From: Bacteroidota bacterium
Lineage (GTDB): Bacteria > Bacteroidota > Bacteroidia > AKYH767-A > 2013-40CM-41-45
Reading direction: 5' to 3'
DNA length: 64,000 nt
NCBI GenBank assembly: GCA_003151745.1
Contig: PLYJ01000069.1
Span: 13,270 to 77,269 of the forward strand
Shown here: piece by piece, positions 1-64,000 of the stretch
Layout of the letters: every line of letters starts with the position of its first letter
How positions within the stretch are numbered: the first letter of the stretch is position 1
Program-made: the position numbers and the translations under genes
Notes under the pieces: model-generated
Told to the model about the DNA's origin: nothing
Seen by the model: only the letters and a program-made list of their open reading frames with translations
The model's database searches: none

Positions 1-98
1 AAGTGAGTTTTGCTTGCAGTATCAATCCGCTTCTTAATATACAGGCATACAAATTGCCGATGTTATAGTGAGGGAAGATTTTACTTAAAAACGCAAGT

Positions 99-266
99 TT
101 ACAACACCTGTGTAGCGGAGCTTTCCGGCTTTATCAATTCCTCCTGCAACATATCAAAATCATAGTCGCTTATAGAAGGCTTGGAAAGAACATACTATTT
201 ATAATTATGCTCCTCCAACTGGCTGCCAAGGTCTTCTATTCGCTTTTTGGCTTGCGCTTCTGTCAT
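99..266 (-). pseudogene. 5' fragment of NAD-dependent DNA ligase (LigA-like N-terminus) with in-frame TAG at 195-197, truncated after ~55 codons
   Basis: Minus-strand translation MTEAQAKKRIEDLGSQLEEHNYK*YVLSKPSISDYDFDMLQEELIK matches the conserved LigA start (HNY.YYVL..P.ISD.EFD.L..EL). TAG sits where Tyr is expected. Similarity ends near position 110. Confidence 0.55.
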
Positions 267-290
267 TTTATTCAAAAGTGATTGAGATTA
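179..290. repeat. Direct repeat copy 1 (~110 bp), partner at 1377-1488
   Basis: Aligned by eye, roughly 90% identical to 1377-1488. Includes the LigA-like start codon region and the same TAG. Confidence 0.85.
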
Positions 291-426
291 TTAGGCTAAT
301 TGTAGTAACTAAGGTTATCAATATTTACATTCAATTACTTTAATTACCCAACTATACTTAATGACCCTTCTTATTCAAAAAAGAGTTGCTAAGGTAAAAA
401 TAGTGAAGGAAGAAATACAGATTAAA

Positions 427-624
427 TTATGCAGAAGCTTTCTTGCGGCGCGTTGTCCTCGTTAATCGAATATGTTTTTTCGCTTTTGCAAGTTTTCCGG
501 CTTTAAGAAATTCATTGATAGCTTTTTCTTCTTCCTTTGTAAGCGGACCTTGTCCTCCTATAAAGTCAACATCGAGTTCTTTGGATTTACTTTTCATTTT
601 GATTGGAAAATAACACGATGCCAT
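427..624 (-). CDS. Small hypothetical protein with Lys/Arg-rich C-terminal tail
   Basis: 65-aa ORF with ATG start. The C-terminal half (EEEKAINEFLKAGKLAKAKKHIRLTRTTRRKKASA) is paralogous to the adjacent unlisted ORF 631-801. Confidence 0.45.
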   Translation of the reverse strand: MASCYFPIKMKSKSKELDVDFIGGQGPLTKEEEKAINEFLKAGKLAKAKKHIRLTRTTRRKKASA

Positions 625-630
625 TTAACA

Positions 631-801
631 TTATGCATAACGCTTTTTCTTTCGTGTCGTTCGGGTTCGCACCTGTTGTCTTGTCCGTGATTGCAATTTT
701 CGAGCCTTCAAGAAAGCGCTGAAATTTTTGCGCTCTTCTGCTGTCCAGGGTTCATCAACGAACACCAGGTCTAAGTCGTCAAGTTTTTTCTTTTTAATCA
801 C
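631..801 (-). CDS. Small hypothetical protein, paralog of 427-624 (GTG start overlapping the upstream stop as GTGA)
   Basis: Hand translation gives VIKKKKLDDLDLVFVDEPWTAEERKNFSAFLKARKLQSRTRQQVRTRTTRKKKRYA*. It shares the EE+..F..FLKA.KL and R.TRTTR+KK pattern with 427-624. It is below the 60-aa ORF-track cutoff. Confidence 0.4.
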   Translation of the reverse strand: MIKKKKLDDLDLVFVDEPWTAEERKNFSAFLKARKLQSRTRQQVRTRTTRKKKRYA

Positions 802-1331
802 GGTTTGAAATCTTTAAAGTATAATTGAATCAGTACTATTGCTTCTTTCGTATCAATGAACATTCTGTTAGTAGATACTTGCTTTGCGCCAAGGGTCAAT
901 TTGTAATGCTCTACTAAATGCGACTTTGCTACAAACGCTACTACGCCATCATAGCCTTTTTCAAAAGATAGTTTGCATCCGAAAGCAACCATATTTGCAG
1001 CTACTCCTTTATAAAATTTATTTGCACCCTTATTGAACTTAGCATTCTCAATAAGATGCATAAAAACATGATCGTTCTCGTCACTTAAACAAATCAATCC
1101 GTGAATTACAAAAGGGTTGTGCTCCGTTGTAAGTTTATAAATTCCTTTAGCGTGGTCTTTTAATTCTTTATGCCAGTCAAAAACCCAGTTCGCTTTCTTA
1201 ATTTGATGACTGTCCTTATTTACAAGTCGTATAATTTTCGTTTCAAAGACTTCTCCGGTTAGCGCATTGGTGATAGAATTGGTCAGTTCGTCAATTTCAA
1301 AATCAAGTTCTGTTTCTTTACGTTTTTTCAT
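798..1331 (-). CDS. Hypothetical protein, possibly GNAT-like fold
   Basis: 177-aa ORF. The segment NKGANKFYKGVAANMVAFGCKLSFEKGYDGVVAFVAKSHLVEHYKLTLGA resembles the acetyl-CoA motif-A region of GNAT folds. The fold call is tentative. Confidence 0.5.
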   Translation of the reverse strand: MKKRKETELDFEIDELTNSITNALTGEVFETKIIRLVNKDSHQIKKANWVFDWHKELKDHAKGIYKLTTEHNPFVIHGLICLSDENDHVFMHLIENAKFNKGANKFYKGVAANMVAFGCKLSFEKGYDGVVAFVAKSHLVEHYKLTLGAKQVSTNRMFIDTKEAIVLIQLYFKDFKP

Positions 1332-1376
1332 TCTGCTAATTTACAAAAACACATTGAATTACTAAAAAAGAAACGG

Positions 1377-1488
1377 ATTGGAAAGCACATACTATTTATA
1401 ATTATGCTCCTCCAACTGCCTGCTCAGGTCTTCTATTCGCTTTTTGGCTTGCGCTTCTGTCATTTGATTCAAAAGTGGTTGAGGTAAT
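1377..1488. repeat. Direct repeat copy 2 (~110 bp) including a second LigA 5' fragment (ATG at 1463, TAG at 1392-1394)
   Basis: Minus-strand MTEAQAKKRIEDLSRQLEEHNYK*YVLS, then diverges. It has the same TAG codon as copy 1. Confidence 0.85.
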
Positions 1489-2063
1489 TAGTAAGTAGAA
1501 TAGTATGGCGACTTAGGATATTTTAAGTTTAATATTTCAACTCCAGTACTGTCCCAATATTTCTCAGATTTCAGATCGTCATCTTCAAACACTTTAAGAC
1601 AAAATAAATTGCCATTTTTATGATAATTCCATATTGAATCATATTTAGTTTCAGATTCACTGTCTTCATCATGTTCATATTTTGTTATAGTATAATGCTT
1701 TAATGAAATAGAGCCATTGGGTAAATATTCTTCAAAATATGTCCAATCAGACGAAAAGGAAGTATAGCTTTTTAGAGAATCGTTATCATAAAAATACTCC
1801 TCTAATGTTTTATAACCAAGACTATCATATTTCTCATCATGCTCCATAATTCCATCGGGTTTATAAAAAAACCAATAGCCAAATCTTGTCTTGGTTGTGT
1901 CCTTCCCATTTATCCGTGTACGATATTTACCCGAACAAAAAAGAGAATCATTTTTATAAAAAATGTTCTCATCAGAAATAATATTTGATTTTTTCTCTCC
2001 ACAAGAAAAGAGTAGTAAAGTAGATAACATAAAGAGGAGTTTATTCATGACTCTATTTATCAT
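1488..2063 (-). CDS. Lipoprotein, hypothetical (MORN/YwqK-like repeat flavour)
   Basis: Signal peptide plus lipobox LLLFSCG. Contains repeated Y..G....E.Y-type segments. No catalytic motif seen. Confidence 0.6.
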   Translation of the reverse strand: MINRVMNKLLFMLSTLLLFSCGEKKSNIISDENIFYKNDSLFCSGKYRTRINGKDTTKTRFGYWFFYKPDGIMEHDEKYDSLGYKTLEEYFYDNDSLKSYTSFSSDWTYFEEYLPNGSISLKHYTITKYEHDEDSESETKYDSIWNYHKNGNLFCLKVFEDDDLKSEKYWDSTGVEILNLKYPKSPYYSTY

Positions 2064-2092
2064 GCTAACAACTTTGAAGAATTATCATTTTT

Positions 2093-2368
2093 CTATTTAT
2101 TTCCCCCTTTTTCTTTAAAAAGCAAGAAACAAGACATTCCTATAAATAAAATAACGAAAAACTGCATAGCTAATGCGCCAACATCAACATATCCAGTTCC
2201 GTCGTTTGGAGGAGAGAGTATAAAACTATAACCAAGGTTGTATTTCACTCCGCCAGAATAAGTAATTAAAAAAGGAGGAAATAATAACATTACTAATAAA
2301 AGAAATGCTGTGCTTATTAGGACAATTTTTTGATTCTTGTTCATAACGATATTTTTAAATTCGTTCAT
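2093..2368 (-). CDS. Small membrane protein, hypothetical
   Basis: 91-aa ORF with two hydrophobic helices (IVLISTAFLLLVMLLFPPFLI and LAMQFFVILFIGMSCFLLF). Confidence 0.5.
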   Translation of the reverse strand: MNEFKNIVMNKNQKIVLISTAFLLLVMLLFPPFLITYSGGVKYNLGYSFILSPPNDGTGYVDVGALAMQFFVILFIGMSCFLLFKEKGGNK

Positions 2369-2442
2369 TTAATTACACTTTTGCGAGACCAATCTACTAT
2401 AATTATAACTACTAAAATACCTGCAACTATATAATCAATCAA

Positions 2443-3171
2443 GTGCCAGGTTTGTTTTTGGAACCAAAACTTTGCAGAGTGAATGGGCATTTTATAAACG
2501 GACTTAAACAGCAGGTTAATTTGGAGGAAGATTTAGTTTACGGTATGCTGAAAAGTTCAGACCTCAAGCAAACTGTTATTAATAAGACAAGAAAATTCAC
2601 GATTATTACGCAGAAAAAGGTTGGGCAAGACACTTCGTTTATCAAAAAATATTTTCCGAAAACATTCAGCTACCTACTCAAAAACAAAGCACAATTCGAT
2701 TTACGAAAATCAAGCATCTACAATAACAAACCATCCTTTTCAATTTTCGGGATTGGTGACTACTCATTTGCGCCTTATAAAATTTCTATATCAGGTTTAT
2801 ACAAAAATTATTTTTTTAATTTAGTATTGCCTCAAAATGGAAAACCAATTATGCTTGACGACACTTGCTATTTGCTTGGCTTCGACAAATTAGAATTTGC
2901 TGCTTATACTCTTATTCTTTTGAATTGTGATAAGACAAAAGAACTTTTACAAGCCATAACTTTTTCAGATGCAAAGCGCACTTTCACAAAAGACATTTTA
3001 ATGCGAATTGATTTACTGAAACTTGCCATGCAATTTTCAGGACTGAAGATTCAAAATGAACTTGATGAATTAAATAGCAAATACAATCTTAATATTCAGA
3101 TTGACAAATGGGAGGGATACATACAAGCAATGATGCCAATTCAGGCGCGACAAATGAATATTTTTGCATGA
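2443..3171 (+). pseudogene. C-terminal remnant of a DNA methyltransferase/restriction-modification protein (catalytic N-terminal part missing)
   Basis: The ORF opens at a GTG with no SAM-binding or NPPY/DPPY motif. The remaining sequence (FDLRKSSIYNNKPSFSIFGIGDYSFAPYKISISGLYKN...LDDTCYLLGF) resembles, from memory, the C-terminal region of Eco57I/TaqI-like N6-adenine methylases. Confidence 0.4.
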
Positions 3172-3300
3172 CCGAGAACGCTGCTTCTAACCGAAGATTT
3201 ATTGGAAGGTATATTATATACAGAAACACTTTTTTACTATTTTAGCATCTCCTGAATTTTCATTTTTAAAATAATCACTAACCTCAAAAAACAAAACAAC

Positions 3301-4260
3301 ATGAAAAAATTTCTAAAGTATCTGCTCATCATTATCGGAATCATTGTCGTGATTGGGATTGCGGGCTTTTCATTTATTGAAATAAGAGGCATCCCCAGCT
3401 ATGAAGTAAAGAAAATTGATTACAAGGTGGATGTTACGCCAGAGCGCGTGGAGCGTGGGAAAAAGCTGGCGCTGCTTCTTTGTGCCAATTGTCACAAGGA
3501 CAATGCAACCGGAAAGCTAACCGGCAGGCTAATGGGGGAAGCCCCTGCAGAGTTCGGAAAGATATATTCTCAAAACATCACGCAGGATAAACAGTACGGC
3601 ATCGGCACCTGGACGGACGGTGAGTTGCTTTACCTGCTACGCACGGGCATTAAGCGGGATGGAAAATATGCGCCTCCATATATGGCAAAGCTTCCGCACA
3701 TGGCTGATGAAGATATTAACTCTGTTATTGCTTTCCTTCATTCAGACGACCCGCTGGTAGCTGCCAATGCTACTCCCGACCAGCCCTGCGACCCTGCTTT
3801 TCTTACCAAGTTTCTTTGCCTGGTGGCGTTTAAACCGTTTCCTATGCCTGAAGGCAAAATCGCCATGCCCGATACGAATAATGCAAAAGAGCTGGGTAAG
3901 TACCTGGTGTTTAACCTTGATTGTTATGCCTGCCACTCTGCAGACTATAAAACCAACGATTACCTGAACCCGGAGAAGAGCGTTGGCTACTTGGGCGGCG
4001 GCAACAAACCGCTGAACGAGCAAGGCAAGGTTGTGGTTACTCAAAACCTGACTCCTGACGAAGAAACCGGAATAGGTAAATGGACGGAGGACAGATTTGT
4101 AAATGCCGTTAAAAACGGAATGATGGAAGGCCAGCCTGCTCTTCGGTATCCGATGATACCTTTCATTTATCTCACCGACAGGGAAGCAAAGTCTATATAT
4201 GCTTACCTGCGCACGGTGCCTGCTTTGAAGAATAATGTGCCGCGGTCGGCGTTTGAATAA
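3301..4260 (+). CDS. Membrane-anchored dihaem c-type cytochrome
   Basis: N-terminal TM helix and two CXXCH haem motifs (CANCH, CYACH). Confidence 0.85.
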   Translation: MKKFLKYLLIIIGIIVVIGIAGFSFIEIRGIPSYEVKKIDYKVDVTPERVERGKKLALLLCANCHKDNATGKLTGRLMGEAPAEFGKIYSQNITQDKQYGIGTWTDGELLYLLRTGIKRDGKYAPPYMAKLPHMADEDINSVIAFLHSDDPLVAANATPDQPCDPAFLTKFLCLVAFKPFPMPEGKIAMPDTNNAKELGKYLVFNLDCYACHSADYKTNDYLNPEKSVGYLGGGNKPLNEQGKVVVTQNLTPDEETGIGKWTEDRFVNAVKNGMMEGQPALRYPMIPFIYLTDREAKSIYAYLRTVPALKNNVPRSAFE

Positions 4261-4424
4261 TTAGTCTGAAGTGTGACTTCGACGTGAGCTCAGTCGAACG
4301 CTTAAACGGATTAGGGGAATTAATCTTAAGCATGAATAAAATAAATTAAATAACTTTGACAATAATAAATGCGGGTACGCTGAAAACCGGTTAGAGTAAG
4401 CATCAAAAAATAAATAAAATAAAA

Positions 4425-4694
4425 ATGGGAAAAACTATCGTAGTGAGTCACAAAGTAGGTGACATTAAAGCATGGCTGAAGGGCCATGAGGGCAGGGTAA
4501 AACTATTTGCTCCTGCTGTATCCGGATTTAAAACATTCCAGGATGCAAATGATCCTAAGTCGGTATCTATGGTGCTGGAAGTTACGGATATGGAAAAGCT
4601 CGGAGCCATCATCAACGACCCTAAGAACAAAGAGGCAAAAGACAAGCACACCGTATTGGAACCTATTACGATGTCAATGCCTGTGGATTTATAG
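4425..4694 (+). CDS. Hypothetical protein (89 aa)
   Basis: ATG-initiated ORF with normal composition, followed by a strong terminator. No recognisable motif. Confidence 0.5.
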   Translation: MGKTIVVSHKVGDIKAWLKGHEGRVKLFAPAVSGFKTFQDANDPKSVSMVLEVTDMEKLGAIINDPKNKEAKDKHTVLEPITMSMPVDL

Positions 4695-4716
4695 AAACAT
4701 TATCTATAAATCTTAC

Positions 4717-4760
4717 AAAAGCGTTAGTCCGGCGCATGCGGGACTGACGCTTTTGTATTG
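4717..4760 (+). terminator. Rho-independent terminator
   Basis: 14-bp stem AAAAGCGTTAGTCC / GGACTGACGCTTTT followed by a T-rich tail. Confidence 0.7.
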
Positions 4761-4790
4761 AGATGTGGCATGTTAGGGTAAGGCTTTGTA

Positions 4791-4798
4791 TATCTTTG
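4791..4798 (+). promoter_or_regulatory. Bacteroidota -7 box (TATCTTTG) upstream of uvrC
   Basis: Exact match to TAnnTTTG, 5 nt before the ATG at 4804. This implies a very short or absent leader. Confidence 0.4.
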
Positions 4799-4803
4799 CA
4801 ACG

Positions 4804-6603
4804 ATGAATGCCCATCTTAAATCCATCCTTCAGACACTGGAAGACAAGCCCGGCGTGTACCAGTATTATGATGACGAGGGCAAGCTGCTTTATATAGGCA
4901 AAGCCAAGTCGCTGAAAAAGCGCGTGGGTTCTTATTTTCTGAAAGGCAAGTTTGAGAGTGGCAAGACGTCCATGCTGGTACGCAGGATTGCCGACATCAA
5001 GACACTCGTCGTAGATACGGAGATGGATGCGCTCCTGCTGGAAAACAACCTCATCAAAAAACACCAGCCGCGTTACAACGTCCTGCTCAAGGATGATAAA
5101 ACGTATCCGTGGATAAGCATAAAGAACGAACGATTTCCCCGCGTGTTTTATACACGCACGTTTCTTCGCGATGGTTCTGAATATTTCGGGCCCTATACAT
5201 CGGTGAAGACGATCAACACGCTGCTTGATCTCATCACACATCTTTACAAGCTGCGCAACTGCAACCTGAATTTGTCGGAAGCGAATATTGCGAATAAGAA
5301 ATTTAAAGTGTGTCTTGAATTTCATATCGGCAATTGCAAAGGCCCTTGCGAAGCGCGCCAAACGTTTGAAGACTACGATCAAACCATAAAAGAGATACGA
5401 CTAATATTGAAAGGCAACATCGGCATGGTGATCGCGCATTTAAAAGAACTGATGCAGCATCATGCAGCAGAAATGAAATACGAGGAGGCGCAAAGCATTA
5501 AAGAGAAGCTGGTGATGCTGGAGAAATTCAAAAGCAAGTCAGTGGTCGTGAATCCTGCTATTCACAATGTGGATGTGTTCAGCATTATTATGGAAGAGGA
5601 TAATGCGTACGTGAACTTTCTGAAGGTCATGAATGGTTCCATCATCCAGGGGCATACCATTGAGATGAAAAGGAAGCTGGATGAAACTCCGGAGGAGCTT
5701 CTTGAAATTGCCATTGTTGATTTGCGCACACGCTTTCACAGCGATGCGAATGAGGTTTTCGTTCCCTTTAAGATGCAGATAAAAGATTCAGGTATCCGGT
5801 TTGTTGTTCCGAAGATAGGCGACAAAAAACATTTGCTGCTGTTGTCAGAGAAAAATGTTCAGAATTACATCCGTGAAAAGAACCTGCAGTTAGAAAAACA
5901 GAATCCTGAAAATAAAACATTGCGGTTGCTGGAGCAGATGCAGAAAGATTTGCGGTTAAAGGAATTGGCGCGTCACATCGAGTGTTTTGATAATTCAAAC
6001 ATACAGGGTGCTTACCCTGTTGCAGCCATGAGTGTTTTTAAAAATACAAAGCCATCGAAAAAAGATTACCGCCATTTCAATATTAAAACGGTGGAAGGCC
6101 CCGATGACTTTGCTTCGATGGAAGAGGTGATCTACCGAAGGTATAAACGCATGATTGATGAAGTGCAGCCGCTTCCGCAGCTCATTGTTATTGATGGCGG
6201 CAAAGGGCAGTTAAGCGCTGCTTTAACTAGCTTGGAGAAATTGGGCTTGTCAGGTAAGATTGCTGTGATAGGTATAGCCAAGCGGTTAGAAGAAATTTAT
6301 TATCCCGGCGATTCTGTTCCACTTTATATAGATAAGAAAAGCCAAACGCTTCGTGTGATTCAGCAGTTGCGTGATGAAGTGCATCGCTTTGGCATTACCC
6401 ATCACCGCAACCGCAGAAGTAAGGGTGTAGTGAAAACAGAGTTATCAGACATTAAAGGAATAGGAGATAAGACAGCAAATGAATTGCTGAAGCATTTCAA
6501 ATCAGTAAAGAAGATTAAAGAAGCAAGCGCTGTGGAGATTGAGGAGGTAGTTGGGAAGGCGAGGGCGAAGATTGTGTTAGATTATTTCAATTTGAAAATT
6601 TGA
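4804..6603 (+). CDS. uvrC: Excinuclease ABC subunit C
   Basis: GIY-YIG start (PGVYQYYDDEGKLLYIGKAKSLKKRVGSYF), a UVR domain, and a C-terminal RNaseH-like/HhH region. ATG 4804 is preferred over the TTG at 4786, which overlaps the -7 box. Confidence 0.95.
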   Translation: MNAHLKSILQTLEDKPGVYQYYDDEGKLLYIGKAKSLKKRVGSYFLKGKFESGKTSMLVRRIADIKTLVVDTEMDALLLENNLIKKHQPRYNVLLKDDKTYPWISIKNERFPRVFYTRTFLRDGSEYFGPYTSVKTINTLLDLITHLYKLRNCNLNLSEANIANKKFKVCLEFHIGNCKGPCEARQTFEDYDQTIKEIRLILKGNIGMVIAHLKELMQHHAAEMKYEEAQSIKEKLVMLEKFKSKSVVVNPAIHNVDVFSIIMEEDNAYVNFLKVMNGSIIQGHTIEMKRKLDETPEELLEIAIVDLRTRFHSDANEVFVPFKMQIKDSGIRFVVPKIGDKKHLLLLSEKNVQNYIREKNLQLEKQNPENKTLRLLEQMQKDLRLKELARHIECFDNSNIQGAYPVAAMSVFKNTKPSKKDYRHFNIKTVEGPDDFASMEEVIYRRYKRMIDEVQPLPQLIVIDGGKGQLSAALTSLEKLGLSGKIAVIGIAKRLEEIYYPGDSVPLYIDKKSQTLRVIQQLRDEVHRFGITHHRNRRSKGVVKTELSDIKGIGDKTANELLKHFKSVKKIKEASAVEIEEVVGKARAKIVLDYFNLKI

Positions 6604-6611
6604 ACGCTGGT

Positions 6612-6670
6612 TTTTATGATGATTAAGATATATTATGATTTAGATCAGCGTAAATCATAATTATCATAAG
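6612..6670. terminator. Bidirectional hairpin between convergent uvrC and gpsA (heptamer-arm type)
   Basis: ATTATGATTTA / TAAATCATAAT core with outer TATGATGATT / TATCATAA pairing. Confidence 0.6.
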
Positions 6671-6690
6671 GATCCGCGTTCTATTTTGTA

Positions 6691-7689
6691 TTAAGTTAGC
6701 TGATCACTCAGCAACTTCATCTCTATCCGGGTAGAGATTTTTTCATAAAGGATGCGATATACGGCATTCGTAATGGGCATATCTACCTTGAGTTTCTTAT
6801 TAAGCTCATAAATGCATTTCGTCGCATAATATCCTTCTGCAATCATATTCATTTCAAGCTGGGCAAACTTTACGGAATATCCTTTGCCTATCATGGTTCC
6901 AAACATCCTGTTACGCGAGAACTGTGAATAAGCTGTAACCAATAAGTCACCAAGGTAGGCGGAGTCGTTAATGTCACGATTAATAGGATGCACAGCATCA
7001 ACAAAGCGCTTGATTTCACGGATGGCATTGGAGATAAGGACTGCCTGGAAGTTGTCTCCATAGCCTACACCGTGACAAATGCCGCTTGCAATGGCAATGA
7101 CGTTTTTTAGGACGGCAGAGTATTCCGTTCCGTATATATCATCAGTAACATTTGTTTTTATGTAACGGCAATTCATCAATCCTGCCAGCAATGAAGCATT
7201 TGCAGTATCGGTGCAGGACAACGTAAGGTAAGATAAACGTTCCATCGCTACTTCTTCCGCATGGCAAGGCCCTGTGATAACACCTATTTTATCAATCGGA
7301 ATTTTGAATTGATGGTGCATGAAATCGCCGATGATCATCAAATCATCCGGCACAATGCCTTTAATGGCAGAGAAAACAATCTTATTTGAAAAATCTTCCA
7401 GCTTTATTTTTTCAATTGTTGATTTCAAGAATGCAGAAGGAATAGCGAGAATGATAATGTCTGCTTCTTTTATGGAATTTTTAAGATCGTTAGTCACAGA
7501 AATTTTTTCCAGGTTAACGGAAACATCACTGAGGTAATTAGGATTGTGATGATATTTATCAATGAACTCGACAGTTTCAGCATTGCGCACCCACCAAAGA
7601 ATCTTATCTACATTGTTCGATAAAATCTTTACTAGAGCCGTTGCCCAGCTTCCACCCCCTATGATTGCTATGGTTGGTTTGTTATTCAT
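6691..7689 (-). CDS. gpsA: NAD(P)H-dependent glycerol-3-phosphate dehydrogenase
   Basis: N-terminal Rossmann motif IAIIGGGSWATALVKIL and family-typical length and core. Confidence 0.9.
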   Translation of the reverse strand: MNNKPTIAIIGGGSWATALVKILSNNVDKILWWVRNAETVEFIDKYHHNPNYLSDVSVNLEKISVTNDLKNSIKEADIIILAIPSAFLKSTIEKIKLEDFSNKIVFSAIKGIVPDDLMIIGDFMHHQFKIPIDKIGVITGPCHAEEVAMERLSYLTLSCTDTANASLLAGLMNCRYIKTNVTDDIYGTEYSAVLKNVIAIASGICHGVGYGDNFQAVLISNAIREIKRFVDAVHPINRDINDSAYLGDLLVTAYSQFSRNRMFGTMIGKGYSVKFAQLEMNMIAEGYYATKCIYELNKKLKVDMPITNAVYRILYEKISTRIEMKLLSDQLT

Positions 7690-7706
7690 ATTTTAAGAAA
7701 TTATTG

Positions 7707-7800
7707 CTCTGCGCACTCTGCGATTTTCTCTCTGCGTTCACTGCGTTAACCTTTTTTAACCGCAGAGGGCGCTGAGTTTTACGCTGAGAATCGCAGAGAA
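7707..7800. repeat. Long imperfect hairpin with arms built from CTCTGCG / CGCAGAG repeats
   Basis: Left arm has four CTCTGCG-like units and the right arm four CGCAGAG/GCTGAG-like units, around a TTTTTT loop. Confidence 0.75.
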
Positions 7801-7807
7801 GTTCTTA

Positions 7808-9265
7808 CTAATTTTGTCGTTTACCTTTTGTTGGAACCTTAAGCTTTGGCATCACTTCAGCATTATCCGTTTTTTGAAATGCAATTTTACCGGAATTATT
7901 TAAACGGTCAATCGCCCTCATGATGATCCTGACAATGGAAACCTCACCGTCATAATTAATCTTGTTTTCTGTATCCTCCGTTGTATGATAACCACTCATT
8001 ATACCGCTTGAAAATTGCAATGCCGGGATGCTGTCGAGATAAAATGATGTCTGATCAGAAGGCCCGACACCGGAGATCGTTGTTTTTATTTTCACATGGT
8101 TGATAACGGAAGTATCGAAAGCTGTGATCCAGGCAGGCGATGTGCCAATACCATTGATGTTGAGGACCTCATCACCACTCTTCAATCTCCCAACCATATC
8201 AATGTTAATCATATAATTGACTGCTTTCATATCAATGGTTGGATGCTTCACAAAATAATCCGAGCCAAGCAATCCTTTTTCTTCTCCCGAAAGGGCTATG
8301 AAAAGATAATTATTTTTCTTGTCGCTTGAAGCTTTCAACGCACGAGCAAGTTCTATCAATGCCGCTGTTCCGCTGGCATTGTCGTCAGCGCCATGATGGA
8401 TTGCGGGTTCGCCGCTATATAAAGACCCCTCTCCGCCGTAACCAAGATGATCGTAATGTGCGCCGATCACCACGGTTGTATTTGCATTGTTATTAAGGCA
8501 GCCGATAATGTTATGCCCTTTCTTTTCAATCTTTTGAATGTCAACCCCAACAGTGCAATTGGTTACCACACCTTCTTTTAAAAGCTTGGCAGCATCACCC
8601 TTTGCAAAAATTACAGGAATAGTCGTTTGTGTGAACCTGTGAATGAAATCGGATTCGGGATTATCAGCAGTTGTATCTGAATTAATAAAGATGACAGCCG
8701 TAGCTCCGCGCATCTTCGCAAACTCAACACGCTGGCGTAAATCATAATCGCTAAACTTGTTGTGCGCGCCTTTACTTTCAGGATATGAAGATTCGATTAC
8801 AAAAATCTTTTTTGTCAGGTTTGTTTTTCCATCATAATCATTGTGTCTTAAAAAAGGAGCGTATATGCCATAACCAACCCGTGCAATATATCCTGTCACA
8901 ATGCCGCTGGACGAAGACTGAAGCGGGTAAAAATCCTGGTTTACTTTATATGAATTTGCATTCACATACAATTGTGTGCCTTTGCCGATGTTGGCGCCTT
9001 CAGTGAAAGGAAAATTCTGAATGAACTCTTTCTCTCCTTTCGGTTTCAATCCGATTTCTTTAAATTGAGTAACAATGTAATCTGCCGCAAGCTGTTCGCC
9101 TTTTGTTCCGGTTTCTCTTCCTTCAAACTGATCGGAAGCAAGCGTTGAGATATGTTTTTTGAGGTTTGCTTTAAGTTGTTTGTCACTAAGTGAAACAGTT
9201 TTTACAGTAGCGCAGGCGGTAGCAAGGACGAAAAGAACTGTAGCCAATACTCTGAGCTTCTTCAT
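7808..9265 (-). CDS. M28 family metallopeptidase with PA domain, secreted
   Basis: Signal peptide. Zinc-ligand regions VVIGAHYDHLG, GADDNASG and SGEEKGLLGS. Confidence 0.85.
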   Translation of the reverse strand: MKKLRVLATVLFVLATACATVKTVSLSDKQLKANLKKHISTLASDQFEGRETGTKGEQLAADYIVTQFKEIGLKPKGEKEFIQNFPFTEGANIGKGTQLYVNANSYKVNQDFYPLQSSSSGIVTGYIARVGYGIYAPFLRHNDYDGKTNLTKKIFVIESSYPESKGAHNKFSDYDLRQRVEFAKMRGATAVIFINSDTTADNPESDFIHRFTQTTIPVIFAKGDAAKLLKEGVVTNCTVGVDIQKIEKKGHNIIGCLNNNANTTVVIGAHYDHLGYGGEGSLYSGEPAIHHGADDNASGTAALIELARALKASSDKKNNYLFIALSGEEKGLLGSDYFVKHPTIDMKAVNYMINIDMVGRLKSGDEVLNINGIGTSPAWITAFDTSVINHVKIKTTISGVGPSDQTSFYLDSIPALQFSSGIMSGYHTTEDTENKINYDGEVSIVRIIMRAIDRLNNSGKIAFQKTDNAEVMPKLKVPTKGKRQN

Positions 9266-9320
9266 TGGCGCAATTTACTAAAACCTTAGCTGAATAAGCT
9301 TCGTGTAATTGAAAAGCGGC

Positions 9321-9923
9321 TTAGCCCTTAAATATCTTATTCGTATCTTCAATATATTTTAGCACATCTTCTCTGCCTGTGCTCATTTCAGCAGAGGTGA
9401 TAAAAACGGGTGGAAGTTCTTCCCAGGTCTTCAAAAGTTCTTTTTTAAAATTTGCGACTGAATTAATGAGTTTTTGTCTTGGCATTTTATCTGCCTTGGT
9501 GAAAGTAATGGCAAATGGGACTTCCTTTTCTCCCATCCACCGAATAAAGGAAAGGTCATTCTTCTGCGGTTCGAGCCGTGCATCAATGAGTGTGAAAACA
9601 GAAAGAAGGTTTTTTCTTTTCAATAAATAATCACGGATCATATTATTCCATGCAGCCATTGAAGTTTTTGAAACTTTTGCAAAACCATAACCGGGCAAGT
9701 CAACAAGATACCAGTTGTTGTTTATAAGAAAATGGTTGATGAGCTGTGTTTTGCCGGGCGTAGCAGATATCTTGGCAAGTTTTTTCTTGCCCGTGAGCAT
9801 ATTAATAAGAGACGACTTGCCCACATTAGAGCGCCCGATAAAAGCATACTCCGGCTTGTAAGGTTTTGGACATTTCTCAACATCAGTATTGCTTTCTACA
9901 AATTCGGCGGAAGAAATAATCAT
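9321..9923 (-). CDS. engB: Ribosome biogenesis GTP-binding protein YihA/YsxC
   Basis: G1 GRSNVGKSS, G3 DLPGYG, G4 TKADK. Confidence 0.9.
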   Translation of the reverse strand: MIISSAEFVESNTDVEKCPKPYKPEYAFIGRSNVGKSSLINMLTGKKKLAKISATPGKTQLINHFLINNNWYLVDLPGYGFAKVSKTSMAAWNNMIRDYLLKRKNLLSVFTLIDARLEPQKNDLSFIRWMGEKEVPFAITFTKADKMPRQKLINSVANFKKELLKTWEELPPVFITSAEMSTGREDVLKYIEDTNKIFKG

Positions 9924-9931
9924 CTCTATTT

Positions 9932-10012
9932 AGGTAATTGTGACAATTAAAGTAAATGGGTAATTAAGGATGCATGCTAATCATCTTATTTACCCAATTA
10001 CCTTAATTACTT
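9932..10012. repeat. Hairpin with arms built from GTAATT(A/G)-like repeats
   Basis: AGGTAATTGTGACAATTAAAGTAAATGGGTAATTAAGG pairs with TTATTTACCCAATTACCTTAATTACTTT. Confidence 0.65.
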
Positions 10013-10846
10013 TTAAATTAGAAAACGTTTTTTGAGCCATTGGTCCAACAGTTCATTAAACTCAACCGGCTGCTCCATCATAGGCGCATGGCCGCATTTG
10101 TCAATCCAGAACAACTCGCTCTGTGGCAGACGCTGATGAAATTCTTCCGCTACTTCAGGAGGCGTGATGGCATCCTGTTTGCCCCAGATGAGACATGTTG
10201 GAACATGAATGTCCTTCAGCTCATCGCCCATGTTGTGGCGGATAGCAGACTTAGCAAGAGAGAGGATGCGAATTAATTTGCCTCTGTCATTTACAATGGC
10301 AAAGCATTCATCAACTAATTCTTTGTTTGCATTTTTAGGATCGTAAAAAGTGTAGCCGACTTTCTCTTTGATGTAATTGTAATCTTCCCTGCGTGGAAAT
10401 GTGCCGCCCATGCTGTTTTCATATAAGCCGGAGCTGCCGGTAAGCACAAGAGCTTTAACCACGTCCTGGTGATCTTTTACATATACAAGAGATACGTGCC
10501 CTCCCAGCGAATTGCCGACAAGAATAATGTCACGATAGTTTTTGTATTTAATGAAGGAGTCAACAAAAGCACCCAAAGCTTTTACATTCGTATTAAGCAG
10601 TGGCAATGTATAGATGGGCAGAAGTGGTATTACGACGTTGTACTTCGGTGAAAATTTTTCCACTACATCTACCCAATTGCTGAGTGCGCCGAAGAGACCA
10701 TGTAATAAAAGCAGGGTAGGGCCTTTCCCCTCATCAATATACTGAAAACCGCCTTCTTCCTTTAGTTTATAGTGCACAAAAAAATGTTTGCTGTAAAAGT
10801 ATGAAAATTCAGATGCAAGTGACGCATCTGTATTGTTCGGAAGCAT
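10013..10846 (-). CDS. Alpha/beta hydrolase
   Basis: HGLFG oxyanion region and the nucleophile elbow GNSLGG. Confidence 0.8.
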   Translation of the reverse strand: MLPNNTDASLASEFSYFYSKHFFVHYKLKEEGGFQYIDEGKGPTLLLLHGLFGALSNWVDVVEKFSPKYNVVIPLLPIYTLPLLNTNVKALGAFVDSFIKYKNYRDIILVGNSLGGHVSLVYVKDHQDVVKALVLTGSSGLYENSMGGTFPRREDYNYIKEKVGYTFYDPKNANKELVDECFAIVNDRGKLIRILSLAKSAIRHNMGDELKDIHVPTCLIWGKQDAITPPEVAEEFHQRLPQSELFWIDKCGHAPMMEQPVEFNELLDQWLKKRFLI

Positions 10847-10982
10847 ATCAACTTGAATTATCGCCGCAGATTCTTAGACTTTTTTCTTACCCCATTTTTA
10901 ATATGCGAATCTGAGGCGATTATCAAAGAACGCATCCAATCTTTCTCTTCGCAAAAAGGGATAGAAAAAATAGTTTTCAACA

Positions 10983-11009
10983 AAAGTGCAAAAAAGTGCA
11001 AGAAAGTGC
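10983..11009 (+). promoter_or_regulatory. Putative MraZ operator: three AAAGTGC direct repeats at exact 10-bp spacing
   Basis: AAAGTGC occurs at 10983, 10993 and 11003, about 40 bp upstream of the mraZ ATG. It is followed by TTG...TACATTAG promoter-like sequence. Confidence 0.65.
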
Positions 11010-11046
11010 AAAATTGTTATACATTAGCGCACTCAAATAAAAAACT

Positions 11047-11514
11047 ATGTCTGGCTTCATCGGAGAATTTCCCTGTACAATGGATGCGAAAGGAAGATTT
11101 AATGTTCCTGCCGCACTGCTTAAGCAGGTTCCTGCAAAGGAGCAGAAGCGCTTTGTAGTGCACCGTGGCATTGAGAAGCACCTGGTGTTATATACAAAGA
11201 AGGAGTGGGAAAAAATCAGCGCAGAGATCAACGAGTTGAACTTATATATAAGCAAGAACAGAGATTTTATACGCAAGTTCAACCGTGGCGCTACAGAAGT
11301 GGAACTTGACACAACCAGCCGTCTGCTGTTGCCAAAGAGCTTAACGGATTACGCCGGCATTAACAGGGACATTGTATTGTTTGCTTATGGCAACCGTGTT
11401 GAGATATGGTCGGAAAACGGATATGCGAAAATGCTGAAAGAAGACAAGGATGATTTTGCTGCGCTGGCTGAAGAAGTGATGGGAAAGAAAAATAACAGGG
11501 AAGATGTATCATGA
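11047..11514 (+). CDS. mraZ: Transcriptional regulator MraZ
   Basis: Two SpoVT/AbrB-like halves (DAKGRFNVP and TSRLLLPK). It is the first gene of the dcw cluster. Confidence 0.95.
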   Translation: MSGFIGEFPCTMDAKGRFNVPAALLKQVPAKEQKRFVVHRGIEKHLVLYTKKEWEKISAEINELNLYISKNRDFIRKFNRGATEVELDTTSRLLLPKSLTDYAGINRDIVLFAYGNRVEIWSENGYAKMLKEDKDDFAALAEEVMGKKNNREDVS

Positions 11515-12400
11515 GCCGGTGCTTCTTCGTGAATCCCTTGATGGACTGAACATTAAAGAGGGAGGGGTTTATGTTGATGCAACGTTTGGAGGAGGAGGGC
11601 ATAGCAGAGAGTTGTTGAGCAGGTTGAATGAAGGAAAACTTTTTGGTTTCGACCAGGATGAAGACGCAATAAAAAATGCACTAAAGGATAAGCGCTTTAT
11701 GTTCATCAATCACAATTACAGGCACATGAAAAGGTTTTTGCGTTACTATAATGCATTGCCTGTAGATGGCGTGATCGCTGACCTTGGTATTTCTTCCCAC
11801 CAGATAGATACGGCATCGCGGGGCTTCTCCACACGCTTTGATTCTGATCTTGATATGCGCATGAATCGTTCAGGTGAGCTGACAGCAGAGGTCATTCTTA
11901 ATTCATACAATGAAGCACAACTGACTCAAATCTTTTCTGAATACGGTGAAGTCAGGAATACAAAAACGCTGGTGGCGAAAATTGTTGGTGAAAGAAAGGC
12001 AAATAGCATTAGCAACACTTCTCAATTTAAGCAATTGATTACTCCATTAGCAGAACGAGGCAATGAGAATCAATATTATGCACAGGTGTTCCAGGCATTG
12101 CGCATCGAAGTCAATGATGAATTGGATGCATTAAAAGATTTTCTGCAAGCGTGTGCGGAGGTGATTGTGGAAGGTGGGCGCCTCGTCGTGATCGCCTATC
12201 ATTCTCTTGAAGACCGCCTGGTGAAGAATTTTATCAGCAAAGGCAGATTTGAAGGTGAAGCTGAGAAGGATTTATACGGCAACATCAATAACCTGCCATT
12301 TCGTGCAGTTACGAAGAAGCCTTTTCTTTCTTCCGAAGAAGAAATCAAAAGCAATCCCCGTGCAAGAAGCGCTAAAATGAGAATAGCTGAACGAATATAA
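11504..12400 (+). CDS. rsmH: 16S rRNA (cytosine1402-N4)-methyltransferase
   Basis: HEPVLL start, DATFGGGGHS and DLGISSHQ motifs. Confidence 0.95.
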   Translation: MYHEPVLLRESLDGLNIKEGGVYVDATFGGGGHSRELLSRLNEGKLFGFDQDEDAIKNALKDKRFMFINHNYRHMKRFLRYYNALPVDGVIADLGISSHQIDTASRGFSTRFDSDLDMRMNRSGELTAEVILNSYNEAQLTQIFSEYGEVRNTKTLVAKIVGERKANSISNTSQFKQLITPLAERGNENQYYAQVFQALRIEVNDELDALKDFLQACAEVIVEGGRLVVIAYHSLEDRLVKNFISKGRFEGEAEKDLYGNINNLPFRAVTKKPFLSSEEEIKSNPRARSAKMRIAERI

Positions 12401-12401
12401 T

Positions 12402-12863
12402 ATGGCATCCGGAAATAAATACAAGGAAATTCCTGAAGAGCAGCCGCAGGAGCAGTTCGAACCATCGAAACTGCCTCCTGTTGTTGATGAACAAACTAAG
12501 AAGGAAGAAGAAAAACCTCGTAAGCCAAAGCGGACAAAGAGCTTCTTTCAGTTTATCAGCTTCTTCGACATCGTTGATAAGAATAAGGTGGTTCATGCCA
12601 TGCCGTTTATTCTTTTCCTCACAGTGATCGCTATGTTCTATATAACCAACAGCTTTTATGCAGAGCGCACCATTCGTGACATTGATCAGACAAAAAAGGA
12701 CTTGAAGGAGAAAAGAGCAGAATTTATTTCTACTAAATCAAAGCTGATGCTGAATAGTATGCAGTCGGAAGTGGCTCAACATGCTGCTGCTGCGTCATTT
12801 GATATTAAAGAATCAACAGTTCCTCCAAAGAAGATTGTTGTGGGCACTGAAAAGATAAAATAA
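12402..12863 (+). CDS. ftsL: FtsL-like cell division protein (Bacteroidota type)
   Basis: The position between rsmH and ftsI, with a single TM helix followed by a coiled-coil-like segment. Confidence 0.7.
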   Translation: MASGNKYKEIPEEQPQEQFEPSKLPPVVDEQTKKEEEKPRKPKRTKSFFQFISFFDIVDKNKVVHAMPFILFLTVIAMFYITNSFYAERTIRDIDQTKKDLKEKRAEFISTKSKLMLNSMQSEVAQHAAAASFDIKESTVPPKKIVVGTEKIK

Positions 12864-14971
12864 TGGATGCAAGGAAAGTCATATTAAGAAGAATATACCT
12901 GGTCTTCGTTTGTATCTGCCTGTTTGGAATAGCGATCCTGGCACAGGTTTTTCGTTTGCAATTTGTACAGGGCACATACTGGAAAAACAAGGCTGACAGC
13001 TTGCAGACAAGCTACAGAGTAATTGAAGCTTCGCGTGGAAATATTTTTTCTGACAATGGCAGCCTGCTTGGCACTTCCGTACCTATATACGATGTGCGTA
13101 TGGATGCAGCCTGTGAAGCAATTTCGAAAGGCACTTTTGATAAATGCATTGATTCCTTATCCATTGCTCTTGCCAATCTTTTTAAGGATAAAAATCAGTT
13201 GGATTATAAAAAGGATTTGAGAGATGCGCGCAATGCGGATCAACACTACTACCTCGTTCATAAAGATGTTTCCTATGACCAGCTGCAGGCATTAAAGAAA
13301 TTTCCTCTCTTTAAGCTGGGTCGTTATAAAGGAGGACTGATAATCATTCAGAAAGAAAGAAGGGATATGCCTTTTAATATGCTTGCTCAGCGTACTATAG
13401 GTATGAGCCGCAATGGCATTAAGCCGGTTGGTATTGAAGGTGCCTTTGACACAACATTAGAAGGTGTAAGCGGAAGGCGCCGGATGCAACGCATGGCAGG
13501 GAATGTCTGGATGCCGATAAGCGATAACATTGAAATTGAACCAAAGGATGGCAACGACCTTATTACAACGATTGATATAAACATCCAGGATGTTGCTGAA
13601 CACGCTTTACTCACACAGCTTGTAAAGAACAATGCAGATCATGGCTGTGTAGTGCTGATGGAAGTGCAGACCGGGGCAGTAAAAGCCATCGCAAATCTCA
13701 AAAGAAAAGGAGAAGGCACATATGATGAAGATTACAACTATGCCATAGGCGAAGCTGCAGAACCCGGATCAACGATGAAGCTTGCATCGTTGCTTGTTGC
13801 TTTTGATGACGGACTGGTAGAACCCACGGATACGGTTGATATAGAAGGCGGATCAAAGAAATATGCAGACAGGATACTTCATGATTCACATGAAGGAGTA
13901 CCGAACAGGATTACCGTGCAGCATGCTTTTGAAATTTCATCCAATGTCGGTATTTCAAAAGTCATATATAATAACTATAAAAAGAACCCGACGGCTTTTG
14001 TTAAAGGGTTGCAGGGCCTCCATTTGGATCAGCCGCTTGGCTTGCAAATTACAGGAGAAGCAAAACCGCGTATTAAAAATCCGCTTGATAAGGACTGGTA
14101 CGGCACTACGCTTCCCTTTATGGCAGTTGGTTATGATGTGCTTCTTTCTCCAATGCAGACGCTTACGCTCTACAACGCTGTTGCTAACAATGGCAAAATG
14201 GTAAAGCCGAAGTTTGTAAAAGAGATTCGAAGTCATGGTGTTTTGATGGCATCCTTTCCAACAGAAGTTATCAGTGACACGATTGCTTCTGTTGCCACCA
14301 TTCAAAAAGCAAAAAAATTATTGGAGGGTGTTGTAGAAAGAGGAACAGCTGTGAATTTGAAAACTGCTGCCTATGCAATTGCCGGAAAAACAGGCACAGC
14401 ACAGATTTCGCAGGGCGCAGAAGGTTATAAAGGCAATGGAATAAGATACCAGGCATCTTTTGTAGGTTATTTCCCTGCTGATAATCCAAAGTATTCATGC
14501 ATCGTAGTGGTGAATGCTCCGTCTAACGGCGTGTATTATGGAAACGTCGTCGCAGGATCCATCTTCAAAGAAATTTCTGATAAAGTATATGCAACGAGGT
14601 TGGACATGCACCCGCCTCTTTCTGCTGATACCCTGGTTGCTAAGAATCTTCTGCCTGACATAAAAGCAGGTAATAAGAAAGAAACAATGAAGGCCATTAA
14701 GAAAATCGGGTTGGCTGTAGATTCTCAAAGCGAAGATGCCGATTGGGTTTCATCCTATAACACAAGCGGATCAATTCAATTAAAAGAAAGAAAAAACTTA
14801 CAAGGCACTGTGCCGAATGTAGTAGGCATGGGGCTTCAGGATGCTATATATATTTTGGAAGATTCGGGGCTACGCGTCAAAGTAAACGGACGCGGCATGG
14901 TGTTGAAGCAGTCGCTTGATGCAGGTGGGAAAATTAACCGTGGCTCACAAATAACGATTGAACTGGGCTGA
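12863..14971 (+). CDS. ftsI: Penicillin-binding protein (FtsI/PBP3 class) with C-terminal PASTA domain
   Basis: Transpeptidase motifs STMK, SSN and KTGT. PASTA-like C-terminus (VPNVVGMGLQDAIYILEDSGLRVKVNG). Confidence 0.9.
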   Translation: MDARKVILRRIYLVFVCICLFGIAILAQVFRLQFVQGTYWKNKADSLQTSYRVIEASRGNIFSDNGSLLGTSVPIYDVRMDAACEAISKGTFDKCIDSLSIALANLFKDKNQLDYKKDLRDARNADQHYYLVHKDVSYDQLQALKKFPLFKLGRYKGGLIIIQKERRDMPFNMLAQRTIGMSRNGIKPVGIEGAFDTTLEGVSGRRRMQRMAGNVWMPISDNIEIEPKDGNDLITTIDINIQDVAEHALLTQLVKNNADHGCVVLMEVQTGAVKAIANLKRKGEGTYDEDYNYAIGEAAEPGSTMKLASLLVAFDDGLVEPTDTVDIEGGSKKYADRILHDSHEGVPNRITVQHAFEISSNVGISKVIYNNYKKNPTAFVKGLQGLHLDQPLGLQITGEAKPRIKNPLDKDWYGTTLPFMAVGYDVLLSPMQTLTLYNAVANNGKMVKPKFVKEIRSHGVLMASFPTEVISDTIASVATIQKAKKLLEGVVERGTAVNLKTAAYAIAGKTGTAQISQGAEGYKGNGIRYQASFVGYFPADNPKYSCIVVVNAPSNGVYYGNVVAGSIFKEISDKVYATRLDMHPPLSADTLVAKNLLPDIKAGNKKETMKAIKKIGLAVDSQSEDADWVSSYNTSGSIQLKERKNLQGTVPNVVGMGLQDAIYILEDSGLRVKVNGRGMVLKQSLDAGGKINRGSQITIELG

Positions 14972-16434
14972 TGAAAATTCTTAAAGACATTCTATATAAA
15001 TCGGGCATCATTGATGTGGCAGGTCCAACGGACATTAGCATCAAGGATGTTTGCTTCGATTCACGTAAGGTGTCTTCCGGTTCATTATTTATTGCCATTA
15101 AAGGAACCAAATCAGACGGGCATGAATTCCTTGATGCTGTCATTGCCAATGGCGCTATTGCCATAGTGTGTGAGAACTTTCCGAAGCATCAGAAAGAAAA
15201 CATTACTTACATAAAAGTAAAGGATAGCGCTATTGCTCTCGCTTATATAGCCTGCAACTGGTACAATAATCCTTCTGAGAAGTTTAAGCTGATAGGGGTT
15301 ACGGGTACAAATGGAAAAACGACCACCGTTACATTATTACACCAATTATTCAGGTCGTTAGGTTATAATGTTGGTTTGGTATCTACAGTTAAGAACCAAA
15401 TTAATGACCAGGTAATTCCTTCTACCCATACTACGCCCGATCCGCTTGAATTGAACGGACTTTTTGCTGCCATGCTCGACGAGGGGGTGACGTATTGCTT
15501 CATGGAAGTAAGCTCTCACGCACTGGTTCAGCATCGTGTAACCGGCTTGCAATATGCAGGCGGAGTGTTTACCAACATCACACATGACCACCTCGACTAC
15601 CATAAAACATTTGATGAATATATAAAAGCAAAGAAAAGCTTTTTCGATTCTCTTTCTTCTGAGGCCTTTGCATTGGTCAATGTGGATGATAAGAATGGCA
15701 AGGTGGTGTTGCAGAACACGAAGGCGAAAAAGAAAACCTATTCCATGCAGAAGATGAGTGACTTCCGCTGTAAGCTGATAGAGAATACCATCAGTGGCTT
15801 GTTGCTGAATATTGATGGTCAGGAAGTATTGTGCAAGCTCATCGGTAGTTTCAATGCTTACAACCTTCTCGCAACTTACGCTACAGCCATTTTGCTCGGT
15901 GAGGAGAAACTGAAAGTGCTCACGGCTTTAAGCGCGCTCAATCCTGTTGAAGGCCGTTTTGATTACATCATTTCCGAAAACAAAGTGATCGGCGTGGTTG
16001 ACTATGCTCACACTCCTGATGCTTTGAAAAATGTACTCTCTACTATAAACAATATTCTTGAAGGTTCTGGTAAAGTGATAACCGTGATTGGCTGCGGTGG
16101 TGACCGCGATTCGGCAAAACGTCCTGTCATGGCGCAGATTGCCTGTGAGATGAGCACGAAAGTGATTCTCACTTCCGACAATCCGCGTTCAGAAGATCCT
16201 GGTAAAATAATCTCTCAGATGGAAGCAGGCATCACCGCTGATCAGAAGAAAAAAGCCTTGTCCATTACTGACAGAAAGGAAGCCATCAAGACAGCCTGCT
16301 CTCTTGCGGGACCGGGCGATTTAATTCTCCTCGCAGGTAAAGGACATGAAAAATACCAGGAGATAAAAGGAATAAAAACTCCTTTCGATGATAAAAAAGT
16401 TTTAGAAGAAATGTTCATGATATTCTCAAAATAG
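14971..16434 (+). CDS. murE: UDP-N-acetylmuramoyl-L-alanyl-D-glutamate--2,6-diaminopimelate ligase
   Basis: GVTGTNGKTT P-loop and a DNPR motif (TSDNPRSEDP) typical of mDAP-adding MurE. Confidence 0.9.
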   Translation: MKILKDILYKSGIIDVAGPTDISIKDVCFDSRKVSSGSLFIAIKGTKSDGHEFLDAVIANGAIAIVCENFPKHQKENITYIKVKDSAIALAYIACNWYNNPSEKFKLIGVTGTNGKTTTVTLLHQLFRSLGYNVGLVSTVKNQINDQVIPSTHTTPDPLELNGLFAAMLDEGVTYCFMEVSSHALVQHRVTGLQYAGGVFTNITHDHLDYHKTFDEYIKAKKSFFDSLSSEAFALVNVDDKNGKVVLQNTKAKKKTYSMQKMSDFRCKLIENTISGLLLNIDGQEVLCKLIGSFNAYNLLATYATAILLGEEKLKVLTALSALNPVEGRFDYIISENKVIGVVDYAHTPDALKNVLSTINNILEGSGKVITVIGCGGDRDSAKRPVMAQIACEMSTKVILTSDNPRSEDPGKIISQMEAGITADQKKKALSITDRKEAIKTACSLAGPGDLILLAGKGHEKYQEIKGIKTPFDDKKVLEEMFMIFSK

Positions 16435-16440
16435 AAAGTG

Positions 16441-16510
16441 AGATTTTAGATTGAAGATTTCAGATTAAAAAGTGCTTAATCTCAAATCCTCAATCCTCAA
16501 TCTGAAATTA
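16441..16510. repeat. Intercistronic hairpin (murE|mraY) with GATT(G/T)(A/C)A-type heptamer arms
   Basis: AGATTGAAGATTTCAGATT pairs with AATCTCAAATCCTCAATC..AATCTGAAAT. Confidence 0.7.
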
Positions 16511-16514
16511 AAAA

Positions 16515-17789
16515 ATGCTCTACTACTTATTTGTCTACTTAAAGAGTCATTATAACGTACCGGGTGCCGGAGTGTTTTACTACATCTCATTCCGTGCGGC
16601 AATGGCAATCATTACCTCGCTTTTTATCACGCTGCTGTTGGGTAAAACCATTATCCGCTATCTATATAAGAAGCAGGTGGGAGAAACGGTGCGTGATCTT
16701 GGTCTTGCAGGTCAGAAGGAAAAACAAGGTACTCCAACCATGGGAGGATTCATTATTCTTTCTGCCATTCTCATTCCAACATTATTGTTTGCACGGTTAG
16801 GCAATGTATATGTGGTTATCATGTTGGTGACAACAGTGTGGCTAGGCGTCATAGGTGCAATTGATGATTACATAAAAGTGTTTAAAAAAGATAAAGAGGG
16901 ATTAGCTGGTTGGTTCAAAATCCTTGGGCAGGTAGGCCTTGGTATTATTATCGGTTGCACATTGTATTTCAATCCCTATGTAGTAGTGAAGGAAAAGGTG
17001 GTGAAGGAACCATCAACCAACGAAAAGATAATAATAAGTCAGGGGCAGGGAAGTTATATAGATGAGTTGAATCGTAATCCGAACACATTATATGCTGCTA
17101 ACCCTATAAAGTCAACAGCCACTACCATTCCATTCATTAAGAATCATGAATTTGATTATGCTGATTTACTTTCCTGGTATAAGGGGGATTACAAAAAGTA
17201 TGCCTGGTTAGTTTTTATTCCGATCGTCATTCTCATTATCACTGCGGTGTCTAACGGAGCTAATATCACAGATGGAATTGACGGGTTAGCCACGGGTACG
17301 TCAGCTATAATTGGCGCTACACTTGGCGTTCTTGCCTATGTATCCGGCAATATAGGTTTTGCGGATTTCCTGAATATCATGTATATCCCTAATGCAGGGG
17401 AGCTGGTTGTCTTTATTGGTGCATTTGTAGGGGCTTGCATTGGCTTCATGTGGTATAATGCTTATCCCGCACAGGTATTCATGGGTGATACAGGAAGTAT
17501 AGCGCTGGGCGGCATCATTGCCACGTTTGCAATTGCCATCAGAAAGGAATTGCTTATACCGATTCTCTGCGGAATATTTTTGTTAGAAAATATTTCTGTG
17601 GTAATGCAGGTGGGGTATTTTAAATATACGAAGAGAAAATATGGTGCAGGCAGAAGAATATTTAAAATGGCGCCACTGCATCACCATTACCAGAAGCTGG
17701 GATATCACGAATCAAAAATTGTAACACGATTCCTGATTATCGGAATCATGCTTGCGATTGTAACAATTGTCACACTCAAGCTTAGATAA
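16515..17789 (+). CDS. mraY: Phospho-N-acetylmuramoyl-pentapeptide transferase
   Basis: Polytopic membrane protein with [13 protein letters not shown] and FMGDTGS motifs. Confidence 0.95.
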
Positions 17790-17804
17790 GAGAGTAGTTG
17801 AAGC

Positions 17805-19148
17805 ATGAAGGAGAAAGAAAAAATTGTTGTACTGGGCGCCGGAGAAAGCGGAGTGGGAGCTGCAATTCTTGCAAAGAAGAAAGGATTTGATGTGTGGGTT
17901 TCTGACGGCGGAGTGATTAATGAAAAATACAGAAGCGAACTGATAAAAAATAAAATCGCTTTTGAAGAAAGAAATCATACTGAAGCAAAAATTCTTGCAG
18001 CAAAAGAAGTCATCAAAAGTCCCGGCATTCCTGAAAAGATTGCCATCATTAAGAAGATAAGAAAGAAAAAAATCCCTGTCATATCGGAGATTGAATTTGC
18101 AGGAAGATATACGAATGCTAAAATGATTTGCATCACAGGCACCAACGGAAAAACAACTACCACGCTGCTCACGCACCATATCCTTAAGAAAGCAGGATTG
18201 AAAGTAGGGCTGGCTGGCAACGTTGGTACAAGTCTCGCCTTGCAGGTGGCAAAAAAGAAATTTGACTACTACGTGCTTGAGTTAAGCAGCTTTCAGCTGG
18301 ATGATATGAATGAGTTTAAAAGCGACATCGCAGTGCTGCTGAATATTACTCCCGATCATTTAGACAGATATGATTACAATTTCAACAACTACGTACAATC
18401 AAAATTCCGGATTATTCAAAACCAAACCAAGAACGACGCCTTCATCTATTGTATGGATGATAAAGTAATAACCGATACACTAAAAAAAATTAAACCTAAA
18501 GCTCATCTCTATCCTTTCTCAATAAAAAAAAAACTGAAAGAAGGAGCGTGGCTTGAAAACGATTTTATAAATATAACCACTAAAAACCAAACAACCACTA
18601 TGTCTATCTACAACCTGGCCTTACAAGGCAAACACAACATCTACAATGGCATGGCAGCAGGTATCGCTGCCCGCATTCTTGAAGTACGTAAAGAGACCGT
18701 GCGTGAAAGCCTGTCGGACTTTCGCAATGCAGAGCATCGCCTGGAGTATGTTTCCACGGTTCACGGAGTGGAATTCGTGAATGATTCAAAGGCTACGAAT
18801 GTGAACAGCACCTGGTTTGCGCTTGAAAGCTTCAACAAGCCTGTAGTGCTTATTCTCGGCGGTGTTGACAAGGGCAACGATTACAACATGATGAAAGAAT
18901 TAGTGAAACAGAAAGTAAAAGCAATTGTTTGTCTTGGTATGGAAAACAGGAAGATTCATCGGGCATTCAAAGACATTGCTCCGATTATCATTGACACTAC
19001 CTCCGCAAAACAAGCGGTGCATGAAAGCCTCAAGCTTGCTTCTAAAGGAGATGTGGTGCTTCTTTCACCAGCCTGCGCAAGCTTCGATTTATTTGAAAAC
19101 TATGAAGATAGAGGAAGACAGTTTAAGAAAGCGGTGAAAGCTCTCTAA
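17805..19148 (+). CDS. murD: UDP-N-acetylmuramoylalanine--D-glutamate ligase
   Basis: VVLGAGESG Rossmann motif and ITGTNGKTTT P-loop. Confidence 0.95.
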   Translation: MKEKEKIVVLGAGESGVGAAILAKKKGFDVWVSDGGVINEKYRSELIKNKIAFEERNHTEAKILAAKEVIKSPGIPEKIAIIKKIRKKKIPVISEIEFAGRYTNAKMICITGTNGKTTTTLLTHHILKKAGLKVGLAGNVGTSLALQVAKKKFDYYVLELSSFQLDDMNEFKSDIAVLLNITPDHLDRYDYNFNNYVQSKFRIIQNQTKNDAFIYCMDDKVITDTLKKIKPKAHLYPFSIKKKLKEGAWLENDFINITTKNQTTTMSIYNLALQGKHNIYNGMAAGIAARILEVRKETVRESLSDFRNAEHRLEYVSTVHGVEFVNDSKATNVNSTWFALESFNKPVVLILGGVDKGNDYNMMKELVKQKVKAIVCLGMENRKIHRAFKDIAPIIIDTTSAKQAVHESLKLASKGDVVLLSPACASFDLFENYEDRGRQFKKAVKAL

Positions 19149-19150
19149 GT

Positions 19151-19215
19151 GTTTGAAGTCTGAAGTTTGAGGTGTGATGTTCGCAACCTCGAACTTCAAA
19201 CTTCGAACTTCAAAC
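19151..19215. repeat. Intercistronic hairpin (murD|ftsW) with TTTGAAG/TCTGAAG/TTTGAGG heptamer arms
   Basis: GTTTGAAGTCTGAAGTTTGAGGT pairs with ACCTCGAACTTCAAACTTCGAACTTCAAAC. The right arm has one extra heptamer. Confidence 0.8.
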
Positions 19216-19223
19216 CAAAAACT

Positions 19224-20417
19224 ATGAAAGCACAGGCAACATGGCTTGATAAATATTTCAGAGGCGATCGCGTCATCTGGTTGATTGTATTCATCCTCTC
19301 TATTTTTTCATTGCTTGCTGTATATAGCTCTACGGGTACTCTTGCGTATAAATACCAGCAAGGCAATACGGAATATTACCTGCTAAAGCATCTCGGTATT
19401 CTTTTGCTCGGGCTTGGATTGATGTATGGAGCGTCATTGGTGAGGTACACGCTTTATTCACGTATTTCACAGATTGCATTGCTTCTCGCAATACCATTGC
19501 TTGGCGTAACACTTGCGATGGGAACAAATTTGAATGAAGCAAGTCGTTGGCTCACATTACCTGTAATCAATCTGTCGTTCCAAACGTCCGATTTCGCCAA
19601 GCTTGCACTCATTATGTATGTAGCGCGCACACTTTCAAAAAAGCAAGACAATATCAAGGATTTTAAATCTGCCTTCCTGCCTATCATTATACCTGTACTC
19701 ATCGTATGTGCATTAATCCTTCCTGCGAATCTTTCCACTGCTGCTGTGCTTTTTATGACTTGTGTGTTTCTCATGTTCATCGGACGCATCAATATGAAGT
19801 ACATTGGTTACATGGCAGGCATCGGCGCTTTATGCCTTACTCTCTTTATTACGATTGCATTGGTGTCTGGAAAAAAAGGTCGTGTGGAAACATGGAAGGC
19901 GCGTATAGAGAATTTTACAAAGGGTGGTGAAGATGTAAATTACCAGACACAGCAAGCAAAGATCGCCATTGCCTCAGGAGGTATACTGGGCAAGATGCCG
20001 GGCAATAGTACACAGCGCAACTTCCTTCCGCATCCGTATTCTGATTTTATCTATGCCATCATTACGGAAGAGTACGGCTTCGTTGGAGCGGCACTGATTA
20101 TATTTTTATATATACTATTATTCTATCGTGTCATACGGTTTGTTACAAAGAATCCGCGCGCCTTTGGAACACTGCTTGCCATTGGCTGCACGTTCATGCT
20201 CATTTTCCAGGCCATGATCAATATGGCAGTGGCTACAAATATATTTCCTGTTACAGGTCAACCCCTTCCATTGGTAAGCATGGGAGGAACCTCGCTTTGG
20301 TTCACAAGCATATCCATAGGTATTATTTTGAGTGTAAGCCGTGATGTAGAGAAGGAGACGGAAGAAAATAAAATCGAGAAAAAAGAAGAAGGGGGAGTGG
20401 AGCTTGCAGCAGCGTAA
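19224..20417 (+). CDS. ftsW: Peptidoglycan glycosyltransferase FtsW (SEDS family)
   Basis: Polytopic SEDS protein. ATG 19224 is chosen because the TTG-extended ORF (19167) runs through the hairpin. Confidence 0.9.
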   Translation: MKAQATWLDKYFRGDRVIWLIVFILSIFSLLAVYSSTGTLAYKYQQGNTEYYLLKHLGILLLGLGLMYGASLVRYTLYSRISQIALLLAIPLLGVTLAMGTNLNEASRWLTLPVINLSFQTSDFAKLALIMYVARTLSKKQDNIKDFKSAFLPIIIPVLIVCALILPANLSTAAVLFMTCVFLMFIGRINMKYIGYMAGIGALCLTLFITIALVSGKKGRVETWKARIENFTKGGEDVNYQTQQAKIAIASGGILGKMPGNSTQRNFLPHPYSDFIYAIITEEYGFVGAALIIFLYILLFYRVIRFVTKNPRAFGTLLAIGCTFMLIFQAMINMAVATNIFPVTGQPLPLVSMGGTSLWFTSISIGIILSVSRDVEKETEENKIEKKEEGGVELAAA

Positions 20418-21510
20418 GATAAAAGTCATCATCAGCGGAGGAGGCACAGGCGGCCATATATTTCCTGCCATTGCCATAGCGAACGGGTTGAAAGCGATGA
20501 ATAGTGAAAATGAAATTTTATTTGTGGGAGCGTCAGGAAGAATGGAGATGGAAAAAGTTCCGGCAGCAGGATATAAGATTGAAGGATTAAACATCAGTGG
20601 ATTGCAGAGAAAGTTGACATTCAAAAATCTCTCTTTCCCCTTTAAGCTGATTGCAAGCGTGAGAAAAGCAAAGCGTATTGTTCAGGACTTTAATCCGGAC
20701 GTAGCGGTCGGAGTGGGTGGATATGCAAGCGGGCCTTTACTATATGCAGCAACAGGAATGAAGGTGCCTGCATTAATACAGGAACAAAATTCTTTCCCCG
20801 GCATCACCAATAAATTCTTAGCGAAACGGGTCAATAAGATATGTGTGGCTTACGAGGGATTGGAAAAGTATTTCCCGAAAGAAAAATTAATCCTTACGGG
20901 CAATCCTGTAAGACAAGACATCTTGCAGCTTGACGGAAAACGGGAAGAAGGATATATACACTTTGGATTACTGCCGGGAAAAAGAACAGTTCTCGTTATT
21001 GGCGGAAGCTTGGGTGCCAGAACGATCAATGAAAGTATGAAAGCATCGCTCAGCTTCTTTTCCATGAGTGATGTGCAACTGATATGGCAGACAGGAAAGC
21101 TTTTCTTTGAAGAAGCAAAAAGCGCAGTGAAGGAATCAGGCGTGCAAAACATAAAGGTGTTTGATTTTATAGGGAGAATGGATTACGCTTACGCAACTGC
21201 TGATGTTGTTGTTTCGCGAGCAGGCGCAAGCTCGGTTTCAGAATTGTGCCTTGTGAAGAAGCCTGCCATTCTTATTCCTTCGCCAAACGTGGCTGAAGAT
21301 CATCAGACAAAGAACGCCATTGCATTAGTAAACAAACAGGCAGCATTAATGGTGCGCGATGTGGAAGCAAGAACAAAATTGATTGAAGTGTTAGATAGAC
21401 TGATGAAAAACGAAGCACAACAAAAATCATTGACTGAAAATATTGGCAAGCTGGCAATAAAGAATTCTGCGGAGATGATTGCTAATGAAGTGTATAATTT
21501 AATTGGGTGA
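20404..21510 (+). CDS. murG: UDP-GlcNAc--lipid I N-acetylglucosamine transferase
   Basis: GGGTGGHIFPAIA motif. The TTG start overlaps the ftsW end. Confidence 0.9.
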   Translation: MQQRKIKVIISGGGTGGHIFPAIAIANGLKAMNSENEILFVGASGRMEMEKVPAAGYKIEGLNISGLQRKLTFKNLSFPFKLIASVRKAKRIVQDFNPDVAVGVGGYASGPLLYAATGMKVPALIQEQNSFPGITNKFLAKRVNKICVAYEGLEKYFPKEKLILTGNPVRQDILQLDGKREEGYIHFGLLPGKRTVLVIGGSLGARTINESMKASLSFFSMSDVQLIWQTGKLFFEEAKSAVKESGVQNIKVFDFIGRMDYAYATADVVVSRAGASSVSELCLVKKPAILIPSPNVAEDHQTKNAIALVNKQAALMVRDVEARTKLIEVLDRLMKNEAQQKSLTENIGKLAIKNSAEMIANEVYNLIG

Positions 21511-21512
21511 AT

Positions 21513-21535
21513 TGTAACCCCGTCTCGAGTTTGGA
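21513..21535. repeat. Left-half copy of the TGTAAC-prefixed hairpin element
   Basis: TGTAACCCCGTCTCGAGTTTGGA aligns with the left half of the full copies at 22520 and 41119, then diverges. Confidence 0.5.
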
Positions 21536-21557
21536 GCCAATAAACTAAGCGACAACT

Positions 21558-22493
21558 ATGGAACAATTTTTAACTGGAGACATTTGGAAAGAGGTAAATA
21601 AACTCTTTTCTAAACGACAGAAAAAATTTGCCTGTATAGCTTATGTTACATCTGACAATTTACAACTTACTAAAGGAGACATTTTAATTTGTGACGCTTC
21701 AATTTTTGCAATAAAATTCGGAGAGACATCTGCAAAAACTCTTTATACCTATTTCAAGAGAGGCGTAAAATTATTATCTAACCAACAGTTGCATTCAAAA
21801 TTTCTGTTGACTGACAATTTTTTAGTTATTGGTTCTGCAAACTTATCAAAGAGCAGTGCGGAAAAACTTACCGAGTCTTCTGTTGTAACAAACAATGACA
21901 TTTTGATTTCTCAAGCAAAAGCATTTTGTTACAACTTAACAGAAGAATCAATTTCGCTCACCAAAAAGGAAATTGATTTGTTGCTAAAAATAAAAGTAGT
22001 CAAACGACCATTCAAGTCAATGACAAAATCACAAACACGTGAAAAGAAATTTGGAAACCGTTACTGGTTCGTTTCCGCTTTTCCTCTTAAAAACAGAACC
22101 TATGATAAGATTAAGGGAATGGTAGAAAAGACAACAAGTTCGATTTCCAAGAGAGAAAATATTGATGAAGACGATATTAGTTTTTTAAGATGGAGAGCAA
22201 GAACGGAATTTAGCGATACAGCAAAAGAAGGCGACCAAGTAATACTCAAGTTCAATAACGAAAGTAAAACACGAAGCAATGTTTATGCGCCTTCTACCAT
22301 TTTAGAAAAGCAAGTTGTTGACGACTTTACTTATTTCTATCACGAAAATAAAAATTCAGAGGAAAGAAAAATACCTTGGACGAAATTTCAAGCATTTATA
22401 AAGAGCATTGATTTAGAAAAAGGTATTAGCTCGCGAACAAAAACAATTTCAGAAAATGATGTAAACAAACTTAAACCGTTATGGGCAAGATAA
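21558..22493 (+). CDS. Single-HKD phospholipase D-superfamily (Nuc/BfiI-like) nuclease-like protein with uncharacterised C-terminal domain
   Basis: HSKFLLTDNFLVIGSANLS (nt 21792-21842) fits HxK(x)4D(x)5-6GSxN. It sits about 80 residues from the N-terminus, as in single-domain Nuc-type enzymes. The C-terminal ~170 aa has no motif I recognise. Confidence 0.65.
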   Translation: MEQFLTGDIWKEVNKLFSKRQKKFACIAYVTSDNLQLTKGDILICDASIFAIKFGETSAKTLYTYFKRGVKLLSNQQLHSKFLLTDNFLVIGSANLSKSSAEKLTESSVVTNNDILISQAKAFCYNLTEESISLTKKEIDLLLKIKVVKRPFKSMTKSQTREKKFGNRYWFVSAFPLKNRTYDKIKGMVEKTTSSISKRENIDEDDISFLRWRARTEFSDTAKEGDQVILKFNNESKTRSNVYAPSTILEKQVVDDFTYFYHENKNSEERKIPWTKFQAFIKSIDLEKGISSRTKTISENDVNKLKPLWAR

Positions 22494-22519
22494 CGATAAA
22501 AACAGACGACGAAACTTCA

Positions 22520-22558
22520 TGTAACCCCGAGGAGGTTTTAAACCTCGTCGGAGTTTAA
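22520..22558. repeat. Full copy of the TGTAAC-prefixed hairpin element
   Basis: TGTAAC-CCCGAGGAGGTTT-TA-AACCTCGTCGGAG-TTTA. Same architecture as 41119-41157 and 41269-41308. Confidence 0.75.
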
Positions 22559-22575
22559 AGCAGCAGAAAAACGAT

Positions 22576-23169
22576 ATGTTGAATCTTAAGTATTCTTTTT
22601 ATTTAGTTGTTATTCTTACAAGTTGCTTTTGTATTTCGGCATGCACCTGGAATAATTCAAAGGAAAAATCAGCGCTACCTGAAATAGCAAATGGAAATAC
22701 GAAAGGTCAGACGACAGATGAAACGAAGAACAAATTAACAGATAAGCGGGTGTATGCTCTTGGCGACACAATTATTAGTGAAGGAAATTGGAAATGTTGT
22801 CTTTCAAATTATGAGGAGGGAAAGTTATATAATCGAAACTGTTTACCACAGGAAGGCAATAAACTAATTGCGATACAAGTTTTCTTTCAGAATCTTTCAA
22901 ATGAAAAGGTGGTATATGATGATACATATTGGAAGATAGCAGATGAAGAAGGATTTGAATATTCGGTGTGGGGTAATGAAGGATGTATTGGACTAGTGAA
23001 AGAACCAGAATTTTCAAGTGGCGACTTAGAGCCTTATCAAAAGAAAAGTGGATATACAACATTTCAAGCTGCAAAGAATGTTAAATGCGTTGAGTTGAGA
23101 TTTAATCCTGTACCGTCATCACCGAGTGATAGACAGACATTCTCAATCAAACTTAAAGAAAAGCACTAA
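22576..23169 (+). CDS. Lipoprotein, hypothetical (possibly DUF4352-like Ig-fold)
   Basis: Lipobox LTSCFCISAC. The beta-rich C-terminal part resembles DUF4352. The family call is tentative. Confidence 0.55.
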   Translation: MLNLKYSFYLVVILTSCFCISACTWNNSKEKSALPEIANGNTKGQTTDETKNKLTDKRVYALGDTIISEGNWKCCLSNYEEGKLYNRNCLPQEGNKLIAIQVFFQNLSNEKVVYDDTYWKIADEEGFEYSVWGNEGCIGLVKEPEFSSGDLEPYQKKSGYTTFQAAKNVKCVELRFNPVPSSPSDRQTFSIKLKEKH

Positions 23170-23180
23170 AAATGGTAATG

Positions 23181-23203
23181 TTCCAGACCTCGTCGGTGTT
23201 TAG
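23181..23203. repeat. Right-half copy of the TGTAAC hairpin element
   Basis: TTCCAGACCTCGTCGGTGTTTAG aligns with the right half (AACCTCGTCGGAGTTTA) of the full copies. No left arm is present. Confidence 0.5.
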
Positions 23204-23327
23204 AGGCAAATAGTTGCTCAAAAACTTATGTGTAACCTATGTTTCTATGTTCCTATGTGGTAAAGAAAGGGTAGAAATTGAAAAATAACTAAAAAAACAG
23301 TGAAAAAGGCTAAATTTTAATCAAAAT

Positions 23328-23609
23328 GGTATCCAACCTTATTGAAATGGTATCCAAAATTAATAGTGTGGTATCCAACTCTATCAAAATGGTATCCAAT
23401 TTCAATGAAAAGGTATCCAAAAACAGTAAAATGGTATCCAATCTTGTTGAAATGGTATCCAAAATCAATGACTCGGTATCCAACGCTATCAAAACGGTAT
23501 CCAATTTCAATGAAACGGTATCCAAAGACAATAAAATGGTATCCAATTTTGTTGAAATGGTATCCAAAACTAATAGTGTGGTGTCCAACGTTGTGAAAAT
23601 GGTATCCAA
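23328..23609. repeat. Tandem array 1: 14 units of exactly 21 bp (core GGTATCCAA plus 12 variable nt), with a 105-bp higher-order period
   Basis: Cores lie at 23328 + 21n for n = 0 to 13 with no indel. The variable parts recur every 5 units. Confidence 0.95.
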
Positions 23610-23639
23610 TTTTGTTGGTAAAGAAGCATCAATTCAAAA

Positions 23640-25028
23640 ATGAGTTTTGAAAAAATAAATAACGTTTATTTCCTCGGCATCGGAGGCATTGGTATGTCTG
23701 CACTTGCGCGTTATTTCAAAGCGCAGGGCAAAATAGTTTCCGGTTACGACAAAACGCCTACCACGCTTACGGATGAATTAATTGCCGAAGGAATAAGCGT
23801 TCATTTTATTGACAGTATTGCGGTAGCGCAGCTTCAGACTTCCAATCTCAAAGACACAACATTGGTTATTTACACTCCCGCTGTTCCTAAAGATCTAATC
23901 GAGCTGAATTATTTTTTGAGCAATGGATTTGATGTGAAAAAGCGTTCGGAAGTGCTGGGCATGATTACAGAGAATCATTACACCATAGCGGTTGCAGGCA
24001 CTCACGGGAAGACCACCACATCCTCCATGATTGCTCATATATTAAAGCATTCAGGAACAGACTGCACGGCTTTTCTCGGAGGTATTGCAAAAAACTACGA
24101 TTCAAATTTCCTTTTAGGAAAGGGCAAAAAGAGTATTGTGGTGGTGGAAGCCGATGAATACGACCGTTCGTTCCTCACGCTTCATCCTGATGTGGCAGTA
24201 ATTACCTCCATGGATGCTGACCACCTTGATATATATGGTGATTCCGGCCAGTTGGTTGATTCGTACCGGTCCTTTGCAAAGCAATTGAAAAAAGGCGGAA
24301 TGCTTTTTTATAAATCGGGGTTGCAATTGGAAGACCTGGAGCTTGGCAAATCAACCTATTCTTTAACCGCGACAGCAGATTATTCGCCGAAGAATTTAAG
24401 GATTGAAAATCATCGTTATCATTTCGATTTCAAAAATACCGAAGACACGATCAAAGATATTTCTTCCCAATTAGCCGGAGCGCATAATGTGGAGAATGCT
24501 TTGGCTGCCATAGCCGTTGCGAAGCATATCGGCATTCCCAAAAACAAAATCAAAGAGGCATTGGAAACCTACACGGGGGTGAAGAGGAGATTTGATTACC
24601 AGGTTCAGCCGCCAACGAGCAATGTAGTTTATATTGACGATTACGCTCATCATCCTGAAGAGCTTCGGGCTTGCATCTCTTCTGCCCGTGAATTGTACCC
24701 GGGAAAGAAAATTACCGGCATCTTCCAGCCGCATCTATTCAGTCGCACACGGGATTTCGCCGAGGGTTTTGGACGCAGCTTGTCGCTGCTGGATGAGCTG
24801 ATTCTCCTCGATATATATCCCGCACGGGAGAAACCGATAGCGGGAGTTAACTCAGGAATGCTTTTAAAAGACGTAACCATAAAAAATAAAATGCCTTGCC
24901 GGAAAGAAGATGTGCTGGAGGAGCTGGAGAAAAGAAATATTGAAGTGCTGCTTACGCTTGGCGCAGGTGATATTGATACACTTGTTGTTCCGATAAGGCA
25001 TTATCTGATGAAAAAATATGCGAATTGA
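23640..25028 (+). CDS. murC: UDP-N-acetylmuramate--L-alanine ligase
   Basis: FLGIGGIGMSALA motif and GTHGKTTTSSM P-loop. Confidence 0.95.
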   Translation: MSFEKINNVYFLGIGGIGMSALARYFKAQGKIVSGYDKTPTTLTDELIAEGISVHFIDSIAVAQLQTSNLKDTTLVIYTPAVPKDLIELNYFLSNGFDVKKRSEVLGMITENHYTIAVAGTHGKTTTSSMIAHILKHSGTDCTAFLGGIAKNYDSNFLLGKGKKSIVVVEADEYDRSFLTLHPDVAVITSMDADHLDIYGDSGQLVDSYRSFAKQLKKGGMLFYKSGLQLEDLELGKSTYSLTATADYSPKNLRIENHRYHFDFKNTEDTIKDISSQLAGAHNVENALAAIAVAKHIGIPKNKIKEALETYTGVKRRFDYQVQPPTSNVVYIDDYAHHPEELRACISSARELYPGKKITGIFQPHLFSRTRDFAEGFGRSLSLLDELILLDIYPAREKPIAGVNSGMLLKDVTIKNKMPCRKEDVLEELEKRNIEVLLTLGAGDIDTLVVPIRHYLMKKYAN

Positions 25029-25040
25029 AACAATACTTGC

Positions 25041-25097
25041 CACAGATTCACAGATTTCATTCTTGCTATTTTTAAATAAATAATCTGTGAATCTGTC
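25041..25097. repeat. Intercistronic hairpin (murC|ftsQ)
   Basis: CACAGATTCACAGATT pairs with AATCTGTGAATCTGT around an AT-rich loop. Confidence 0.7.
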
Positions 25098-25115
25098 GCT
25101 ATAAAATGAAGTAGT

Positions 25116-25958
25116 ATGAAAAACAGGTTTAAACCCAGATTCAACATCAACTGGAAAAAGATTGCCCGCATCGGGCTATGGAGTTTGCTTGCCTTCGGGT
25201 TTATCGTATCCGTGGGCTTCACAAGCTATAAGCAGCGCATGATGGAGTGCAAGGCATTCGACATTTCCATTAACGACAGCACCTCCTATTCCTTTGTTGA
25301 GTATTCCGACATTGCCCAAATCATCAACGATAAGTTTGGCGGATTGGTTGGAAAGCCGATGGATGAAATTAACATCGCATTGTTGGAAAAAATCATAAAT
25401 AACAACCCTTTTGTATTGAATGCCGAAGTATTTTCAACGCTTGATGGAATTGTGAAGATTGAGGTAGCACAACGCAAACCCATTCTTAGAGTTTTTAATT
25501 ACAACAACGAAAGTTTCTATATAGACAACACCGGAAAATATATGCCGACTTCCCCTAAGTACACTGCAAGCGTGCCTGTAGCAAACGGTGCAATTGCAGC
25601 AAGAGAAAGCGACAGTCTGGCGTATGCGGGCGATGTTCCGGTAAATATAGACCAATCCGATACAAGCTTTCATCCCACAACGATGCAGAGTATTTATATG
25701 CTTGCAAAGTATATTAACAAGGATGATTTCTGGAGCGCACAAATAGAACAGCTATACGTCAACGAAAGCGGGGATATTGAATTGATTCCAAGAGTGGGCA
25801 ACCAGAAAATTATTTTTGGTGATGCCACACAGATGAAGGAGAAGTTCAACAAGCTTTTTATTTTATATACAAAAGGATTTGATAAGACCGGTTGGAATAA
25901 CTACAGCGTGATAAATTTAAAGTTCAACGACCAGGTCGTTTGTACAAAAATTAAATAA
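25116..25958 (+). CDS. ftsQ: Cell division protein FtsQ
   Basis: Position in the dcw cluster, with an N-terminal TM helix and a POTRA-like region. Confidence 0.8.
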   Translation: MKNRFKPRFNINWKKIARIGLWSLLAFGFIVSVGFTSYKQRMMECKAFDISINDSTSYSFVEYSDIAQIINDKFGGLVGKPMDEINIALLEKIINNNPFVLNAEVFSTLDGIVKIEVAQRKPILRVFNYNNESFYIDNTGKYMPTSPKYTASVPVANGAIAARESDSLAYAGDVPVNIDQSDTSFHPTTMQSIYMLAKYINKDDFWSAQIEQLYVNESGDIELIPRVGNQKIIFGDATQMKEKFNKLFILYTKGFDKTGWNNYSVINLKFNDQVVCTKIK

Positions 25959-25961
25959 CGA

Positions 25962-27272
25962 ATGGAAAAAGATAAAGCAGATTTAATAGTAGGATTAGAC
26001 ATCGGCACCACCAAGATATGTGCCATTGTGGGTCGTAAAAACTCTTTCGGCAAGATTGAAATACTTGGCATGGGTAAGAGCGAGTCAGTGGGTGTGATGC
26101 GCGGTGTGGTCACTAACATCGTCAACACGGTGCAATCCATTAAGCTGGCTGTGGATGAAGCGGGCAATAAGGCAAAGGTGGAAGTTCACAATGTGCATGT
26201 GGGCATTGCAGGACAGCACATTAAAAGCTTGCAGCATCGCGGCATGCGCACCCGCAACAGCATGGAAGATGAAATTAACCAGAAGGATATTGACATCATC
26301 GTAGAGGATATGTATAAAATAGCCATGCCTCCCGGCGAACAGATCATCCATGTAATACCGCAGGAATATATCGTTGACAGCGAACAGGGCTTAAAGGATC
26401 CCGTCGGTATGTCCGGCATTCGGTTGGAAGCTAACTGTCACATCATCACGGGGCAGATCAGCTCGATTAAGAATATATATAAGTGTGTGGACCGTGCAGG
26501 ATTGAAGACGGACGGACTTTTTCTGGAACCCCTTGCATCAGCTGAGTCGGTTCTTACTGATGAAGAAAAAGAAGCCGGTGTAGTGCTCGTGGATATTGGC
26601 GGAGGCACCACAGACATCGCCATCTTCCATGACGGCATCATTCGCCACACGGCAGTGATTCCCTTTGGCGGCAATGTGATCACAGAGGATATTAAAGAGG
26701 GCTGCAGCATTATTAAAAAGGATGCAGAGCAATTGAAAATAAAGTTCGGTTCAGCGCTGGCAAGTGAGAACCTGGAGAATGAATATGTGACCATTCCCGG
26801 ATTGCGCGGCAGGAAGCCCAGTGAGATTTCTGTGAAAAACCTTGCAAGCATTATCCAGGCAAGGATGGAAGAGATCATCGAGCAGGTAATTTATGAAATA
26901 AAAAATTCACGGTTCGAGAAGAAATTGATTGCAGGCATTGTCATTACAGGTGGCGGCGCACAGCTTAAGCATATCATCCAGTTAGTGGAATACCTGACAG
27001 GCATGGATGCACGCATCGGTTATCCCAATGAACATCTTGCAAAAGGAACGGATGAAGTTAAAAGCCCCATGTACGCTACCGCTGTAGGGCTTGTGATGAA
27101 AGGATTCCATGAACTGGAAAAGAACAAGAAAATTCCGCAGCTTGTTGTGGCAGGCAATGTCAACAAGAAGGAAAAAGTAAAAGAAGATGACAGGAAAGCA
27201 AAGCAGGACGAAAGCATCTTCAAGAGATTGAAAAATTGGTTTGAGGAGGTGGATGATCACGATTTAAAGTAA
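25962..27272 (+). CDS. ftsA: Cell division protein FtsA
   Basis: Actin-fold motifs GLDIGTTKICAIVG and VDIGGGTTDIAIF. Confidence 0.95.
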   Translation: MEKDKADLIVGLDIGTTKICAIVGRKNSFGKIEILGMGKSESVGVMRGVVTNIVNTVQSIKLAVDEAGNKAKVEVHNVHVGIAGQHIKSLQHRGMRTRNSMEDEINQKDIDIIVEDMYKIAMPPGEQIIHVIPQEYIVDSEQGLKDPVGMSGIRLEANCHIITGQISSIKNIYKCVDRAGLKTDGLFLEPLASAESVLTDEEKEAGVVLVDIGGGTTDIAIFHDGIIRHTAVIPFGGNVITEDIKEGCSIIKKDAEQLKIKFGSALASENLENEYVTIPGLRGRKPSEISVKNLASIIQARMEEIIEQVIYEIKNSRFEKKLIAGIVITGGGAQLKHIIQLVEYLTGMDARIGYPNEHLAKGTDEVKSPMYATAVGLVMKGFHELEKNKKIPQLVVAGNVNKKEKVKEDDRKAKQDESIFKRLKNWFEEVDDHDLK

Positions 27273-27351
27273 ATCTGTTTACAGTTCGCAACGCTATAAC
27301 CATAGACCATCAACAACAATTACATATACAACTAAATAAAAAGCAACACGC

Positions 27352-28860
27352 ATGAAATTTGAAATTAACAAAGACAATCCTTCTATCATTAAAGTAATAG
27401 GAGTAGGCGGAGGAGGAAGCAACGCTGTGAATCACATGTTCCGCCAGGGAATTAAGGGCGTTGAATTTGTGGTATGCAATACCGATTCGCAGGCGCTTGA
27501 GATCAGTCCCGTTCCGCATAAGATTCAGTTGGGTTCCAGCCTGACTGATGGGCGCGGCGCAGGTTCAATTCCTGAAGTGGGCAAAAATGCTGCCATCGAA
27601 AACATTGATGAAATAAAATCCATCCTGTTTGATAACACGAAGATGGTGTTCATTACTGCCGGCATGGGCGGAGGCACCGGCACAGGGGCTGCTCCAATCA
27701 TTGCACAGGCGGCAAAAGAAATGGGCATACTTACGGTTGGCATCGTAACCGTTCCGTTTTTGTTTGAAGGCAAAAAGAGAAAGGCGCAGGCTGATAATGG
27801 TATTGAAGAGTTGAAGAAAAATGTGGATACCCTTTTAGTTATCTGCAACGATAAGCTTCGCGAGATGTACGGCAACCTGAAGCTGGGCGAGGCATTCACC
27901 CATGCCGACGATATTCTCACTACGGCTGCCAAAGGCATCGCAGAGATTATCACCGTGACAGGTTACATCAACGTTGACTTTGAAGATGTGAAAACGGTGA
28001 TGACTAACAGCGGTGTAGCCATCATGGGTTCTGCTTCTGCCAGTGGCGACGACCGGGCCATTGTTGCCGTTGAGCAGGCGCTTGCCTCTCCGTTGCTGAA
28101 TGACAATAACATCAAGGGTGCGCGTTACATTCTCATGAACATTGCTTCCGGAACGCATGAAGTAACCATGGATGAAATAGGAGCCATCACAGATTTCATA
28201 CAGGATGAAGCAGGATTAACAGCCGACATAATCTGGGGTAATTGCCTCGATGAAACGTTGGGAGATAAAGTAAGTGTTACCATCATCGCCACAGGCTTTA
28301 AGACTAAAGCAGAGATCGGACATGAGGAACAGAGCAAAAAGAAGATTGTTGGTATATATGATGAAAAGGAAAAGAAACAGGAAGTAAAAGAAACGTTTAC
28401 CGAGGAAAGAAAGGACAATATATTTATCCAGCAGCCGGAAATAACCACGGAGATGAAGCCTTCTGAAGAAACCATCAGCGTTGAGTTTGACCTGACTACC
28501 TCACAAAAAGAAGATACGGCAACTCCTGCACCGGTTATTGAGAGAGTGATTGAAACAAGGCAGGAGCAACCGGTTGCTGCACGCAGACTGCCTCCACAGG
28601 ATGACGACAGTTTAGAGGAACAGCTTCGCAGATCGAGAGAGAAGGTGATGAAGTTGAAAAACCTCAGTTATGGATTTAACAATCCCGATAAGATCAATGA
28701 ACTGGAAAAGGAGCCGGCTTATATGAGGCGTAATATCAAGCTGGATACGGTAGTTCCTTCCAACCAGTCGCAGGTGTCAAGATATACGCTGAGTAATGAA
28801 GATGAAAAGAAGCCGGAGATAAAGCCGAACAATTCGTTCTTGCACGATAATGTTGACTAA
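27352..28860 (+). CDS. ftsZ: Cell division protein FtsZ
   Basis: Tubulin signature GGGTGTGAAP, a long disordered linker, and a conserved C-terminal peptide. Confidence 0.97.
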   Translation: MKFEINKDNPSIIKVIGVGGGGSNAVNHMFRQGIKGVEFVVCNTDSQALEISPVPHKIQLGSSLTDGRGAGSIPEVGKNAAIENIDEIKSILFDNTKMVFITAGMGGGTGTGAAPIIAQAAKEMGILTVGIVTVPFLFEGKKRKAQADNGIEELKKNVDTLLVICNDKLREMYGNLKLGEAFTHADDILTTAAKGIAEIITVTGYINVDFEDVKTVMTNSGVAIMGSASASGDDRAIVAVEQALASPLLNDNNIKGARYILMNIASGTHEVTMDEIGAITDFIQDEAGLTADIIWGNCLDETLGDKVSVTIIATGFKTKAEIGHEEQSKKKIVGIYDEKEKKQEVKETFTEERKDNIFIQQPEITTEMKPSEETISVEFDLTTSQKEDTATPAPVIERVIETRQEQPVAARRLPPQDDDSLEEQLRRSREKVMKLKNLSYGFNNPDKINELEKEPAYMRRNIKLDTVVPSNQSQVSRYTLSNEDEKKPEIKPNNSFLHDNVD

Positions 28861-28861
28861 A

Positions 28862-28901
28862 AGCCTCACCCCAACCCCTCTCCAAAGGAGAGGGGCTTTA
28901 A
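28862..28901. repeat. Intergenic copy of the GC-rich palindromic element (AGCCTC.CCCAACCCCTC..CAAAGGA..GGGGCTTT)
   Basis: Hairpin CCCCTCTCC-AAA-GGAGAGGGG with a CCTCACCCCAAC flank. It is nearly identical to the reverse complement of 56906-56943 inside the aminotransferase gene. Confidence 0.85.
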
Positions 28902-28905
28902 AAAT

Positions 28906-29361
28906 ATGAGTTTAGAAGAAAAAGTAAACGCTGATTTAAAAACTGCCATGCTGGCAAAGCAGGAGGCTGCTGTGCGAGGGCTTAGAGCAATTAAATCGGC
29001 GATCATAGTGGAGAAGACTTCGGGAGCAGGAGGAGTTATTTCTGCCGAGGCGGAGATGAAGATGCTGCAAAAACTGGTTAAGCAACGAAAAGAATCTGCT
29101 GACATATATGTGCAACAGAACCGTGCTGACCTTGCCAAGACAGAACAGGAAGAAATTGCTGTGATAGAAAAATATCTGCCGAAGCAGATGGATGAAAATG
29201 AACTGAGGGTGGAATTAAAAAAGATCATTGAAAATGTCGGAGCAAAAACCCTTGCCGATTTAGGCAAAGTGATGGGAGTAGCAAGCAAGCAATTTGCCGG
29301 TAAAGCCGATGGCAAGATGATATCTCAAATAGTAAAAGAACTTTTATCTGCCGGCGCCTGA
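28906..29361 (+). CDS. yqeY: GatB/YqeY domain protein
   Basis: The family-typical start (L...I..DLK.AMLAK) and size. Confidence 0.85.
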   Translation: MSLEEKVNADLKTAMLAKQEAAVRGLRAIKSAIIVEKTSGAGGVISAEAEMKMLQKLVKQRKESADIYVQQNRADLAKTEQEEIAVIEKYLPKQMDENELRVELKKIIENVGAKTLADLGKVMGVASKQFAGKADGKMISQIVKELLSAGA

Positions 29362-29630
29362 ACGACATGTTCGGACTGGCAAGGTTAGTTTTGTTTGTTT
29401 TCATGTTGTAAGTTGTAACCCTATACCTTAACCGGTGCAAGGTTTTTTTCTCTCAAAAATGGCTTTTTTAACGGCTTATTGTCTCTTTTAGGGCTTTTTT
29501 TATAGTACACATGTCCTATTTTGTCCTATAAACATAGTTTTTGCGTAAACTTCATGAATTGCCTGGTTTACGTGGCAGTAATACCGATTTAAGTTTTCTT
29601 CAAACCCCTGAAAAAACACCCTCCGTTTTA

Positions 29631-29925
29631 ATGAAACGTTAGCGCATTTCGTCGTGGCGTGATCACACTTTGATGAAGCGTCAGGGTATTTCGGTGTGGT
29701 GTGATCATACTTCAATGAAACGTCAGAGCATTTCGATGTGATGCGATCACACTTTGATGAAACGTCAGAGCATTTCGGTGTGGTGTGATCACACTTCGAT
29801 GAAACGTCAGAGCATTTTGTCGTGGTGTGATCACACTTCGATGAAACGTCAGAGCATTTCGCCGTGATGTGATCAAACTTCAATGAAACGTTAGAGCATT
29901 TTGTTCTGGTGTTAGAGCATTTTTG
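29631..29925. repeat. Tandem array 2: 7 units of exactly 42 bp, each holding the perfect palindrome GTGTGATCACAC plus a GATGAAACGTCAGAGCATTTC module
   Basis: ATGAA(A/G)CG starts at 29631, 29673, 29715, 29757, 29799, 29841 and 29883, all 42 bp apart. Confidence 0.95.
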
Positions 29926-30611
29926 AGATGAATTGGCTTTTTTTAATGAAAAAAGGGGATTGTGTAATTACAACGCAATTATTTATCACCCAAAGACCTT
30001 GTGCTAAACTGCGCCGAGCAGGGATTTCTAAGGTTGTGGTGATTGGTATGATTTGGTTGGATGGGCGTAGTTGGCCTACACACATGCCAACCTTAGAAAC
30101 TACACCCAACGGGGTTTTAATTTGTACTGTTGCGTCTGCATCAGTAACTGTTGACTTGGCTCCGATGGAGAGGGAGGAAGAAAATAGAGAGACTTGTAGG
30201 ATGCAGGGCTTTTTTGGTTTAAGTGAATTTGGAAATTGGATTTATAATTAAAAGTTATACATTTGCTCATAATAATTATAAAAGAAAAGAAATGTAGAAA
30301 GTAAAAGATAAATAGAATTGCGTTAGCAATATTCTTGCTTAGAAAACAGCGAATTTTCAAACATGTCAAGAATAAGCGAAACGCCCATGCAATGCGTGGG
30401 CTTAGCTTATTTGACATGTGGGTGCTTCGCTGTACCTCTAAGCAGATGGCTAATGTCCCACGCAGTTTTTTTATATACCCATGAGAAAATCTTTAAAATA
30501 ATAAAGGAGTATCCTGAAAATCCTAAAACAGAGTAAGGCGCGTAAGCTGAAAAGCGAATGAGTAGGCAAATGAAAAATAATGTCCTAAACAATTTAAAAT
30601 CAAAAAAGAAA

Positions 30612-31124
30612 ATGAAAAAGAAAAATTTATTAATCGCGGTTTTCGTAGTCGCAACAGCAATGTTTAGCGGATGTGCTAAGGATGGCGCAACTGGACCACA
30701 AGGTCCGGCAGGAACTAATGGAAGTGCTAATGTTAATACTGCATTATTTAACGTAACCCCGGGGCAATGGAATAATCCTTCATCAGGGTATTATAATTTT
30801 GGGATAGCTGATGCAGATATTACAAATTCGGACAATGATGTGGTAATGGTTTACATGCTAAGCGGACAAACAGGTGGTAGTGATACTTGGGTTTCATTAC
30901 CAATATCCAATTGGTTTGTCAGCGGTGATGATATGTATTTTACATACTTTGGAAGTAGCAGTGCAGCAGGAGAAATAGCACTTTATTATAATAGTTCTTC
31001 GGCTCAGAGTTCAACGCTTACTTTCAAGGCGGTAGTTATTCCTCCTGCTGCACGAATGGCGAATACAAATGTAAATTTAAAAAACTATGAAGAAGTTAAG
31101 GCAGCATTTAATTTGCAAGATTGA
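30612..31124 (+). CDS. Lipoprotein with a short collagen-like G-X-Y run, hypothetical
   Basis: MKKKNLLIAVFVVATAMFSGC lipobox followed by GATGPQGPAGTNGSA (5 G-X-Y triplets). An upstream in-frame ATG at 30558 is possible. Confidence 0.6.
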   Translation: MKKKNLLIAVFVVATAMFSGCAKDGATGPQGPAGTNGSANVNTALFNVTPGQWNNPSSGYYNFGIADADITNSDNDVVMVYMLSGQTGGSDTWVSLPISNWFVSGDDMYFTYFGSSSAAGEIALYYNSSSAQSSTLTFKAVVIPPAARMANTNVNLKNYEEVKAAFNLQD

Positions 31125-31175
31125 TTTTTTATCTTTGACCTCAAACCCTGACGTTTTGAAACGTCTGGGTTATTA

Positions 31176-31535
31176 ATGCACATGATGATAAACTTAGTTG
31201 CAAAACTTTCTGACGATAATATTATTACATTCCAAAAGACAAAAAGGAAAACGTGGAGTGAGCAAGGGAAAATTACTTTGCCTGCCCCGTGTAATAAAAA
31301 ATTAGATTCTATTTACGTACTTAAGGTTCATGATAGTATTGAAGTTTCGATTTTAATACCAAATCATGCAAGCACCCTATGTTACTTGTATCACGGTGAC
31401 AATAATAATACTCCATCTTATTATCAATTTCAAATTCCTATAGATGTTAGAGATTATTTGATAAAATATATTGCTGATAAAAAGAATATTAATTTTGAAT
31501 TTGATTTGAGAAAAAGAGAAGTAAAGATAAAATAA
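31176..31535 (+). CDS. Hypothetical protein (119 aa), AT-rich
   Basis: ORF only, with no motif. It lies in an AT-rich accessory patch. Confidence 0.35.
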   Translation: MHMMINLVAKLSDDNIITFQKTKRKTWSEQGKITLPAPCNKKLDSIYVLKVHDSIEVSILIPNHASTLCYLYHGDNNNTPSYYQFQIPIDVRDYLIKYIADKKNINFEFDLRKREVKIK

Positions 31536-31543
31536 ATTGGCTG

Positions 31544-31627
31544 CCCCGCTACGCAGGATTTTGTTAATGCTGCGTTTTCAAAACTTGGCAATCGTTTATT
31601 CTGTGCGCATTTATTTTCATTTTGTTT
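31544..31627. repeat. Conserved ~84-bp leader element (Y) of the DUF433 cassettes, copy 1
   Basis: High identity by eye (only a handful of mismatches) to 42547-42630. Contains the hairpin CGCAGGATT-TTGTT-AAT(G/C)CTGCG. Confidence 0.8.
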
Positions 31628-31712
31628 TTAACCTGTCAAGCCTTTAAAAACAACCCTTCACGTCCGTAGCTCAGCTATCTGATTCTTTTTTGCTTTGCGT
31701 GGCGCAAAGGGT

Positions 31713-31720
31713 TATCTTTG
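31713..31720 (+). promoter_or_regulatory. -7 box TATCTTTG upstream of the DUF433 gene
   Basis: Exact TAnnTTTG, 22 nt before the ATG at 31743. Confidence 0.4.
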
Positions 31721-31742
31721 GGGAAAAATAAATACTACTGCT

Positions 31743-31973
31743 ATGCAATACGGAGCCATCAACATTGATCCTGAAACAATGGGCGGAACAGCGGTTTTCA
31801 CCGGTACAAGAGTTCCCATCCAGGCAATCTTTGACTACATTGAAACAGGCGAAACATTAGAAGAATTTTTGGAAAATTTCCCAACTGTTTCCCACGAGCA
31901 AGCTCTTGAAGTTCTTGAAAAAGCAAAACGAAGCATAACATCAGAAAAGTTTTTGAATGAGAATTTTGCTTGA
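31743..31973 (+). CDS. DUF433 antitoxin-like protein
   Basis: IDPETMGGTAVFTGTRVPIQAIFDYIETGETLEEFLENFP is the typical DUF433 core. It overlaps the downstream partner. Confidence 0.8.
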   Translation: MQYGAINIDPETMGGTAVFTGTRVPIQAIFDYIETGETLEEFLENFPTVSHEQALEVLEKAKRSITSEKFLNENFA

Positions 31974-32283
31974 CGAAAACATTCCTGCTAAAGTCAAATC
32001 TGACTTTGGTAAAGACTTTGAGGTGAGAACTGTCAGAGATATGAGATGGTCTGGCAAAAAGAACGGAGAACTGCTTGGGCTTATTACATTTAATGGATTT
32101 GATTTTTTTATTACGCTTGATAAAAACCTGAAGCACCAGCAAAACCTTGCCAAATTTGATATAAAAATATTTATTCTGCTCGCGAAGGATAACAAACACC
32201 AGACGTTGCAGCCATTCATAGAGAAGGTGAAATATCTGCTAAAAAGTGAGGCATATAAAAAATTTAACGAAGTAGGGCTGTAG
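31957..32283 (+). CDS. DUF5615 (Mut7-C/PIN-like) toxin-like protein
   Basis: MRILLDENIP start with acidic residues of a PIN-like fold. Overlaps the DUF433 gene by 17 nt. Confidence 0.75.
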   Translation: MRILLDENIPAKVKSDFGKDFEVRTVRDMRWSGKKNGELLGLITFNGFDFFITLDKNLKHQQNLAKFDIKIFILLAKDNKHQTLQPFIEKVKYLLKSEAYKKFNEVGL

Positions 32284-32319
32284 CAAAAAACGGAAGATGA
32301 ACATCACATAAAAAGTTCA

Positions 32320-32547
32320 TCAGGCAACGTGTTTCAGGTTAGAGCCGGAAGTAAGAAGTTTTGCATATTGAAGGCAGGCAAGAATATCTTCCTTTTCGAG
32401 TTCAGGATGATCTGCAAGAATCTGTTGGATGGTCATCTCGGATGAAAGCATGTCAAGAATCACTTCTACAGGCCATCGCATACCTCTGATGCTTGGTTTG
32501 CCGTGACAGATTTCCGGTTGAATAGTTATTCTCTCAAGATAATTCAT
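32320..32547 (-). CDS. DUF433 protein without an adjacent partner
   Basis: ITIQPEICHGKPSIRGMRWPVEVILDMLSSEMTIQQILADHPELEKEDILACLQYA. The ATG at 32547 is preferred over the longer ORF. Confidence 0.75.
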   Translation of the reverse strand: MNYLERITIQPEICHGKPSIRGMRWPVEVILDMLSSEMTIQQILADHPELEKEDILACLQYAKLLTSGSNLKHVA

Positions 32548-32632
32548 AGTTATTCTTTGATTGCTCAAATTTACGTTATTCCTTCCGAAACTCAAACTAA
32601 AGGAAATTAAATGACGCTGGTATAGGCATAAG

Positions 32633-32664
32633 AAAACCCTGCCTTATCGGCAGGGTTTTTTTAT
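32633..32664. terminator. Rho-independent terminator downstream of groEL (usable on both strands)
   Basis: AACCCTGCC-TTAT-(C)GGCAGGGTT flanked by an A-run and a T-run. Confidence 0.8.
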
Positions 32665-32705
32665 CCTTTATTGCTTCTCGTGGAGAAGGCTTCAAAACGG
32701 ATTTC

Positions 32706-34382
<1,677 letters not shown>

Positions 34383-34458
34383 TTAATTAGACTTGAGTAT
34401 TAGATATTAGATTTGAGACAAAGGGGATTATCTAATGTCTCACGTCTCATATCTCTTT

Positions 34459-34749
34459 TTAAAGAATTGCGAAAATGTCGCTTTCACGCATAATAAGGTA
34501 TTCCTTATTTTCTACCGTGATTTCTGTACCGGCGTATTTACCATATAAAATGGTGTCGCCAACCTTTACAGTAGGTTTGTTTCCTTTTTCATCCACTTCG
34601 CTGATGGAAAGAACCTTGCCTCTTTGAGGTTTTTCTTTCGCTGTGTCAGGAATGATGATTCCGCTTGCTGTCTTTTCTTCCGCGGGAGCAGGCTCAACCA
34701 AAACTCTGTTTTGGGTGCCCGCAATTGGCTTGATACTTACTTTACTCAT
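34459..34749 (-). CDS. groS: Co-chaperonin GroES
   Basis: 96 aa, immediately upstream of groEL. Contains the mobile-loop region TASGIIIPD. Confidence 0.97.
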
Positions 34750-34823
34750 GTTGTTTAAATAGTTAAAAGGTTAAATATTAATTAGGAATTGTTGATCTTC
34801 CTGAAAACCTCGGGAAGAGTGAA

Positions 34824-34839
34824 TCCCGCACGTGCGGGA
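34824..34839. repeat. Perfect 16-bp palindrome TCCCGCACGTGCGGGA upstream of groES
   Basis: An identical 16-mer occurs at 40474-40489 inside the miaB 5' region. Confidence 0.8.
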
Positions 34840-34974
34840 GTGAAAACCCTGTTGTCAGATACCATGCCAGTAACGCTTTTTGTCATTTTTTCCATTTTTG
34901 AACTCCCTTTAATGAAAAGATGTCACCTTAGTAGTGCCCATCATGACATTTTTGACCTGATCTAAGGGATTAGG

Positions 34975-35343
34975 TTATTTTGTCTTAGTTGGCGCTGGTG
35001 CGGGCGGGGGTGCTTGACCTGGTTGTCCTGCAGGCTGTTGTTGCTGCATTGATCTACCCGAATTTGCTTTTGCGCCTTCTGCCTGCTCCTGCAAGGTAGA
35101 TGTGTTATCCTTACTTCCATGACTTGATAAGGCCAAGCTTGCGCCAAGGCAGAATATAACTAACGCCAACGCCAGTCCCCACGTTAGCTTTTCTATGAAG
35201 TCAGTAGTCTTTTTAACTCCCATCATCTGGGAGCCGCCTGTGAAGCCGCTTGCAAGGCCTCCGCCTTTGGAATTTTGTGCCAGCACTACCAGCACAAGCA
35301 ATACACAGGTAATGACAATTAATACGGTAAGTAAGGTAAACAT
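34975..35343 (-). CDS. secG: Preprotein translocase subunit SecG
   Basis: Two TM helices and a Gly-rich loop (NSKGGGLASGFTGG). Confidence 0.85.
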   Translation of the reverse strand: MFTLLTVLIVITCVLLVLVVLAQNSKGGGLASGFTGGSQMMGVKKTTDFIEKLTWGLALALVIFCLGASLALSSHGSKDNTSTLQEQAEGAKANSGRSMQQQQPAGQPGQAPPPAPAPTKTK

Positions 35344-35371
35344 GAATTTGAGATTTGAGATTTGATCCCGA

Positions 35372-36709
35372 TTATTCGGGATGATTTTCTTTTAAAATGT
35401 TGTTTATTTTTTCAATAAAGGGTGCAAAGGAAGCACTTTTTTCGGGATATAGCAAGGTCAATCTTTCATAGCAGGAACGGGCTTTTGGATAGTTTCCCTG
35501 ATCAAAATAGATGCGGGCAAGTGTTTCGGAGATAATGTCTTCATTATCAATAATGCTCTGCCTTGCCATGTTGGCAGGAGAATAGAATTCAGTCTTTGGG
35601 GGAGCTATTCTTGGGGCTGCAGCGATGAATTTATCAATTAAAGCCCCCCTATCCCCCGAAGGGGGGGAGATAATTTCATCTTTTCGATTATAATCGGATG
35701 AAAGCGGTTCGTCTTTAACTTCTTCAACTGTTGTATGTCCACCACTCTTCCGTTTTAACCAATCTATAAAGGAGATGGCTCCCCCACCCCCCAAAGGGGG
35801 GACTGGCTCCGAAGCTTTATTCAAGTCGGCTTCCCCCCTTTGGGGGGCGGCGGGGCTTATCTCAGGCAACTTTTCTAATTCCTGTAAATAGTTTTCTTCA
35901 ATGATGGTTTCTATTTCAAGGCCTTCTATCTCATCCATCGGTTCTGCGGGTAACTTATCGAGAACGGAATGTGTAGTTGATTCTTCCTCCTTGACGACAG
36001 GTAACTCTGCGGTAGCAACCTTTTCTTCTTTTACTTCTTCCTTGCTGCTGATTGCTTTTTCAATAGTTGGAGGAATTGCTTCAGAAATTATTTCCTGTTC
36101 CGCAGGTTTATTCTTTGCAAGAATTTCACTTAGCCGCCTGCGGATTATTTCTTCATTGGTGGTTGCAGGTTCATCAAAGGCAGGTGTTAAAGGTTCAGCG
36201 ACACTTTTCTTTTCTTCAATTATTTTTTCTTGCTGAATTTCGGGTTCTTCCCTGTATTTCGATTCAGGTTCAACGGCTGTTGTATTTTCTCTAAATGAAG
36301 AAGTATTTTCTTTGATTTCAAAAGCAGGTGTTTCAATTGACTCTTCGCTTTCTGATGAAAGTGCAAATTGTTTGTCTGACAATACTTCACTTGATTTAAA
36401 GGATGATTCTTGACTTAAAGGTTGTTTTTGTTCAATAACAAAAACATTGCTTTCCTCATCCGCTGTTTGCTTTGTAGTTTCATCATTGATAAGATGAAAC
36501 AACACTTTACGGTCAGCAGCATAAGCCGATGCTGTTTTTAATTCTGAATGAAAATGAATGCTTCCCTGGTTGTGAAAGCTCTTCGCCAATAATAACCGTG
36601 TAGTCTGGAAATAAGGAAACGTGCGGACAATATCCCACAATTCGGAAGTTTCTTCTTTTGAAGAGGTGCCTTTATTTTCTATCAATTTAATTAAACGCTG
36701 TCTTTCCAA
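35372..36709 (-). CDS. Hypothetical protein with a conserved N- and TPR-like C-terminus and an acidic low-complexity middle
   Basis: 445-aa ORF in the secG-lptE neighbourhood. The C-terminus LARIYFDQGNYPKARSCYERLTLLYPEK is TPR-like. The middle carries GC-palindrome insertions. Confidence 0.65.
   Translation of the reverse strand: MERQRLIKLIENKGTSSKEETSELWDIVRTFPYFQTTRLLLAKSFHNQGSIHFHSELKTASAYAADRKVLFHLINDETTKQTADEESNVFVIEQKQPLSQESSFKSSEVLSDKQFALSSESEESIETPAFEIKENTSSFRENTTAVEPESKYREEPEIQQEKIIEEKKSVAEPLTPAFDEPATTNEEIIRRRLSEILAKNKPAEQEIISEAIPPTIEKAISSKEEVKEEKVATAELPVVKEEESTTHSVLDKLPAEPMDEIEGLEIETIIEENYLQELEKLPEISPAAPQRGEADLNKASEPVPPLGGGGAISFIDWLKRKSGGHTTVEEVKDEPLSSDYNRKDEIISPPSGDRGALIDKFIAAAPRIAPPKTEFYSPANMARQSIIDNEDIISETLARIYFDQGNYPKARSCYERLTLLYPEKSASFAPFIEKINNILKENHPE
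35787..35847. repeat. Bipartite GC palindromic element inside the CDS (CCCCCCAAAGGGGGG ... CCCCCCTTTGGGGGG)
   Basis: Two perfect C6-N3-G6 hairpins at 35787-35801 and 35833-35847. A third related site is at 35646-35668. All are read through in frame (PVPPLGGGGA, APQRGEA, SPPSGDRGA). Confidence 0.85.
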
Positions 36710-36734
36710 AATCTGAAACTGTCTTATTTAATGC

Positions 36735-36768
36735 GATTCGTAAATTCGTACTGATTCGATATTCGTAG
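36735..36768. repeat. Isolated copy of the right arm of hairpin 40901-40971
   Basis: GATTCGTAAATTCGTACTGATTCGATATTCGTAG versus CATTCGTATATTCGTATTGATTCGTATTCGTAG differ by only a few substitutions plus one indel. No complementary arm is nearby. Confidence 0.7.
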
Positions 36769-36769
36769 A

Positions 36770-37273
36770 TTACCAGTTGCTTACCGATTTATTAAATATA
36801 TCATCCACTAATTGATCCGTGATTGTCTGAATCAAGCCGCTTTCCACAGCTGCCAGGTTTTGAGTGCCACCATAATCTGCAAAGCGTGAAAAAGACGTTT
36901 CAAAATTTTGCTTTTCGTCTTTTGTGTTGGTAAATTTTACTTTCACGGTAATGGTAAGACGGTTCTTTGCTGCAATATCATTACCCTGAATGGCAGTGGG
37001 AGCAACGGAATAACCCGTAATGCTTCCTTCAAAATCAATATCCCCGTTCTTGTCAAGCAATTTAAGATTGGTCTGCGACAGAAATTTATCTTTCATCTTT
37101 TCTGTAAATACCTGGCTGAGCGTAGGCTGCACATTAGGCGCATAGTTCGGAAAGTACTGTATTGAAATTGTTTTAACATCAGCAGCTATGGAAGCTCCGT
37201 TGAAATTATACCCCACTTTGCAACCCGCTGTCAAAAGTAGAACAAGAAGAAGATATTGGAGCTTTGACTTCAA
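36770..37273 (-). CDS. lptE: LPS assembly lipoprotein LptE-like
   Basis: Lipobox LLTAGC, the expected size, and the conserved position next to the sigma54 activator and miaB in Bacteroidota. Confidence 0.65.
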   Translation of the reverse strand: MKSKLQYLLLVLLLTAGCKVGYNFNGASIAADVKTISIQYFPNYAPNVQPTLSQVFTEKMKDKFLSQTNLKLLDKNGDIDFEGSITGYSVAPTAIQGNDIAAKNRLTITVKVKFTNTKDEKQNFETSFSRFADYGGTQNLAAVESGLIQTITDQLVDDIFNKSVSNW

Positions 37274-37283
37274 TCGTAATTAT

Positions 37284-37343
37284 GTTTGAAGTTTTAAGTT
37301 CGAGGTTTGAGGTTACGTAACTTCAAACCACAAACCACAAACC
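37284..37343. repeat. Hairpin with GTTTGA(A/G)G-type arms, related to 19151-19215
   Basis: GGTTTGAGGTT-ACGT-AACTTCAAACC core. The left arm GTTTGAAGTTTTAAGTTCGAGG resembles the left arm of the murD|ftsW hairpin. Confidence 0.7.
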
Positions 37344-37344
37344 T

Positions 37345-38574
37345 TTAATGAATATTATAGTCCTGCATTTTCCTGAAAAGTGTTCTTTCAGAAATTCCTA
37401 ACTCTTTTGCTGCCGGTTTCTTCTTGCCTTTGTATTTCAGCAATGCTTTCTTGATGTATTCTTTCTCGTGATCTCTCAATGAATAGGACTCCTCTACTTC
37501 TTCGTGATGCTGAATCGGCTCTGATTCAACTTTTGGCTGTATGGTGATGTTTGGGTCGGACGTTTGAATCAACGAAGGAGTGTTTGTTTGAAGCTTGTCC
37601 ATTAGCTGTACGCTTCGCTCTCTCCATTCAGGATCAGAAGAAGAATGTTGCATCATGTCATTTACAACAAACTTGAGATCATTCAAATCTTTTTTCATAT
37701 CAAAGAGAACCTTATAGAGCAAATCACGCTCGGAGAATTCATTTTGAACTTTGCCTTCTCCTCTCAACAGTACAGGCAAGTTATTTAACGGAGCAGGCGG
37801 TAAATATTTTAATAATGTGTCTGCGCTTATCTGGTGATTCTTTTCAAGAATAGACATCTGCTCGGCAAGATTCTTCAACTGCCTGATGTTACCCGGCCAG
37901 CGATATTCCGTAAGAAGCTTTTGTGCTTCCGGTTGCAAAGTCAATGGTGGCACGCGATAACGCTCAGCGAAATCACCGGCGAACTTTCTGAATAAAAGAT
38001 GAATATCTTCTTTGCGGTCACGAAGCGGAGGAATGCGAATAGGAACAGTATTGAGACGGTAATATAAATCCTCACGGAACTTTCCATTCTCAATCGCTCT
38101 CAGCAAATCAATATTGGTGGCGCCAACAACACGCACATTGGTCTTCTGTACTTTGGAAGAACCTACTTTGATAAACTCACCGCTTTCGAGCACGCGCAAC
38201 AATCGCACTTGTGTGCCAAGAGGAAGTTCACCAACTTCATCAAGAAAAATAGTTCCCCCATCCACGACTTCAAAGTATCCCTTGCGTGATTCATGAGCAC
38301 CGGTAAACGACCCTTTCTCATGCCCGAATAATTCAGAGTCAATAGTTCCCTCAGGGATAGCTCCGCAGTTCACTGCTATATAGGGTCCATGCTTACGCGG
38401 ACTTAACTGGTGAATGATTTGCGGAAACACTTCTTTCCCCACGCCACTCTCACCGCTTATGAGCACAGAGATTTCTGTAGGTGCAACCTGCCTCGCAACA
38501 TCAATGGCATGATCCAATAACGGTGAGGTGCCTATAATTCCAAAACGTTGTTTTATCTCTAATGCAGTTGTCAT
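37345..38574 (-). CDS. Sigma-54-dependent transcriptional activator (AAA+ plus Fis-type HTH, no receiver domain)
   Basis: Walker A GESGVGKE, a GSFTGA (GAFTGA-type) loop, and a C-terminal HTH AAKELGISERTLFRKM. Confidence 0.9.
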   Translation of the reverse strand: MTTALEIKQRFGIIGTSPLLDHAIDVARQVAPTEISVLISGESGVGKEVFPQIIHQLSPRKHGPYIAVNCGAIPEGTIDSELFGHEKGSFTGAHESRKGYFEVVDGGTIFLDEVGELPLGTQVRLLRVLESGEFIKVGSSKVQKTNVRVVGATNIDLLRAIENGKFREDLYYRLNTVPIRIPPLRDRKEDIHLLFRKFAGDFAERYRVPPLTLQPEAQKLLTEYRWPGNIRQLKNLAEQMSILEKNHQISADTLLKYLPPAPLNNLPVLLRGEGKVQNEFSERDLLYKVLFDMKKDLNDLKFVVNDMMQHSSSDPEWRERSVQLMDKLQTNTPSLIQTSDPNITIQPKVESEPIQHHEEVEESYSLRDHEKEYIKKALLKYKGKKKPAAKELGISERTLFRKMQDYNIH

Positions 38575-38585
38575 CTCTTAAATAA

Positions 38586-38647
38586 TTTCGGATTTCGGAT
38601 TTTTGATTTCGGATTGAAAGCGCTGCTAATCTGCAATCAACAATCCT
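38586..38647. repeat. Imperfect hairpin with TTTCGGA / repeat arms
   Basis: TTTCGGATTTCGGATTTTTGATTTCGGATTG partly pairs with AATCTGCAATCAACAATCC. Confidence 0.5.
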
Positions 38648-38656
38648 CTTCTTAGT

Positions 38657-38971
38657 TCATAACGCAATCGCTTCTCTCACGATAGTGCGAACAATATGTC
38701 CATACAATTCTTTTTTTATTTTGACTTCTTCCTCACTGTTTAGTAATACATCGGAAGGAATGCCCGACTTAGTCAACGCTTTATTGATGGCGGAACAAAT
38801 CGGAATTTTTTCCCTGACGTCATAATTCTTTTTTGTAACAACCATGATGTCATAATCACTATTTGACAAGTTGTTACCTTTTGCTCTGGATCCAAATAAA
38901 AACACTTGTGATTCAGGAAGCATCTCCTGAACTATCTTCTTAATTTGCTGCAAAATAATATCGTCTTTCAT
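38657..38971 (-). CDS. Minimal nucleotidyltransferase (MNT/MntA-like) domain protein
   Basis: LFGSRAKGNNLSNSDYDIMVV gives the GS(x)n D.D polymerase-beta NTase signature. It starts 6 nt after the miaB stop. Confidence 0.75.
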   Translation of the reverse strand: MKDDIILQQIKKIVQEMLPESQVFLFGSRAKGNNLSNSDYDIMVVTKKNYDVREKIPICSAINKALTKSGIPSDVLLNSEEEVKIKKELYGHIVRTIVREAIAL

Positions 38972-38977
38972 TTTTTC

Positions 38978-40528
38978 TTATTTTACTGCTTCACCCATCA
39001 ACGTAGCCTTCGTGCAATCCGTTACCAATACATTGACGTAATCACCCGGTTTATATTGTTCTCTCGGAAAGATTACTACTTTATTCTGATCGTTTCTTCC
39101 TGAAAGATGCTTGTCCGATCTTTTTGAAACAGCATCAGCCAGCACGCGAGTCACTTTATTCAAATCTTTCAGATTGCTTCTGTGAGAAAGGTTTGATTGA
39201 AGATCAATGATCTCCTGCAATCGTCTTGCTTTCACTTCTTCGGGAATATCATCTTTAAATTTTCGTGCTGCATGAGTACCCGGTCTCTCCGAATATTTGA
39301 ACATATAGGAATATTCAAACCCCGCCCAATCCATCAGCGAAAGAGTTTCCCGATGTTCTTCTTCCGTCTCGCTGCAAAAGCCTGTAATGATGTCGCTTGA
39401 AATGCCGCAATCAGGAATGATATTGCGAATAGATTCAATTCGCTTCATATAATCTTCTCTTGAATATCCTCGATTCATATTTTCAAGCACAACGCTGCTG
39501 CCTGATTGCACAGGCAGGTGAACATAGTTGCATATATTATCGTATTTCGCGATCAGGTGCAATACCGCATCTGTCATGTCACGCGGATTGGAAGTGGAGA
39601 AGCGCACACGCAGCTCAGGATTAACTTTTGCAACCATCTCCATCAGGTCAGCAAATGTGATGAAATTCTTTTGTTCTTTTTCAGGAAGCCGATGATTCAT
39701 GGCTGCATGAATAACATCCTGCGGTAAATCTTTTTTTGCACCTCCTCCTGACTGCGCCTTCGCGTAGCCCTTATATTTTTCATTTTCTTCCATTGTTGCT
39801 TCGGCGAAGCGAGGCCATAAATAAGAATCCACATTCTGCCCCAGCAAAGTCACTTCTTTATATCCATCCACAAAAAGCTGCTGTGCTTCATTAACTATTG
39901 ATTGCGGATCGCGGCTCCGTTCTCTTCCGCGTGTAAAAGGAACCACACAGAATGAACACATATTATCACATCCCCGTGTAATAGATATAAATGCAGAAAT
40001 ACCATTGCTGCCAAGCCGCACAGGGCTTAACTCAGCATACGTCTCTTCCAGCGACAAAATAACATTCACTGCCTTTTGTCCCGTTTCTACTTTAGCTATC
40101 AGGTTCGGAAGATCACGGTAAGCATCAGGCCCGACGACAATATCAACCAGCTTTTCCTTTTCAAGCAAAGTTGTTTTCAATCGTTCAGCCATGCAGCCAA
40201 GCACGCCGATAATGAGGTCGGGCTTCTTTCTTTTCTTCGCTCTGAAATCTTTGAGCCGCGCCCAAATTTTTAATTCCGCATTATCTCTTATAGCGCAGGT
40301 GTTGAGGAAAATCACATCGGCATCATCGGTTGTATTTGTTGTTTGAAAACCAATGCCTGTCATGATACTCGCTATAATCTCACTGTCTGAAAAATTCATG
40401 GCGCAGCCATAACTCTCAATGTAGAAAGCCCCCCTTTCCCCCAAAGGTGGGTGATGACTTTCATGCGGGCTTAGTCCCGCACGTGCGGGATTGGGGGAGG
40501 CTTCTATATTATTTTCTTCAAATGACAT
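38978..40528 (-). CDS. miaB: tRNA-2-methylthio-N6-dimethylallyladenosine synthase
   Basis: [12 protein letters not shown]-terminal cluster region, radical-SAM [11 protein letters not shown], and a TRAM C-terminus. ATG 40528 is chosen. An alternative TTG lies at 40444 inside the palindromic element. Confidence 0.9.
40427..40503. repeat. GC palindromic element in the miaB 5' end
   Basis: GCCCCCCTTTCCCCCAAAGGTGGG ... TCCCGCACGTGCGGGA-TTGGGGGAGGCTT. The tail matches the AGCCTCCCCAA flank of the copies at 28862 and 56906. Confidence 0.8.
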
Positions 40529-40659
40529 ATTAAAACCCTCTTTTAAAGGGCTTGCAAAGATAAAGGTTGTCGGCACTTTTTGACAATTTGGCAGAAAAAA
40601 ATGGAAAGGGTGTCATTATGGCAAATACTTGGATATGTATAGAAAGTAAAACCATGCAT

Positions 40660-40833
40660 GCGGTACACTTTACCGTGGTGGCGGTAAACCTTACCGTGAT
40701 GGCGGTAAACCTTACCGCGATGGCGGTACACTTTACCGTTGTGACGGTAAACCTTACCGCGATGGCGGTAAACCTTACCGTGGTGGCGGTAAACCTTACC
40801 GTTGTGGCGGTAAACCTTACCGTGATGGCGGTT
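40660..40833. repeat. Tandem array 3: ~8.3 units of 21 bp, each holding the palindrome CGGTAA-ACC-TTACCG
   Basis: GGCGGTAAACCTTACCG(T/C)G(A/G)T is repeated head to tail with no indel. Confidence 0.95.
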
Positions 40834-40900
40834 TAATATACCTAAATGCCCTTTTTAAGTGTTTTTTGCACATTTATGCCATTTTCATGCCTTTTGTTAT

Positions 40901-40971
40901 CTACGAATACGAATAGTTACGAATTACGAATGGCAGCCCATTCGTATATTCGTATTGATTCGTATTCGTAG
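40901..40971. repeat. Near-perfect 33-bp-stem hairpin with TACGAAT heptamer arms
   Basis: CTACGAATACGAATAGTTACGAATTACGAATGG pairs with CCATTCGTATATTCGTATTGATTCGTATTCGTAG. Confidence 0.9.
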
Positions 40972-41118
40972 ATGAAAAGAATTATTCCGAAACCAACCGT
41001 TTTTGATACATCACCCTTTTTTGTTATTCAAAAGATAACCCTCATGAGTTTTTGAAAACTTATCGGGCGTTTTGTATTTAATAAAAGATGAAGTTCTAAA
41101 TATCTCTACGTTTGTGAT

Positions 41119-41157
41119 TGTAACTCCGACGAAGTTTGGAACTTCGTCGGAGTTTAG
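41119..41157. repeat. Full TGTAAC-prefixed hairpin element
   Basis: TGTAAC-TCCGACGAAGTTTGGAACTTCGTCGGA-GTTTAG, with a perfect 11-bp stem. Confidence 0.85.
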
Positions 41158-41268
41158 TTTTCATGACGGTGTGCCTTCTGCCATGGTTTCTATTACGCTG
41201 GCTGCATAAACTTTTTTGTTATTCAATAGGAAACCCTGATGGCGAAAGCTGTCGGGGTTTTGCTTTAT

Positions 41269-41308
41269 TGTAACCTCCCCGAAGTTTGGAACTTCGGGGA
41301 GGTTGGGA
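41269..41308. repeat. Full TGTAAC-prefixed hairpin element (compensated variant)
   Basis: TGTAAC-CTCCCCGAAGTTTGGAACTTCGGGGAG-GTTGGG. Stem changes relative to 41119 are compensatory (GACG/CGTC to CCCG/CGGG). Confidence 0.85.
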
Positions 41309-41376
41309 TTTCACCTTCGATGAATACGAGGAACAAAGACTACTTGATGTTATCTTGATGTTATCTATAAATATTT

Positions 41377-41862
41377 TTAGTCATTACCCGTTCTGAAATC
41401 ACCATCATACTTTAAAGTACTTTCTGTTGTAGTTTTATCATTCCCAACAAGCCGCCAATTATGGTGCAGCTTGCTCACCGCCTCAATAAAATTCTCCATA
41501 TTAATCGGCTTAACAATATAACCAGCCACATTATGCTTTTGTGCTGCATGGCGGTTAGTATCCAAATCAGAAGTTGTAAAAATAAAAACACTGATGGCAT
41601 CAAATTCCTTATCCGCCCGAATCTCCTTTAACATTTCAAGCCCGTTCATCTTAGGCATATTAATATCCGAAATAATAATCATAGGCATAGGCACTATTTT
41701 TTCTTTGCCATTAGTTCCCCTCAACATATCCAATGCCTCCATCCCATCATTAGCAATGAAAAGCGAGTTCTGTATATTATTCTTCCTGAACGACCGTTTC
41801 AACGACATAATATCAACATCATCATCTTCAACAAGCATAATATTAAGAAGCACTGGTTCCAT
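41377..41862 (-). CDS. Stand-alone response regulator receiver protein
   Basis: CheY-like fold: LVEDDDVD acidic pocket, phospho-acceptor context IIISDINMPKMNG, and no output domain. Confidence 0.85.
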   Translation of the reverse strand: MEPVLLNIMLVEDDDVDIMSLKRSFRKNNIQNSLFIANDGMEALDMLRGTNGKEKIVPMPMIIISDINMPKMNGLEMLKEIRADKEFDAISVFIFTTSDLDTNRHAAQKHNVAGYIVKPINMENFIEAVSKLHHNWRLVGNDKTTTESTLKYDGDFRTGND

Positions 41863-41894
41863 AATTAATATAATTAAATTTGTTAATGAATTTT

Positions 41895-42125
41895 TTAGAT
41901 ACTCCTTATTACCTCACCAAGAAATTTTACCTTACAATTCGGATGTAAAGTTTTAACCTTCTCTTGTGCAGAAGCCATGTCAGAAGCTTTTATATTTACA
42001 GGTCTCATTTTTCCATCCTCTGTTATCATAAACGAATATAGTTTCAATGGCATAGAAGATTCCTCTTCTTTTTTTATCTTTTTCTTTCCTTTAAATAAAG
42101 ACGCTATTGAATTTAATATGCTCAA
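41895..42125 (-). CDS. Small hypothetical protein (start uncertain: TTG 42125 or ATG 42053)
   Basis: ORF only, immediately upstream of the response regulator gene. Confidence 0.3.
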   Translation of the reverse strand: MSILNSIASLFKGKKKIKKEEESSMPLKLYSFMITEDGKMRPVNIKASDMASAQEKVKTLHPNCKVKFLGEVIRSI

Positions 42126-42166
42126 TATTTGCTTTGATATTATTTAGTAAAAATAATTCGCGCGGG

Positions 42167-42298
42167 TTAGTAACCATCTGATCTAAGGTTCGGCGAAGAA
42201 CCCGTGTCCAAATAAGTTACGCCCGCGCTTCTAGCGAGCGTTACACTTATTCTTGGACACTTCAAATTTCGCCGATTTAAGATCAAGAACTTGCTAAC
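42167..42298. other. ~130-nt rod-like imperfect hairpin (candidate structured RNA or decayed palindromic element)
   Basis: Nested pairings: 42167-42175/42291-42298, 42180-42197/42268-42284, and 42204-42217/42245-42260, plus a GC-rich apex. Confidence 0.4.
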
Positions 42299-42450
42299 GC
42301 AATATCAACATGCTTAAAATAATTCTACATCATTTCTTTTTATTTCAGCACAAAGTAAACAAAATTTATCAACTCCTACAAACTGACATAAATCATACAG
42401 GCAGAAAATTCTGTGAAGGCAGGTTTCCCACGCTGTCTGTTTTGTTTTTA

Positions 42451-42546
42451 CCCTGTAAGGCCTTTAAAAACAAAATGATTCCCTAAACATTCCCTTAACC
42501 CCTCAGATTTCTTCTTTTCATTACTTTGCGCCCTCCAATTTAAAAA
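42451..42546. repeat. ~95-bp direct repeat (X), left copy, flanking the DUF433/DUF5615 cassette
   Basis: Roughly 85% identical by eye to 43278-43373 (CCTTTA..GG.CTTTAAA...CCCTAAACATT.CCTTAACC.CTCAG.TTT.TTCTTTTCATTACTTTGCGCCCTCCAATTTAAAAA). Confidence 0.85.
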
Positions 42547-42630
42547 TCCCGCTACGCAGGATTTTGTTAATCCTGCGCTTTCTAAACTTCGCAACAGTTT
42601 ATTCTTCGCGCATTTATTTTCATTTTGTTT
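42547..42630. repeat. Leader element (Y) of the DUF433 cassettes, copy 2
   Basis: See 31544-31627. Confidence 0.8.
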
Positions 42631-42646
42631 ATGAGCCATTAAGGGT

Positions 42647-42654
42647 TACCTTTG
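42647..42654 (+). promoter_or_regulatory. -7 box TACCTTTG upstream of the DUF433 gene
   Basis: Exact TAnnTTTG, 13 nt before the ATG at 42668. Confidence 0.4.
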
Positions 42655-42667
42655 TTAAAAAATAACG

Positions 42668-42901
42668 ATGGAGCAACTAACGGATCGAATTACCATTGAT
42701 GAAACCATTTGTAATGGTAAACCCACGATAAGGGGTAAGCGAATTACTGTTCAAACAATTCTTGAATTTTTAAGCGCCGGAGATTCGGCAGAAGATATAC
42801 TTAAGCAATATCCGTCTCTTGAATTATCTGATATAAAAGCATGTCTTGTTTTTGCCGCCGAGATGATGAACAGAGGTTTTAGCTTTAAAACGGTTGCCTG
42901 A
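42668..42901 (+). CDS. DUF433 antitoxin-like protein
   Basis: ITIDETICNGKPTIRGKRITVQTILEFLSAGDSAEDILKQYPSLELSDIKACLVFA. Confidence 0.85.
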   Translation: MEQLTDRITIDETICNGKPTIRGKRITVQTILEFLSAGDSAEDILKQYPSLELSDIKACLVFAAEMMNRGFSFKTVA

Positions 42902-43242
42902 TGCCGAAGTTTTTAATTGATGCCAACCTGCCCTATCGTTTCAGCTTGTGGCATGATGAAGATTTTATTCACCTCAAAAACATTGATGATGGCTGGTCAG
43001 ATAAAAAAGTATGGGGTTATGCGCGGGAGAATAATATGACCATTATTACTAAGGACGCTGATTTTTCTGCAAGGATGATTCTTGCAAAACCTCCTCCTAA
43101 AGTTATTCATCTCCGAATCGGAAATATGAAAATGAATGATCTTCACTCGTTCCTGAACAAAAACTGGAAAAATATTCTTGCTTTTCATCAGGTATCTAAA
43201 TTAGTGAATGTTTACAACGACAGGATAGAAGCAATTCAATAA
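42901..43242 (+). CDS. DUF5615 (PIN-like) toxin-like protein
   Basis: The start overlaps the upstream stop (ATGA-type coupling). FLIDANLP start and D-rich PIN-like signature. Confidence 0.8.
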   Translation: MPKFLIDANLPYRFSLWHDEDFIHLKNIDDGWSDKKVWGYARENNMTIITKDADFSARMILAKPPPKVIHLRIGNMKMNDLHSFLNKNWKNILAFHQVSKLVNVYNDRIEAIQ

Positions 43243-43277
43243 ATTTTTTTATTCTGCTTACAGGAGATGTTTTTATC

Positions 43278-43373
43278 CAACCCTTTAGGGTCTTTAAAGC
43301 AGGCATTCCCTAAACATTTCCTTAACCTCTCAGGTTTTTTCTTTTCATTACTTTGCGCCCTCCAATTTAAAAA
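43278..43373. repeat. ~95-bp direct repeat (X), right copy, forming the upstream region of the M16 peptidase gene
   Basis: See 42451-42546. Confidence 0.85.
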
Positions 43374-43381
43374 CCTACAAA

Positions 43382-46189
43382 ATGAGAAAACATCTTTTAT
43401 TGCTGATAACGGCGTTTATCGTTGCTTTTCAGTTGCAGGCACAAATAACAGCAGATGCTGACAAACCGCTTCCCGTTGATCCTAAAGTTCGTACCGGCAC
43501 ACTTAGCAACGGCATGAAATATTATGTGCGTTACAATGCAAAGCCTGAGCATCGTGCTGAGCTGCGTCTTGCCGTGAATGCAGGCAGCACATCGGAGGAG
43601 GATAACCAACAAGGGCTTGCGCATTTCAATGAGCACATGGCTTTTAACGGCACAAAAAATTTCACGAAGAATGATGTAGTGAATTACATCGAATCTATCG
43701 GGATGAAGTTTGGCGCTGATCTTAACGCTTATACCAGCTTTGATGAAACGGTATATAAGCTGCAGGTGCCCACTGATACGGAAAAGATATTGCTTAAGGG
43801 ATTCGAGATTCTGGATGACTGGGCGCACAACCTCAGCTTCGACTCCGTTGAAATAGATAAAGAGCGCGGCGTGGTCATTGAAGAATGGCGGCTCGGGCAG
43901 GGTGCGCAGGAACGCATGCGCAGAAAATTCTGGCCTGTGCTGTTTAAGGATTCAAGATATGCTGAACGGTTGCCGATAGGTAAAAAAGAAATTCTTGAAA
44001 ACACTCCGCATGCAGCACTGACGCAATTTTATAAAGACTGGTATCGCCCCGACCTGATGGCTGTGGTGGCTGTCGGCGATTTTGATGTGGATAAAATTGA
44101 GAAGCTGATAAAGGAAAAGTTTTCGGCCATTCCCTCCAAACAGAATGAGCGGCCTATGAAATCATGGGATGTGCCCGATCAGAAAGACCTTGCTGTGGCC
44201 ATTGCTTCTGACAAGGAGTCTCCATACACGGTTGTCCTGCTGGAATATAAGCTGCCTGTTGAACATGAGATTACGCAAGGTGATTTCAGGCGTGACATCA
44301 TTGAAGGGTTATATACTTCCATGATCAACCAGCGCCTCAGCGAATTGCAAAAGCTGGCAGAACCTCCTTTTCTTTATGCCTCTACCAACTTTGGAAATGA
44401 AGTGAGGACTAAGAATGCGTATTCGGCATTTGCTGTTGTTAAAGATGGCGGAGTGGAGAAAGGTTTAACCACGCTTATTGCGGAGAATGAACGGGTGAAG
44501 CGTTTTGGCTTTACTGAAGGAGAATTTGACCGCGCCAAGAAAGAATACATGCGCGGGGTAGAAAAACAATTTAATGAAAAAGATAAAACGGAATCTACCG
44601 CCCTGGTTCAGGAATATCTGAACAACTTCCTGGAGAAAGAAGCAATACCGGGAATTGAATATGAATATAATCTCACCAAAGAAATTCTTCCGTCCATCAA
44701 GGTTTCCGAAGTGAGCGCCCTTGCAAAGAAATGGGTGACTGAGAATGGCGCTAATTGTGTTGCCATCGTGATGGCTCCTGATAAAGAAGGGGTGACGCTG
44801 CCAACAGATGATAATATAAAATCCATTTTCAAAAGCGCTTCTTCCACCAAGCTGGAAGCTTACGTGGATAAAACGGTCAATAAGCCTCTTTTGTCCGCTG
44901 TTCCAAAGCCTTCAAAAGTAGCTGAACAGAAAGAGATAAAAGAATTTGGCATTACAGAGCTGAAGCTTGCAAACGGCGTGCATGTATTTCTGAAGCCTAC
45001 CGATTTCAAGAACGATGAAATACTTTTCACCTCCTATAGCTTTGGCGGCACTTCTATATATCCCGACAAAGACTACGAATCAGCAGCGTTTTCTGATAAC
45101 TTAGTGGAAGAAGGAGGTGTAGGTGATTTCGATAAGACCTCGTTAGAAAAAGCGCTTGCAGGCAAGATTGTAAGTGTATCCCCCTCTGTTGGTGAACTTA
45201 CACAGGGCATTAATGGAAGCTGCTCTCCTCAGGACATTGAAACAGCCATGCAATTAATTTATCTCTATTTCACCGATCCCCGCAAGGACAGCACCGCTTA
45301 CTTGTCGCTCATGGAAAAGCAAAAGGGTTTTCTCGAAAATCGCCAGTCCGTACCGGAACAGATTTTTTCTGATACCGTGCAATATGCCATGTCAAGCTAC
45401 AATTATCGCAGCCGTCCGCAAACGGTTGATATGCTGAAAGAAGTTAGTCTCAGCAGGTCTTATGCTATATATAAAGACCGTTTCGCTGATGCAAGTAGCG
45501 CTACATTCACTTTTGTCGGCAACTTTAAAGTGGATGAGATTAAGCCTCTCATCGAAAAATACCTGGGTGGATTGCCTTCAACAGGTAGAAAGGAAACATA
45601 CAAAGATCTTGGTATCGCTGCACCTAAAGGTAAATTAGATAAAACCGTGAAGAAAGGTGTGGAACCAAAGAGTTCTGTTTCGCTTAAGTTCACAGGCACG
45701 TTCGACTATACCCGTCAGCGTCGTAATGAAATGAATGCGCTGATGAAATTATTGAACATTAAGCTTCGCGAAGACCTGAGGGAAGATAAAAGCGGAGTGT
45801 ATGGAGTGGGTTGTTATCCTGCGCTGCAACATTATCCCAAAGGCACTTATCAAATCACCATTGGTTTCGGTTGTGCTCCTGAGAAAGTAGAATCGCTTAT
45901 TGAAGCAGCAATTTCGGAAATAGATGATGTGAAGAAGAATGGCTGCAATGCAGCTAACCTTACCAAGATTAAAGAAACATTTATCCGTGAGCGCGAGACT
46001 TATCTCAAGCAAAATAATTTCTGGCTCAATACTATTTCAACCAACGCCATGAACGGTGAAAATATTCTTGATCTCCTGGAATACAATAAGTGGGTGAACA
46101 GCCTCAATGCCGATGATTTTAAAACATGGGCGAATCAATACTTCAACATGAATGAGTATAAGCGATTTGTTCTGTCACCTGAAAAGTAA
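43382..46189 (+). CDS. M16 family (pitrilysin-like) zinc peptidase, secreted, double-length
   Basis: Signal peptide. Inverted zinc motif HFNEHMAFNGT (HxxEH). At 935 aa it holds two M16 active/inactive domain pairs. Confidence 0.9.
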   Translation: MRKHLLLLITAFIVAFQLQAQITADADKPLPVDPKVRTGTLSNGMKYYVRYNAKPEHRAELRLAVNAGSTSEEDNQQGLAHFNEHMAFNGTKNFTKNDVVNYIESIGMKFGADLNAYTSFDETVYKLQVPTDTEKILLKGFEILDDWAHNLSFDSVEIDKERGVVIEEWRLGQGAQERMRRKFWPVLFKDSRYAERLPIGKKEILENTPHAALTQFYKDWYRPDLMAVVAVGDFDVDKIEKLIKEKFSAIPSKQNERPMKSWDVPDQKDLAVAIASDKESPYTVVLLEYKLPVEHEITQGDFRRDIIEGLYTSMINQRLSELQKLAEPPFLYASTNFGNEVRTKNAYSAFAVVKDGGVEKGLTTLIAENERVKRFGFTEGEFDRAKKEYMRGVEKQFNEKDKTESTALVQEYLNNFLEKEAIPGIEYEYNLTKEILPSIKVSEVSALAKKWVTENGANCVAIVMAPDKEGVTLPTDDNIKSIFKSASSTKLEAYVDKTVNKPLLSAVPKPSKVAEQKEIKEFGITELKLANGVHVFLKPTDFKNDEILFTSYSFGGTSIYPDKDYESAAFSDNLVEEGGVGDFDKTSLEKALAGKIVSVSPSVGELTQGINGSCSPQDIETAMQLIYLYFTDPRKDSTAYLSLMEKQKGFLENRQSVPEQIFSDTVQYAMSSYNYRSRPQTVDMLKEVSLSRSYAIYKDRFADASSATFTFVGNFKVDEIKPLIEKYLGGLPSTGRKETYKDLGIAAPKGKLDKTVKKGVEPKSSVSLKFTGTFDYTRQRRNEMNALMKLLNIKLREDLREDKSGVYGVGCYPALQHYPKGTYQITIGFGCAPEKVESLIEAAISEIDDVKKNGCNAANLTKIKETFIRERETYLKQNNFWLNTISTNAMNGENILDLLEYNKWVNSLNADDFKTWANQYFNMNEYKRFVLSPEK

Positions 46190-46232
46190 ACTTTAAAGTG
46201 GTATCTTCGTTCAATGATAAAAACCAAAAATT

Positions 46233-46628
46233 ATGATGTACATAGCAATTGTTTTTACGCTGTTTGCTCTAATGGCAGGCATGCTTCTCTTAAATAAGAC
46301 TAAGAAAGAAGGATTAGGAAAATTCTTTTCCTTCATTTCTTACCTGGTTATCATTGTATCTCTGCTCATGTTGATCTGCGCAGGCACGCGCGGAATTATG
46401 CGTATGACTTGCTGCAGAAGCATGCATTCTTCAGAAAATTGCATGATGGATAAAGAATGCGGACCCGGCGGCTGTATGATGATGCATCACGAATGGGTGC
46501 GTGGCAATGCCCGGTGCATGGAAGAAATGAGAGAGTGCAGAATGAAAGGCGACAGCGGTTCCTGTAAAATGGGCATGAAACACGGATGTCCGATGGAAGA
46601 GATGGAAAAGGATACTGTAAAAAAATAA
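46233..46628 (+). CDS. Small membrane protein with a Cys/Met/His-rich tail
   Basis: Two TM helices followed by about 75 residues containing 11 Cys, 16 Met and 5 His (CCRSMHSSENCMMDKECGPGGCMMMHHEW...). Confidence 0.55.
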   Translation: MMYIAIVFTLFALMAGMLLLNKTKKEGLGKFFSFISYLVIIVSLLMLICAGTRGIMRMTCCRSMHSSENCMMDKECGPGGCMMMHHEWVRGNARCMEEMRECRMKGDSGSCKMGMKHGCPMEEMEKDTVKK

Positions 46629-46645
46629 ACATTAGACAATTAAGA

Positions 46646-46672
46646 AAGTAAACAATTTGTTTACTCTTTTAT
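46646..46672. terminator. Hairpin terminator between convergent genes
   Basis: AAGTAAACA-ATT-TGTTTACT followed by CTTTTATT. Confidence 0.5.
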
Positions 46673-46693
46673 TGTTCACTGTCTGCTTGTTTT

Positions 46694-47446
46694 CTATAAT
46701 TGTTGATTCAAAACACCTCGACCAACCAGTTTGGCGAGGTGTTTTGATTTTAGGGATTGTTTCAATCCTTGCAGATGCCGTGTGCCGTGAATGTCACTGC
46801 CGATGTAATCAATCATATTTTCATCAATCAACCGTTCTGCAATCTTCATGGCAGGCACGCCGTAGTAGCCGCACAGTGAATTAATGTTAAGCTGAAAAAG
46901 AATACCCTGATCTTTCAGTTGTTTATATTCATCAAAGTTGGTGTACCAGAAAGGGTAACGTTCAGGATGAGCCAGTAGTATATTATATCCATTCAGGCGC
47001 ATCTCAAAAAGAACTTCTGTCAGCTTATCCGGCAGGTTTATATAGCTGATTTCGACAAGCACTGTGTTGCCTGTAATAGTTAATAGCTTTTCTTCCTTCA
47101 CTTTCTTCAGAAAAGAACTGTCAATGTAATATTCGGCAGCAGCAGAGATGGTAATGGGAATATTTTCGTGGACAATCGCTTCCCGCACCTCCTCAAGTCC
47201 ATGCTGTATAATTTCATTTGTATTTGGATATGAATCCATCACATGCGGTGTAGTGATGAATTTTTTAAAACCTAAATTATACATGCTGCGGAGAAGTTGC
47301 ATGCTTTCCTCTATGGTAGCTACGCCATCGTCAATGCCGGGAATAAAATGTGAGTGAATATCTGTAACAACTGAAGAGTAATCTTTCAGCAGCGTAACAG
47401 GAGGTTCTTTCCTCTTATTAGAAAAGATTTCAGAGAAGAACGACAT
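46694..47446 (-). CDS. CpsB/YwqE-type PHP-domain protein-tyrosine phosphatase
   Basis: DIHSHFIPGIDDG start motif, further His clusters (TPH, AHPERY, GSDIHG), and ~250 aa. Confidence 0.85.
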   Translation of the reverse strand: MSFFSEIFSNKRKEPPVTLLKDYSSVVTDIHSHFIPGIDDGVATIEESMQLLRSMYNLGFKKFITTPHVMDSYPNTNEIIQHGLEEVREAIVHENIPITISAAAEYYIDSSFLKKVKEEKLLTITGNTVLVEISYINLPDKLTEVLFEMRLNGYNILLAHPERYPFWYTNFDEYKQLKDQGILFQLNINSLCGYYGVPAMKIAERLIDENMIDYIGSDIHGTRHLQGLKQSLKSKHLAKLVGRGVLNQQL

Positions 47447-47449
47447 AGC

Positions 47450-48439
47450 CTAGTTGATGGTTTCTTTAAACCATTTCATTGTCGTTGTTAATCCTTCCTT
47501 AACCAATACCTGTGGATTGTAACCAAGCAGTTTCTTCGCTTTAGAAATATCAGCAAGTGAGTTGCGAATATCTCCGGCTCGCGACTCGCGATGCACAGGT
47601 AAAGTTCCGGAGCCTGTAAGTTCGGCAATGATGTTGAAAAGCTGGTTGATGGTTACACGCTCTCCGACAGCCACATTATAAACATTGTTGAGCGCTTCTT
47701 TATTATCTGTGAATAAAGCTTTGATGTTTGCCTGAACAGCATTCTCTACGTATGTGAAGTCACGTGTTTGCTCTCCATCGCCATCAATTAACGGCGCTTT
47801 ATTTTTCATCAATGCCTCCATAAACAATGGGATAACGGCAGCATACATTCCGTCAGGACTTTGGTTTGGACCAAATACGTTGAAGTATCGTAAACCGATG
47901 ATGGGCATATTGTAAACATTGGCAAATACCCGCGCATATAATTCATTCGTAAGCTTACTCACCGCGTAAGGTGAAAGCGGATTCCCAATCTCCCCTTCCC
48001 TTTTTGGCAATACTGCACTGTCACCATATACGGATGAAGAGCTTGCATAAACGAATCGTTTCACTCCTTCAAGGCGGGCGGCATTAATAATATTGAGAAA
48101 GCCCGTTGCATTGTTAGCATGTGTAGCCAGGGGATATTTAATTGATCTCGGAACAGATCCCAATGCAGCCTGGTGTAGTACAAACTCAATACCCTTGCAT
48201 GCCTTTTCACAGTTATCAAAATCAGTAATGTCCTTATCTAAGAATTCAAAATTAGGTAATGAGAGGAAAGGCTTGATATTATCAATTTTGCATGTAGAAA
48301 GATTATCAATTACCCGCACCTTTCCTGCCTTGTGATGGATAAGATACTCGACTATGTTAGATCCGATAAAGCCCGATCCCCCGGTAACGAGAAATGAATG
48401 CTTGCTTAGATCAATTGTATGAAAAGAGGGTTGGGCCAT
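47450..48439 (-). CDS. NAD-dependent nucleotide-sugar 4-epimerase, WbpP/TviC-like
   Basis: VTGGSGFIGSN, SPYAVSKLTNELY, GDGEQTRDFTYVENAVQAN and AGDIRNSLADISKA motifs. Confidence 0.8.
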   Translation of the reverse strand: MAQPSFHTIDLSKHSFLVTGGSGFIGSNIVEYLIHHKAGKVRVIDNLSTCKIDNIKPFLSLPNFEFLDKDITDFDNCEKACKGIEFVLHQAALGSVPRSIKYPLATHANNATGFLNIINAARLEGVKRFVYASSSSVYGDSAVLPKREGEIGNPLSPYAVSKLTNELYARVFANVYNMPIIGLRYFNVFGPNQSPDGMYAAVIPLFMEALMKNKAPLIDGDGEQTRDFTYVENAVQANIKALFTDNKEALNNVYNVAVGERVTINQLFNIIAELTGSGTLPVHRESRAGDIRNSLADISKAKKLLGYNPQVLVKEGLTTTMKWFKETIN

Positions 48440-48454
48440 TTGTATTTATGTTTC

Positions 48455-49528
48455 TTATCTGTGAATGTATTGTGCTTCATAATATTTTAGATAGTCGCCT
48501 GAAGTAATATTGTTCGTCCACGACTGGTTTGCAAGATACCAGTCAACGGTTTTTTCTAATCCTTCTTCAAACTGCAGGGAAGGCTTCCAGCCCAGTTCGC
48601 GTTGAATTTTGGAAGAATCAATGGCATAACGCAAATCATGACCGGCGCGGTCTTTCACGAAAGTAATGAGCTTAGCTGTTGCTCCTGCTTCGCGGTTAAG
48701 CTTCTTGTCTGAGATTTTGCATAAGAGGTGTATCAGATCAATATTTGTCCATTCGTTATGACCGCCTATATTATAAGTTTCACCTTTTTTACCTTTATGG
48801 AAGATAACGTCAATAGCGCGTGCATGGTCTTCTACATACAGCCAGTCACGTATGTTCTCTCCCTTGCCATACACAGGAATTGGTTTATTGTGAATGATGT
48901 TGTTGATAGCAAGAGGAATTAATTTTTCAGGGAAGTGATAAGGGCCGTAATTGTTTGAGCAATTTGAAATGACAACAGGCAAGCCAAACGTATCTGCATA
49001 AGCCCTTACCAAATGATCGGAGCTTGCTTTGGAGGCAGAGTAGGGACTATGCGGGTCATATTTTGTTTCTTCCGTAAAGAATCCTGATTTGCCCAAGCTG
49101 CCGTATACTTCATCCGTGCTTATATGATAGAAACGGTTTGAGTTTAGAGGTTGGGAGTCTGAAAGCCAGGAAGACTTTGCTGCATTGAGAAGATTAACCG
49201 TGCCAACAACATTTGTCATAATAAACTCCATCGGGTTAGAGATGGAGCGATCCACATGCGATTCTGCAGCAAGATGAATTACTCCGTCAAAGTGATTCGA
49301 TGAAAACAGTTGTTGAATGAAATTACCGTCAACAATATCACCTTTCACAAATTCATAGTTGGCATTTTTCTCAATATCACGCAGGTTGGCAAGATTGCCG
49401 GCATAAGTCAGCTTATCGAGATTGAAGATTTTATAATCAGGATATTTATTTACGAATAGCCTCACTACATGTGAGCCGATGAATCCGGCGCCGCCTGTGA
49501 TAAGAATATTTCTTTTGAACGTACTCAT
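48455..49528 (-). CDS. rfbB: dTDP-glucose 4,6-dehydratase
   Basis: ITGGAGFIGSH, LDKLTYAGNLANL, STDEVYG and YSASKASSDHL motifs. Confidence 0.9.
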   Translation of the reverse strand: MSTFKRNILITGGAGFIGSHVVRLFVNKYPDYKIFNLDKLTYAGNLANLRDIEKNANYEFVKGDIVDGNFIQQLFSSNHFDGVIHLAAESHVDRSISNPMEFIMTNVVGTVNLLNAAKSSWLSDSQPLNSNRFYHISTDEVYGSLGKSGFFTEETKYDPHSPYSASKASSDHLVRAYADTFGLPVVISNCSNNYGPYHFPEKLIPLAINNIIHNKPIPVYGKGENIRDWLYVEDHARAIDVIFHKGKKGETYNIGGHNEWTNIDLIHLLCKISDKKLNREAGATAKLITFVKDRAGHDLRYAIDSSKIQRELGWKPSLQFEEGLEKTVDWYLANQSWTNNITSGDYLKYYEAQYIHR

Positions 49529-49540
49529 TGTTTATACTAA

Positions 49541-50575
49541 CTAAATTTTATGAAGTTGTTTTTTATCAAGTGCTTGTTCCCATGCCCATGCTGAACTCAT
49601 GATATTTTCAAGCGTAAGAGCAGCCTTCCATCCAAGTTCTTTGTTCGCTTTTGATGTATCAGCATACACTTTTACGACATCTCCTTCTCTCCGGACACCG
49701 ATGCGATAGTTTAATTTTACACCTGTAACTTTTTCAAATGCTTTCACCGCTTCCAACACAGAATTGCCTTGTCCTGTGCCGAGATTAAACACTTTATAGC
49801 TTTGTTTGTTTTTCTTACCTAGCAAACGATCAACAGCTACTACATGTGCTTTCGCTATATCAACTACGTGTATATAATCGCGTATACAAGTGCCATCAGG
49901 GGTGTCGTAATCATTGCCATAAATAACCAACTCTTTTCTTTTTCCAATAGCGGTTTGGGTAATAACGGGCACAAGATTATTCGGTGCTTCAAGAGGATAC
50001 TCACCAATCAACGCAGAATCGTGAGCTCCTGCCGGATTGAAGTAACGGAGCGCAGACACCTTCATGTTCTTATTTGCCTTGCAACAATCACGCAGTATTT
50101 CTTCCGAAATCTGTTTCGTGTTTCCGTATGGGGATTCAGGCTTTGAGAACGGCGTGTCTTCAGTAACAGGAAGCGTTGTAGTATCACCATAAACAGAACA
50201 GGAAGAGGAAAACACCATATTTAGTTCTGCAAATGTGGCATGCGTTTCTAACAGATTCATCAGGGATACCAAGTTGTTCTGATAATATTTCAACGGATTT
50301 TCGACAGATTTTCCGACCGCTTTGAAAGCAGCAAAATGTATAATGGCATCAACCCGGTTCTTTAAAAAGAAATCAGCAACTGCATTTTTATTGCAAAGAT
50401 CAAATTCAAAAAAAGCAGGTCTTACATTAGTAATCTTTTGAACAGCGTCTATTACTTCAGCACGGGAGTTACTCAGGTTATCAATAACGATCACGTCGTA
50501 ACCGGCCATAATTAGCTCCACCGTTGTGTGTGAGCCAATATATCCCGTACCGCCGGTAACTAATATTTTCTTCAT
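49541..50575 (-). CDS. galE: UDP-glucose 4-epimerase
   Basis: VTGGTGYIGSHT, SSSCSVYG and YGNTKQISE motifs. Confidence 0.85.
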   Translation of the reverse strand: MKKILVTGGTGYIGSHTTVELIMAGYDVIVIDNLSNSRAEVIDAVQKITNVRPAFFEFDLCNKNAVADFFLKNRVDAIIHFAAFKAVGKSVENPLKYYQNNLVSLMNLLETHATFAELNMVFSSSCSVYGDTTTLPVTEDTPFSKPESPYGNTKQISEEILRDCCKANKNMKVSALRYFNPAGAHDSALIGEYPLEAPNNLVPVITQTAIGKRKELVIYGNDYDTPDGTCIRDYIHVVDIAKAHVVAVDRLLGKKNKQSYKVFNLGTGQGNSVLEAVKAFEKVTGVKLNYRIGVRREGDVVKVYADTSKANKELGWKAALTLENIMSSAWAWEQALDKKQLHKI

Positions 50576-50581
50576 TTAAAA

Positions 50582-50645
50582 GCGTTATATGTTATATGTT
50601 AAACGTTATTAGGAATAATGCCGTATAACGATTAACATATAACTT
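50582..50645. repeat. Hairpin with GTTATAT-type arms
   Basis: GTTATATGTTAAACGTTAT pairs with GTATAACGATTAACATATAAC. Confidence 0.7.
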
Positions 50646-50658
50646 TTAACTTGATTCT

Positions 50659-51948
50659 TTATAAGCTCCAATAAGTAAGTTCCTTGATTTTGCCTCTGTA
50701 AGTTCCTTTCACATCCACCAGCAGCGCATTGTTGTTGGTGATTGATTTAAAATACGCTTCATCAAAAGCTTTGTATTCTTTATGATTGACAGCAACAATT
50801 ACAGCATCATAATCCTTTCCAATCTTATCTGTCAATTCAAAGCCGTATTCTTTTTTCAAATGCTCCGATTCGGCGAGAGGATCGGTTACCTCCACCTGCA
50901 CGCCGTAAGAAATCAATTCCTTTATCACATCGGCTACTTTAGAATTGCGGGTGTCGGACACATCTTCTTTAAATGTGGCTCCCATGACAAGCACCTTTGC
51001 CTTGCCTACATCCTTGCCCCCGGAAATGATTCTCTTTACCGTTTGCTTGGCAATGTAAAAGCCCATGCTGTCGTTTACATATCGTCCTGAGTTGATGACC
51101 TGTGCATGATAGCCCAACGACTGTGCTTTATGTGTGAGATAATAAGGATCAACGCCTATGCAATGTCCTCCAACAAGGCCCGGAAAAAAACGGATAAAGT
51201 TCCATTTGGTGCCTGCTGCTTCCAGCACTTCGTAAGTATCAATGCCCATCTTATTGAAGATGATGCTAAGCTCGTTCATTAATGCAATGTTCACATCCCG
51301 TTGCGTGTTTTCAATAATCTTGGCAGCTTCGGCAACCTTGATGGACGATGCTTTGTGCACGCCGGCTTGCACAATGATGCTGTATGTCTTAGCAATGGTC
51401 TCAAGCGCCTCTTCATCGCATCCGGAAACTACTTTCAAAATTTTTGTAATGGTGTGTTCCTTATCCCCCGGGTTAATACGTTCAGGAGAGAAACCAACTT
51501 TGAAATCTGTTTTGAATTTTAATCCGGAAAGTTCTTCAAGAAGCGGAACACAATCTTCTTCCGTGCAGCCGGGGTATACCGTTGATTCATATACGACGTA
51601 ATCACCCTTCTTCAGCACTTTACCGATAAAACGTGTTGCACCTAACAAAGGACGCAGGTCGGGAAGGTTATGCTCGTCAATGGGCGTCGGAACTGTTACT
51701 ATATAGAAAGACGCTTTGCGGAGATCTTCAACATTGGAAGTAAACTCAATGTCGCATCCCTGGAAGGCTTCCTTTTCCAATTCGCCGCTTGGATCATCTC
51801 CCTGCCGCATTCTTGCTAATCGCTTGTCATCAATGTCGAAACCGATAACGGAAATCTTTTTTGCAAACTCTAATGCAATTGGCAAGCCAACATAACCAAG
51901 GCCTAACACGGCTAACTTTGTCTTTTTCTCTATTAATTCTTTATACAT
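50659..51948 (-). CDS. Nucleotide-sugar (UDP-N-acetylhexosamine) 6-dehydrogenase, TviB/WbpA/WbpO-like
   Basis: LGLGYVGLP Rossmann motif, catalytic-Cys region GGHCIGVDPYY, and ~430 aa. Confidence 0.8.
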   Translation of the reverse strand: MYKELIEKKTKLAVLGLGYVGLPIALEFAKKISVIGFDIDDKRLARMRQGDDPSGELEKEAFQGCDIEFTSNVEDLRKASFYIVTVPTPIDEHNLPDLRPLLGATRFIGKVLKKGDYVVYESTVYPGCTEEDCVPLLEELSGLKFKTDFKVGFSPERINPGDKEHTITKILKVVSGCDEEALETIAKTYSIIVQAGVHKASSIKVAEAAKIIENTQRDVNIALMNELSIIFNKMGIDTYEVLEAAGTKWNFIRFFPGLVGGHCIGVDPYYLTHKAQSLGYHAQVINSGRYVNDSMGFYIAKQTVKRIISGGKDVGKAKVLVMGATFKEDVSDTRNSKVADVIKELISYGVQVEVTDPLAESEHLKKEYGFELTDKIGKDYDAVIVAVNHKEYKAFDEAYFKSITNNNALLVDVKGTYRGKIKELTYWSL

Positions 51949-51953
51949 TTTTT

Positions 51954-52033
51954 AATAAGTAATAATGAAAAAGGAAAAAGGAATAAAAGTCGCTCATTGA
52001 GCTTTATTCATTAGTCCTTATTATTTATTCATT
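51954..52033. repeat. Hairpin with AATAAG/GAATAA-type arms, paralog of 56169-56249
   Basis: AATAAGTAATAATGAAAAAGGAAAAAGGAATAAAAG pairs with CTTTATTCATTAGTCCTTATTATTTATTCATT. Both arms align with those of 56169-56249. Confidence 0.8.
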
Positions 52034-53069
52034 TCTCTTTAATTTTTTTCATATCCCGAAGCGCATATATGCGTTCAATGATCTCAACTACTTTTAATCC
52101 TTCCAACGCATTGGTTGTTGCCGTTGTCCTTCCCTTCAGCGTGTCAATTACATTTTCGATGATGAAGTGGTGATTTGCAGCCGAACCTTTATACGCACCG
52201 TAATCATTCGGCGGAGAACTTGCTGCTAATTTAGGTAGCGTGTAATCTTTAATATGACAGTATTCCACATCATTCATATACTGACCGCCTATTTTCACAC
52301 TTCCTTTTGCTCCGATTATTGTAATGCTGCTCTTGAGGTTACTGTCCCATACGGCGGTTGAGTAATTAATACTTCCCATGCCGCCATTGATAAAATTGAA
52401 AGCTACCATACCCGAATCTTCGAAGGCAGTTGAGTCGCCGTGGTTAAAGTCGCCGAACTTAGCCTGTATGTCCTTAATATCACCAAACAACCAATACATG
52501 ATGTCAATGAAGTGAGAGAATTGTGTAAACAATGTTCCGCCATCCAGATCAGACGTTCCCTTCCATCCTCCTTTTTTATAGTATCGTGCATCACGGTTCC
52601 AATAACAATTGAGCTGTACCAGGTATATATCGCCTAACAATCCATCATCAACTACCTGTTTAATCCAAACGGAAGGAGGTGAATATCGGTTTTGCATGAC
52701 GCAAAAAACATGACGTGATACCTGGAGCGCTTTAAAAATAATTTTTTCGCAATCATTTTTCGTTAGCGCCAAAGGCTTTTCACACACTACATGAATTTTG
52801 TTTTCAAGAGCGATCAATGAATGCTGTGCGTGTAAGCCATTGGGAGAGCAAACGTCCACTACATCGGGGTGTATGTTGCTTTGAATCAATTCTTCAACAG
52901 TTGCAAAAAAAGGGACATTGTATTCTTCAAGTCCTAAATCTTTTTCCGGTTTCACATCACACATGGCAACAAGTTCCGCTTCCGGATTCCTGCGAATCAT
53001 TTCAGCATGACGTTTTCCAATGTGTCCGCTGCCTACTACTGCAAAACGTATTTTCCTGTCGGTGTACAT
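52029..53069 (-). CDS. Gfo/Idh/MocA oxidoreductase, WbpB-like (UDP-GlcNAcA 3-dehydrogenase candidate)
   Basis: IRFAVVGSGHIGKRH Rossmann start and EKP motif. The context includes WbpD/WbpE-like genes. ATG 53069 is chosen. Confidence 0.75.
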   Translation of the reverse strand: MYTDRKIRFAVVGSGHIGKRHAEMIRRNPEAELVAMCDVKPEKDLGLEEYNVPFFATVEELIQSNIHPDVVDVCSPNGLHAQHSLIALENKIHVVCEKPLALTKNDCEKIIFKALQVSRHVFCVMQNRYSPPSVWIKQVVDDGLLGDIYLVQLNCYWNRDARYYKKGGWKGTSDLDGGTLFTQFSHFIDIMYWLFGDIKDIQAKFGDFNHGDSTAFEDSGMVAFNFINGGMGSINYSTAVWDSNLKSSITIIGAKGSVKIGGQYMNDVEYCHIKDYTLPKLAASSPPNDYGAYKGSAANHHFIIENVIDTLKGRTTATTNALEGLKVVEIIERIYALRDMKKIKEK

Positions 53070-53156
53070 ATATTTTGATGTGCAGATTAGCTGATGTGCA
53101 AATGTGCGGATTAAAAAGTGCATCTGCACATCCTCACATCTTCAAATTGTTTTTTA

Positions 53157-53741
53157 TTACTCTACTCGCTTCACTTTATGCCCTTCCAGTGAATATTTTT
53201 GTTTGCTCTCCGGGCAAATTGCGATGCCGGTTGTATCGAATTTAAGACGATGTCCGTACTCACTCATCCATCCTATTTGTTTGGCGGGATTGCCAACTAC
53301 TAATGCGTAAGCGGGAACATGCTTGGTTACAACAGCACCAGCACCAATAAATGCGAATTCACCAATATTGTGCCCACAAACGATTGTTGCATTAGCGCCA
53401 ATAGATGCGCCTTTGCCTACATGTGTTCGCAGGTATTGCCCTCTTCTGTTTACTGCGCTGCGGGGATTGTTTATATTCGTGAATACCATCGAAGGTCCAA
53501 GAAAGACATCCTCGTCGCACACTATTCCTGTATATATTGAAACATTATTTTGAACTTTACAGTTCTTTCCAAGCACTACTTCAGGGGAAATAACAACGTT
53601 CTGGCCAAGGTTGCAGTTTTCACCAATCACGCAATTGGACATGATGTGTGAGAAATGCCAGATGCTGCTTCCTTTTCCAATCTTACATCCGTCATCTACG
53701 ACTGCCGTAGGATGAACAAAAAATTCACTCTTAGTATCCAT
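53157..53741 (-). CDS. Left-handed beta-helix N-acetyltransferase, WbpD-like
   Basis: Hexapeptide repeats. The IWHFSHI...GQNV...VQNNVS...GPSMVFTN..NPRS pattern is typical of WbpD-type UDP-2-acetamido-3-amino-2,3-dideoxy-glucuronate N-acetyltransferases. Confidence 0.8.
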   Translation of the reverse strand: MDTKSEFFVHPTAVVDDGCKIGKGSSIWHFSHIMSNCVIGENCNLGQNVVISPEVVLGKNCKVQNNVSIYTGIVCDEDVFLGPSMVFTNINNPRSAVNRRGQYLRTHVGKGASIGANATIVCGHNIGEFAFIGAGAVVTKHVPAYALVVGNPAKQIGWMSEYGHRLKFDTTGIAICPESKQKYSLEGHKVKRVE

Positions 53742-53797
53742 CTTTAAGATTTAAATTGTAAGATTTAAGCTGTAAGATAAAATCGATGCGTATGCGA

Positions 53798-54778
53798 TTA
53801 AACCTTTTCTCCAAATCTTACATTTTCATACAGTTCTTCTTTAGAAAGGTTTTTAAAATATTGGTATGTAACTTGCAATCCTTGAGCACGATTTACTTTT
53901 GGCTCCCATCCGAGAATTTTCTTTGCCCGTGTAATGTCAGGCTGACGCTGCTTAGGGTCGTCCTGCGGAAGAGACTTGTTTACAATTTTTTGCACTGTTC
54001 CTGTAAGCTTTATGATTTCTTCTGCAAATTCTTTGATTGTAATTTCATCGGGATTGCCAACATTGACCGGATAAGCATAATCACTCATAAGCAAGCGATA
54101 AATACCTTCGACCAAATCATCAACATAGCAAAAGGAACGTGTTTGAGAGCCATCACCAAAAACGGTAAGGTCTTCGCCGCGCAAAGCCTGCCCAATGAAT
54201 GCCGGCAAAGCTCTGCCATCATTCAGCCGCATACGCGGGCCATACGTGTTGAAGATACGCACAATTCTTGTTTCCACCTGGTGGAAGGTATGATACGCCA
54301 TGGTGATAGCTTCCTGGAAACGCTTGGCTTCATCATAAACGCCGCGCGGACCAACAGGATTGACGTTGCCCCAATAATCTTCATTTTGAGGATGCACTTG
54401 CGGATCACCATAAACTTCAGATGTAGAGGCGACAAGAATACGCGCCTTCTTTGATTTTGCAAGGCCTAACAGGTTATGCGTGCCAAGCGATCCGACTTTT
54501 AATGTTTGTATTGGAATCTTGAGATAATCAATCGGGCTGGCAGGAGATGCAAAATGAAGAATGTAATCAAGTTGCCCGGGCACGTGAACAAACTTAGAAA
54601 CATCGTGATGATAAAATTCAAACTCTTTTAGCTTGAAGAGATGCTGAATATTTTTCATGGAACCTGTAATGAGGTTATCCATGCCAATTACGAGATACCC
54701 CTCTTTGATGAAGCGATCACAAAGATGGGAACCGAGAAAACCGGCAGCGCCTGTAATTAATACTCTTTTACTTGCCAT
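53798..54778 (-). CDS. UDP-glucuronate decarboxylase (UDP-xylose synthase)
   Basis: [29 protein letters not shown] and YDEAKR motifs. ATG 54778 is chosen. Confidence 0.85.
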
Positions 54779-54785
54779 ATATTTC

Positions 54786-54853
54786 GGTTTAAAGTTCAAC
54801 GTTTAGGGTTTAAAGGTATGAATCAGCACTACCTTAAACCTTAAACCTTAAAC
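54786..54853. repeat. Hairpin with GGTTTAA-type arms
   Basis: GTTTAGGGTTTAAAGGTA pairs with TACCTTAAACCTTAAACCTTAAAC. Confidence 0.75.
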
Positions 54854-56163
54854 TATTTCACAATTTCTCTTCCAATGCTATTATAATAAAATCCAAGCTC
54901 TTTCATCTGCACGGTATCATAAAGATTACGTCCGTCGAATATGACTTTACTTTTTAATAGCAATAACATTTTGTCAAAGTCAGGCGTGCGAAACAATGCC
55001 CATTCTGTAGCAATGAGTAATGCATCAGCGCCCGGTAACGCTTTATACGGATCAGCTGTATAATCAATTTTGTCACCGATAGCAAGCTTCACATTTTTCA
55101 TTGCTTCCGGATCGTAAGCGGAAATGCTTGCGCCCTCCTTTAGTAAGGCATCAATAATATATAATGAAGGAGCTTCACGAACATCATCCGTATCAGGCTT
55201 GAATGAAAGACCCCAGAGAGCAAATCTTTTTCCTTTCAGATTTCCGTTGTAATAGTTTTTTATCTTATCTACCAGAACTAACTTTTGTTTCTCATTCACT
55301 TCCATGACCGATTTCAAAAGCTTGAAATCATATTTGTAATCGTTCGCCGTTCTTTCCAGCGCCTGCACGTCTTTAGGGAAGCAGCTTCCGCCGTAGCCAA
55401 TACCCGCAAAGAGGAAGCGTTTGCCAATACGCGCATCGGAACCCACGCCTACACGAACCATATCCACGTTAGCACCTACAAGCTCGCAGAGGTTAGCAAT
55501 CTCATTCATGAACGTGATTTTGGCTGCAAGAAAAGAATTAGCCGCATATTTGGTGAGCTCTGCAGAGCGTTCATCCATGTGATAAACAGGATTGCCCTGG
55601 CGGACGAAAGGAGCAAAGAGCTCACCCATGATCTTTCCTGCTTTCTCCGAACTGCTTCCTATCACTACACGGTCAGGCTTCATAAAATCATCCACTGCAT
55701 AGCCTTCACGCAGAAACTCAGGATTGCTCACTACATCAAACTCCACTTTGCAATGTTTCGCAATTGCATTTTTTACTTTCTCGGCAGTGCCCACAGGAAC
55801 AGTGCTTTTATTCACCACCACCTTGTATTCTTTAATAAGAGAGCCAAGCTCTTCCGCTACCTGCAAAATATGTTTCAGATCAGCAGAGCCGTTTTCATCA
55901 GGTGGCGTAGGCAAGGCAAGGAAAATGACTTTTGCATCGCGGATGCCTTCTTCCAAAGAAGTGGTGAACTTCAGACGGCGTTGCTTTATGTTTCGCTGAA
56001 ACAAACCATCCAGGTGTGGTTCGTAAATCGGTATCTCACCATTCTGCATCTTCTGCACCTTGGCTTTGTTATTGTCCACACATACAACATGCACACCGGT
56101 TTCGGCAAAGCATGTGCCTGTTACTAATCCAACGTATCCGGTTCCTACAACGGCAATGTTCAT
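54853..56163 (-). CDS. ugd: UDP-glucose 6-dehydrogenase
   Basis: VVGTGYVGLV start and catalytic region GYGGSCFPKD. Confidence 0.92.
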   Translation of the reverse strand: MNIAVVGTGYVGLVTGTCFAETGVHVVCVDNNKAKVQKMQNGEIPIYEPHLDGLFQRNIKQRRLKFTTSLEEGIRDAKVIFLALPTPPDENGSADLKHILQVAEELGSLIKEYKVVVNKSTVPVGTAEKVKNAIAKHCKVEFDVVSNPEFLREGYAVDDFMKPDRVVIGSSSEKAGKIMGELFAPFVRQGNPVYHMDERSAELTKYAANSFLAAKITFMNEIANLCELVGANVDMVRVGVGSDARIGKRFLFAGIGYGGSCFPKDVQALERTANDYKYDFKLLKSVMEVNEKQKLVLVDKIKNYYNGNLKGKRFALWGLSFKPDTDDVREAPSLYIIDALLKEGASISAYDPEAMKNVKLAIGDKIDYTADPYKALPGADALLIATEWALFRTPDFDKMLLLLKSKVIFDGRNLYDTVQMKELGFYYNSIGREIVK

Positions 56164-56168
56164 ATCGT

Positions 56169-56249
56169 AATAAGTAAAAATGAATAAGGAATAAGGAATA
56201 AAAAGTAAAACATTGCTCTTTATTAATTATTACTTATTCATTATTCATT
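56169..56249. repeat. Hairpin with AATAAG/GAATAA-type arms, paralog of 51954-52033
   Basis: AATAAGTAAAAATGAATAAGGAATAAGGAATAAAAAG pairs with CTCTTTATTAATTATTACTTATTCATTATTCATT. Confidence 0.8.
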
Positions 56250-57447
56250 TTAAAAACTCAAGTACTGAATCCACAATATACTTCAATGTATCTTCATCCA
56301 ACTCCGTATGCATGGGCAGTGAGATCACACTCTTGCAAAGCATTTCAGTAACCGGAAAATCACCTTCCTTATAACGCGGATCAGGAAATGCTTTCTGCAT
56401 GTGCAATGGCACAGGATAATAGATCATGGCAGGAATTTCTTTTGATGCAAGAAACTCACGCAGCCTGGTGCGGTCAGCATTTTTAAGAACAAGCGTATAT
56501 TGATGAAACACATGATCTGAATAAGAAGCATGCTTCGGCGTAACGATCTTAGGATGATTTGCAAATGCCTTATCATAATAGTCTGCTGCCTTGCGGCGGG
56601 CTGCTGCATATTCATCTAAATGACGAAGCTTGATGCGAAGAATAGCCGCTTGCAAACTATCCAGTCGTGAGTTTACTCCAATCTCATCATGATAATATTG
56701 CACGCTTTGCCCATGATTAGCTACCATGCGCGCCTTCTTTGCCAAAGCATCATCGTTTGTATATAGCGCTCCGCCGTCACCATAGCATCCAAGGTTCTTA
56801 GAAGGAAAGAAAGAAGTGCATCCTACTGTGCCAATTGTTCCCGCTTTGGCCCCTCTGCCCCCCAAAGGGGGGTGCTGCATCACAATTTCATTTGAGGATT
56901 GCGCGGTGGAAAGCCCCTCCTTTGGAGGGGTTGGGGAGGCTGAATAATAATTCGCTCCTATTGCCTGCGCCACATCTTCAATCACTGCCAGATTATGCTT
57001 CTTCGCAATCTTCATGATGGCATCCATATCAGCACATTGCCCGAAGAGATGAACAGGAACAATGGCTTTTGTCTTGGGAGTAATTGCAGCCTCAATAGCT
57101 TTCGGATCAATGCAAAAAGTATCAGGCAGCACATCCACCAGCACAGGCTTCAGCTTTAATAAAGCAATCACTTCAGCAGTGGCAACATACGTAAAGCTGG
57201 CAGTAATCACTTCATCACCCGGTTGAAAGCCCAATGCCATCATGGCAATTTGCAGCGCATCGGTTCCATTGGCGCAAGGGATAACATGCTTCACGCCAAG
57301 ATATTTTTCAAGCTCAGATTGAAAGTTCTTTACTTCAGGTCCGTTAATGAAGGCTGTGGAATGAATCACATCAAGCACAGCCTTATCTATCTCTGGTTGA
57401 ATTTTCTGGTATTGGGCTGCCAGGTCAACCATCATTATTTTCTTCAT
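56245..57447 (-). CDS. DegT/DnrJ/EryC1/StrS-family aminotransferase, WbpE-like, carrying an in-frame ~32-aa insertion
   Basis: MVDLAAQYQKIQPEID start, NGTDALQIA, PLP-lysine region TSFFPSKNLGCYGDGGA, and NSRLD. ATG 57447 is chosen. The longer ORF to 57693 crosses a hairpin and a divergent promoter. Confidence 0.9.
   Translation of the reverse strand: MKKIMMVDLAAQYQKIQPEIDKAVLDVIHSTAFINGPEVKNFQSELEKYLGVKHVIPCANGTDALQIAMMALGFQPGDEVITASFTYVATAEVIALLKLKPVLVDVLPDTFCIDPKAIEAAITPKTKAIVPVHLFGQCADMDAIMKIAKKHNLAVIEDVAQAIGANYYSASPTPPKEGLSTAQSSNEIVMQHPPLGGRGAKAGTIGTVGCTSFFPSKNLGCYGDGGALYTNDDALAKKARMVANHGQSVQYYHDEIGVNSRLDSLQAAILRIKLRHLDEYAAARRKAADYYDKAFANHPKIVTPKHASYSDHVFHQYTLVLKNADRTRLREFLASKEIPAMIYYPVPLHMQKAFPDPRYKEGDFPVTEMLCKSVISLPMHTELDEDTLKYIVDSVLEFLK
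56850..56945. repeat. Bipartite GC palindromic element inserted in frame in the aminotransferase gene
   Basis: CCCCCCAAAGGGGGG (56858-56872), then a spacer, then CCCCTCCTTTGGAGGGG-TTGGGGAGGCT (56914-56941). It encodes SASPTPPKEGLSTAQSSNEIVMQHPPLGGRGA. Confidence 0.85.
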
Positions 57448-57481
57448 CTCGCTAAAAATCGGATGCGAAGATAAATATTTA

Positions 57482-57571
57482 GGTTTACGGTTTACGGGTT
57501 TACTGTTTACTATTTGGCGTTTAATTACTTTTGTCCCGTTGAAGATGAGAACTGTAAACTGTAAACCGGAA
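57482..57571. repeat. Inverted GTTTAC(G/T)-heptamer arms straddling a divergent promoter region
   Basis: GGTTTACGGTTTACGGGTTTACTGTTTAC pairs with GTAAACTGTAAACCGGAAATCGTAAAC. The right arm lies inside the first codons of 57545-58348. Confidence 0.7.
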
Positions 57572-58348
57572 ATCGTAAACTTCTCAAGAGGTATCGCACA
57601 GGTCGTGACGCTCTCTGTCTTTCTTTTCTGCTTCAGCGCAAGCCATGCGCAGTATAGCGTCAAGGACAGCACCATCCATTTTTTCATGATCACGCCTTCG
57701 TTTGCTTACCAAATACCGGGCGCCGATCTGGCAAAGCGTTATGGAAATAATTTAAATGTGGGCGGCAGCATTGCATATAAAAGCAAAACCAACTGGATCA
57801 TTGGCGTGGAAGGCTATTTTATTTTCGGCAACGACATTCGCGAAAGCGGCATCTTTGACAGCATCAGCACTAACCAGGGATATATTCTTGGCACAGGCGG
57901 CACGTATGCAGATGTTCGCACGTACGAGCGCGGCTATCATTTCAGTGTTAAAGCAGGAAAAGTATTTCCTGTGCTGCATCCTCCCAATAAAAATTCAGGC
58001 GTTCTTGTTACAGGCGCTGTTGGTTTTCTTCAGCATAAAATACGGATTGAAACTCCCTCCGGCGATGCTCCGCAATTGAGCGGGGCCTATGCAGAGGGTT
58101 ACGACAGGCGCACCAACGGCGTTTCCATCACCGAGTTTTTAGGCTATCAATACCTGAGCAATCACAGTCTCATTAACTTTTTTGGCGGCTTTGAGTTTGT
58201 ACAGGCGTTTACGCAAAACAGGCGCAGCTATAATTTCGACACCATGATGCAGGACACTTCCAAGCGTTTCGACACGTTGAACGGCATTCGAGTCGGCTGG
58301 ATTTTTACCATCTATCAGCGCAAGCCGAGGGAGGTTTATTACAATTGA
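57545..58348 (+). CDS. Hypothetical outer-membrane beta-barrel-like protein
   Basis: Signal peptide ending SASHAQ, alternating beta-strand-like pattern, and C-terminal aromatic residues. Confidence 0.55.
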   Translation: MRTVNCKPEIVNFSRGIAQVVTLSVFLFCFSASHAQYSVKDSTIHFFMITPSFAYQIPGADLAKRYGNNLNVGGSIAYKSKTNWIIGVEGYFIFGNDIRESGIFDSISTNQGYILGTGGTYADVRTYERGYHFSVKAGKVFPVLHPPNKNSGVLVTGAVGFLQHKIRIETPSGDAPQLSGAYAEGYDRRTNGVSITEFLGYQYLSNHSLINFFGGFEFVQAFTQNRRSYNFDTMMQDTSKRFDTLNGIRVGWIFTIYQRKPREVYYN

Positions 58349-58557
58349 GCTTTGAATTGAGATTTTTAATGATTTTTATAGGACATTGACCTATTTTGTC
58401 CGATATAATGTCCTTATCTCAGCAATTGTACTTTCACATCTGTGACAATTTTATCGGTTTTTCGCCCCATTTTGTCGTTTCCTACGCTCAAACATCCATT
58501 TTTTTGATTAGAAAACGCATTTTTATCCAATATCAACTCAAAAAAGGAAGGTACAAT

Positions 58558-58735
58558 TATAAATTTTACCTTCCTTTTTACTAATTCTACCCTCCCTTTT
58601 ATAAATTCTACCTTCCTTATTTGTAATTCTACCTTCCCTTTTACAAATTGTACCGACCCTTTCAGTAATTGTACCTTCCCTTTTTATGAATTCTACCTTC
58701 CTTATTTATAATAATACCTTCCTTTTTTGATCTGT
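58558..58735. repeat. Tandem array 4: 8 units of 21 bp (one is 22 bp) with core TACC(T/C)TCC, preceded by one inverted unit
   Basis: Cores lie at 58579, 58600, 58621, 58642, 58663, 58684, 58706 and 58727. An inverted GGAAGGTA sits at 58558-58565. Confidence 0.9.
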
Positions 58736-58901
58736 TTCTCAAGAGCCTATTCAATAAACTGTGTTTCAGTTTTTAAGTTTGTTTCATTCGTACTTTAACT
58801 TCATCACTAAGCTTTTTTATTTCAAATGGAAATTTATTTATACTATTGCATCGCAGCTTGGCTGCTCAACCTTTCATCTAATCCAAATCCTTTAACTCCC
58901 C

Positions 58902-59573
58902 ATGAAAAGAATCCTGTTTCTCGCCGCCATTATTCTTGTTGCTTTCAACACTTCCGTCAAAGCACAGGACAAAATAAAAGAAGGCAAAATAAAATTTGAG
59001 ATGACTTATCCTGATTCAATGGCATCAGAGTTTGCAAGCTTTATGCCTAAAGAGACAATGGTTTATTTTAAAAATGGCAACACCCGCACTGAAATGAAAA
59101 TGGGAGGGGGGAGTATGACTATGATGGTGTTTAAAACGGGTGACCACTATACCCTCATGGATATGATGGGACAGAAAAAGGCTATTAAGACAACTAAAGC
59201 AGAAAGCAACAAACTGAAAGACTCGTTGCATGTGGAGAAACCGGTAATAACAATGACTGATGAAACTAAAACAATTGCCTTTTATAAATGCAGGAAAGCA
59301 CTCATTACAGTGATGATACAGGGTGAGAAACAAACGTTTGAGGTTTGGGTTACAAAAGATATTGATAACATTGATATGGGAGATTATAGTGTTGCTGGCG
59401 TTGATGGATTTGCGATGGAATCTACCATTAAGGAGAAAGGTATAACCATTCACATGCTATGCACTTCTATTGAACAGTTTGCTGTTCCTGATTCATTATT
59501 TAAAATTCCCGCTGACTATCCTGTCACGACCATAGATGAAATGATGAAGGGCGCAAAGGGCGGACAACATTAA
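58902..59573 (+). CDS. Secreted hypothetical protein (possibly DUF4412-like)
   Basis: Signal peptide ending VKAQ. The family call is tentative. Confidence 0.55.
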   Translation: MKRILFLAAIILVAFNTSVKAQDKIKEGKIKFEMTYPDSMASEFASFMPKETMVYFKNGNTRTEMKMGGGSMTMMVFKTGDHYTLMDMMGQKKAIKTTKAESNKLKDSLHVEKPVITMTDETKTIAFYKCRKALITVMIQGEKQTFEVWVTKDIDNIDMGDYSVAGVDGFAMESTIKEKGITIHMLCTSIEQFAVPDSLFKIPADYPVTTIDEMMKGAKGGQH

Positions 59574-59638
59574 CATCAATACTTGAGCCGCTACAATATT
59601 ATTTCTGATCTTTGAAAAGGATTTAGAAAAATCTTTTC

Positions 59639-61873
59639 GTGAAATATTCTTCAGGCTTATTCCTTATTGCCTTCGTTTTATTTTTTTCTGCCAATTCATC
59701 GCATGCCCAACATGCGAACTGGCAATGCCTCGGTCCTGATTCCCTGCCTGCCATAGGCGGCGACAGCAGCTACTTTCTGAGCTTCACGCGCGGCATTGGC
59801 AGAACATCCTGCATCCGTTTTCATTCTTTATATAACGGAACAACAAACAATACTGTCTTTGCAGGTACACCGCGCGGCGGCTTGTGGAGGTCTTATACCG
59901 GCGAAGATCACTGGCAGGAGATGAATACTTCCCATCTGCCAAACATCGGCATCTCCGATCTTATTTTTCATCCCGATGATGCAACTCATTTATTCTTGGC
60001 TACCGGCGACCCTGATGCAGGGCTTGATCCAAACGGGCCTGCAGAAAGCACAGAAGACACACAAAGCCGCGGCATTTTCGAAAGCCTTGATGATGGAAGG
60101 ACGTGGAGCGATCATCCGCTTGGTGTATGGTATGACGAGCAGCGCCAGCCCATTCCTGACTTCTGGAATTTCCCTTCTAAGAAAGTGATGCGCAGAATAT
60201 TTATTCATCCGCTTCATCCTGAGGTGATGCTTGCTATTGTTTTTACATATACATACTCTGATAAGCAATACCACAGTTTCGTTTATCGTTCCGTGGACAA
60301 GGGCAGGAATTGGTTTATTGCTTTTACATATACGGGTGATACTTTTCAGGATATGGAAACCAAGCCCGGCAATCCTGATGTGATATATGTATCGGGAAAA
60401 ACTATTTTCAAGTCAAGCGATGCAGGAGCTACATGGAAAAAACTTGCGTCCGAAAATTTTCCCCCTGATAGCACCGTGCTTCGTTGCAAAGTGGCAACGT
60501 GCGCTGCTGATCCAAACATGGTCTATGCCTTGTTTGTAGTCGGACGAACAGCTAAGCTTTATACCAGCACCGATGAAGGCACAACCTTTACCCTTGCTAT
60601 ACAAGGCACACGCAGCCCTGCATGGCGCACCGCGTTGGCTGTTGATCCGAATGATAAATACTCCGTTTATTATTCGAGTGGAAATTTAATCTCCCGCTTT
60701 TCTTACGATAGAAATAAATGGAGCAATACAAATACCAATGAAAACATTCACAGCGATATTCATGAACTTGATTTTGCTCCCAATGGGAAAAAACTTTATG
60801 TAAGTTCTGATGGCGGATTATATGTGGCTGATAACCGCGCTGCAGCTCTTTCATGGAAATATGTGAGCAGCGGAATCAGTAATGCTGCTGTTTGGCGCAT
60901 TGGTATTTCAGAAATGAATCCTGATCACATCATTGCAGGGCTTCAGGATTGCGGAACATTGCTTTGTGATAAAGAGCGATATGCATCTTCCGGTGGATGG
61001 GCTATCGTGCGCGGCGGTGATGGCATGGAATGTTTTATTGATTACACGAACGACAGCATCATGTATCACAACGACGGGCAGAATAATATTTTTGCGCGAT
61101 CAGGGGATGGCGGCAAGCGATGGGTAAATATCAACCCGCCCGGGCAGTCAGGCGATTATGTCAAACCTGCATTAATTGATCCCGTTGATCATAACACGAT
61201 TTATGTCGGCTTCCATGACATCTACAAAAGCACAGATCGCGGCAAAACTTGGAATACAATTTCTAATTTTTCTTCTTTTGGCAAAGGCAAAAATGAGCGC
61301 ATTACTTGCATTGTCGTTGCTCCTTCCAATCATAAAATTATTTACGCTGCATTTCCATCACCCACTTGGTCGGAGAACTTAAGTGGGAAATTATTTCGCA
61401 CTACGGATGGCGGGGCAAACTGGCAGGACATCACGCCTGGACTTACTGGTGCTAAATATTCTTCCATCAATGCGCTGGCTGTTGATCCCAACGATGCAGA
61501 TGCTGTTTATGTTGGCTTTCGAGGTGGATGGGATTTTAAAATAATGCGTTCACAAGTTGGCGGGACTGATTCAAGCTGGCAGAATTATTCGGAAGATCTT
61601 CCCAAGGAAGCTGATGTGAATGCAATCGCTGTTGATAAAAGAAAAAAAGGCGGAATATATATTGGCACGCATCAGGGCGTATATGAAAGAAAGAGTTCTT
61701 ACAGTGGATGGATTCCTTTTATAGATGGCTCGCCGCTTTCTTTTCCTAACGTTCGCGTAACCGATCTTGAGATTAATTACACGTCCTCCGAACTTGTTGC
61801 TGCCACTCTTGGAAGAGGCGTTTGGAAGACAACGTTGTTTTCGAAAGAGAAGAAAAAGAACAAGAAAAAGTAG
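59639..61873 (+). CDS. BNR/Asp-box repeat beta-propeller protein (sortilin/VPS10-like), secreted
   Basis: GTG start with a signal peptide. Multiple S.D.G.TW Asp-boxes (SLDDGRTW, SVDKGRNW, SSDAGATW, STDEGTTF, STDRGKTW, TTDGGANW). Confidence 0.8.
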   Translation: MKYSSGLFLIAFVLFFSANSSHAQHANWQCLGPDSLPAIGGDSSYFLSFTRGIGRTSCIRFHSLYNGTTNNTVFAGTPRGGLWRSYTGEDHWQEMNTSHLPNIGISDLIFHPDDATHLFLATGDPDAGLDPNGPAESTEDTQSRGIFESLDDGRTWSDHPLGVWYDEQRQPIPDFWNFPSKKVMRRIFIHPLHPEVMLAIVFTYTYSDKQYHSFVYRSVDKGRNWFIAFTYTGDTFQDMETKPGNPDVIYVSGKTIFKSSDAGATWKKLASENFPPDSTVLRCKVATCAADPNMVYALFVVGRTAKLYTSTDEGTTFTLAIQGTRSPAWRTALAVDPNDKYSVYYSSGNLISRFSYDRNKWSNTNTNENIHSDIHELDFAPNGKKLYVSSDGGLYVADNRAAALSWKYVSSGISNAAVWRIGISEMNPDHIIAGLQDCGTLLCDKERYASSGGWAIVRGGDGMECFIDYTNDSIMYHNDGQNNIFARSGDGGKRWVNINPPGQSGDYVKPALIDPVDHNTIYVGFHDIYKSTDRGKTWNTISNFSSFGKGKNERITCIVVAPSNHKIIYAAFPSPTWSENLSGKLFRTTDGGANWQDITPGLTGAKYSSINALAVDPNDADAVYVGFRGGWDFKIMRSQVGGTDSSWQNYSEDLPKEADVNAIAVDKRKKGGIYIGTHQGVYERKSSYSGWIPFIDGSPLSFPNVRVTDLEINYTSSELVAATLGRGVWKTTLFSKEKKKNKKK

Positions 61874-61927
61874 CGGTATTTTTATTCGCAGTTGATTGTT
61901 ACTTTCGCCCCTCCAAAATAAATAATT

Positions 61928-62902
61928 ATGACCAGAGGACCCATTTCACAATTCATGGAGAAACATTATCTCCACTTCAATGCTGCTGCCATGATGGATG
62001 CTGCCAAGGCTTACGAAAAGCATTTGGCTGAAGGCGGCAAGATGATGATTACACTTGCAGGTGCTATGAGCACGGCTGAGTTAGGAATCTCTTTAGCAGA
62101 AATGATCAGGCAGGATAAAGTGCAAATCATCAGCTGCACTGGTGCGAACCTGGAAGAGGATATAATGAACCTTGTTGCGCACAAACATTATAAGCGTGTG
62201 CCCAATTACCGTGATCTCAGCCCGAAAGAAGAATGGGATCTTTTGGAAAATCATTACAACCGTGTTACCGATACCTGCATTCCCGAAGAAGAAGCTTTCC
62301 GCCGGTTGCAAAAGCACATTCACAAAATCTGGAAGGATGCAGAAGATAAAGGAGAACGGTTTTTCCCGCATGAGTATATGTATAAGATTTTGCTGAGCGG
62401 AGAGCTGAAACAATATTATGAAATTGATCCGAAGAATTCATGGATGCTTGCGGCGGCAGAAAAGAATATCCCCATCGTTGTTCCCGGTTGGGAGGACAGC
62501 ACCATGGGAAATATTTTTGCTTCTTATGTTATCAAGAATGAACTCAAGGCGACAACCATGAAAAGCGGAATCGAATATATGGTGTGGCTTTCTGATTGGT
62601 ATAAGCATAACTCATCCGGCAAAGGCATTGGTTTCTTCCAGGTGGGAGGAGGCATTGCAGGAGATTTCCCTATTTGTGTTGTGCCCATGATGTACCAGGA
62701 CCTGGGTTGGCATGATGTTCCCTTTTGGAGCTACTTCTGTCAGATCAGTGATTCCACAACAAGCTATGGTTCTTACAGCGGCGCTGTTCCAAATGAAAAG
62801 ATCACCTGGGGAAAATTAGACATCCACACTCCGAAGTTTATTGTGGAGAGTGATGCCTCCATCGTTGCTCCGTTGATGTTTGGCTGGCTGCTGGGTTGGT
62901 AA
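61928..62902 (+). CDS. Deoxyhypusine synthase-like protein
   Basis: Recalled family features (TLAGAMSTAELG, ISCTGANLEEDI, GWEDSTMGN, GGGIAGDFP). The activity in bacteria is not established. Confidence 0.7.
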   Translation: MTRGPISQFMEKHYLHFNAAAMMDAAKAYEKHLAEGGKMMITLAGAMSTAELGISLAEMIRQDKVQIISCTGANLEEDIMNLVAHKHYKRVPNYRDLSPKEEWDLLENHYNRVTDTCIPEEEAFRRLQKHIHKIWKDAEDKGERFFPHEYMYKILLSGELKQYYEIDPKNSWMLAAAEKNIPIVVPGWEDSTMGNIFASYVIKNELKATTMKSGIEYMVWLSDWYKHNSSGKGIGFFQVGGGIAGDFPICVVPMMYQDLGWHDVPFWSYFCQISDSTTSYGSYSGAVPNEKITWGKLDIHTPKFIVESDASIVAPLMFGWLLGW

Positions 62903-64000
62903 TTACTCTTTCACAAACCTTCCGATCCATTTTTCTTCCTGCGTTTGCACCTGTAAGAGATATATCCCCACCGCAAGGGCGGAAATATCAATAGTTGTTT
63001 TCCCGTTCGTATTTCCTGCTTCGAATGGTTGAGCATATATCTTCTCTCCGAGCATATTATAGATCTCGGTTTTTTCAATCCTTAATCCTTCGTTCATAAT
63101 CATTAATTCCTTTCCGGCAGGATTTGGGAAAAGAGAAATGGAATGGTCGGAAGAAAGAGTCTTCAACCCCACACTGAGAACGATATTAATACCGACAGAA
63201 ATCGAACACCCGTTTTCGTCTTGCACAGCAATGTTATAGTTGCCGCTTTGTGTTGCAACATAAGTTGAAGTTGTTGCTCCTGCAATAGTGCTGGTGTTAA
63301 AATACCATTGATAAGAAGTGTACTGCGGGCTGGTGGAGCAAGTCAGCGTATCCCCTGATTGAGTTATAGTCGGCGAGGGCAGAGGAGGGAATGTATTAAT
63401 GGTAACTGTAGCAGTTGAGCTGCAGTTTCCTGATGAAACAGTAACCGTGTATGTTGTTGTAACAATCGGTATGGCAATTGGATTTGCAATCGTGCTGTCG
63501 CTAAGATCTGTGGAAGGGCTCCAGGCATAATTGATGCCCCCGCTTGCATTTAACTGAATAATGCTGCCTGAACAAACGAGGGTGTCTGTCAGAGTTACTT
63601 TTGCTGAAAGCGGAGTGACAATAACGGTGATAGTATCCGTTCCCTGGCAACCTGTAGGGCTCGTAGCCGTAACTATATATGTAGTGGTGCCGACAGGATT
63701 AGCCGTTGGGTTTGAACAATTGCTGCATGTTAAATTTGTTGACGGAGACCATGAATATGTGCTGCCTCCGGACACTCCTGTTACTGTTATCAAAGTTGAA
63801 CCGTTATGGCAAATGTTAACATCGGGACCTGCATTTAATGCAAAGGCTGAGGTAATCGTAACTGTTGAAGTTGCGGTATTGCTGCATCCCTTTCCATCGG
63901 TTCCTATAACTGTATAGGTTGTAAGAATCAGCGGATTAGCGGTTACTGTGTCTCCGCCGGTGGAATATAATCCTGCGGAAGGACTCCATGAATAAGTTGT
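62903..64000 (-). CDS. T9SS-secreted protein with tandem Ig-like repeats (partial; the N-terminus lies beyond the window end)
   Basis: C-terminal T9SS type-A sorting domain (SLFPNPAGKELMI...GIYLLQVQT). Repeated Y.WSPS..L....ANP....TTTY.VT modules. Hand translation shows the frame stays open from 63793 to 64000. Confidence 0.8.
   Translation of the reverse strand, partial: TTYSWSPSAGLYSTGGDTVTANPLILTTYTVIGTDGKGCSNTATSTVTITSAFALNAGPDVNICHNGSTLITVTGVSGGSTYSWSPSTNLTCSNCSNPTANPVGTTTYIVTATSPTGCQGTDTITVIVTPLSAKVTLTDTLVCSGSIIQLNASGGINYAWSPSTDLSDSTIANPIAIPIVTTTYTVTVSSGNCSSTATVTINTFPPLPSPTITQSGDTLTCSTSPQYTSYQWYFNTSTIAGATTSTYVATQSGNYNIAVQDENGCSISVGINIVLSVGLKTLSSDHSISLFPNPAGKELMIMNEGLRIEKTEIYNMLGEKIYAQPFEAGNTNGKTTIDISALAVGIYLLQVQTQEEKWIGRFVKE

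Follow-up and report, generated by a model that had tools for sequence, protein, structure and literature searches.

Results

Four long arrays with a 21-bp step

The window (the whole stretch of DNA that was analysed, 64,000 nucleotides long) covers a chromosomal dcw / groEL / miaB region. TRF together with unit-by-unit printing of the register found four long minisatellites in it, all non-coding, and no others:

23316..23609: array 1 (A1), 14 units of 21 bp.
29631..29912, with a degenerate tail to about 29925: array 2 (A2), 6.5-6.7 units of 42 bp.
40660..40832: array 3 (A3), 8.2 units of 21 bp.
58562..58728: array 4 (A4), about 8 units of 21 bp (AATTCTACCTTCC...); a single step, at 58666-58688, measures 22 bp.

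When periods 4-69 were scanned across the window, long arrays appeared solely at 21, 42 or 63. The core motifs occurred 11-17 times, compared with 0.6-4.3 times expected in shuffles, and essentially all of the excess was located within the arrays. The first-pass annotation had described four arrays on a 21-bp (or 2 x 21 bp) period; TRF, the period scan and the shuffles show that they are real and non-random. Its observation of nearly indel-free phasing, interrupted by one 22-bp step in A4, was reproduced as well: one indel in total is present over A1-A4 and a fifth array from the sister species L211 (see below), bearing in mind that array finding by TRF is biased toward indel-free arrays. The register is held across 14 units in A1 and in the L211 array despite a unit divergence of about 35%, and both combine a constant core with a variable linker.

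According to the gene calls, the gaps that hold the arrays are the largest non-coding ones (470, 1250, 848 and 553 bp), in line with the oversized gaps of the first-pass annotation, and every array lies at an insertion or a synteny breakpoint. Three of them are indeed placed upstream of gene starts: A1 ends 30 bp before the murC ATG (23640), A3 lies 131 bp from the miaB start (40528, minus strand) and A4 lies 174 bp from a DUF4412/GLPGLI gene (start 58902). From A2 to the next gene start the distance is about 690 bp. Among the neighbours of the arrays are genes for a PLD nuclease, lipoproteins, YqeY, MiaB, an OMP-like protein, a receiver-only response regulator and the DUF4412 protein; comparison of these flanking genes found no protein family common to the arrays.

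A1 lies in an insertion between murG and murC

21511..23639, + strand: lineage-specific insertion between murG and murC, containing a PLD-family nuclease gene (21558-22493), a lipoprotein gene (22576-23169) and A1.

In the relative L084 murG directly abuts murC, and A1 is missing in a relative with 91% identical MurC. The A1 unit is composed of a 9-bp core, GGTATCCAA, invariant in 13 of the 14 units, and a variable 12-bp linker. Its invariant columns are clustered (permutation p=0.0002), and a higher-order repeat of 105 bp (5 units) is superimposed. An independent JGI metagenome contig (L259) is 99.8% identical to A1 and its flanks (window 23090-24094) without gaps, and inside A1 the two show zero differences. 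This exact match in an independent metagenome shows that A1 did not arise as an artefact of assembly. For the arrays in general, an artefact of MEGAHIT at k=21 was ruled out by the divergence of the units, by the identity of A1 in the JGI assembly and by the L211 array, which comes from another assembly.

Two further identities were considered and rejected. An oriC or DnaA-box cluster, to which the A1 core points by agreeing with TTATCCACA at 6-7 of 9 positions, lacks the genes dnaA, dnaN and par, and the GC skew merely tracks gene orientation. As for a guide array of the CRISPR or TIGR type, the A1 'spacers' recur in the 105-bp repeat, repeats of 9 bp and spacers of 12 bp are much too small, and no cas- or tas-like gene was found.

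A2 and A4 have an upstream block in common

29497..29530, + strand: 34-bp block upstream of A2, TTTTTATAGTACACATGTCCTATTTTGTCCTATA, homologous to the block upstream of A4.
58373..58405, + strand: homologous block upstream of A4, TTTTTATAGGACATTGACCTATTTTGTCCGATA.
58538..58564: one inverted copy of the A4 unit, at the left edge of the array.
58774..58781, + strand: candidate -7 box, TAAGTTTG, between A4 and the 58902 gene, called from its consensus match only.

The A2 gap is bounded by yqeY (end 29361) and a lipoprotein gene (start 30612). Each A2 unit contains the 12-bp palindrome GTGTGATCACAC, and the 42-mer is made of two diverged 21-mers (lag-21 identity 0.47 versus a background of 0.24 +/- 0.07). 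The blocks upstream of A2 and A4 are significantly similar, with a score of 41 against a null maximum of 32. The arrays had been reported to share no sequence; this holds for the units, which differ, but not for the DNA upstream of A2 and A4. Both blocks can be read as sigma-70-like candidate promoters directed into the arrays, AGTACA-17-TATAAA at A2 and AGGACA-18-TATAAT (10/12 match) at A4. The inverted A4 unit pairs with the last unit (58704-58730) as a 27-nt inverted repeat, 93% complementary; with the first unit it gives an 18-nt hairpin that precedes a U-run. The best DUF4412 homologue among relatives of the A4 locus is 55% identical, and no array was present on its contig.

Unrelated 21-bp arrays occupy the same place upstream of miaB

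40529..40626, - strand: conserved miaB upstream region, from alignment with L211; it contains a candidate Bacteroidetes-type -7 box, TATCTTTG (40555-40562), between A3 and miaB, which is conserved in L211.

The consensus TAnnTTTG is matched near the genes of both A3 and A4. The A3 unit is a 15-bp palindrome, CGGTAA-ACC-TTACCG, with a 6-bp linker. L211, the closest MiaB relative (84% at the amino-acid level), also has an array upstream of miaB, in the corresponding position, with at least 13 units of 21 bp. The two units are unrelated, CGGTAAACCTTACCG+6 in the window versus TCTTTGATCAAAGA+7 in L211, and the homology of the promoter regions breaks off exactly where the arrays start. Because the sister species has an unrelated 21-bp array at the same spot, spacing rather than sequence seems to be retained; alignment of the two loci indicates that place and period persist while the sequence changes.

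Relatives with MiaB identity of 77% or less had no miaB array, and a 73% relative has CATTCTA x4.7 at this position. At miaB, three related lineages thus differ, with 7-mers in one and a distinct 21-mer array in each of the other two. The L211 unit itself has internal heptamer structure (P=0.008) and is readable as three TCnnnnn heptamers. The first-pass annotation had named absence or random placement in close relatives as evidence against its idea, and the outcome is divided: A1 and A4 are absent in relatives, while the position of A3 is kept. Any function of the arrays must then be dispensable and recent, given the absence of A1 and A4 and the lack of a miaB array at 77% MiaB identity or below.

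The 21-bp period compared with other Bacteroidota

Every period among the five long arrays of the clade (A1-A4 and the L211 array) is divisible by 21, and the values 14, 28 and 35 do not occur; the examined portion of this genome amounts to 83 kb. A search of about 2 Mb from other Bacteroidota loci for arrays of at least 4 copies with a unit of at least 9 bp gave periods of 9, 9, 9, 10, 10, 12, 14, 15, 15, 26 (L261) and 111, so that 0/11 were multiples of 21. The difference between 5/5 and 0/11 gives a Fisher value of about 2e-4 (own calculation). Among the Bacteroidota loci compared, long 21-bp arrays were found only in this clade.

Many period-7 repeats are also present in the window, beyond what the earlier annotation mentioned, and the same genome is packed with hairpins built of heptamers. 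Dominance of heptamers across Bacteroidota is already known. As a counterpoint to helical phase, 7-nt repeats abound in the genome, and 21 equals 3x7.

Predicted curvature

In a wedge model, tandem arrays of random 21-mers are predicted to be curved (mean end-to-end/contour 0.80) and arrays of 18-, 19-, 23- and 24-mers straight (0.96-0.99), so that curvature for arbitrary units is maximal at period 21. By this model the arrays belong to the top 0.8-5% of windows, and each of the 15 windows with the strongest curvature in the 64 kb falls in the A1, A2 or A4 gap. The real units, however, were not above shuffled units. The suggestion of phased binding or curvature is favoured as far as the period goes, which promotes a bend in the model, and finds no backing in the units themselves, which are no more curved than shuffled ones.

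Discussion

The arrays, their period lock, their non-coding nature and their promoter-proximal position are established by the above results, as is the persistence of place and period under a changed sequence at miaB. Helical phase of double-stranded DNA is the reading that fits them best, as five of five clade arrays are multiples of 21. We tentatively favour, with a probability well short of even, the view that the arrays are fast-turnover upstream DNA elements constrained by helical phase, acting through curvature or through protein binding on the same face. They would originate by local tandem duplication within new, permissive intergenic DNA at insertion or rearrangement junctions, and the unit length of these clade-specific minisatellites would be kept to two B-DNA turns, 21.0 bp, with 42, 63 and 105 as its multiples. 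Action is probably at the level of double-stranded DNA: a short motif, in many cases a small palindrome, would recur unit after unit on one helix face, and the outcome may be a bend in one plane and/or a one-sided surface to which a protein with loose sequence preference binds cooperatively. The acting site would be immediately upstream of the promoters that serve the next genes (murC, miaB and the 58902 gene). We infer that the phase is under selection and that the arrays affect promoter architecture by activation, insulation or silencing. A counterpoint to selection is that all the arrays lie in junction DNA, where neutral repeats could accumulate.

There is also a small chance that the 21-bp step is set by a clade-specific molecular ruler that is independent of sequence. 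Such a ruler could possibly be a polymerising DNA-binding or architectural protein with a two-turn footprint, which selects any in-phase repeat upstream of promoters and would be a bacterial counterpart of nucleosome-phased satellites. Possibly it could instead be a recombination or transposition enzyme with cuts staggered by 21 bp, whose repeated insertion and excision at rearrangement junctions leave ladders of target duplications. Either form would explain why the units are unrelated, why the period is exact, why the arrays lie at breakpoints and why the unit at one locus was replaced between sister species.

The main rival to helical phase is neutral slippage, in which a clade-specific bias of slippage or unequal exchange to multiples of 7 nt produces functionless 21-mers as higher-order units of three heptamers, accumulating only in long, unconstrained intergenic DNA such as rearrangement scars. 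This is unlikely on balance, though it has to be taken seriously. Bacteroidota loci contain 105 heptamer repeats of at least 4 copies versus 14 at period 6 and 16 at period 8, and the window contains 9 versus 0 at periods 4-6 and 8-9; both the heptamer bias and the idea of polymerase slippage are in print (Mrazek 2007, as relayed in PMC4679880). Heptamer arrays of L004 form 21-bp higher-order repeats, and the three-heptamer unit of L211, the CATTCTA repeat at the miaB position, the location of 4/4 arrays at synteny breakpoints and the lack of A1 and A4 in relatives are all in keeping with such an origin. On the other hand, the clade has no long arrays of 14, 28 or 35 bp, lag-7 and lag-14 identity are at background in A1-A4, and 21-bp arrays are missing from other heptamer-rich Bacteroidota. 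Neither the constant core with variable linker of A1, unexpected under uniform decay, nor the independent arrays at one site (miaB) in two species is readily explained in this way. That each array is a multi-site operator of its own protein, iteron-like or LytTR-like, with the fixed geometry of one family setting the 21 bp, is improbable. LytTR regulators are abundant in Bacteroidota, the arrays lie upstream of candidate promoters, and the palindromic cores of A2, A3 and L211 resemble dimer sites. The 9-bp core and 12-bp spacer of A1 equal the geometry published for LytTR regulators (AgrA/AlgR/ComE), 9-bp direct repeats with 12-bp spacers and hence a 21-bp step (PMC2766830). The A1 core, however, is unlike the LytTR consensus, no LytTR gene was found within the 64-kb window and no DNA-binding gene adjoins any array; moreover, the cores are not beyond chance at other sites in the 64 kb, 8-14 sites far exceed the usual 2-3, and the same promoter (miaB) has unrelated cores in sister species.

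Transcription of the repeats into 5' leaders or small RNAs (hairpin arrays, protein sponges or stability elements), with A2 and A4 driven by their common promoter-like block, is improbable too. It would agree with the -35/-10 reading of the 34-bp block, with the folding of the palindromic units (z=-4.6 for A4, z=-3.5 for A2), with the A4 hairpin and U-run and with a near-threshold DUF805b RNA motif downstream of A2. Against it, a 21-nt period has no obvious RNA meaning, A3 lies upstream of the conserved miaB -7 box, and the sigma-70-type consensus is not the main promoter type in Bacteroidota. Rfam gave nothing on the arrays at the gathering score, only miRNA models at chance level being returned at the E-value threshold, and no tRNA elements were found. 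The chance is slight that the arrays are minisatellite-bearing, MITE-like mobile elements of the BrickBuilt type, each from a multi-copy genomic family. Their location at insertions and breakpoints, the 27-nt inverted repeat bracketing A4 and the 'leader' block of A2 and A4 would suit such elements, but that inverted repeat, the sole one, is built from A4's own unit, and A1-A3 have no terminal inverted repeats (best flank-to-flank inverted matches 17-20 versus a null 95th percentile of 24). Besides, no second copies of the units were found in the 83 kb, the other fetched loci or IMG/VR, the leader block had no match in the JGI metagenome collection, and the unit differs at each locus, as opposed to the one BrickBuilt family. 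A phage or plasmid origin of the units was rejected, as IMG/VR scans with the array cores gave single chance matches or none. Heptad-repeat micro-ORFs (21 bp being 7 codons), which the first-pass annotation had kept in view, are hardly credible. Open frames run through each of A1, A2 and A3, gene callers gave ORFs of 105 and 72 aa, and the A1 ORF stops on the murC ATG in an ATGA overlap. Nevertheless, the A4 and L211 arrays (2/5) have stops in all six frames and so are not micro-ORFs, and the 22-bp step would break the frame in A4. The A1 core is invariant also at synonymous positions while other codons vary freely, and several frames are open simultaneously on both strands, which is typical of stop-free repeats.

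If geometry and not sequence is conserved, as the helix-phase reading holds, the arrays would be a clean bacterial case of a regulatory or architectural DNA element defined by helical phase alone, one that searches by sequence homology miss and that is renewed through rapid turnover. With heptamer hairpins and 21-bp arrays side by side in the same genome, the old puzzle of why certain unit lengths (7 nt, here 21) are favoured in bacterial repeats would become testable. In practical terms, short-read assemblies break at such arrays, and gene callers take them for genes; public protein sets already contain the 105-aa and 72-aa 'proteins' over A1 and A3.

Several known systems are comparable. Iterons of theta-replicating plasmids are direct repeats of 17-22 bp spaced by about 21-22 bp, and the arrays have iteron-type spacing (21.0 bp in A1, A3 and A4; 2x21 in A2). 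Both are direct repeats at about two helical turns, with one-sided sites, differing sequences and a constant core beside a variable spacer. Unlike iterons, the arrays are chromosomal, upstream of housekeeping genes and high in copies (8-14); no AT-rich or DnaA-box origin context was found around them, and Pfam, NCBIfam and PADLOC gave no Rep initiator or winged-helix family beside them. The sopC centromere of the F plasmid consists of 12 units of 43 bp with an inverted repeat in each, a form similar to that of A2 (42-bp units, each with a 12-bp palindrome), but no partition genes are present here. Phased A-tract DNA upstream of bacterial promoters is likewise helically phased upstream DNA, whereas curvature of the arrays would stem from exact repetition of arbitrary units and not from A-tracts alone. 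LytTR sites show the same 21-bp geometry upstream of promoters, and a paralogous family would explain differing sequences with equal spacing; known sites, however, have 2-3 repeats, as against 8-14 here with palindromic cores in A2, A3 and L211. BrickBuilt of P. gingivalis, a 23-nt intergenic minisatellite in a MITE, 49-591 nt from genes and with promoter activity, is a single sequence family with 19 members per genome (PMC4596501). The arrays are alike in being intergenic minisatellites of Bacteroidota, a few hundred bp from genes, with promoter-related flanks and, in A4, inverted ends, but they differ in their 21-bp step and in each having a unit of its own. Heptanucleotide repeats, according to PMC4679880, are the most frequent class of long simple repeat in prokaryotes and have been described from Bacteroidetes. 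In the heptanucleotide LSSR and the cyanobacterial STRR/TAACTGA (Mrazek 2007, as relayed there), which are likewise intergenic, the length class and not the sequence recurs, but the 21- or 42-bp units of A1-A4 have no internal 7-bp periodicity. The earlier remark that no such class has been described stands insofar as literature searches found none for 21-bp bacterial arrays, yet it overlooks the heptanucleotide repeats, BrickBuilt and the LytTR geometry. Minisatellites and iteron-like phased sites are the related known kinds.

Extent and internal structure of the arrays

The window is the stretch 13388-77387 of a metagenome contig of 83 kb (ENA ERZ27254241, k141_1416022), and these 83 kb are the portion of the genome covered by the analysis; sister material is present in ERZ27252316, JGI 3300037258 and 3300050016. 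The DNA belongs to an uncultured lineage of Bacteroidota. Besides the dcw cluster it encodes ftsA/Z, yqeY, groES/EL and miaB, together with a polysaccharide cluster and a number of small accessory genes. MurC is at most 63-65% identical to that of the nearest GTDB species representatives; the closest public MurC (91%) lies on a 3.9-kb contig (L084), and the closest public MiaB (84%) on a 3.1-kb contig (L211). The first-pass annotation had described four tandem arrays with a period of 21 or 42 bp, and this was borne out by TRF and direct register printing.

Tandem arrays (TRF and register printing)
23316-23609, array A1, 14 x 21 bp
29631-29912 with a tail to about 29925, array A2, about 6.7 x 42 bp
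40660-40832, array A3, 8.2 x 21 bp
58562-58728, array A4, about 8 x 21 bp with one 22-bp step

The largest non-coding gaps of the window (470-1250 bp) house these arrays, and a repeat-period scan found no other long minisatellites in the window. The 42-bp unit of A2 is composed of two diverged 21-mers (identity at lag 21 of 0.47 versus 0.24 ± 0.07). In A1, nine invariant columns stand beside twelve highly variable ones (p=0.0002), and the array on L211 is alike; in both, the register is perfect across 14 units despite about 35% divergence. A4 opens with one inverted unit, and this makes up a 27-nt inverted repeat together with the final unit of the array. Between A4 and the gene that follows it there is a candidate −7 box. 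Adjoining A3, at 40894-40978, is a 31-nt inverted repeat (84% complementary) made of TACGAA/TTCGTA hexamer-heptamer repeats. The accessory DNA beside A2 and A3 contains two to three toxin-antitoxin-like DUF433/DUF5615 gene pairs (31744-32600, 42668-43242). On the plus strand at 30504-30539, directly 5' of the lipoprotein gene 30612-31124, the DUF805b RNA motif is matched just below threshold (34.8 bits, gathering score 35.6, E=4e-6).

A1 and its flanks recur in L259, a JGI metagenome contig of independent origin, with zero gaps and zero differences within the array. An assembly artefact is therefore excluded, and the identity within the array shows that A1 is not hypervariable. Loci of other Bacteroidota, about 2 Mb in all, were compared (at least 4 copies, unit of at least 9 bp); the array periods were 9-15, 26 and 111 bp, and 21 or 42 bp occurred only in the closest relative of the window. 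Therefore, the period lock is real, non-random and clade-specific.

Palindromic-core intergenic arrays were also seen on the comparison contig L261 (6418-6674, 26 bp x 9.9, GAGACGCAAGATGTTGCGTCTTTGTT, with a terminator-like hairpin and T-run) and in Marinifilum (L021 16592-16696 and L026 16668-16777, 35/42-bp units, TCCTGCAAGCTGCAGGA...). Contig L045 (CALPKO020000022.1), labelled Bdellovibrio sp. ZAP7, encodes a MurC of Bacteroidota type (53% identity), has an array of 3.6 units of 21 bp, and is probably mis-binned.

Phage or plasmid iterons were rejected, as there is no Rep gene and a scan of a viral collection gave no meaningful matches. Classical MITEs were rejected as well, since A1-A3 are without flanking terminal inverted repeats. 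No tRNAs were found in the window.

Comparison with relatives

All four arrays stand at insertions or synteny breakpoints. At the A1 locus, murG directly adjoins murC in the 91% relative (L084), and the 2.1 kb between these genes in the window (a PLD nuclease gene, a lipoprotein gene and A1) are a lineage-specific insertion. In the window A2 stands between yqeY and the groEL block; in L261 these two adjoin directly. At the A4 locus, one relative retains the DUF4412-BNR gene pair, with a 78-bp gap and a different gene upstream. At the A3 locus, a divergent TonB_C gene is found 130 bp away from miaB in more distant relatives (73%); in one of these, CATTCTA x 4.7, a heptamer repeat, occupies the position upstream of miaB. 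Within the dcw cluster, the stretch between murG and murC (window 21511-23639; L085 9547-9999) is a hotspot for insertions, with an ORF6N-domain gene in a 69% relative (L085) and nothing in the 91% relative.

At the site of A3, the sister species (L211) has at least 13 tandem units of 21 bp; its contig begins inside this array. About 100 bp between array and miaB ATG are conserved, including a Bacteroidetes-type −7 box, TATCTTTG, and the homology ends where the arrays start. The two units are unrelated: that of L211 is TCTTTGATCAAAGA with 7 variable bp, that of A3 is CGGTAAACCTTACCG with 6 bp. Place, period and a design of palindromic core with variable linker have therefore been retained upstream of miaB, and the sequence has been replaced.

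MiaB itself differs from the 84% relative. Its N-terminal 30 residues are swapped for a G+C-rich palindromic stretch, CCCCCAATCCCGCACGTGCGGG...TTTGGGGGAAAGGGGGG (40440-40515, codons ~6-34), and at 39752-39814 (codons 239-259) 63 bp (21 aa) bearing small palindromes are inserted in frame. These changes resemble in-frame insertion of palindromic elements. There is a similar hairpin, GGGGG/CCCCC, at 35644-35665.

Heptamer background

Period-7 repeats are many in the window, and those of periods 4-6, 8 and 9 are zero. Short intergenic gaps, including murE/mraY and murD/ftsW within the dcw operon, hold long hairpins with both arms made of heptamer repeats.

Heptamer hairpins
16441-16502
19151-19216
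37284-37343
38585-38650
50584-50650
51953-52030
54800-54853
56169-56253
57478-57581

The heptamer differs from site to site, and the stems are segmented every 7 nt. RNA folding z-scores were −2.6 to −8.2 in 7 of the 8 hairpins tested (−3.5 to −8 in most). We know of no description of heptad-segmented hairpins of this kind. At other Bacteroidota loci, about 150 repeats reach 4 copies or more, and 105 of these have period 7 (period 6, 14; period 8, 16). Heptamer-rich murC neighbourhoods include L004, L048, L052, L055, L067 and others, with arrays of up to 43 copies (L048 2789-3087). Heptamer dominance and the idea of polymerase slippage have already been published (Mrazek 2007, as summarised in PMC4679880).

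A further hairpin family has a perfect 15-bp stem (41122-41154, 41272-41304; partial copy at ~23183-23203). Loop and stem base, GAAGTT-TGG-AACTTC, are common to its members, and the deeper stem shows compensatory changes (CCGAC versus CCCC). The two full copies lie within a ~150-bp tandem duplication (~41000-41305) starting TTTTTTGTTATTCAA. Possible identities are REP-like elements, terminators or two small RNA genes.

Possible origin and role of the arrays

DNA trajectories were calculated with a wedge model using Bolshoy parameters, and the figures are approximate. Tandem random genomic 21-mers were curved on average (end-to-end/contour 0.80), and tandem 18-, 19-, 23- and 24-mers were straight (0.96-0.99). 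Among all 168-bp windows, the arrays ranked within the top 0.8-5% for modelled curvature, and the 15 windows with the strongest curvature in the 64 kb were confined to the A1, A2 and A4 gaps. Real units had no extra curvature over shuffled units in this model. Any curvature would be a generic consequence of the period, not of unit design.

Our tentative preference is that the arrays are fast-turnover minisatellites that a helical-phase constraint has retained or shaped. They may have arisen in new junction DNA through local duplication, and would act on double-stranded DNA directly 5' of promoters, through curvature, through a loosely sequence-selective protein bound on one face of the helix, or through both. 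As 21 is 3 x 7, a mutational origin needs to be weighed, and the main rival, rather unlikely in our judgement, takes the arrays as neutral products of slippage biased to three heptamers. The heptamer substructure of the L211 unit (P=0.008) speaks for it; however, A1-A4 have no such substructure, the clade has no 14-, 28- or 35-bp arrays, and the other heptamer-rich genomes have no 21-bp arrays.

Sequence-specific operator arrays with LytTR or iteron geometry (PMC2766830) are improbable. No DNA-binding gene was found adjoining any of A1-A4, the neighbours being lipoproteins, an OMP-like protein, a PLD nuclease and a receiver-only response regulator. Equally improbable are transcribed RNA repeats. 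In their favour, a significant 34-bp upstream block common to A2 and A4 resembles, as read from the sequence, a sigma-70-like −35/−10 pair directed into the arrays. A known RNA family was rejected since the arrays match none. Mobile minisatellites of the BrickBuilt type (PMC4596501) are quite improbable; the array cores are not scattered in the window outside the arrays. Heptad micro-ORFs are most improbable, and coding was ruled out, as A4 and the L211 array carry stops in all six frames and the A1 core is unchanged even where codons are synonymous, with free variation in the remaining codons. Gene callers annotate A1 and A3 as proteins of 105 aa (23326-23643) and 72 aa (40618-40836), and such spurious heptad 'proteins' are found in public protein collections.

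The unusual and testable feature of these arrays is that geometry is conserved and sequence is not. Among known systems, we rate them as akin to bacterial minisatellites and to phased binding-site arrays.

Follow-up and report, generated by a model that had tools for sequence, protein, structure and literature searches.

The GC-rich palindromic elements scattered through a 64,000-nt stretch of Bacteroidota DNA (the window, meaning the whole stretch analyzed) are probably nuclease-less derivatives, comparable to the Rickettsia palindromic elements (RPEs), of a mobile family that also has a DUF559 nuclease form. The two "modules" seen in these elements correspond to the left end and the right end of the larger DUF559 nuclease element. 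A sequence-only reading of the same DNA had proposed a mobile family of stop-free palindromes that enters genes in frame, a proposal now supported by empty orthologues and by many further copies. That reading was aware of no established description for Bacteroidota, and the searchable literature yielded none, for this phylum or for such elements in general; a selfish element that carries a nuclease and lies unspliced and in frame in essential genes has apparently not been described before.

All copies listed by the sequence-only reading are present in the window at the positions it gave (refined bounds in Table 1), and four of the five clear ones are intragenic. The pattern CCCCNNNCCCCCCAAAGGGGGG, with at most three mismatches, matches six distinct window sites against 0.01 expected from shuffles, and the expectation for the 29-nt right-end pattern is 0.00. 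The GC content of the elements, said to be far above that of the host, is indeed 61-77% as opposed to 41% for the window, and these elements account for four of the window's eight GC islands.

Table 1. Elements and their host genes in the window.
Feature	Position	Strand	Location and remarks
Solo element end	28862-28899	+	Spacer between ftsZ and yqeY
Perfect 16-nt palindrome TCCCGCACGTGCGGGA	34824-34839	no strand	Between secG and groES
Solo element end AGCCCCCCTATCCCCCGAAGGGGGGG	35642-35667	-	Inside 445-aa TPR-protein ORF; repeat families D7 and D17
Double-hairpin element, 81 nt (27 codons)	35777-35857	-	In 445-aa ORF
Double element	40427-40502	-	5′ part of miaB; 24-residue translation
Double element	56848-56941	-	DegT-family aminotransferase gene; translation SASPTPPKEGLSTAQSSNEIVMQHPPLGGRGA
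Host gene, 445-aa protein with C-terminal TPR domain	35372-36709	-	Between secG and lptE
Host gene miaB (UPF0004, Radical_SAM, TRAM domains)	38978-40528	-	Likely start MSFEEN at 40528
Host gene DegT/DnrJ/EryC1/StrS aminotransferase	56245-57447	-	Likely start MKKIMMVDL at 57447

The solo end between ftsZ and yqeY fills the spacer (the ftsZ stop codon is at 28858-28860 and the yqeY ATG at 28906). It consists of the prefix AGCCTCACCCCAA and a 9-bp hairpin (CCCCTCTCC/AAA/GGAGAGGGG) followed by CTTT, an architecture also seen in the left ends of DUF559 elements L276, L290, and L311, and the hairpin is predicted to fold with an energy of -10 kcal/mol (z = -3.3). Sequence comparison bore out its near-identity to the reverse complement of 56906-56943 in the aminotransferase gene. 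The 16-mer upstream of groES was correctly reported to be shared by two copies: it is identical to 40475-40490, the N-side hairpin of the miaB element, these being its two exact occurrences in the window (predicted fold, z = -3.3). The groES-upstream copy exists as claimed, but with no prefix of AGCC and a C-run it is an uncertain member of the family. In the 445-aa ORF, the solo end translates on the minus strand as SPPSGDRGA, immediately N-terminal to a conserved LIDxFI motif, and the double element comprises two inverted ends around a 30-nt spacer (translation SPAAPQRGEADLNKASEPVPPLGGGGA); as a whole it is predicted to fold with -27.4 kcal/mol (z = -3.9), and none of 200 shuffles folds equally well. 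The miaB element has AAGCCTCCCCCAA plus the 16-mer palindrome as its N-side end and AGCCCCCCTTTCCCCCAAAGGTGGG, in plus-strand reading, as its C-side end; the corresponding ends of the DegT element are AGCCTCCCCAACCCCTCCAAAGGAGGGGCTTT and, again in plus-strand reading, GGCCCCTCTGCCCCCCAAAGGGGGG.

Across the family, an end is built of AGCC(C/T)CCC, 1-5 nt, and a perfect C/T-rich hairpin whose loop is usually AAA or GAA. Ends are stop-free in every frame, and their Pro/Gly-rich peptides read PPKGG or PQRG from one strand and PPLGG from the other; this allows an element to lie unspliced and in frame within a surface loop or linker of a conserved protein. Such a position usually comes immediately before a highly conserved motif. 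All host ORFs in the window are stop-free through the elements, with the host frame kept in every copy, which agrees with the claim that the palindromes are free of stops. The peptides encoded by the intragenic window elements include SPPSGDRGA, SPAAPQRGE...HPPLGERGA, and SASPTPPKEG...HPPLGGRGA; since the host ORFs are continuous, these elements are apparently translated as Pro/Gly loops and kept in the mature protein.

Comparison of filled and empty alleles indicates that these segments are insertions and not ancestral linkers, as had been proposed. The DegT homologue P0002 is empty and 94% identical outside the insert, about 115 further homologues are empty too, and the corresponding loop of homologue P0003 holds a different double element, with flanking residues common to the filled alleles. 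The DegT element takes the place of an 8-aa loop that immediately precedes the PLP-lysine motif FFPSKNLG, and in a mediocre AF2 model of the protein the insert is coil (pLDDT < 50). The MiaB homologue P0121 is empty and 90-98% identical along the gene; where it has a variable linker of about 81 nt, the window allele has the element. Across alignment columns 1-50, which cover the element and the junction RGAFYIE, window miaB agrees at 59% with the more distant homologue P0132 as opposed to 30% with the empty P0121, and P0132 has the usual hairpin CCCCTCCAAAGGAGGG where window miaB has the 16-mer. Other family variants occupy the same N-terminal MiaB linker in five other lineages. No modules were found in homologues of the 445-aa ORF, the 81-nt double element included. 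Filled and empty sites of DegT, MetRS, and miaB show no visible target-site duplication; host codons were lost or replaced, not simply added to.

These comparisons already rule out the reading of the segments as ancestral low-complexity Pro/Gly linkers, or as assembly artifacts of homopolymer runs, to which almost no credence can be given. The segments do occupy variable linkers and loops, and the contig comes from a metagenome assembly; other contigs (L026, L159, L186) contain some poly-C/G artifacts. However, almost all orthologues lack the segments, the host reading frame is preserved throughout, and identical DNA is used in each of the six reading frames; identical ends are also found in unrelated genes and independent assemblies, isolate genomes included.

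Further copies, as had been predicted, are numerous: a motif scan found at least 117 loci, mostly in Chitinophagaceae, and 82 of the 122 matches listed fall within ORFs 150 aa or longer. Many stem variants occur with perfect complementarity kept and loop orientation conserved, and a single insertion site can be filled in several species with a reading frame that differs between them. Unusual loops and stems are common to the two ends of one element, which evolve as a unit: both ends have the same loop in 20 of 54 elements against 6.6 expected, a value reached in none of 5000 shuffles. The perfect stems, the loop orientation, the frame differences, and the position of the intergenic copy exactly between ftsZ and yqeY could all be taken to mean that the hairpins are retained as DNA or RNA structures (terminators, attenuators, translation-pause or protein-binding sites) and that mobility is incidental. 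The apparent conservation of the hairpins is biased upward because the search itself picked perfect motifs, and such a role is improbable: the closest relatives do well without the elements, the host sites are functionally unrelated, the window and seven element-bearing loci gave no Rfam match, and no U-tract follows the intergenic hairpin.

The link to a nuclease comes from Chitinophagaceae and other Bacteroidota, where the ends bracket a DUF559 (Vsr-like PD-(D/E)xK) nuclease ORF that is in frame with MetH, MetRS, CinA, IcmF, adenine deaminase, or LeuRS. The inserts in MetRS, MetH, and LeuRS match Pfam DUF559 with E values of the order of 1e-30 to 1e-37, the lowest being 7e-37; inserts also match PDB 3hrl (E = 1.5e-22) and, weakly, the homing endonuclease I-Bth0305I (3r3p; E = 0.02). 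DUF559 has been placed in one group with Vsr and I-Bth0305I (PMC3424549). Among the 117 listed scan loci, 12 contain a DUF559 domain, directly beside a module in 11 of them, and in those of sufficient extent the domain is part of a single uninterrupted ORF that has host sequence before and after it. The association was then examined from the other direction, in 80 metagenome loci picked solely by DUF559 similarity: 69 are embedded in frame and 73 have flanking hairpins (42 on both sides, 31 on one), whereas neither embedding nor hairpins occurred in any of 58 distant viral DUF559 genes. The ends of the window DegT element are identical at 31 of 31 and 25 of 26 positions to those of DUF559 elements (L276, L311, L287, L275). 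Nuclease-type residues are invariant in all 91 DUF559 copies, an invariance that for two nuclease motifs is partly an artifact because the same motifs served as scan patterns, and none of the 91 has an internal stop; judged by these residues, the nuclease looks functional. We know of no demonstration of homing or transposition (transposase) activity for DUF559. No DUF559 gene lies within the 64-kb window or L001.

DUF559 is the only Pfam domain in the inserts, and no Hint splicing domain was detected there. Inteins were accordingly rejected as an identity, the C-side junctions ending in ...GGGGA or ...DLGG with no terminal His-Asn, as were group I and II introns, since Rfam scans of the window and seven element-bearing loci returned no intron family. 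Splicing is further disfavored because the ORFs are continuous through the elements.

Site occupancy illustrates how the long and short forms may be related. At the adenine deaminase site, DUF559 is present in L206, L209, L224, L291, and L301, while in L172 (Parasediminibacterium paludis) both ends are kept, the nuclease is gone, and the right subterminal stretch is retained (16 of 19 positions identical to L209). The MetRS site is filled in L154, L183, L242, L266, L270, L276, and others; among its 120 closest homologues, 117 are empty and three have short nuclease-less inserts. In each of MetH, adenine deaminase, and IcmF, too, the site is filled in several taxa. Insertions adjoin conserved motifs (GDVHDIGKN in MetH, YVWFDAP in MetRS, the P-loop in IcmF, the PLP-lysine motif in DegT), and such targets are typical of homing elements.

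From this pattern, we infer that DUF559 drives a homing-like spread. The intact element consists of a left end, the DUF559 ORF, and an inverted right end. Its nuclease would cut empty alleles, and recombinational repair would copy the element together with flanking host sequence into them; copying with flanks would explain the replaced loop codons, the lack of target-site duplication, and the mosaic miaB. Indirect hints of such copying are the junction shared in the mosaic miaB and the flanking residues common to filled DegT alleles. Later internal deletion may strip the nuclease, leaving a bipartite palindrome of 76-94 nt or a solo end that could persist as a tolerated loop.

Alternatively, the hairpins could be a MITE- or REPIN-like repeat moved by another enzyme (e.g., RAYT or an IS200-type single-strand transposase), with DUF559 as a secondary passenger, namely a homing endonuclease gene directed at the interval between two hairpin ends. 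Copies without the nuclease far outnumber those with it, and solo ends are common. Compact copies of 64-76 nt occur in Chloroflexota and Spirochaetota MAGs, mostly intergenic and with DUF559 absent nearby, so that the hairpin repeat could be an independent element; the hairpin module is also found in phage replication genes that lack DUF559. One DUF559 cluster mixes four host genes, and a single recognition specificity does not easily account for dozens of different host sites. A swap of one endonuclease for another within a mobile cassette is known from the MobA element (bioRxiv 10.1101/2022.08.31.505936). On balance this alternative is unlikely, as hairpins flank most DUF559 loci that were picked regardless of hairpins and none of the distant DUF559 genes, and as the short adenine deaminase form keeps subterminal sequence of the DUF559-bearing form. 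In addition, an unsystematic look noticed no transposase near any copy, and the GTAG/CGTC tag that marks RAYT-associated REPs is missing from the ends.

The preferred reading, nuclease-less derivatives of a DUF559 element, can be set against several known systems. MITEs are short, non-coding, and derived from a longer coding element, with which they have terminal inverted repeats in common, as does the window DegT copy; unlike MITEs, the present elements lack target-site duplications. Their partner encodes a PD-(D/E)xK nuclease, which is not a recognized transposase. Fungal mitochondrial GC clusters, or double-hairpin elements, are likewise GC-rich in AT-richer genomes and sometimes lie in coding sequence, but the present host is bacterial. 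For RPEs, we know of no coding partner. RPEs, as described, are short palindromes that lie between genes and, in frame, within functional protein genes (Ogata et al. 2000, cited in PMC3733652), and they resemble the present elements in this, in being absent from orthologues, and in being apparently translated into additional loops. The present elements differ in that they are GC-rich hairpins, hosted by a Bacteroidota genome of 41% GC, and form the two ends of a nuclease-encoding element. Membership among RPEs is implausible because of the C/G homopolymer hairpins and the Bacteroidota host, and the likeness would be a functional analogy only, set apart by composition and host. Intragenic REPs, which carry GTAG/CGTC tags (Di Nocera et al. 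2013, PMC3733652), are similar in being palindromes of 20-40 nt, often inverted dimers (20-30 aa), in conserved genes such as uvrA and those of tRNA synthetases (PMC3733652). In contrast, the present ends begin with (A)GCC(C/T)CCC and have neither tag, and REPs are mostly extragenic whereas about two thirds of the listed matches here (82/122) are intragenic (PMC3733652).

Other comparisons concern elements that carry an endonuclease. The ShiLan domain of a phage methylase is, like the present elements, neither intein nor intron, leaves the host frame open, and carries an endonuclease (PMC11855218); however, its HNH nuclease is out of frame, its ends are not hairpin inverted repeats, and it occupies a single host gene (PMC11855218), whereas the present elements have an in-frame DUF559, hairpin inverted repeats at the ends, and many host genes. 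The MobA/gene 60 element of T4-like phages, a parallel to the present elements, is a homing-endonuclease cassette that removes or replaces host-ORF sequence over tens of nucleotides, adds an adaptor that keeps the host protein functional, and often loses the nuclease while the adaptors stay; some MobA variants have Vsr-family nucleases (bioRxiv 10.1101/2022.08.31.505936). MobA splits its host gene and depends on translational bypass, in contrast to the continuous host ORF and palindromic Pro/Gly-coding ends seen here. Homing-endonuclease inteins and the EDxHD/Vsr-like I-Bth0305I offer parallels in their in-frame position at conserved sites of essential proteins, their sporadic distribution, and a nuclease of the Vsr/DUF559 clan (PMC2677866, PMC3424549). 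Unlike inteins, the present inserts have no detected Hint or splicing domain and no C-side His-Asn, and they apparently stay in the mature protein. As in homing elements, the nuclease belongs to a family with proven homing endonucleases, and the same conserved site is sporadically occupied.

The hairpin copies listed in the sequence-only reading are present in the window at the positions it gave, with a GC content of 61–77% against 41% for the window, and they make up four of its eight GC islands. The unit consists of a C-run (GCCCC..), 1–5 nt and a perfect hairpin, for example CCCCCC-AAA-GGGGGG. Four occurrences lie on the plus strand and a fifth is inverted (repeat families D7 and D17), and a relaxed pattern search of the window returned six distinct sites where shuffled sequence predicted 0.01. 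A second version, with another stem but unchanged architecture (AGCCTC(A)CCCCAA followed by CCCCTC(TC)C-AAA-G(GA)GAGGGG), lies in the ftsZ-yqeY spacer and, inverted, in the aminotransferase gene. At each element end, a second C-run comes before the hairpin; in the miaB copy, the left hairpin has given way to the 16-mer TCCCGCACGTGCGGGA, found by itself upstream of groES as well. An intramolecular C+·G-C triplex (C-run, C-run, G-run) would fit the geometry and was set aside. Genes at the element sites encode FtsZ, YqeY, SecG, a TPR protein, LptE, MiaB and a DegT-family aminotransferase, and all three host ORFs (miaB, the DegT gene and the 445-aa TPR-protein ORF) stay open through their elements. 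Whole elements fold into long hairpins (z = −1.9 to −3.9), a consequence of their symmetry that therefore carries little functional information. Rfam searches of the window (gathering threshold), of its 28.7–57.1 kb portion (E-value threshold) and of seven element loci returned nothing at the elements, and no intron ribozyme was detectable in that portion or in those loci.

Close homologues of DegT and MiaB lack the segments, which are therefore insertions and not ancestral linkers. The window DegT (P0001), from an 83-kb metagenome contig, has 33 element-encoded residues in place of the ordinary 8-residue loop KFADGTLK of its closest homologue (P0002, 94% identity outside the insert); the insert is absent from about 115 more DegT homologues, and a different double element occupies exactly the same loop in P0003 (81% identical). 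In a mediocre AF2 model (mean pLDDT 64) the DegT insert appears as low-confidence coil, which hints that it may be a disordered loop. Nearly all of the best 120 MiaB homologues begin MSFEENKVIDESRQGEV... (a variable stretch); this N-terminal stretch is replaced by the element in the window MiaB, and other family variants occur there in five further lineages (SPSFGGVGEA in one MiaB lineage is the translation of AGCCCCTCCTTTGGAGGGGTTGGGGAGGCT). Along the gene, window miaB is 90–98% identical to the empty P0121, whereas over the first 50 columns of the alignment, which span the element and the junction RGAFYIE, it scores 59% to the more distant P0132 and 30% to P0121, a mosaic expected from recombinational transfer with co-conversion. 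In homologues of the 445-aa ORF (at most 43% identity), the places of the modules are taken by sequence unrelated to them. Target-site duplications, which the sequence-only reading had proposed looking for, were found in none of three filled/empty comparisons; at filled sites, codons of the host loop have been lost or replaced. The orthologue comparisons, together with frame preservation, rule out ancestral linkers and assembly artefacts. The element occupies loops and linkers, leaves the host frame open, and is gained and lost among close relatives.

Outside the window, a scan with CCCC-N1-6-CCCCCCAAAGGGGGG over one genome per species found at least 117 further loci. Among the matches listed, most belong to Chitinophagaceae/Chitinophagales (Ferruginibacter, Segetibacter, Lacibacter, Parasediminibacterium), with others in Prevotella, Paludibacter, Saprospiraceae, Flavobacteriia and some Chloroflexota and Spirochaetota; 82 of 122 distinct hits fall within ORFs of at least 150 aa, and about a fifth have an inverted partner 6–100 nt away. 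All six frames are used in these matches (PPLGG 31, PPKGG 19, PQRG 15, PPFGG 8, PLWG 6, other 3), so the conserved entity is the DNA and not the peptide. Copies of the module are also found in a cultured strain, Parasediminibacterium paludis CECT 8010. Six loci from Chloroflexota and others (L190, L202, L216, L235, L259, L260) are compact double hairpins of 64–76 nt with the layout AAGCCCCCCCGG-CCCCCCAAAGGGGGG-spacer-CCCCCCTCTGGGGGG-TTAGGGGGG and no DUF559 domain nearby, mostly outside long ORFs (exceptions, L259 and L260). In ten viral loci (L007, L017, L031, L035, L065, L086, L089, L102, L111, L122), the module ACCCCCCTA-CCCCCCAAAGGGGGG lies in linkers of phage replication-organizer proteins with unrelated N-terminal domains (DUF1376, HTH_36, Lin1244_N), and the homologues L035 and L065 read it in different frames. 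The phage module may represent either a solo end or the junction of a recombination event; a replication-origin motif was also considered as an explanation and leaves the chromosomal copies unexplained.

In MetRS, MetH and LeuRS of several Chitinophagaceae, translation of the ORF gives a module, then about 120 residues, then an inverted module and host sequence again. These inserts match Pfam DUF559, a Vsr-like PD-(D/E)xK nuclease domain (E = 1e-30 to 7e-37), the solved DUF559 protein 3hrl (E = 1.5e-22) and, weakly, the group I intron homing endonuclease I-Bth0305I (E = 0.02); DUF559, Vsr and I-Bth0305I form one PD-(D/E)xK group (PMC3424549). Among the matches listed, the domain is present at 12 of 117 loci and directly adjoins a module at 11 of them; none was found in the window, in scan loci L001 and L003, or in the viral loci, including the replication-organizer loci that carry the module. 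Wherever a locus reaches far enough, DUF559 lies within a single continuous ORF, with host sequence hundreds of residues long on either side (three cases in MetRS, three in MetH, and also an adenine deaminase-like gene and LeuRS). With an alignment of eleven domains, 80 metagenome loci were retrieved for their DUF559 similarity and for no other feature. The domain is embedded in frame at 69 of them (ORF of at least 80 aa upstream and at least 100 aa downstream), a continuity that makes translational bypass or splicing unlikely, and GC hairpins flank it on both sides at 42 loci and on one side at 31. As a control, 58 distant DUF559 genes from viral contigs included none that was embedded and none with hairpins.

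Left and right ends have identical architecture. Their stems vary (CCCCCC, CCCCC, TCCCC, CCCCTCC, CCCTCC, CCCCTTCCC, CCCTCTCC, CTCCCCC and others) and are all perfectly complementary, while unusual loops (GGT, ACA, AAC, GTG) are common to both ends of one element more often than random pairing allows (20 of 54 elements against 6.6 expected; none of 5000 shuffles reached 20). Residues D58, E69, D71 and H75 (numbered as in L154), together with E29, W33, D84, R87 and N103, are invariant in all 91 DUF559 copies, although two of these motifs had also served as scan patterns, and no copy contains an internal stop. Accumulation by point mutation, as for DNA uptake sequences, was considered because the elements replace host sequence and do not add to it; it was rejected since neither the 27-nt motif of extreme composition nor the DUF559 link fits.

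Insertion sites of the DUF559 elements adjoin very conserved motifs: in MetH before GDVHDIGKN (42 loci) and at a second site (5), in MetRS before YVWFDAP (10), in CinA (7), in the IcmF P-loop (5) and in adenine deaminase (4), with further host sites in MiaB-like proteins, IleRS and LeuRS. A free-standing element with its own start and stop is found at the korA/korB junction (L323, L341), where the left end supplies the KorA C-terminal tail and the right end the KorB N-terminal extension; others lie before argC (L318, L339) or are fused to the C-terminus of IspG (L314). The domain clusters in part by host site (in 60 of 77 cases the nearest neighbour comes from the same site), a pattern confounded with host taxonomy.

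The short copies correspond to ends of such elements. On the N-side of the DegT insert, GCCTCCCCAACCCCTCCAAAGGAGGGGCTTT is identical at 31 of 31 positions to the left end of a DUF559 element in MetRS (L276), and the C-side end matches the right ends of three others (L311, L287, L275) at 25 of 26; what the sequence-only reading called a bipartite structure is therefore a single element that has kept its left and right ends and lost its interior. At the adenine deaminase site, five taxa have DUF559 between the ends, and P. paludis has both ends and the right subterminal stretch (16 of 19 identical to L209) with no nuclease. Of the 120 closest MetRS homologues listed, three have short nuclease-less inserts at the site of the element and the other 117 are empty; the empty MetRS site can be written as the duplex GTTCCGCTGGAAGATGCGGAAGGCAAAGTG. 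Interior loss occurs in place at these two sites, the nuclease ORF being deleted and the ends retained; the ends are free of stops in every frame and encode Pro/Gly-rich peptides. The chief rival reading treats the hairpin repeat as an independent MITE/REPIN-like element into which DUF559 homes as a passenger, as the predominance of nuclease-less copies and the compact intergenic copies without DUF559 in other phyla would suggest. The specificity of the association (73 of 80 loci against 0 of 58 viral controls) and the short/long comparison at adenine deaminase make a single unit the likelier reading. Individual copies may have a structural or regulatory role where they sit, which leaves the distribution unexplained.

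For a single unit, spread would most likely proceed by break and repair: the DUF559 nuclease would cut empty alleles, and repair would copy in the element plus flanking host sequence. The conserved-site targets, sporadic distribution, replaced loop codons, lack of duplications and mosaic miaB are consistent with this proposal. In T4-like phages, the MobA element likewise deletes or replaces host nucleotides and keeps an adaptor, and its nuclease is often lost (bioRxiv 10.1101/2022.08.31.505936). We tentatively suggest, at somewhat less than even confidence, a new class of selfish element: a minimal DUF559 nuclease gene whose hairpin inverted ends double as Pro/Gly linker codons, which persists as an unspliced extra domain in essential conserved proteins (MetH, MetRS, LeuRS, IleRS, IcmF, CinA), spreads across lineages by break-induced recombination and decays to in-frame palindromes like the Rickettsia palindromic elements (RPEs).

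The window elements are functionally like RPEs and similar to the intragenic REPs that Di Nocera et al. described (PMC3733652), although REPs carry a GTAG/CGTC tag that is missing here, where copies are mostly intragenic. MITEs also share their ends with a longer coding element; in contrast to them, target-site duplications are absent here and no recognised transposase is encoded by the partner. The intact element chooses its sites as inteins do, but no splicing domain was found in the inserts with Pfam. The nearest described unspliced nuclease insertions in ORFs, the ShiLan domain (PMC11855218) and the MobA cassette, differ in nuclease family, frame and ends. The window copies are new members of the RPE-like kind. 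The earlier view of mobile, stop-free, in-frame palindromes is upheld and extended by the DUF559 link, which is, as far as can be told, a new variant of homing/MITE biology; the full-text literature searched, of incomplete coverage, held no description of a hairpin-bounded in-frame DUF559 arrangement.

To our knowledge, in-frame palindromic repeats have been mostly a Rickettsia curiosity of no known source. Those of Bacteroidota are now tied to a coding partner, making their origin, spread and decay testable. The arrangement points to a third route, beside inteins and introns, by which a nuclease gene can reside in an essential gene and not inactivate it, namely in frame and with flexible linkers of its own. 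The insertion sites show where 10–170 extra residues are tolerated by conserved enzymes, which is of use in protein engineering, and the elements account for unusual Pro/Gly-rich inserts and proteins of outlying length in automatic annotation. If true, it would give protein-coding palindromes a general origin and supply a natural collection of nuclease domains whose target sites are long and lie in conserved genes.

Other features of the window, with their positions
Feature	Positions	Remark
Intergenic tandem arrays	23265-23672; 40640-40870; 58560-58729	21-nt period
Intergenic tandem array	29627-29962	42-nt period
96-nt intergenic repeat	31545-31640 / 42548-42643	85% identical
69-nt intergenic repeat	42478-42546 / 43305-43373	94% identical
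47-nt hairpin repeats	22518-22564; 41117-41163; 41267-41313	separate from the GC-rich family
21-aa insert in miaB	39752-39814	minus strand; internal loop
Near-threshold Rfam match, DUF805b RNA motif	30504-30539	34.8 bits, gathering 35.6; E = 1.8e-6
ORF adjoined on its upstream side by the DUF805b match	30558-31124	
DegT ORF	56245-57693	482 aa from upstream GTG
Probable DegT start	57447	MKKIMMVDL

The four tandem arrays, one of which repeats CGGTAAACCTTACCGTGATGG about ten times directly upstream of miaB, show no sequence relationship with the GC hairpins. The 96-nt and 69-nt repeats may be common promoter or leader sequences, and the 47-nt repeats have the form ATTGTAAC-TCCGACGAAGTT-TGG-AACTTCGTCGGA-GTTTAG. 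The 21-aa insert of MiaB is specific to the window and missing from P0121, its 90–98% identical homologue; other lineages carry GNGE/EK-rich inserts of 10–40 aa in the same loop. Alignment of DegT with its homologues suggests that the 82 codons upstream of the probable start are untranslated.
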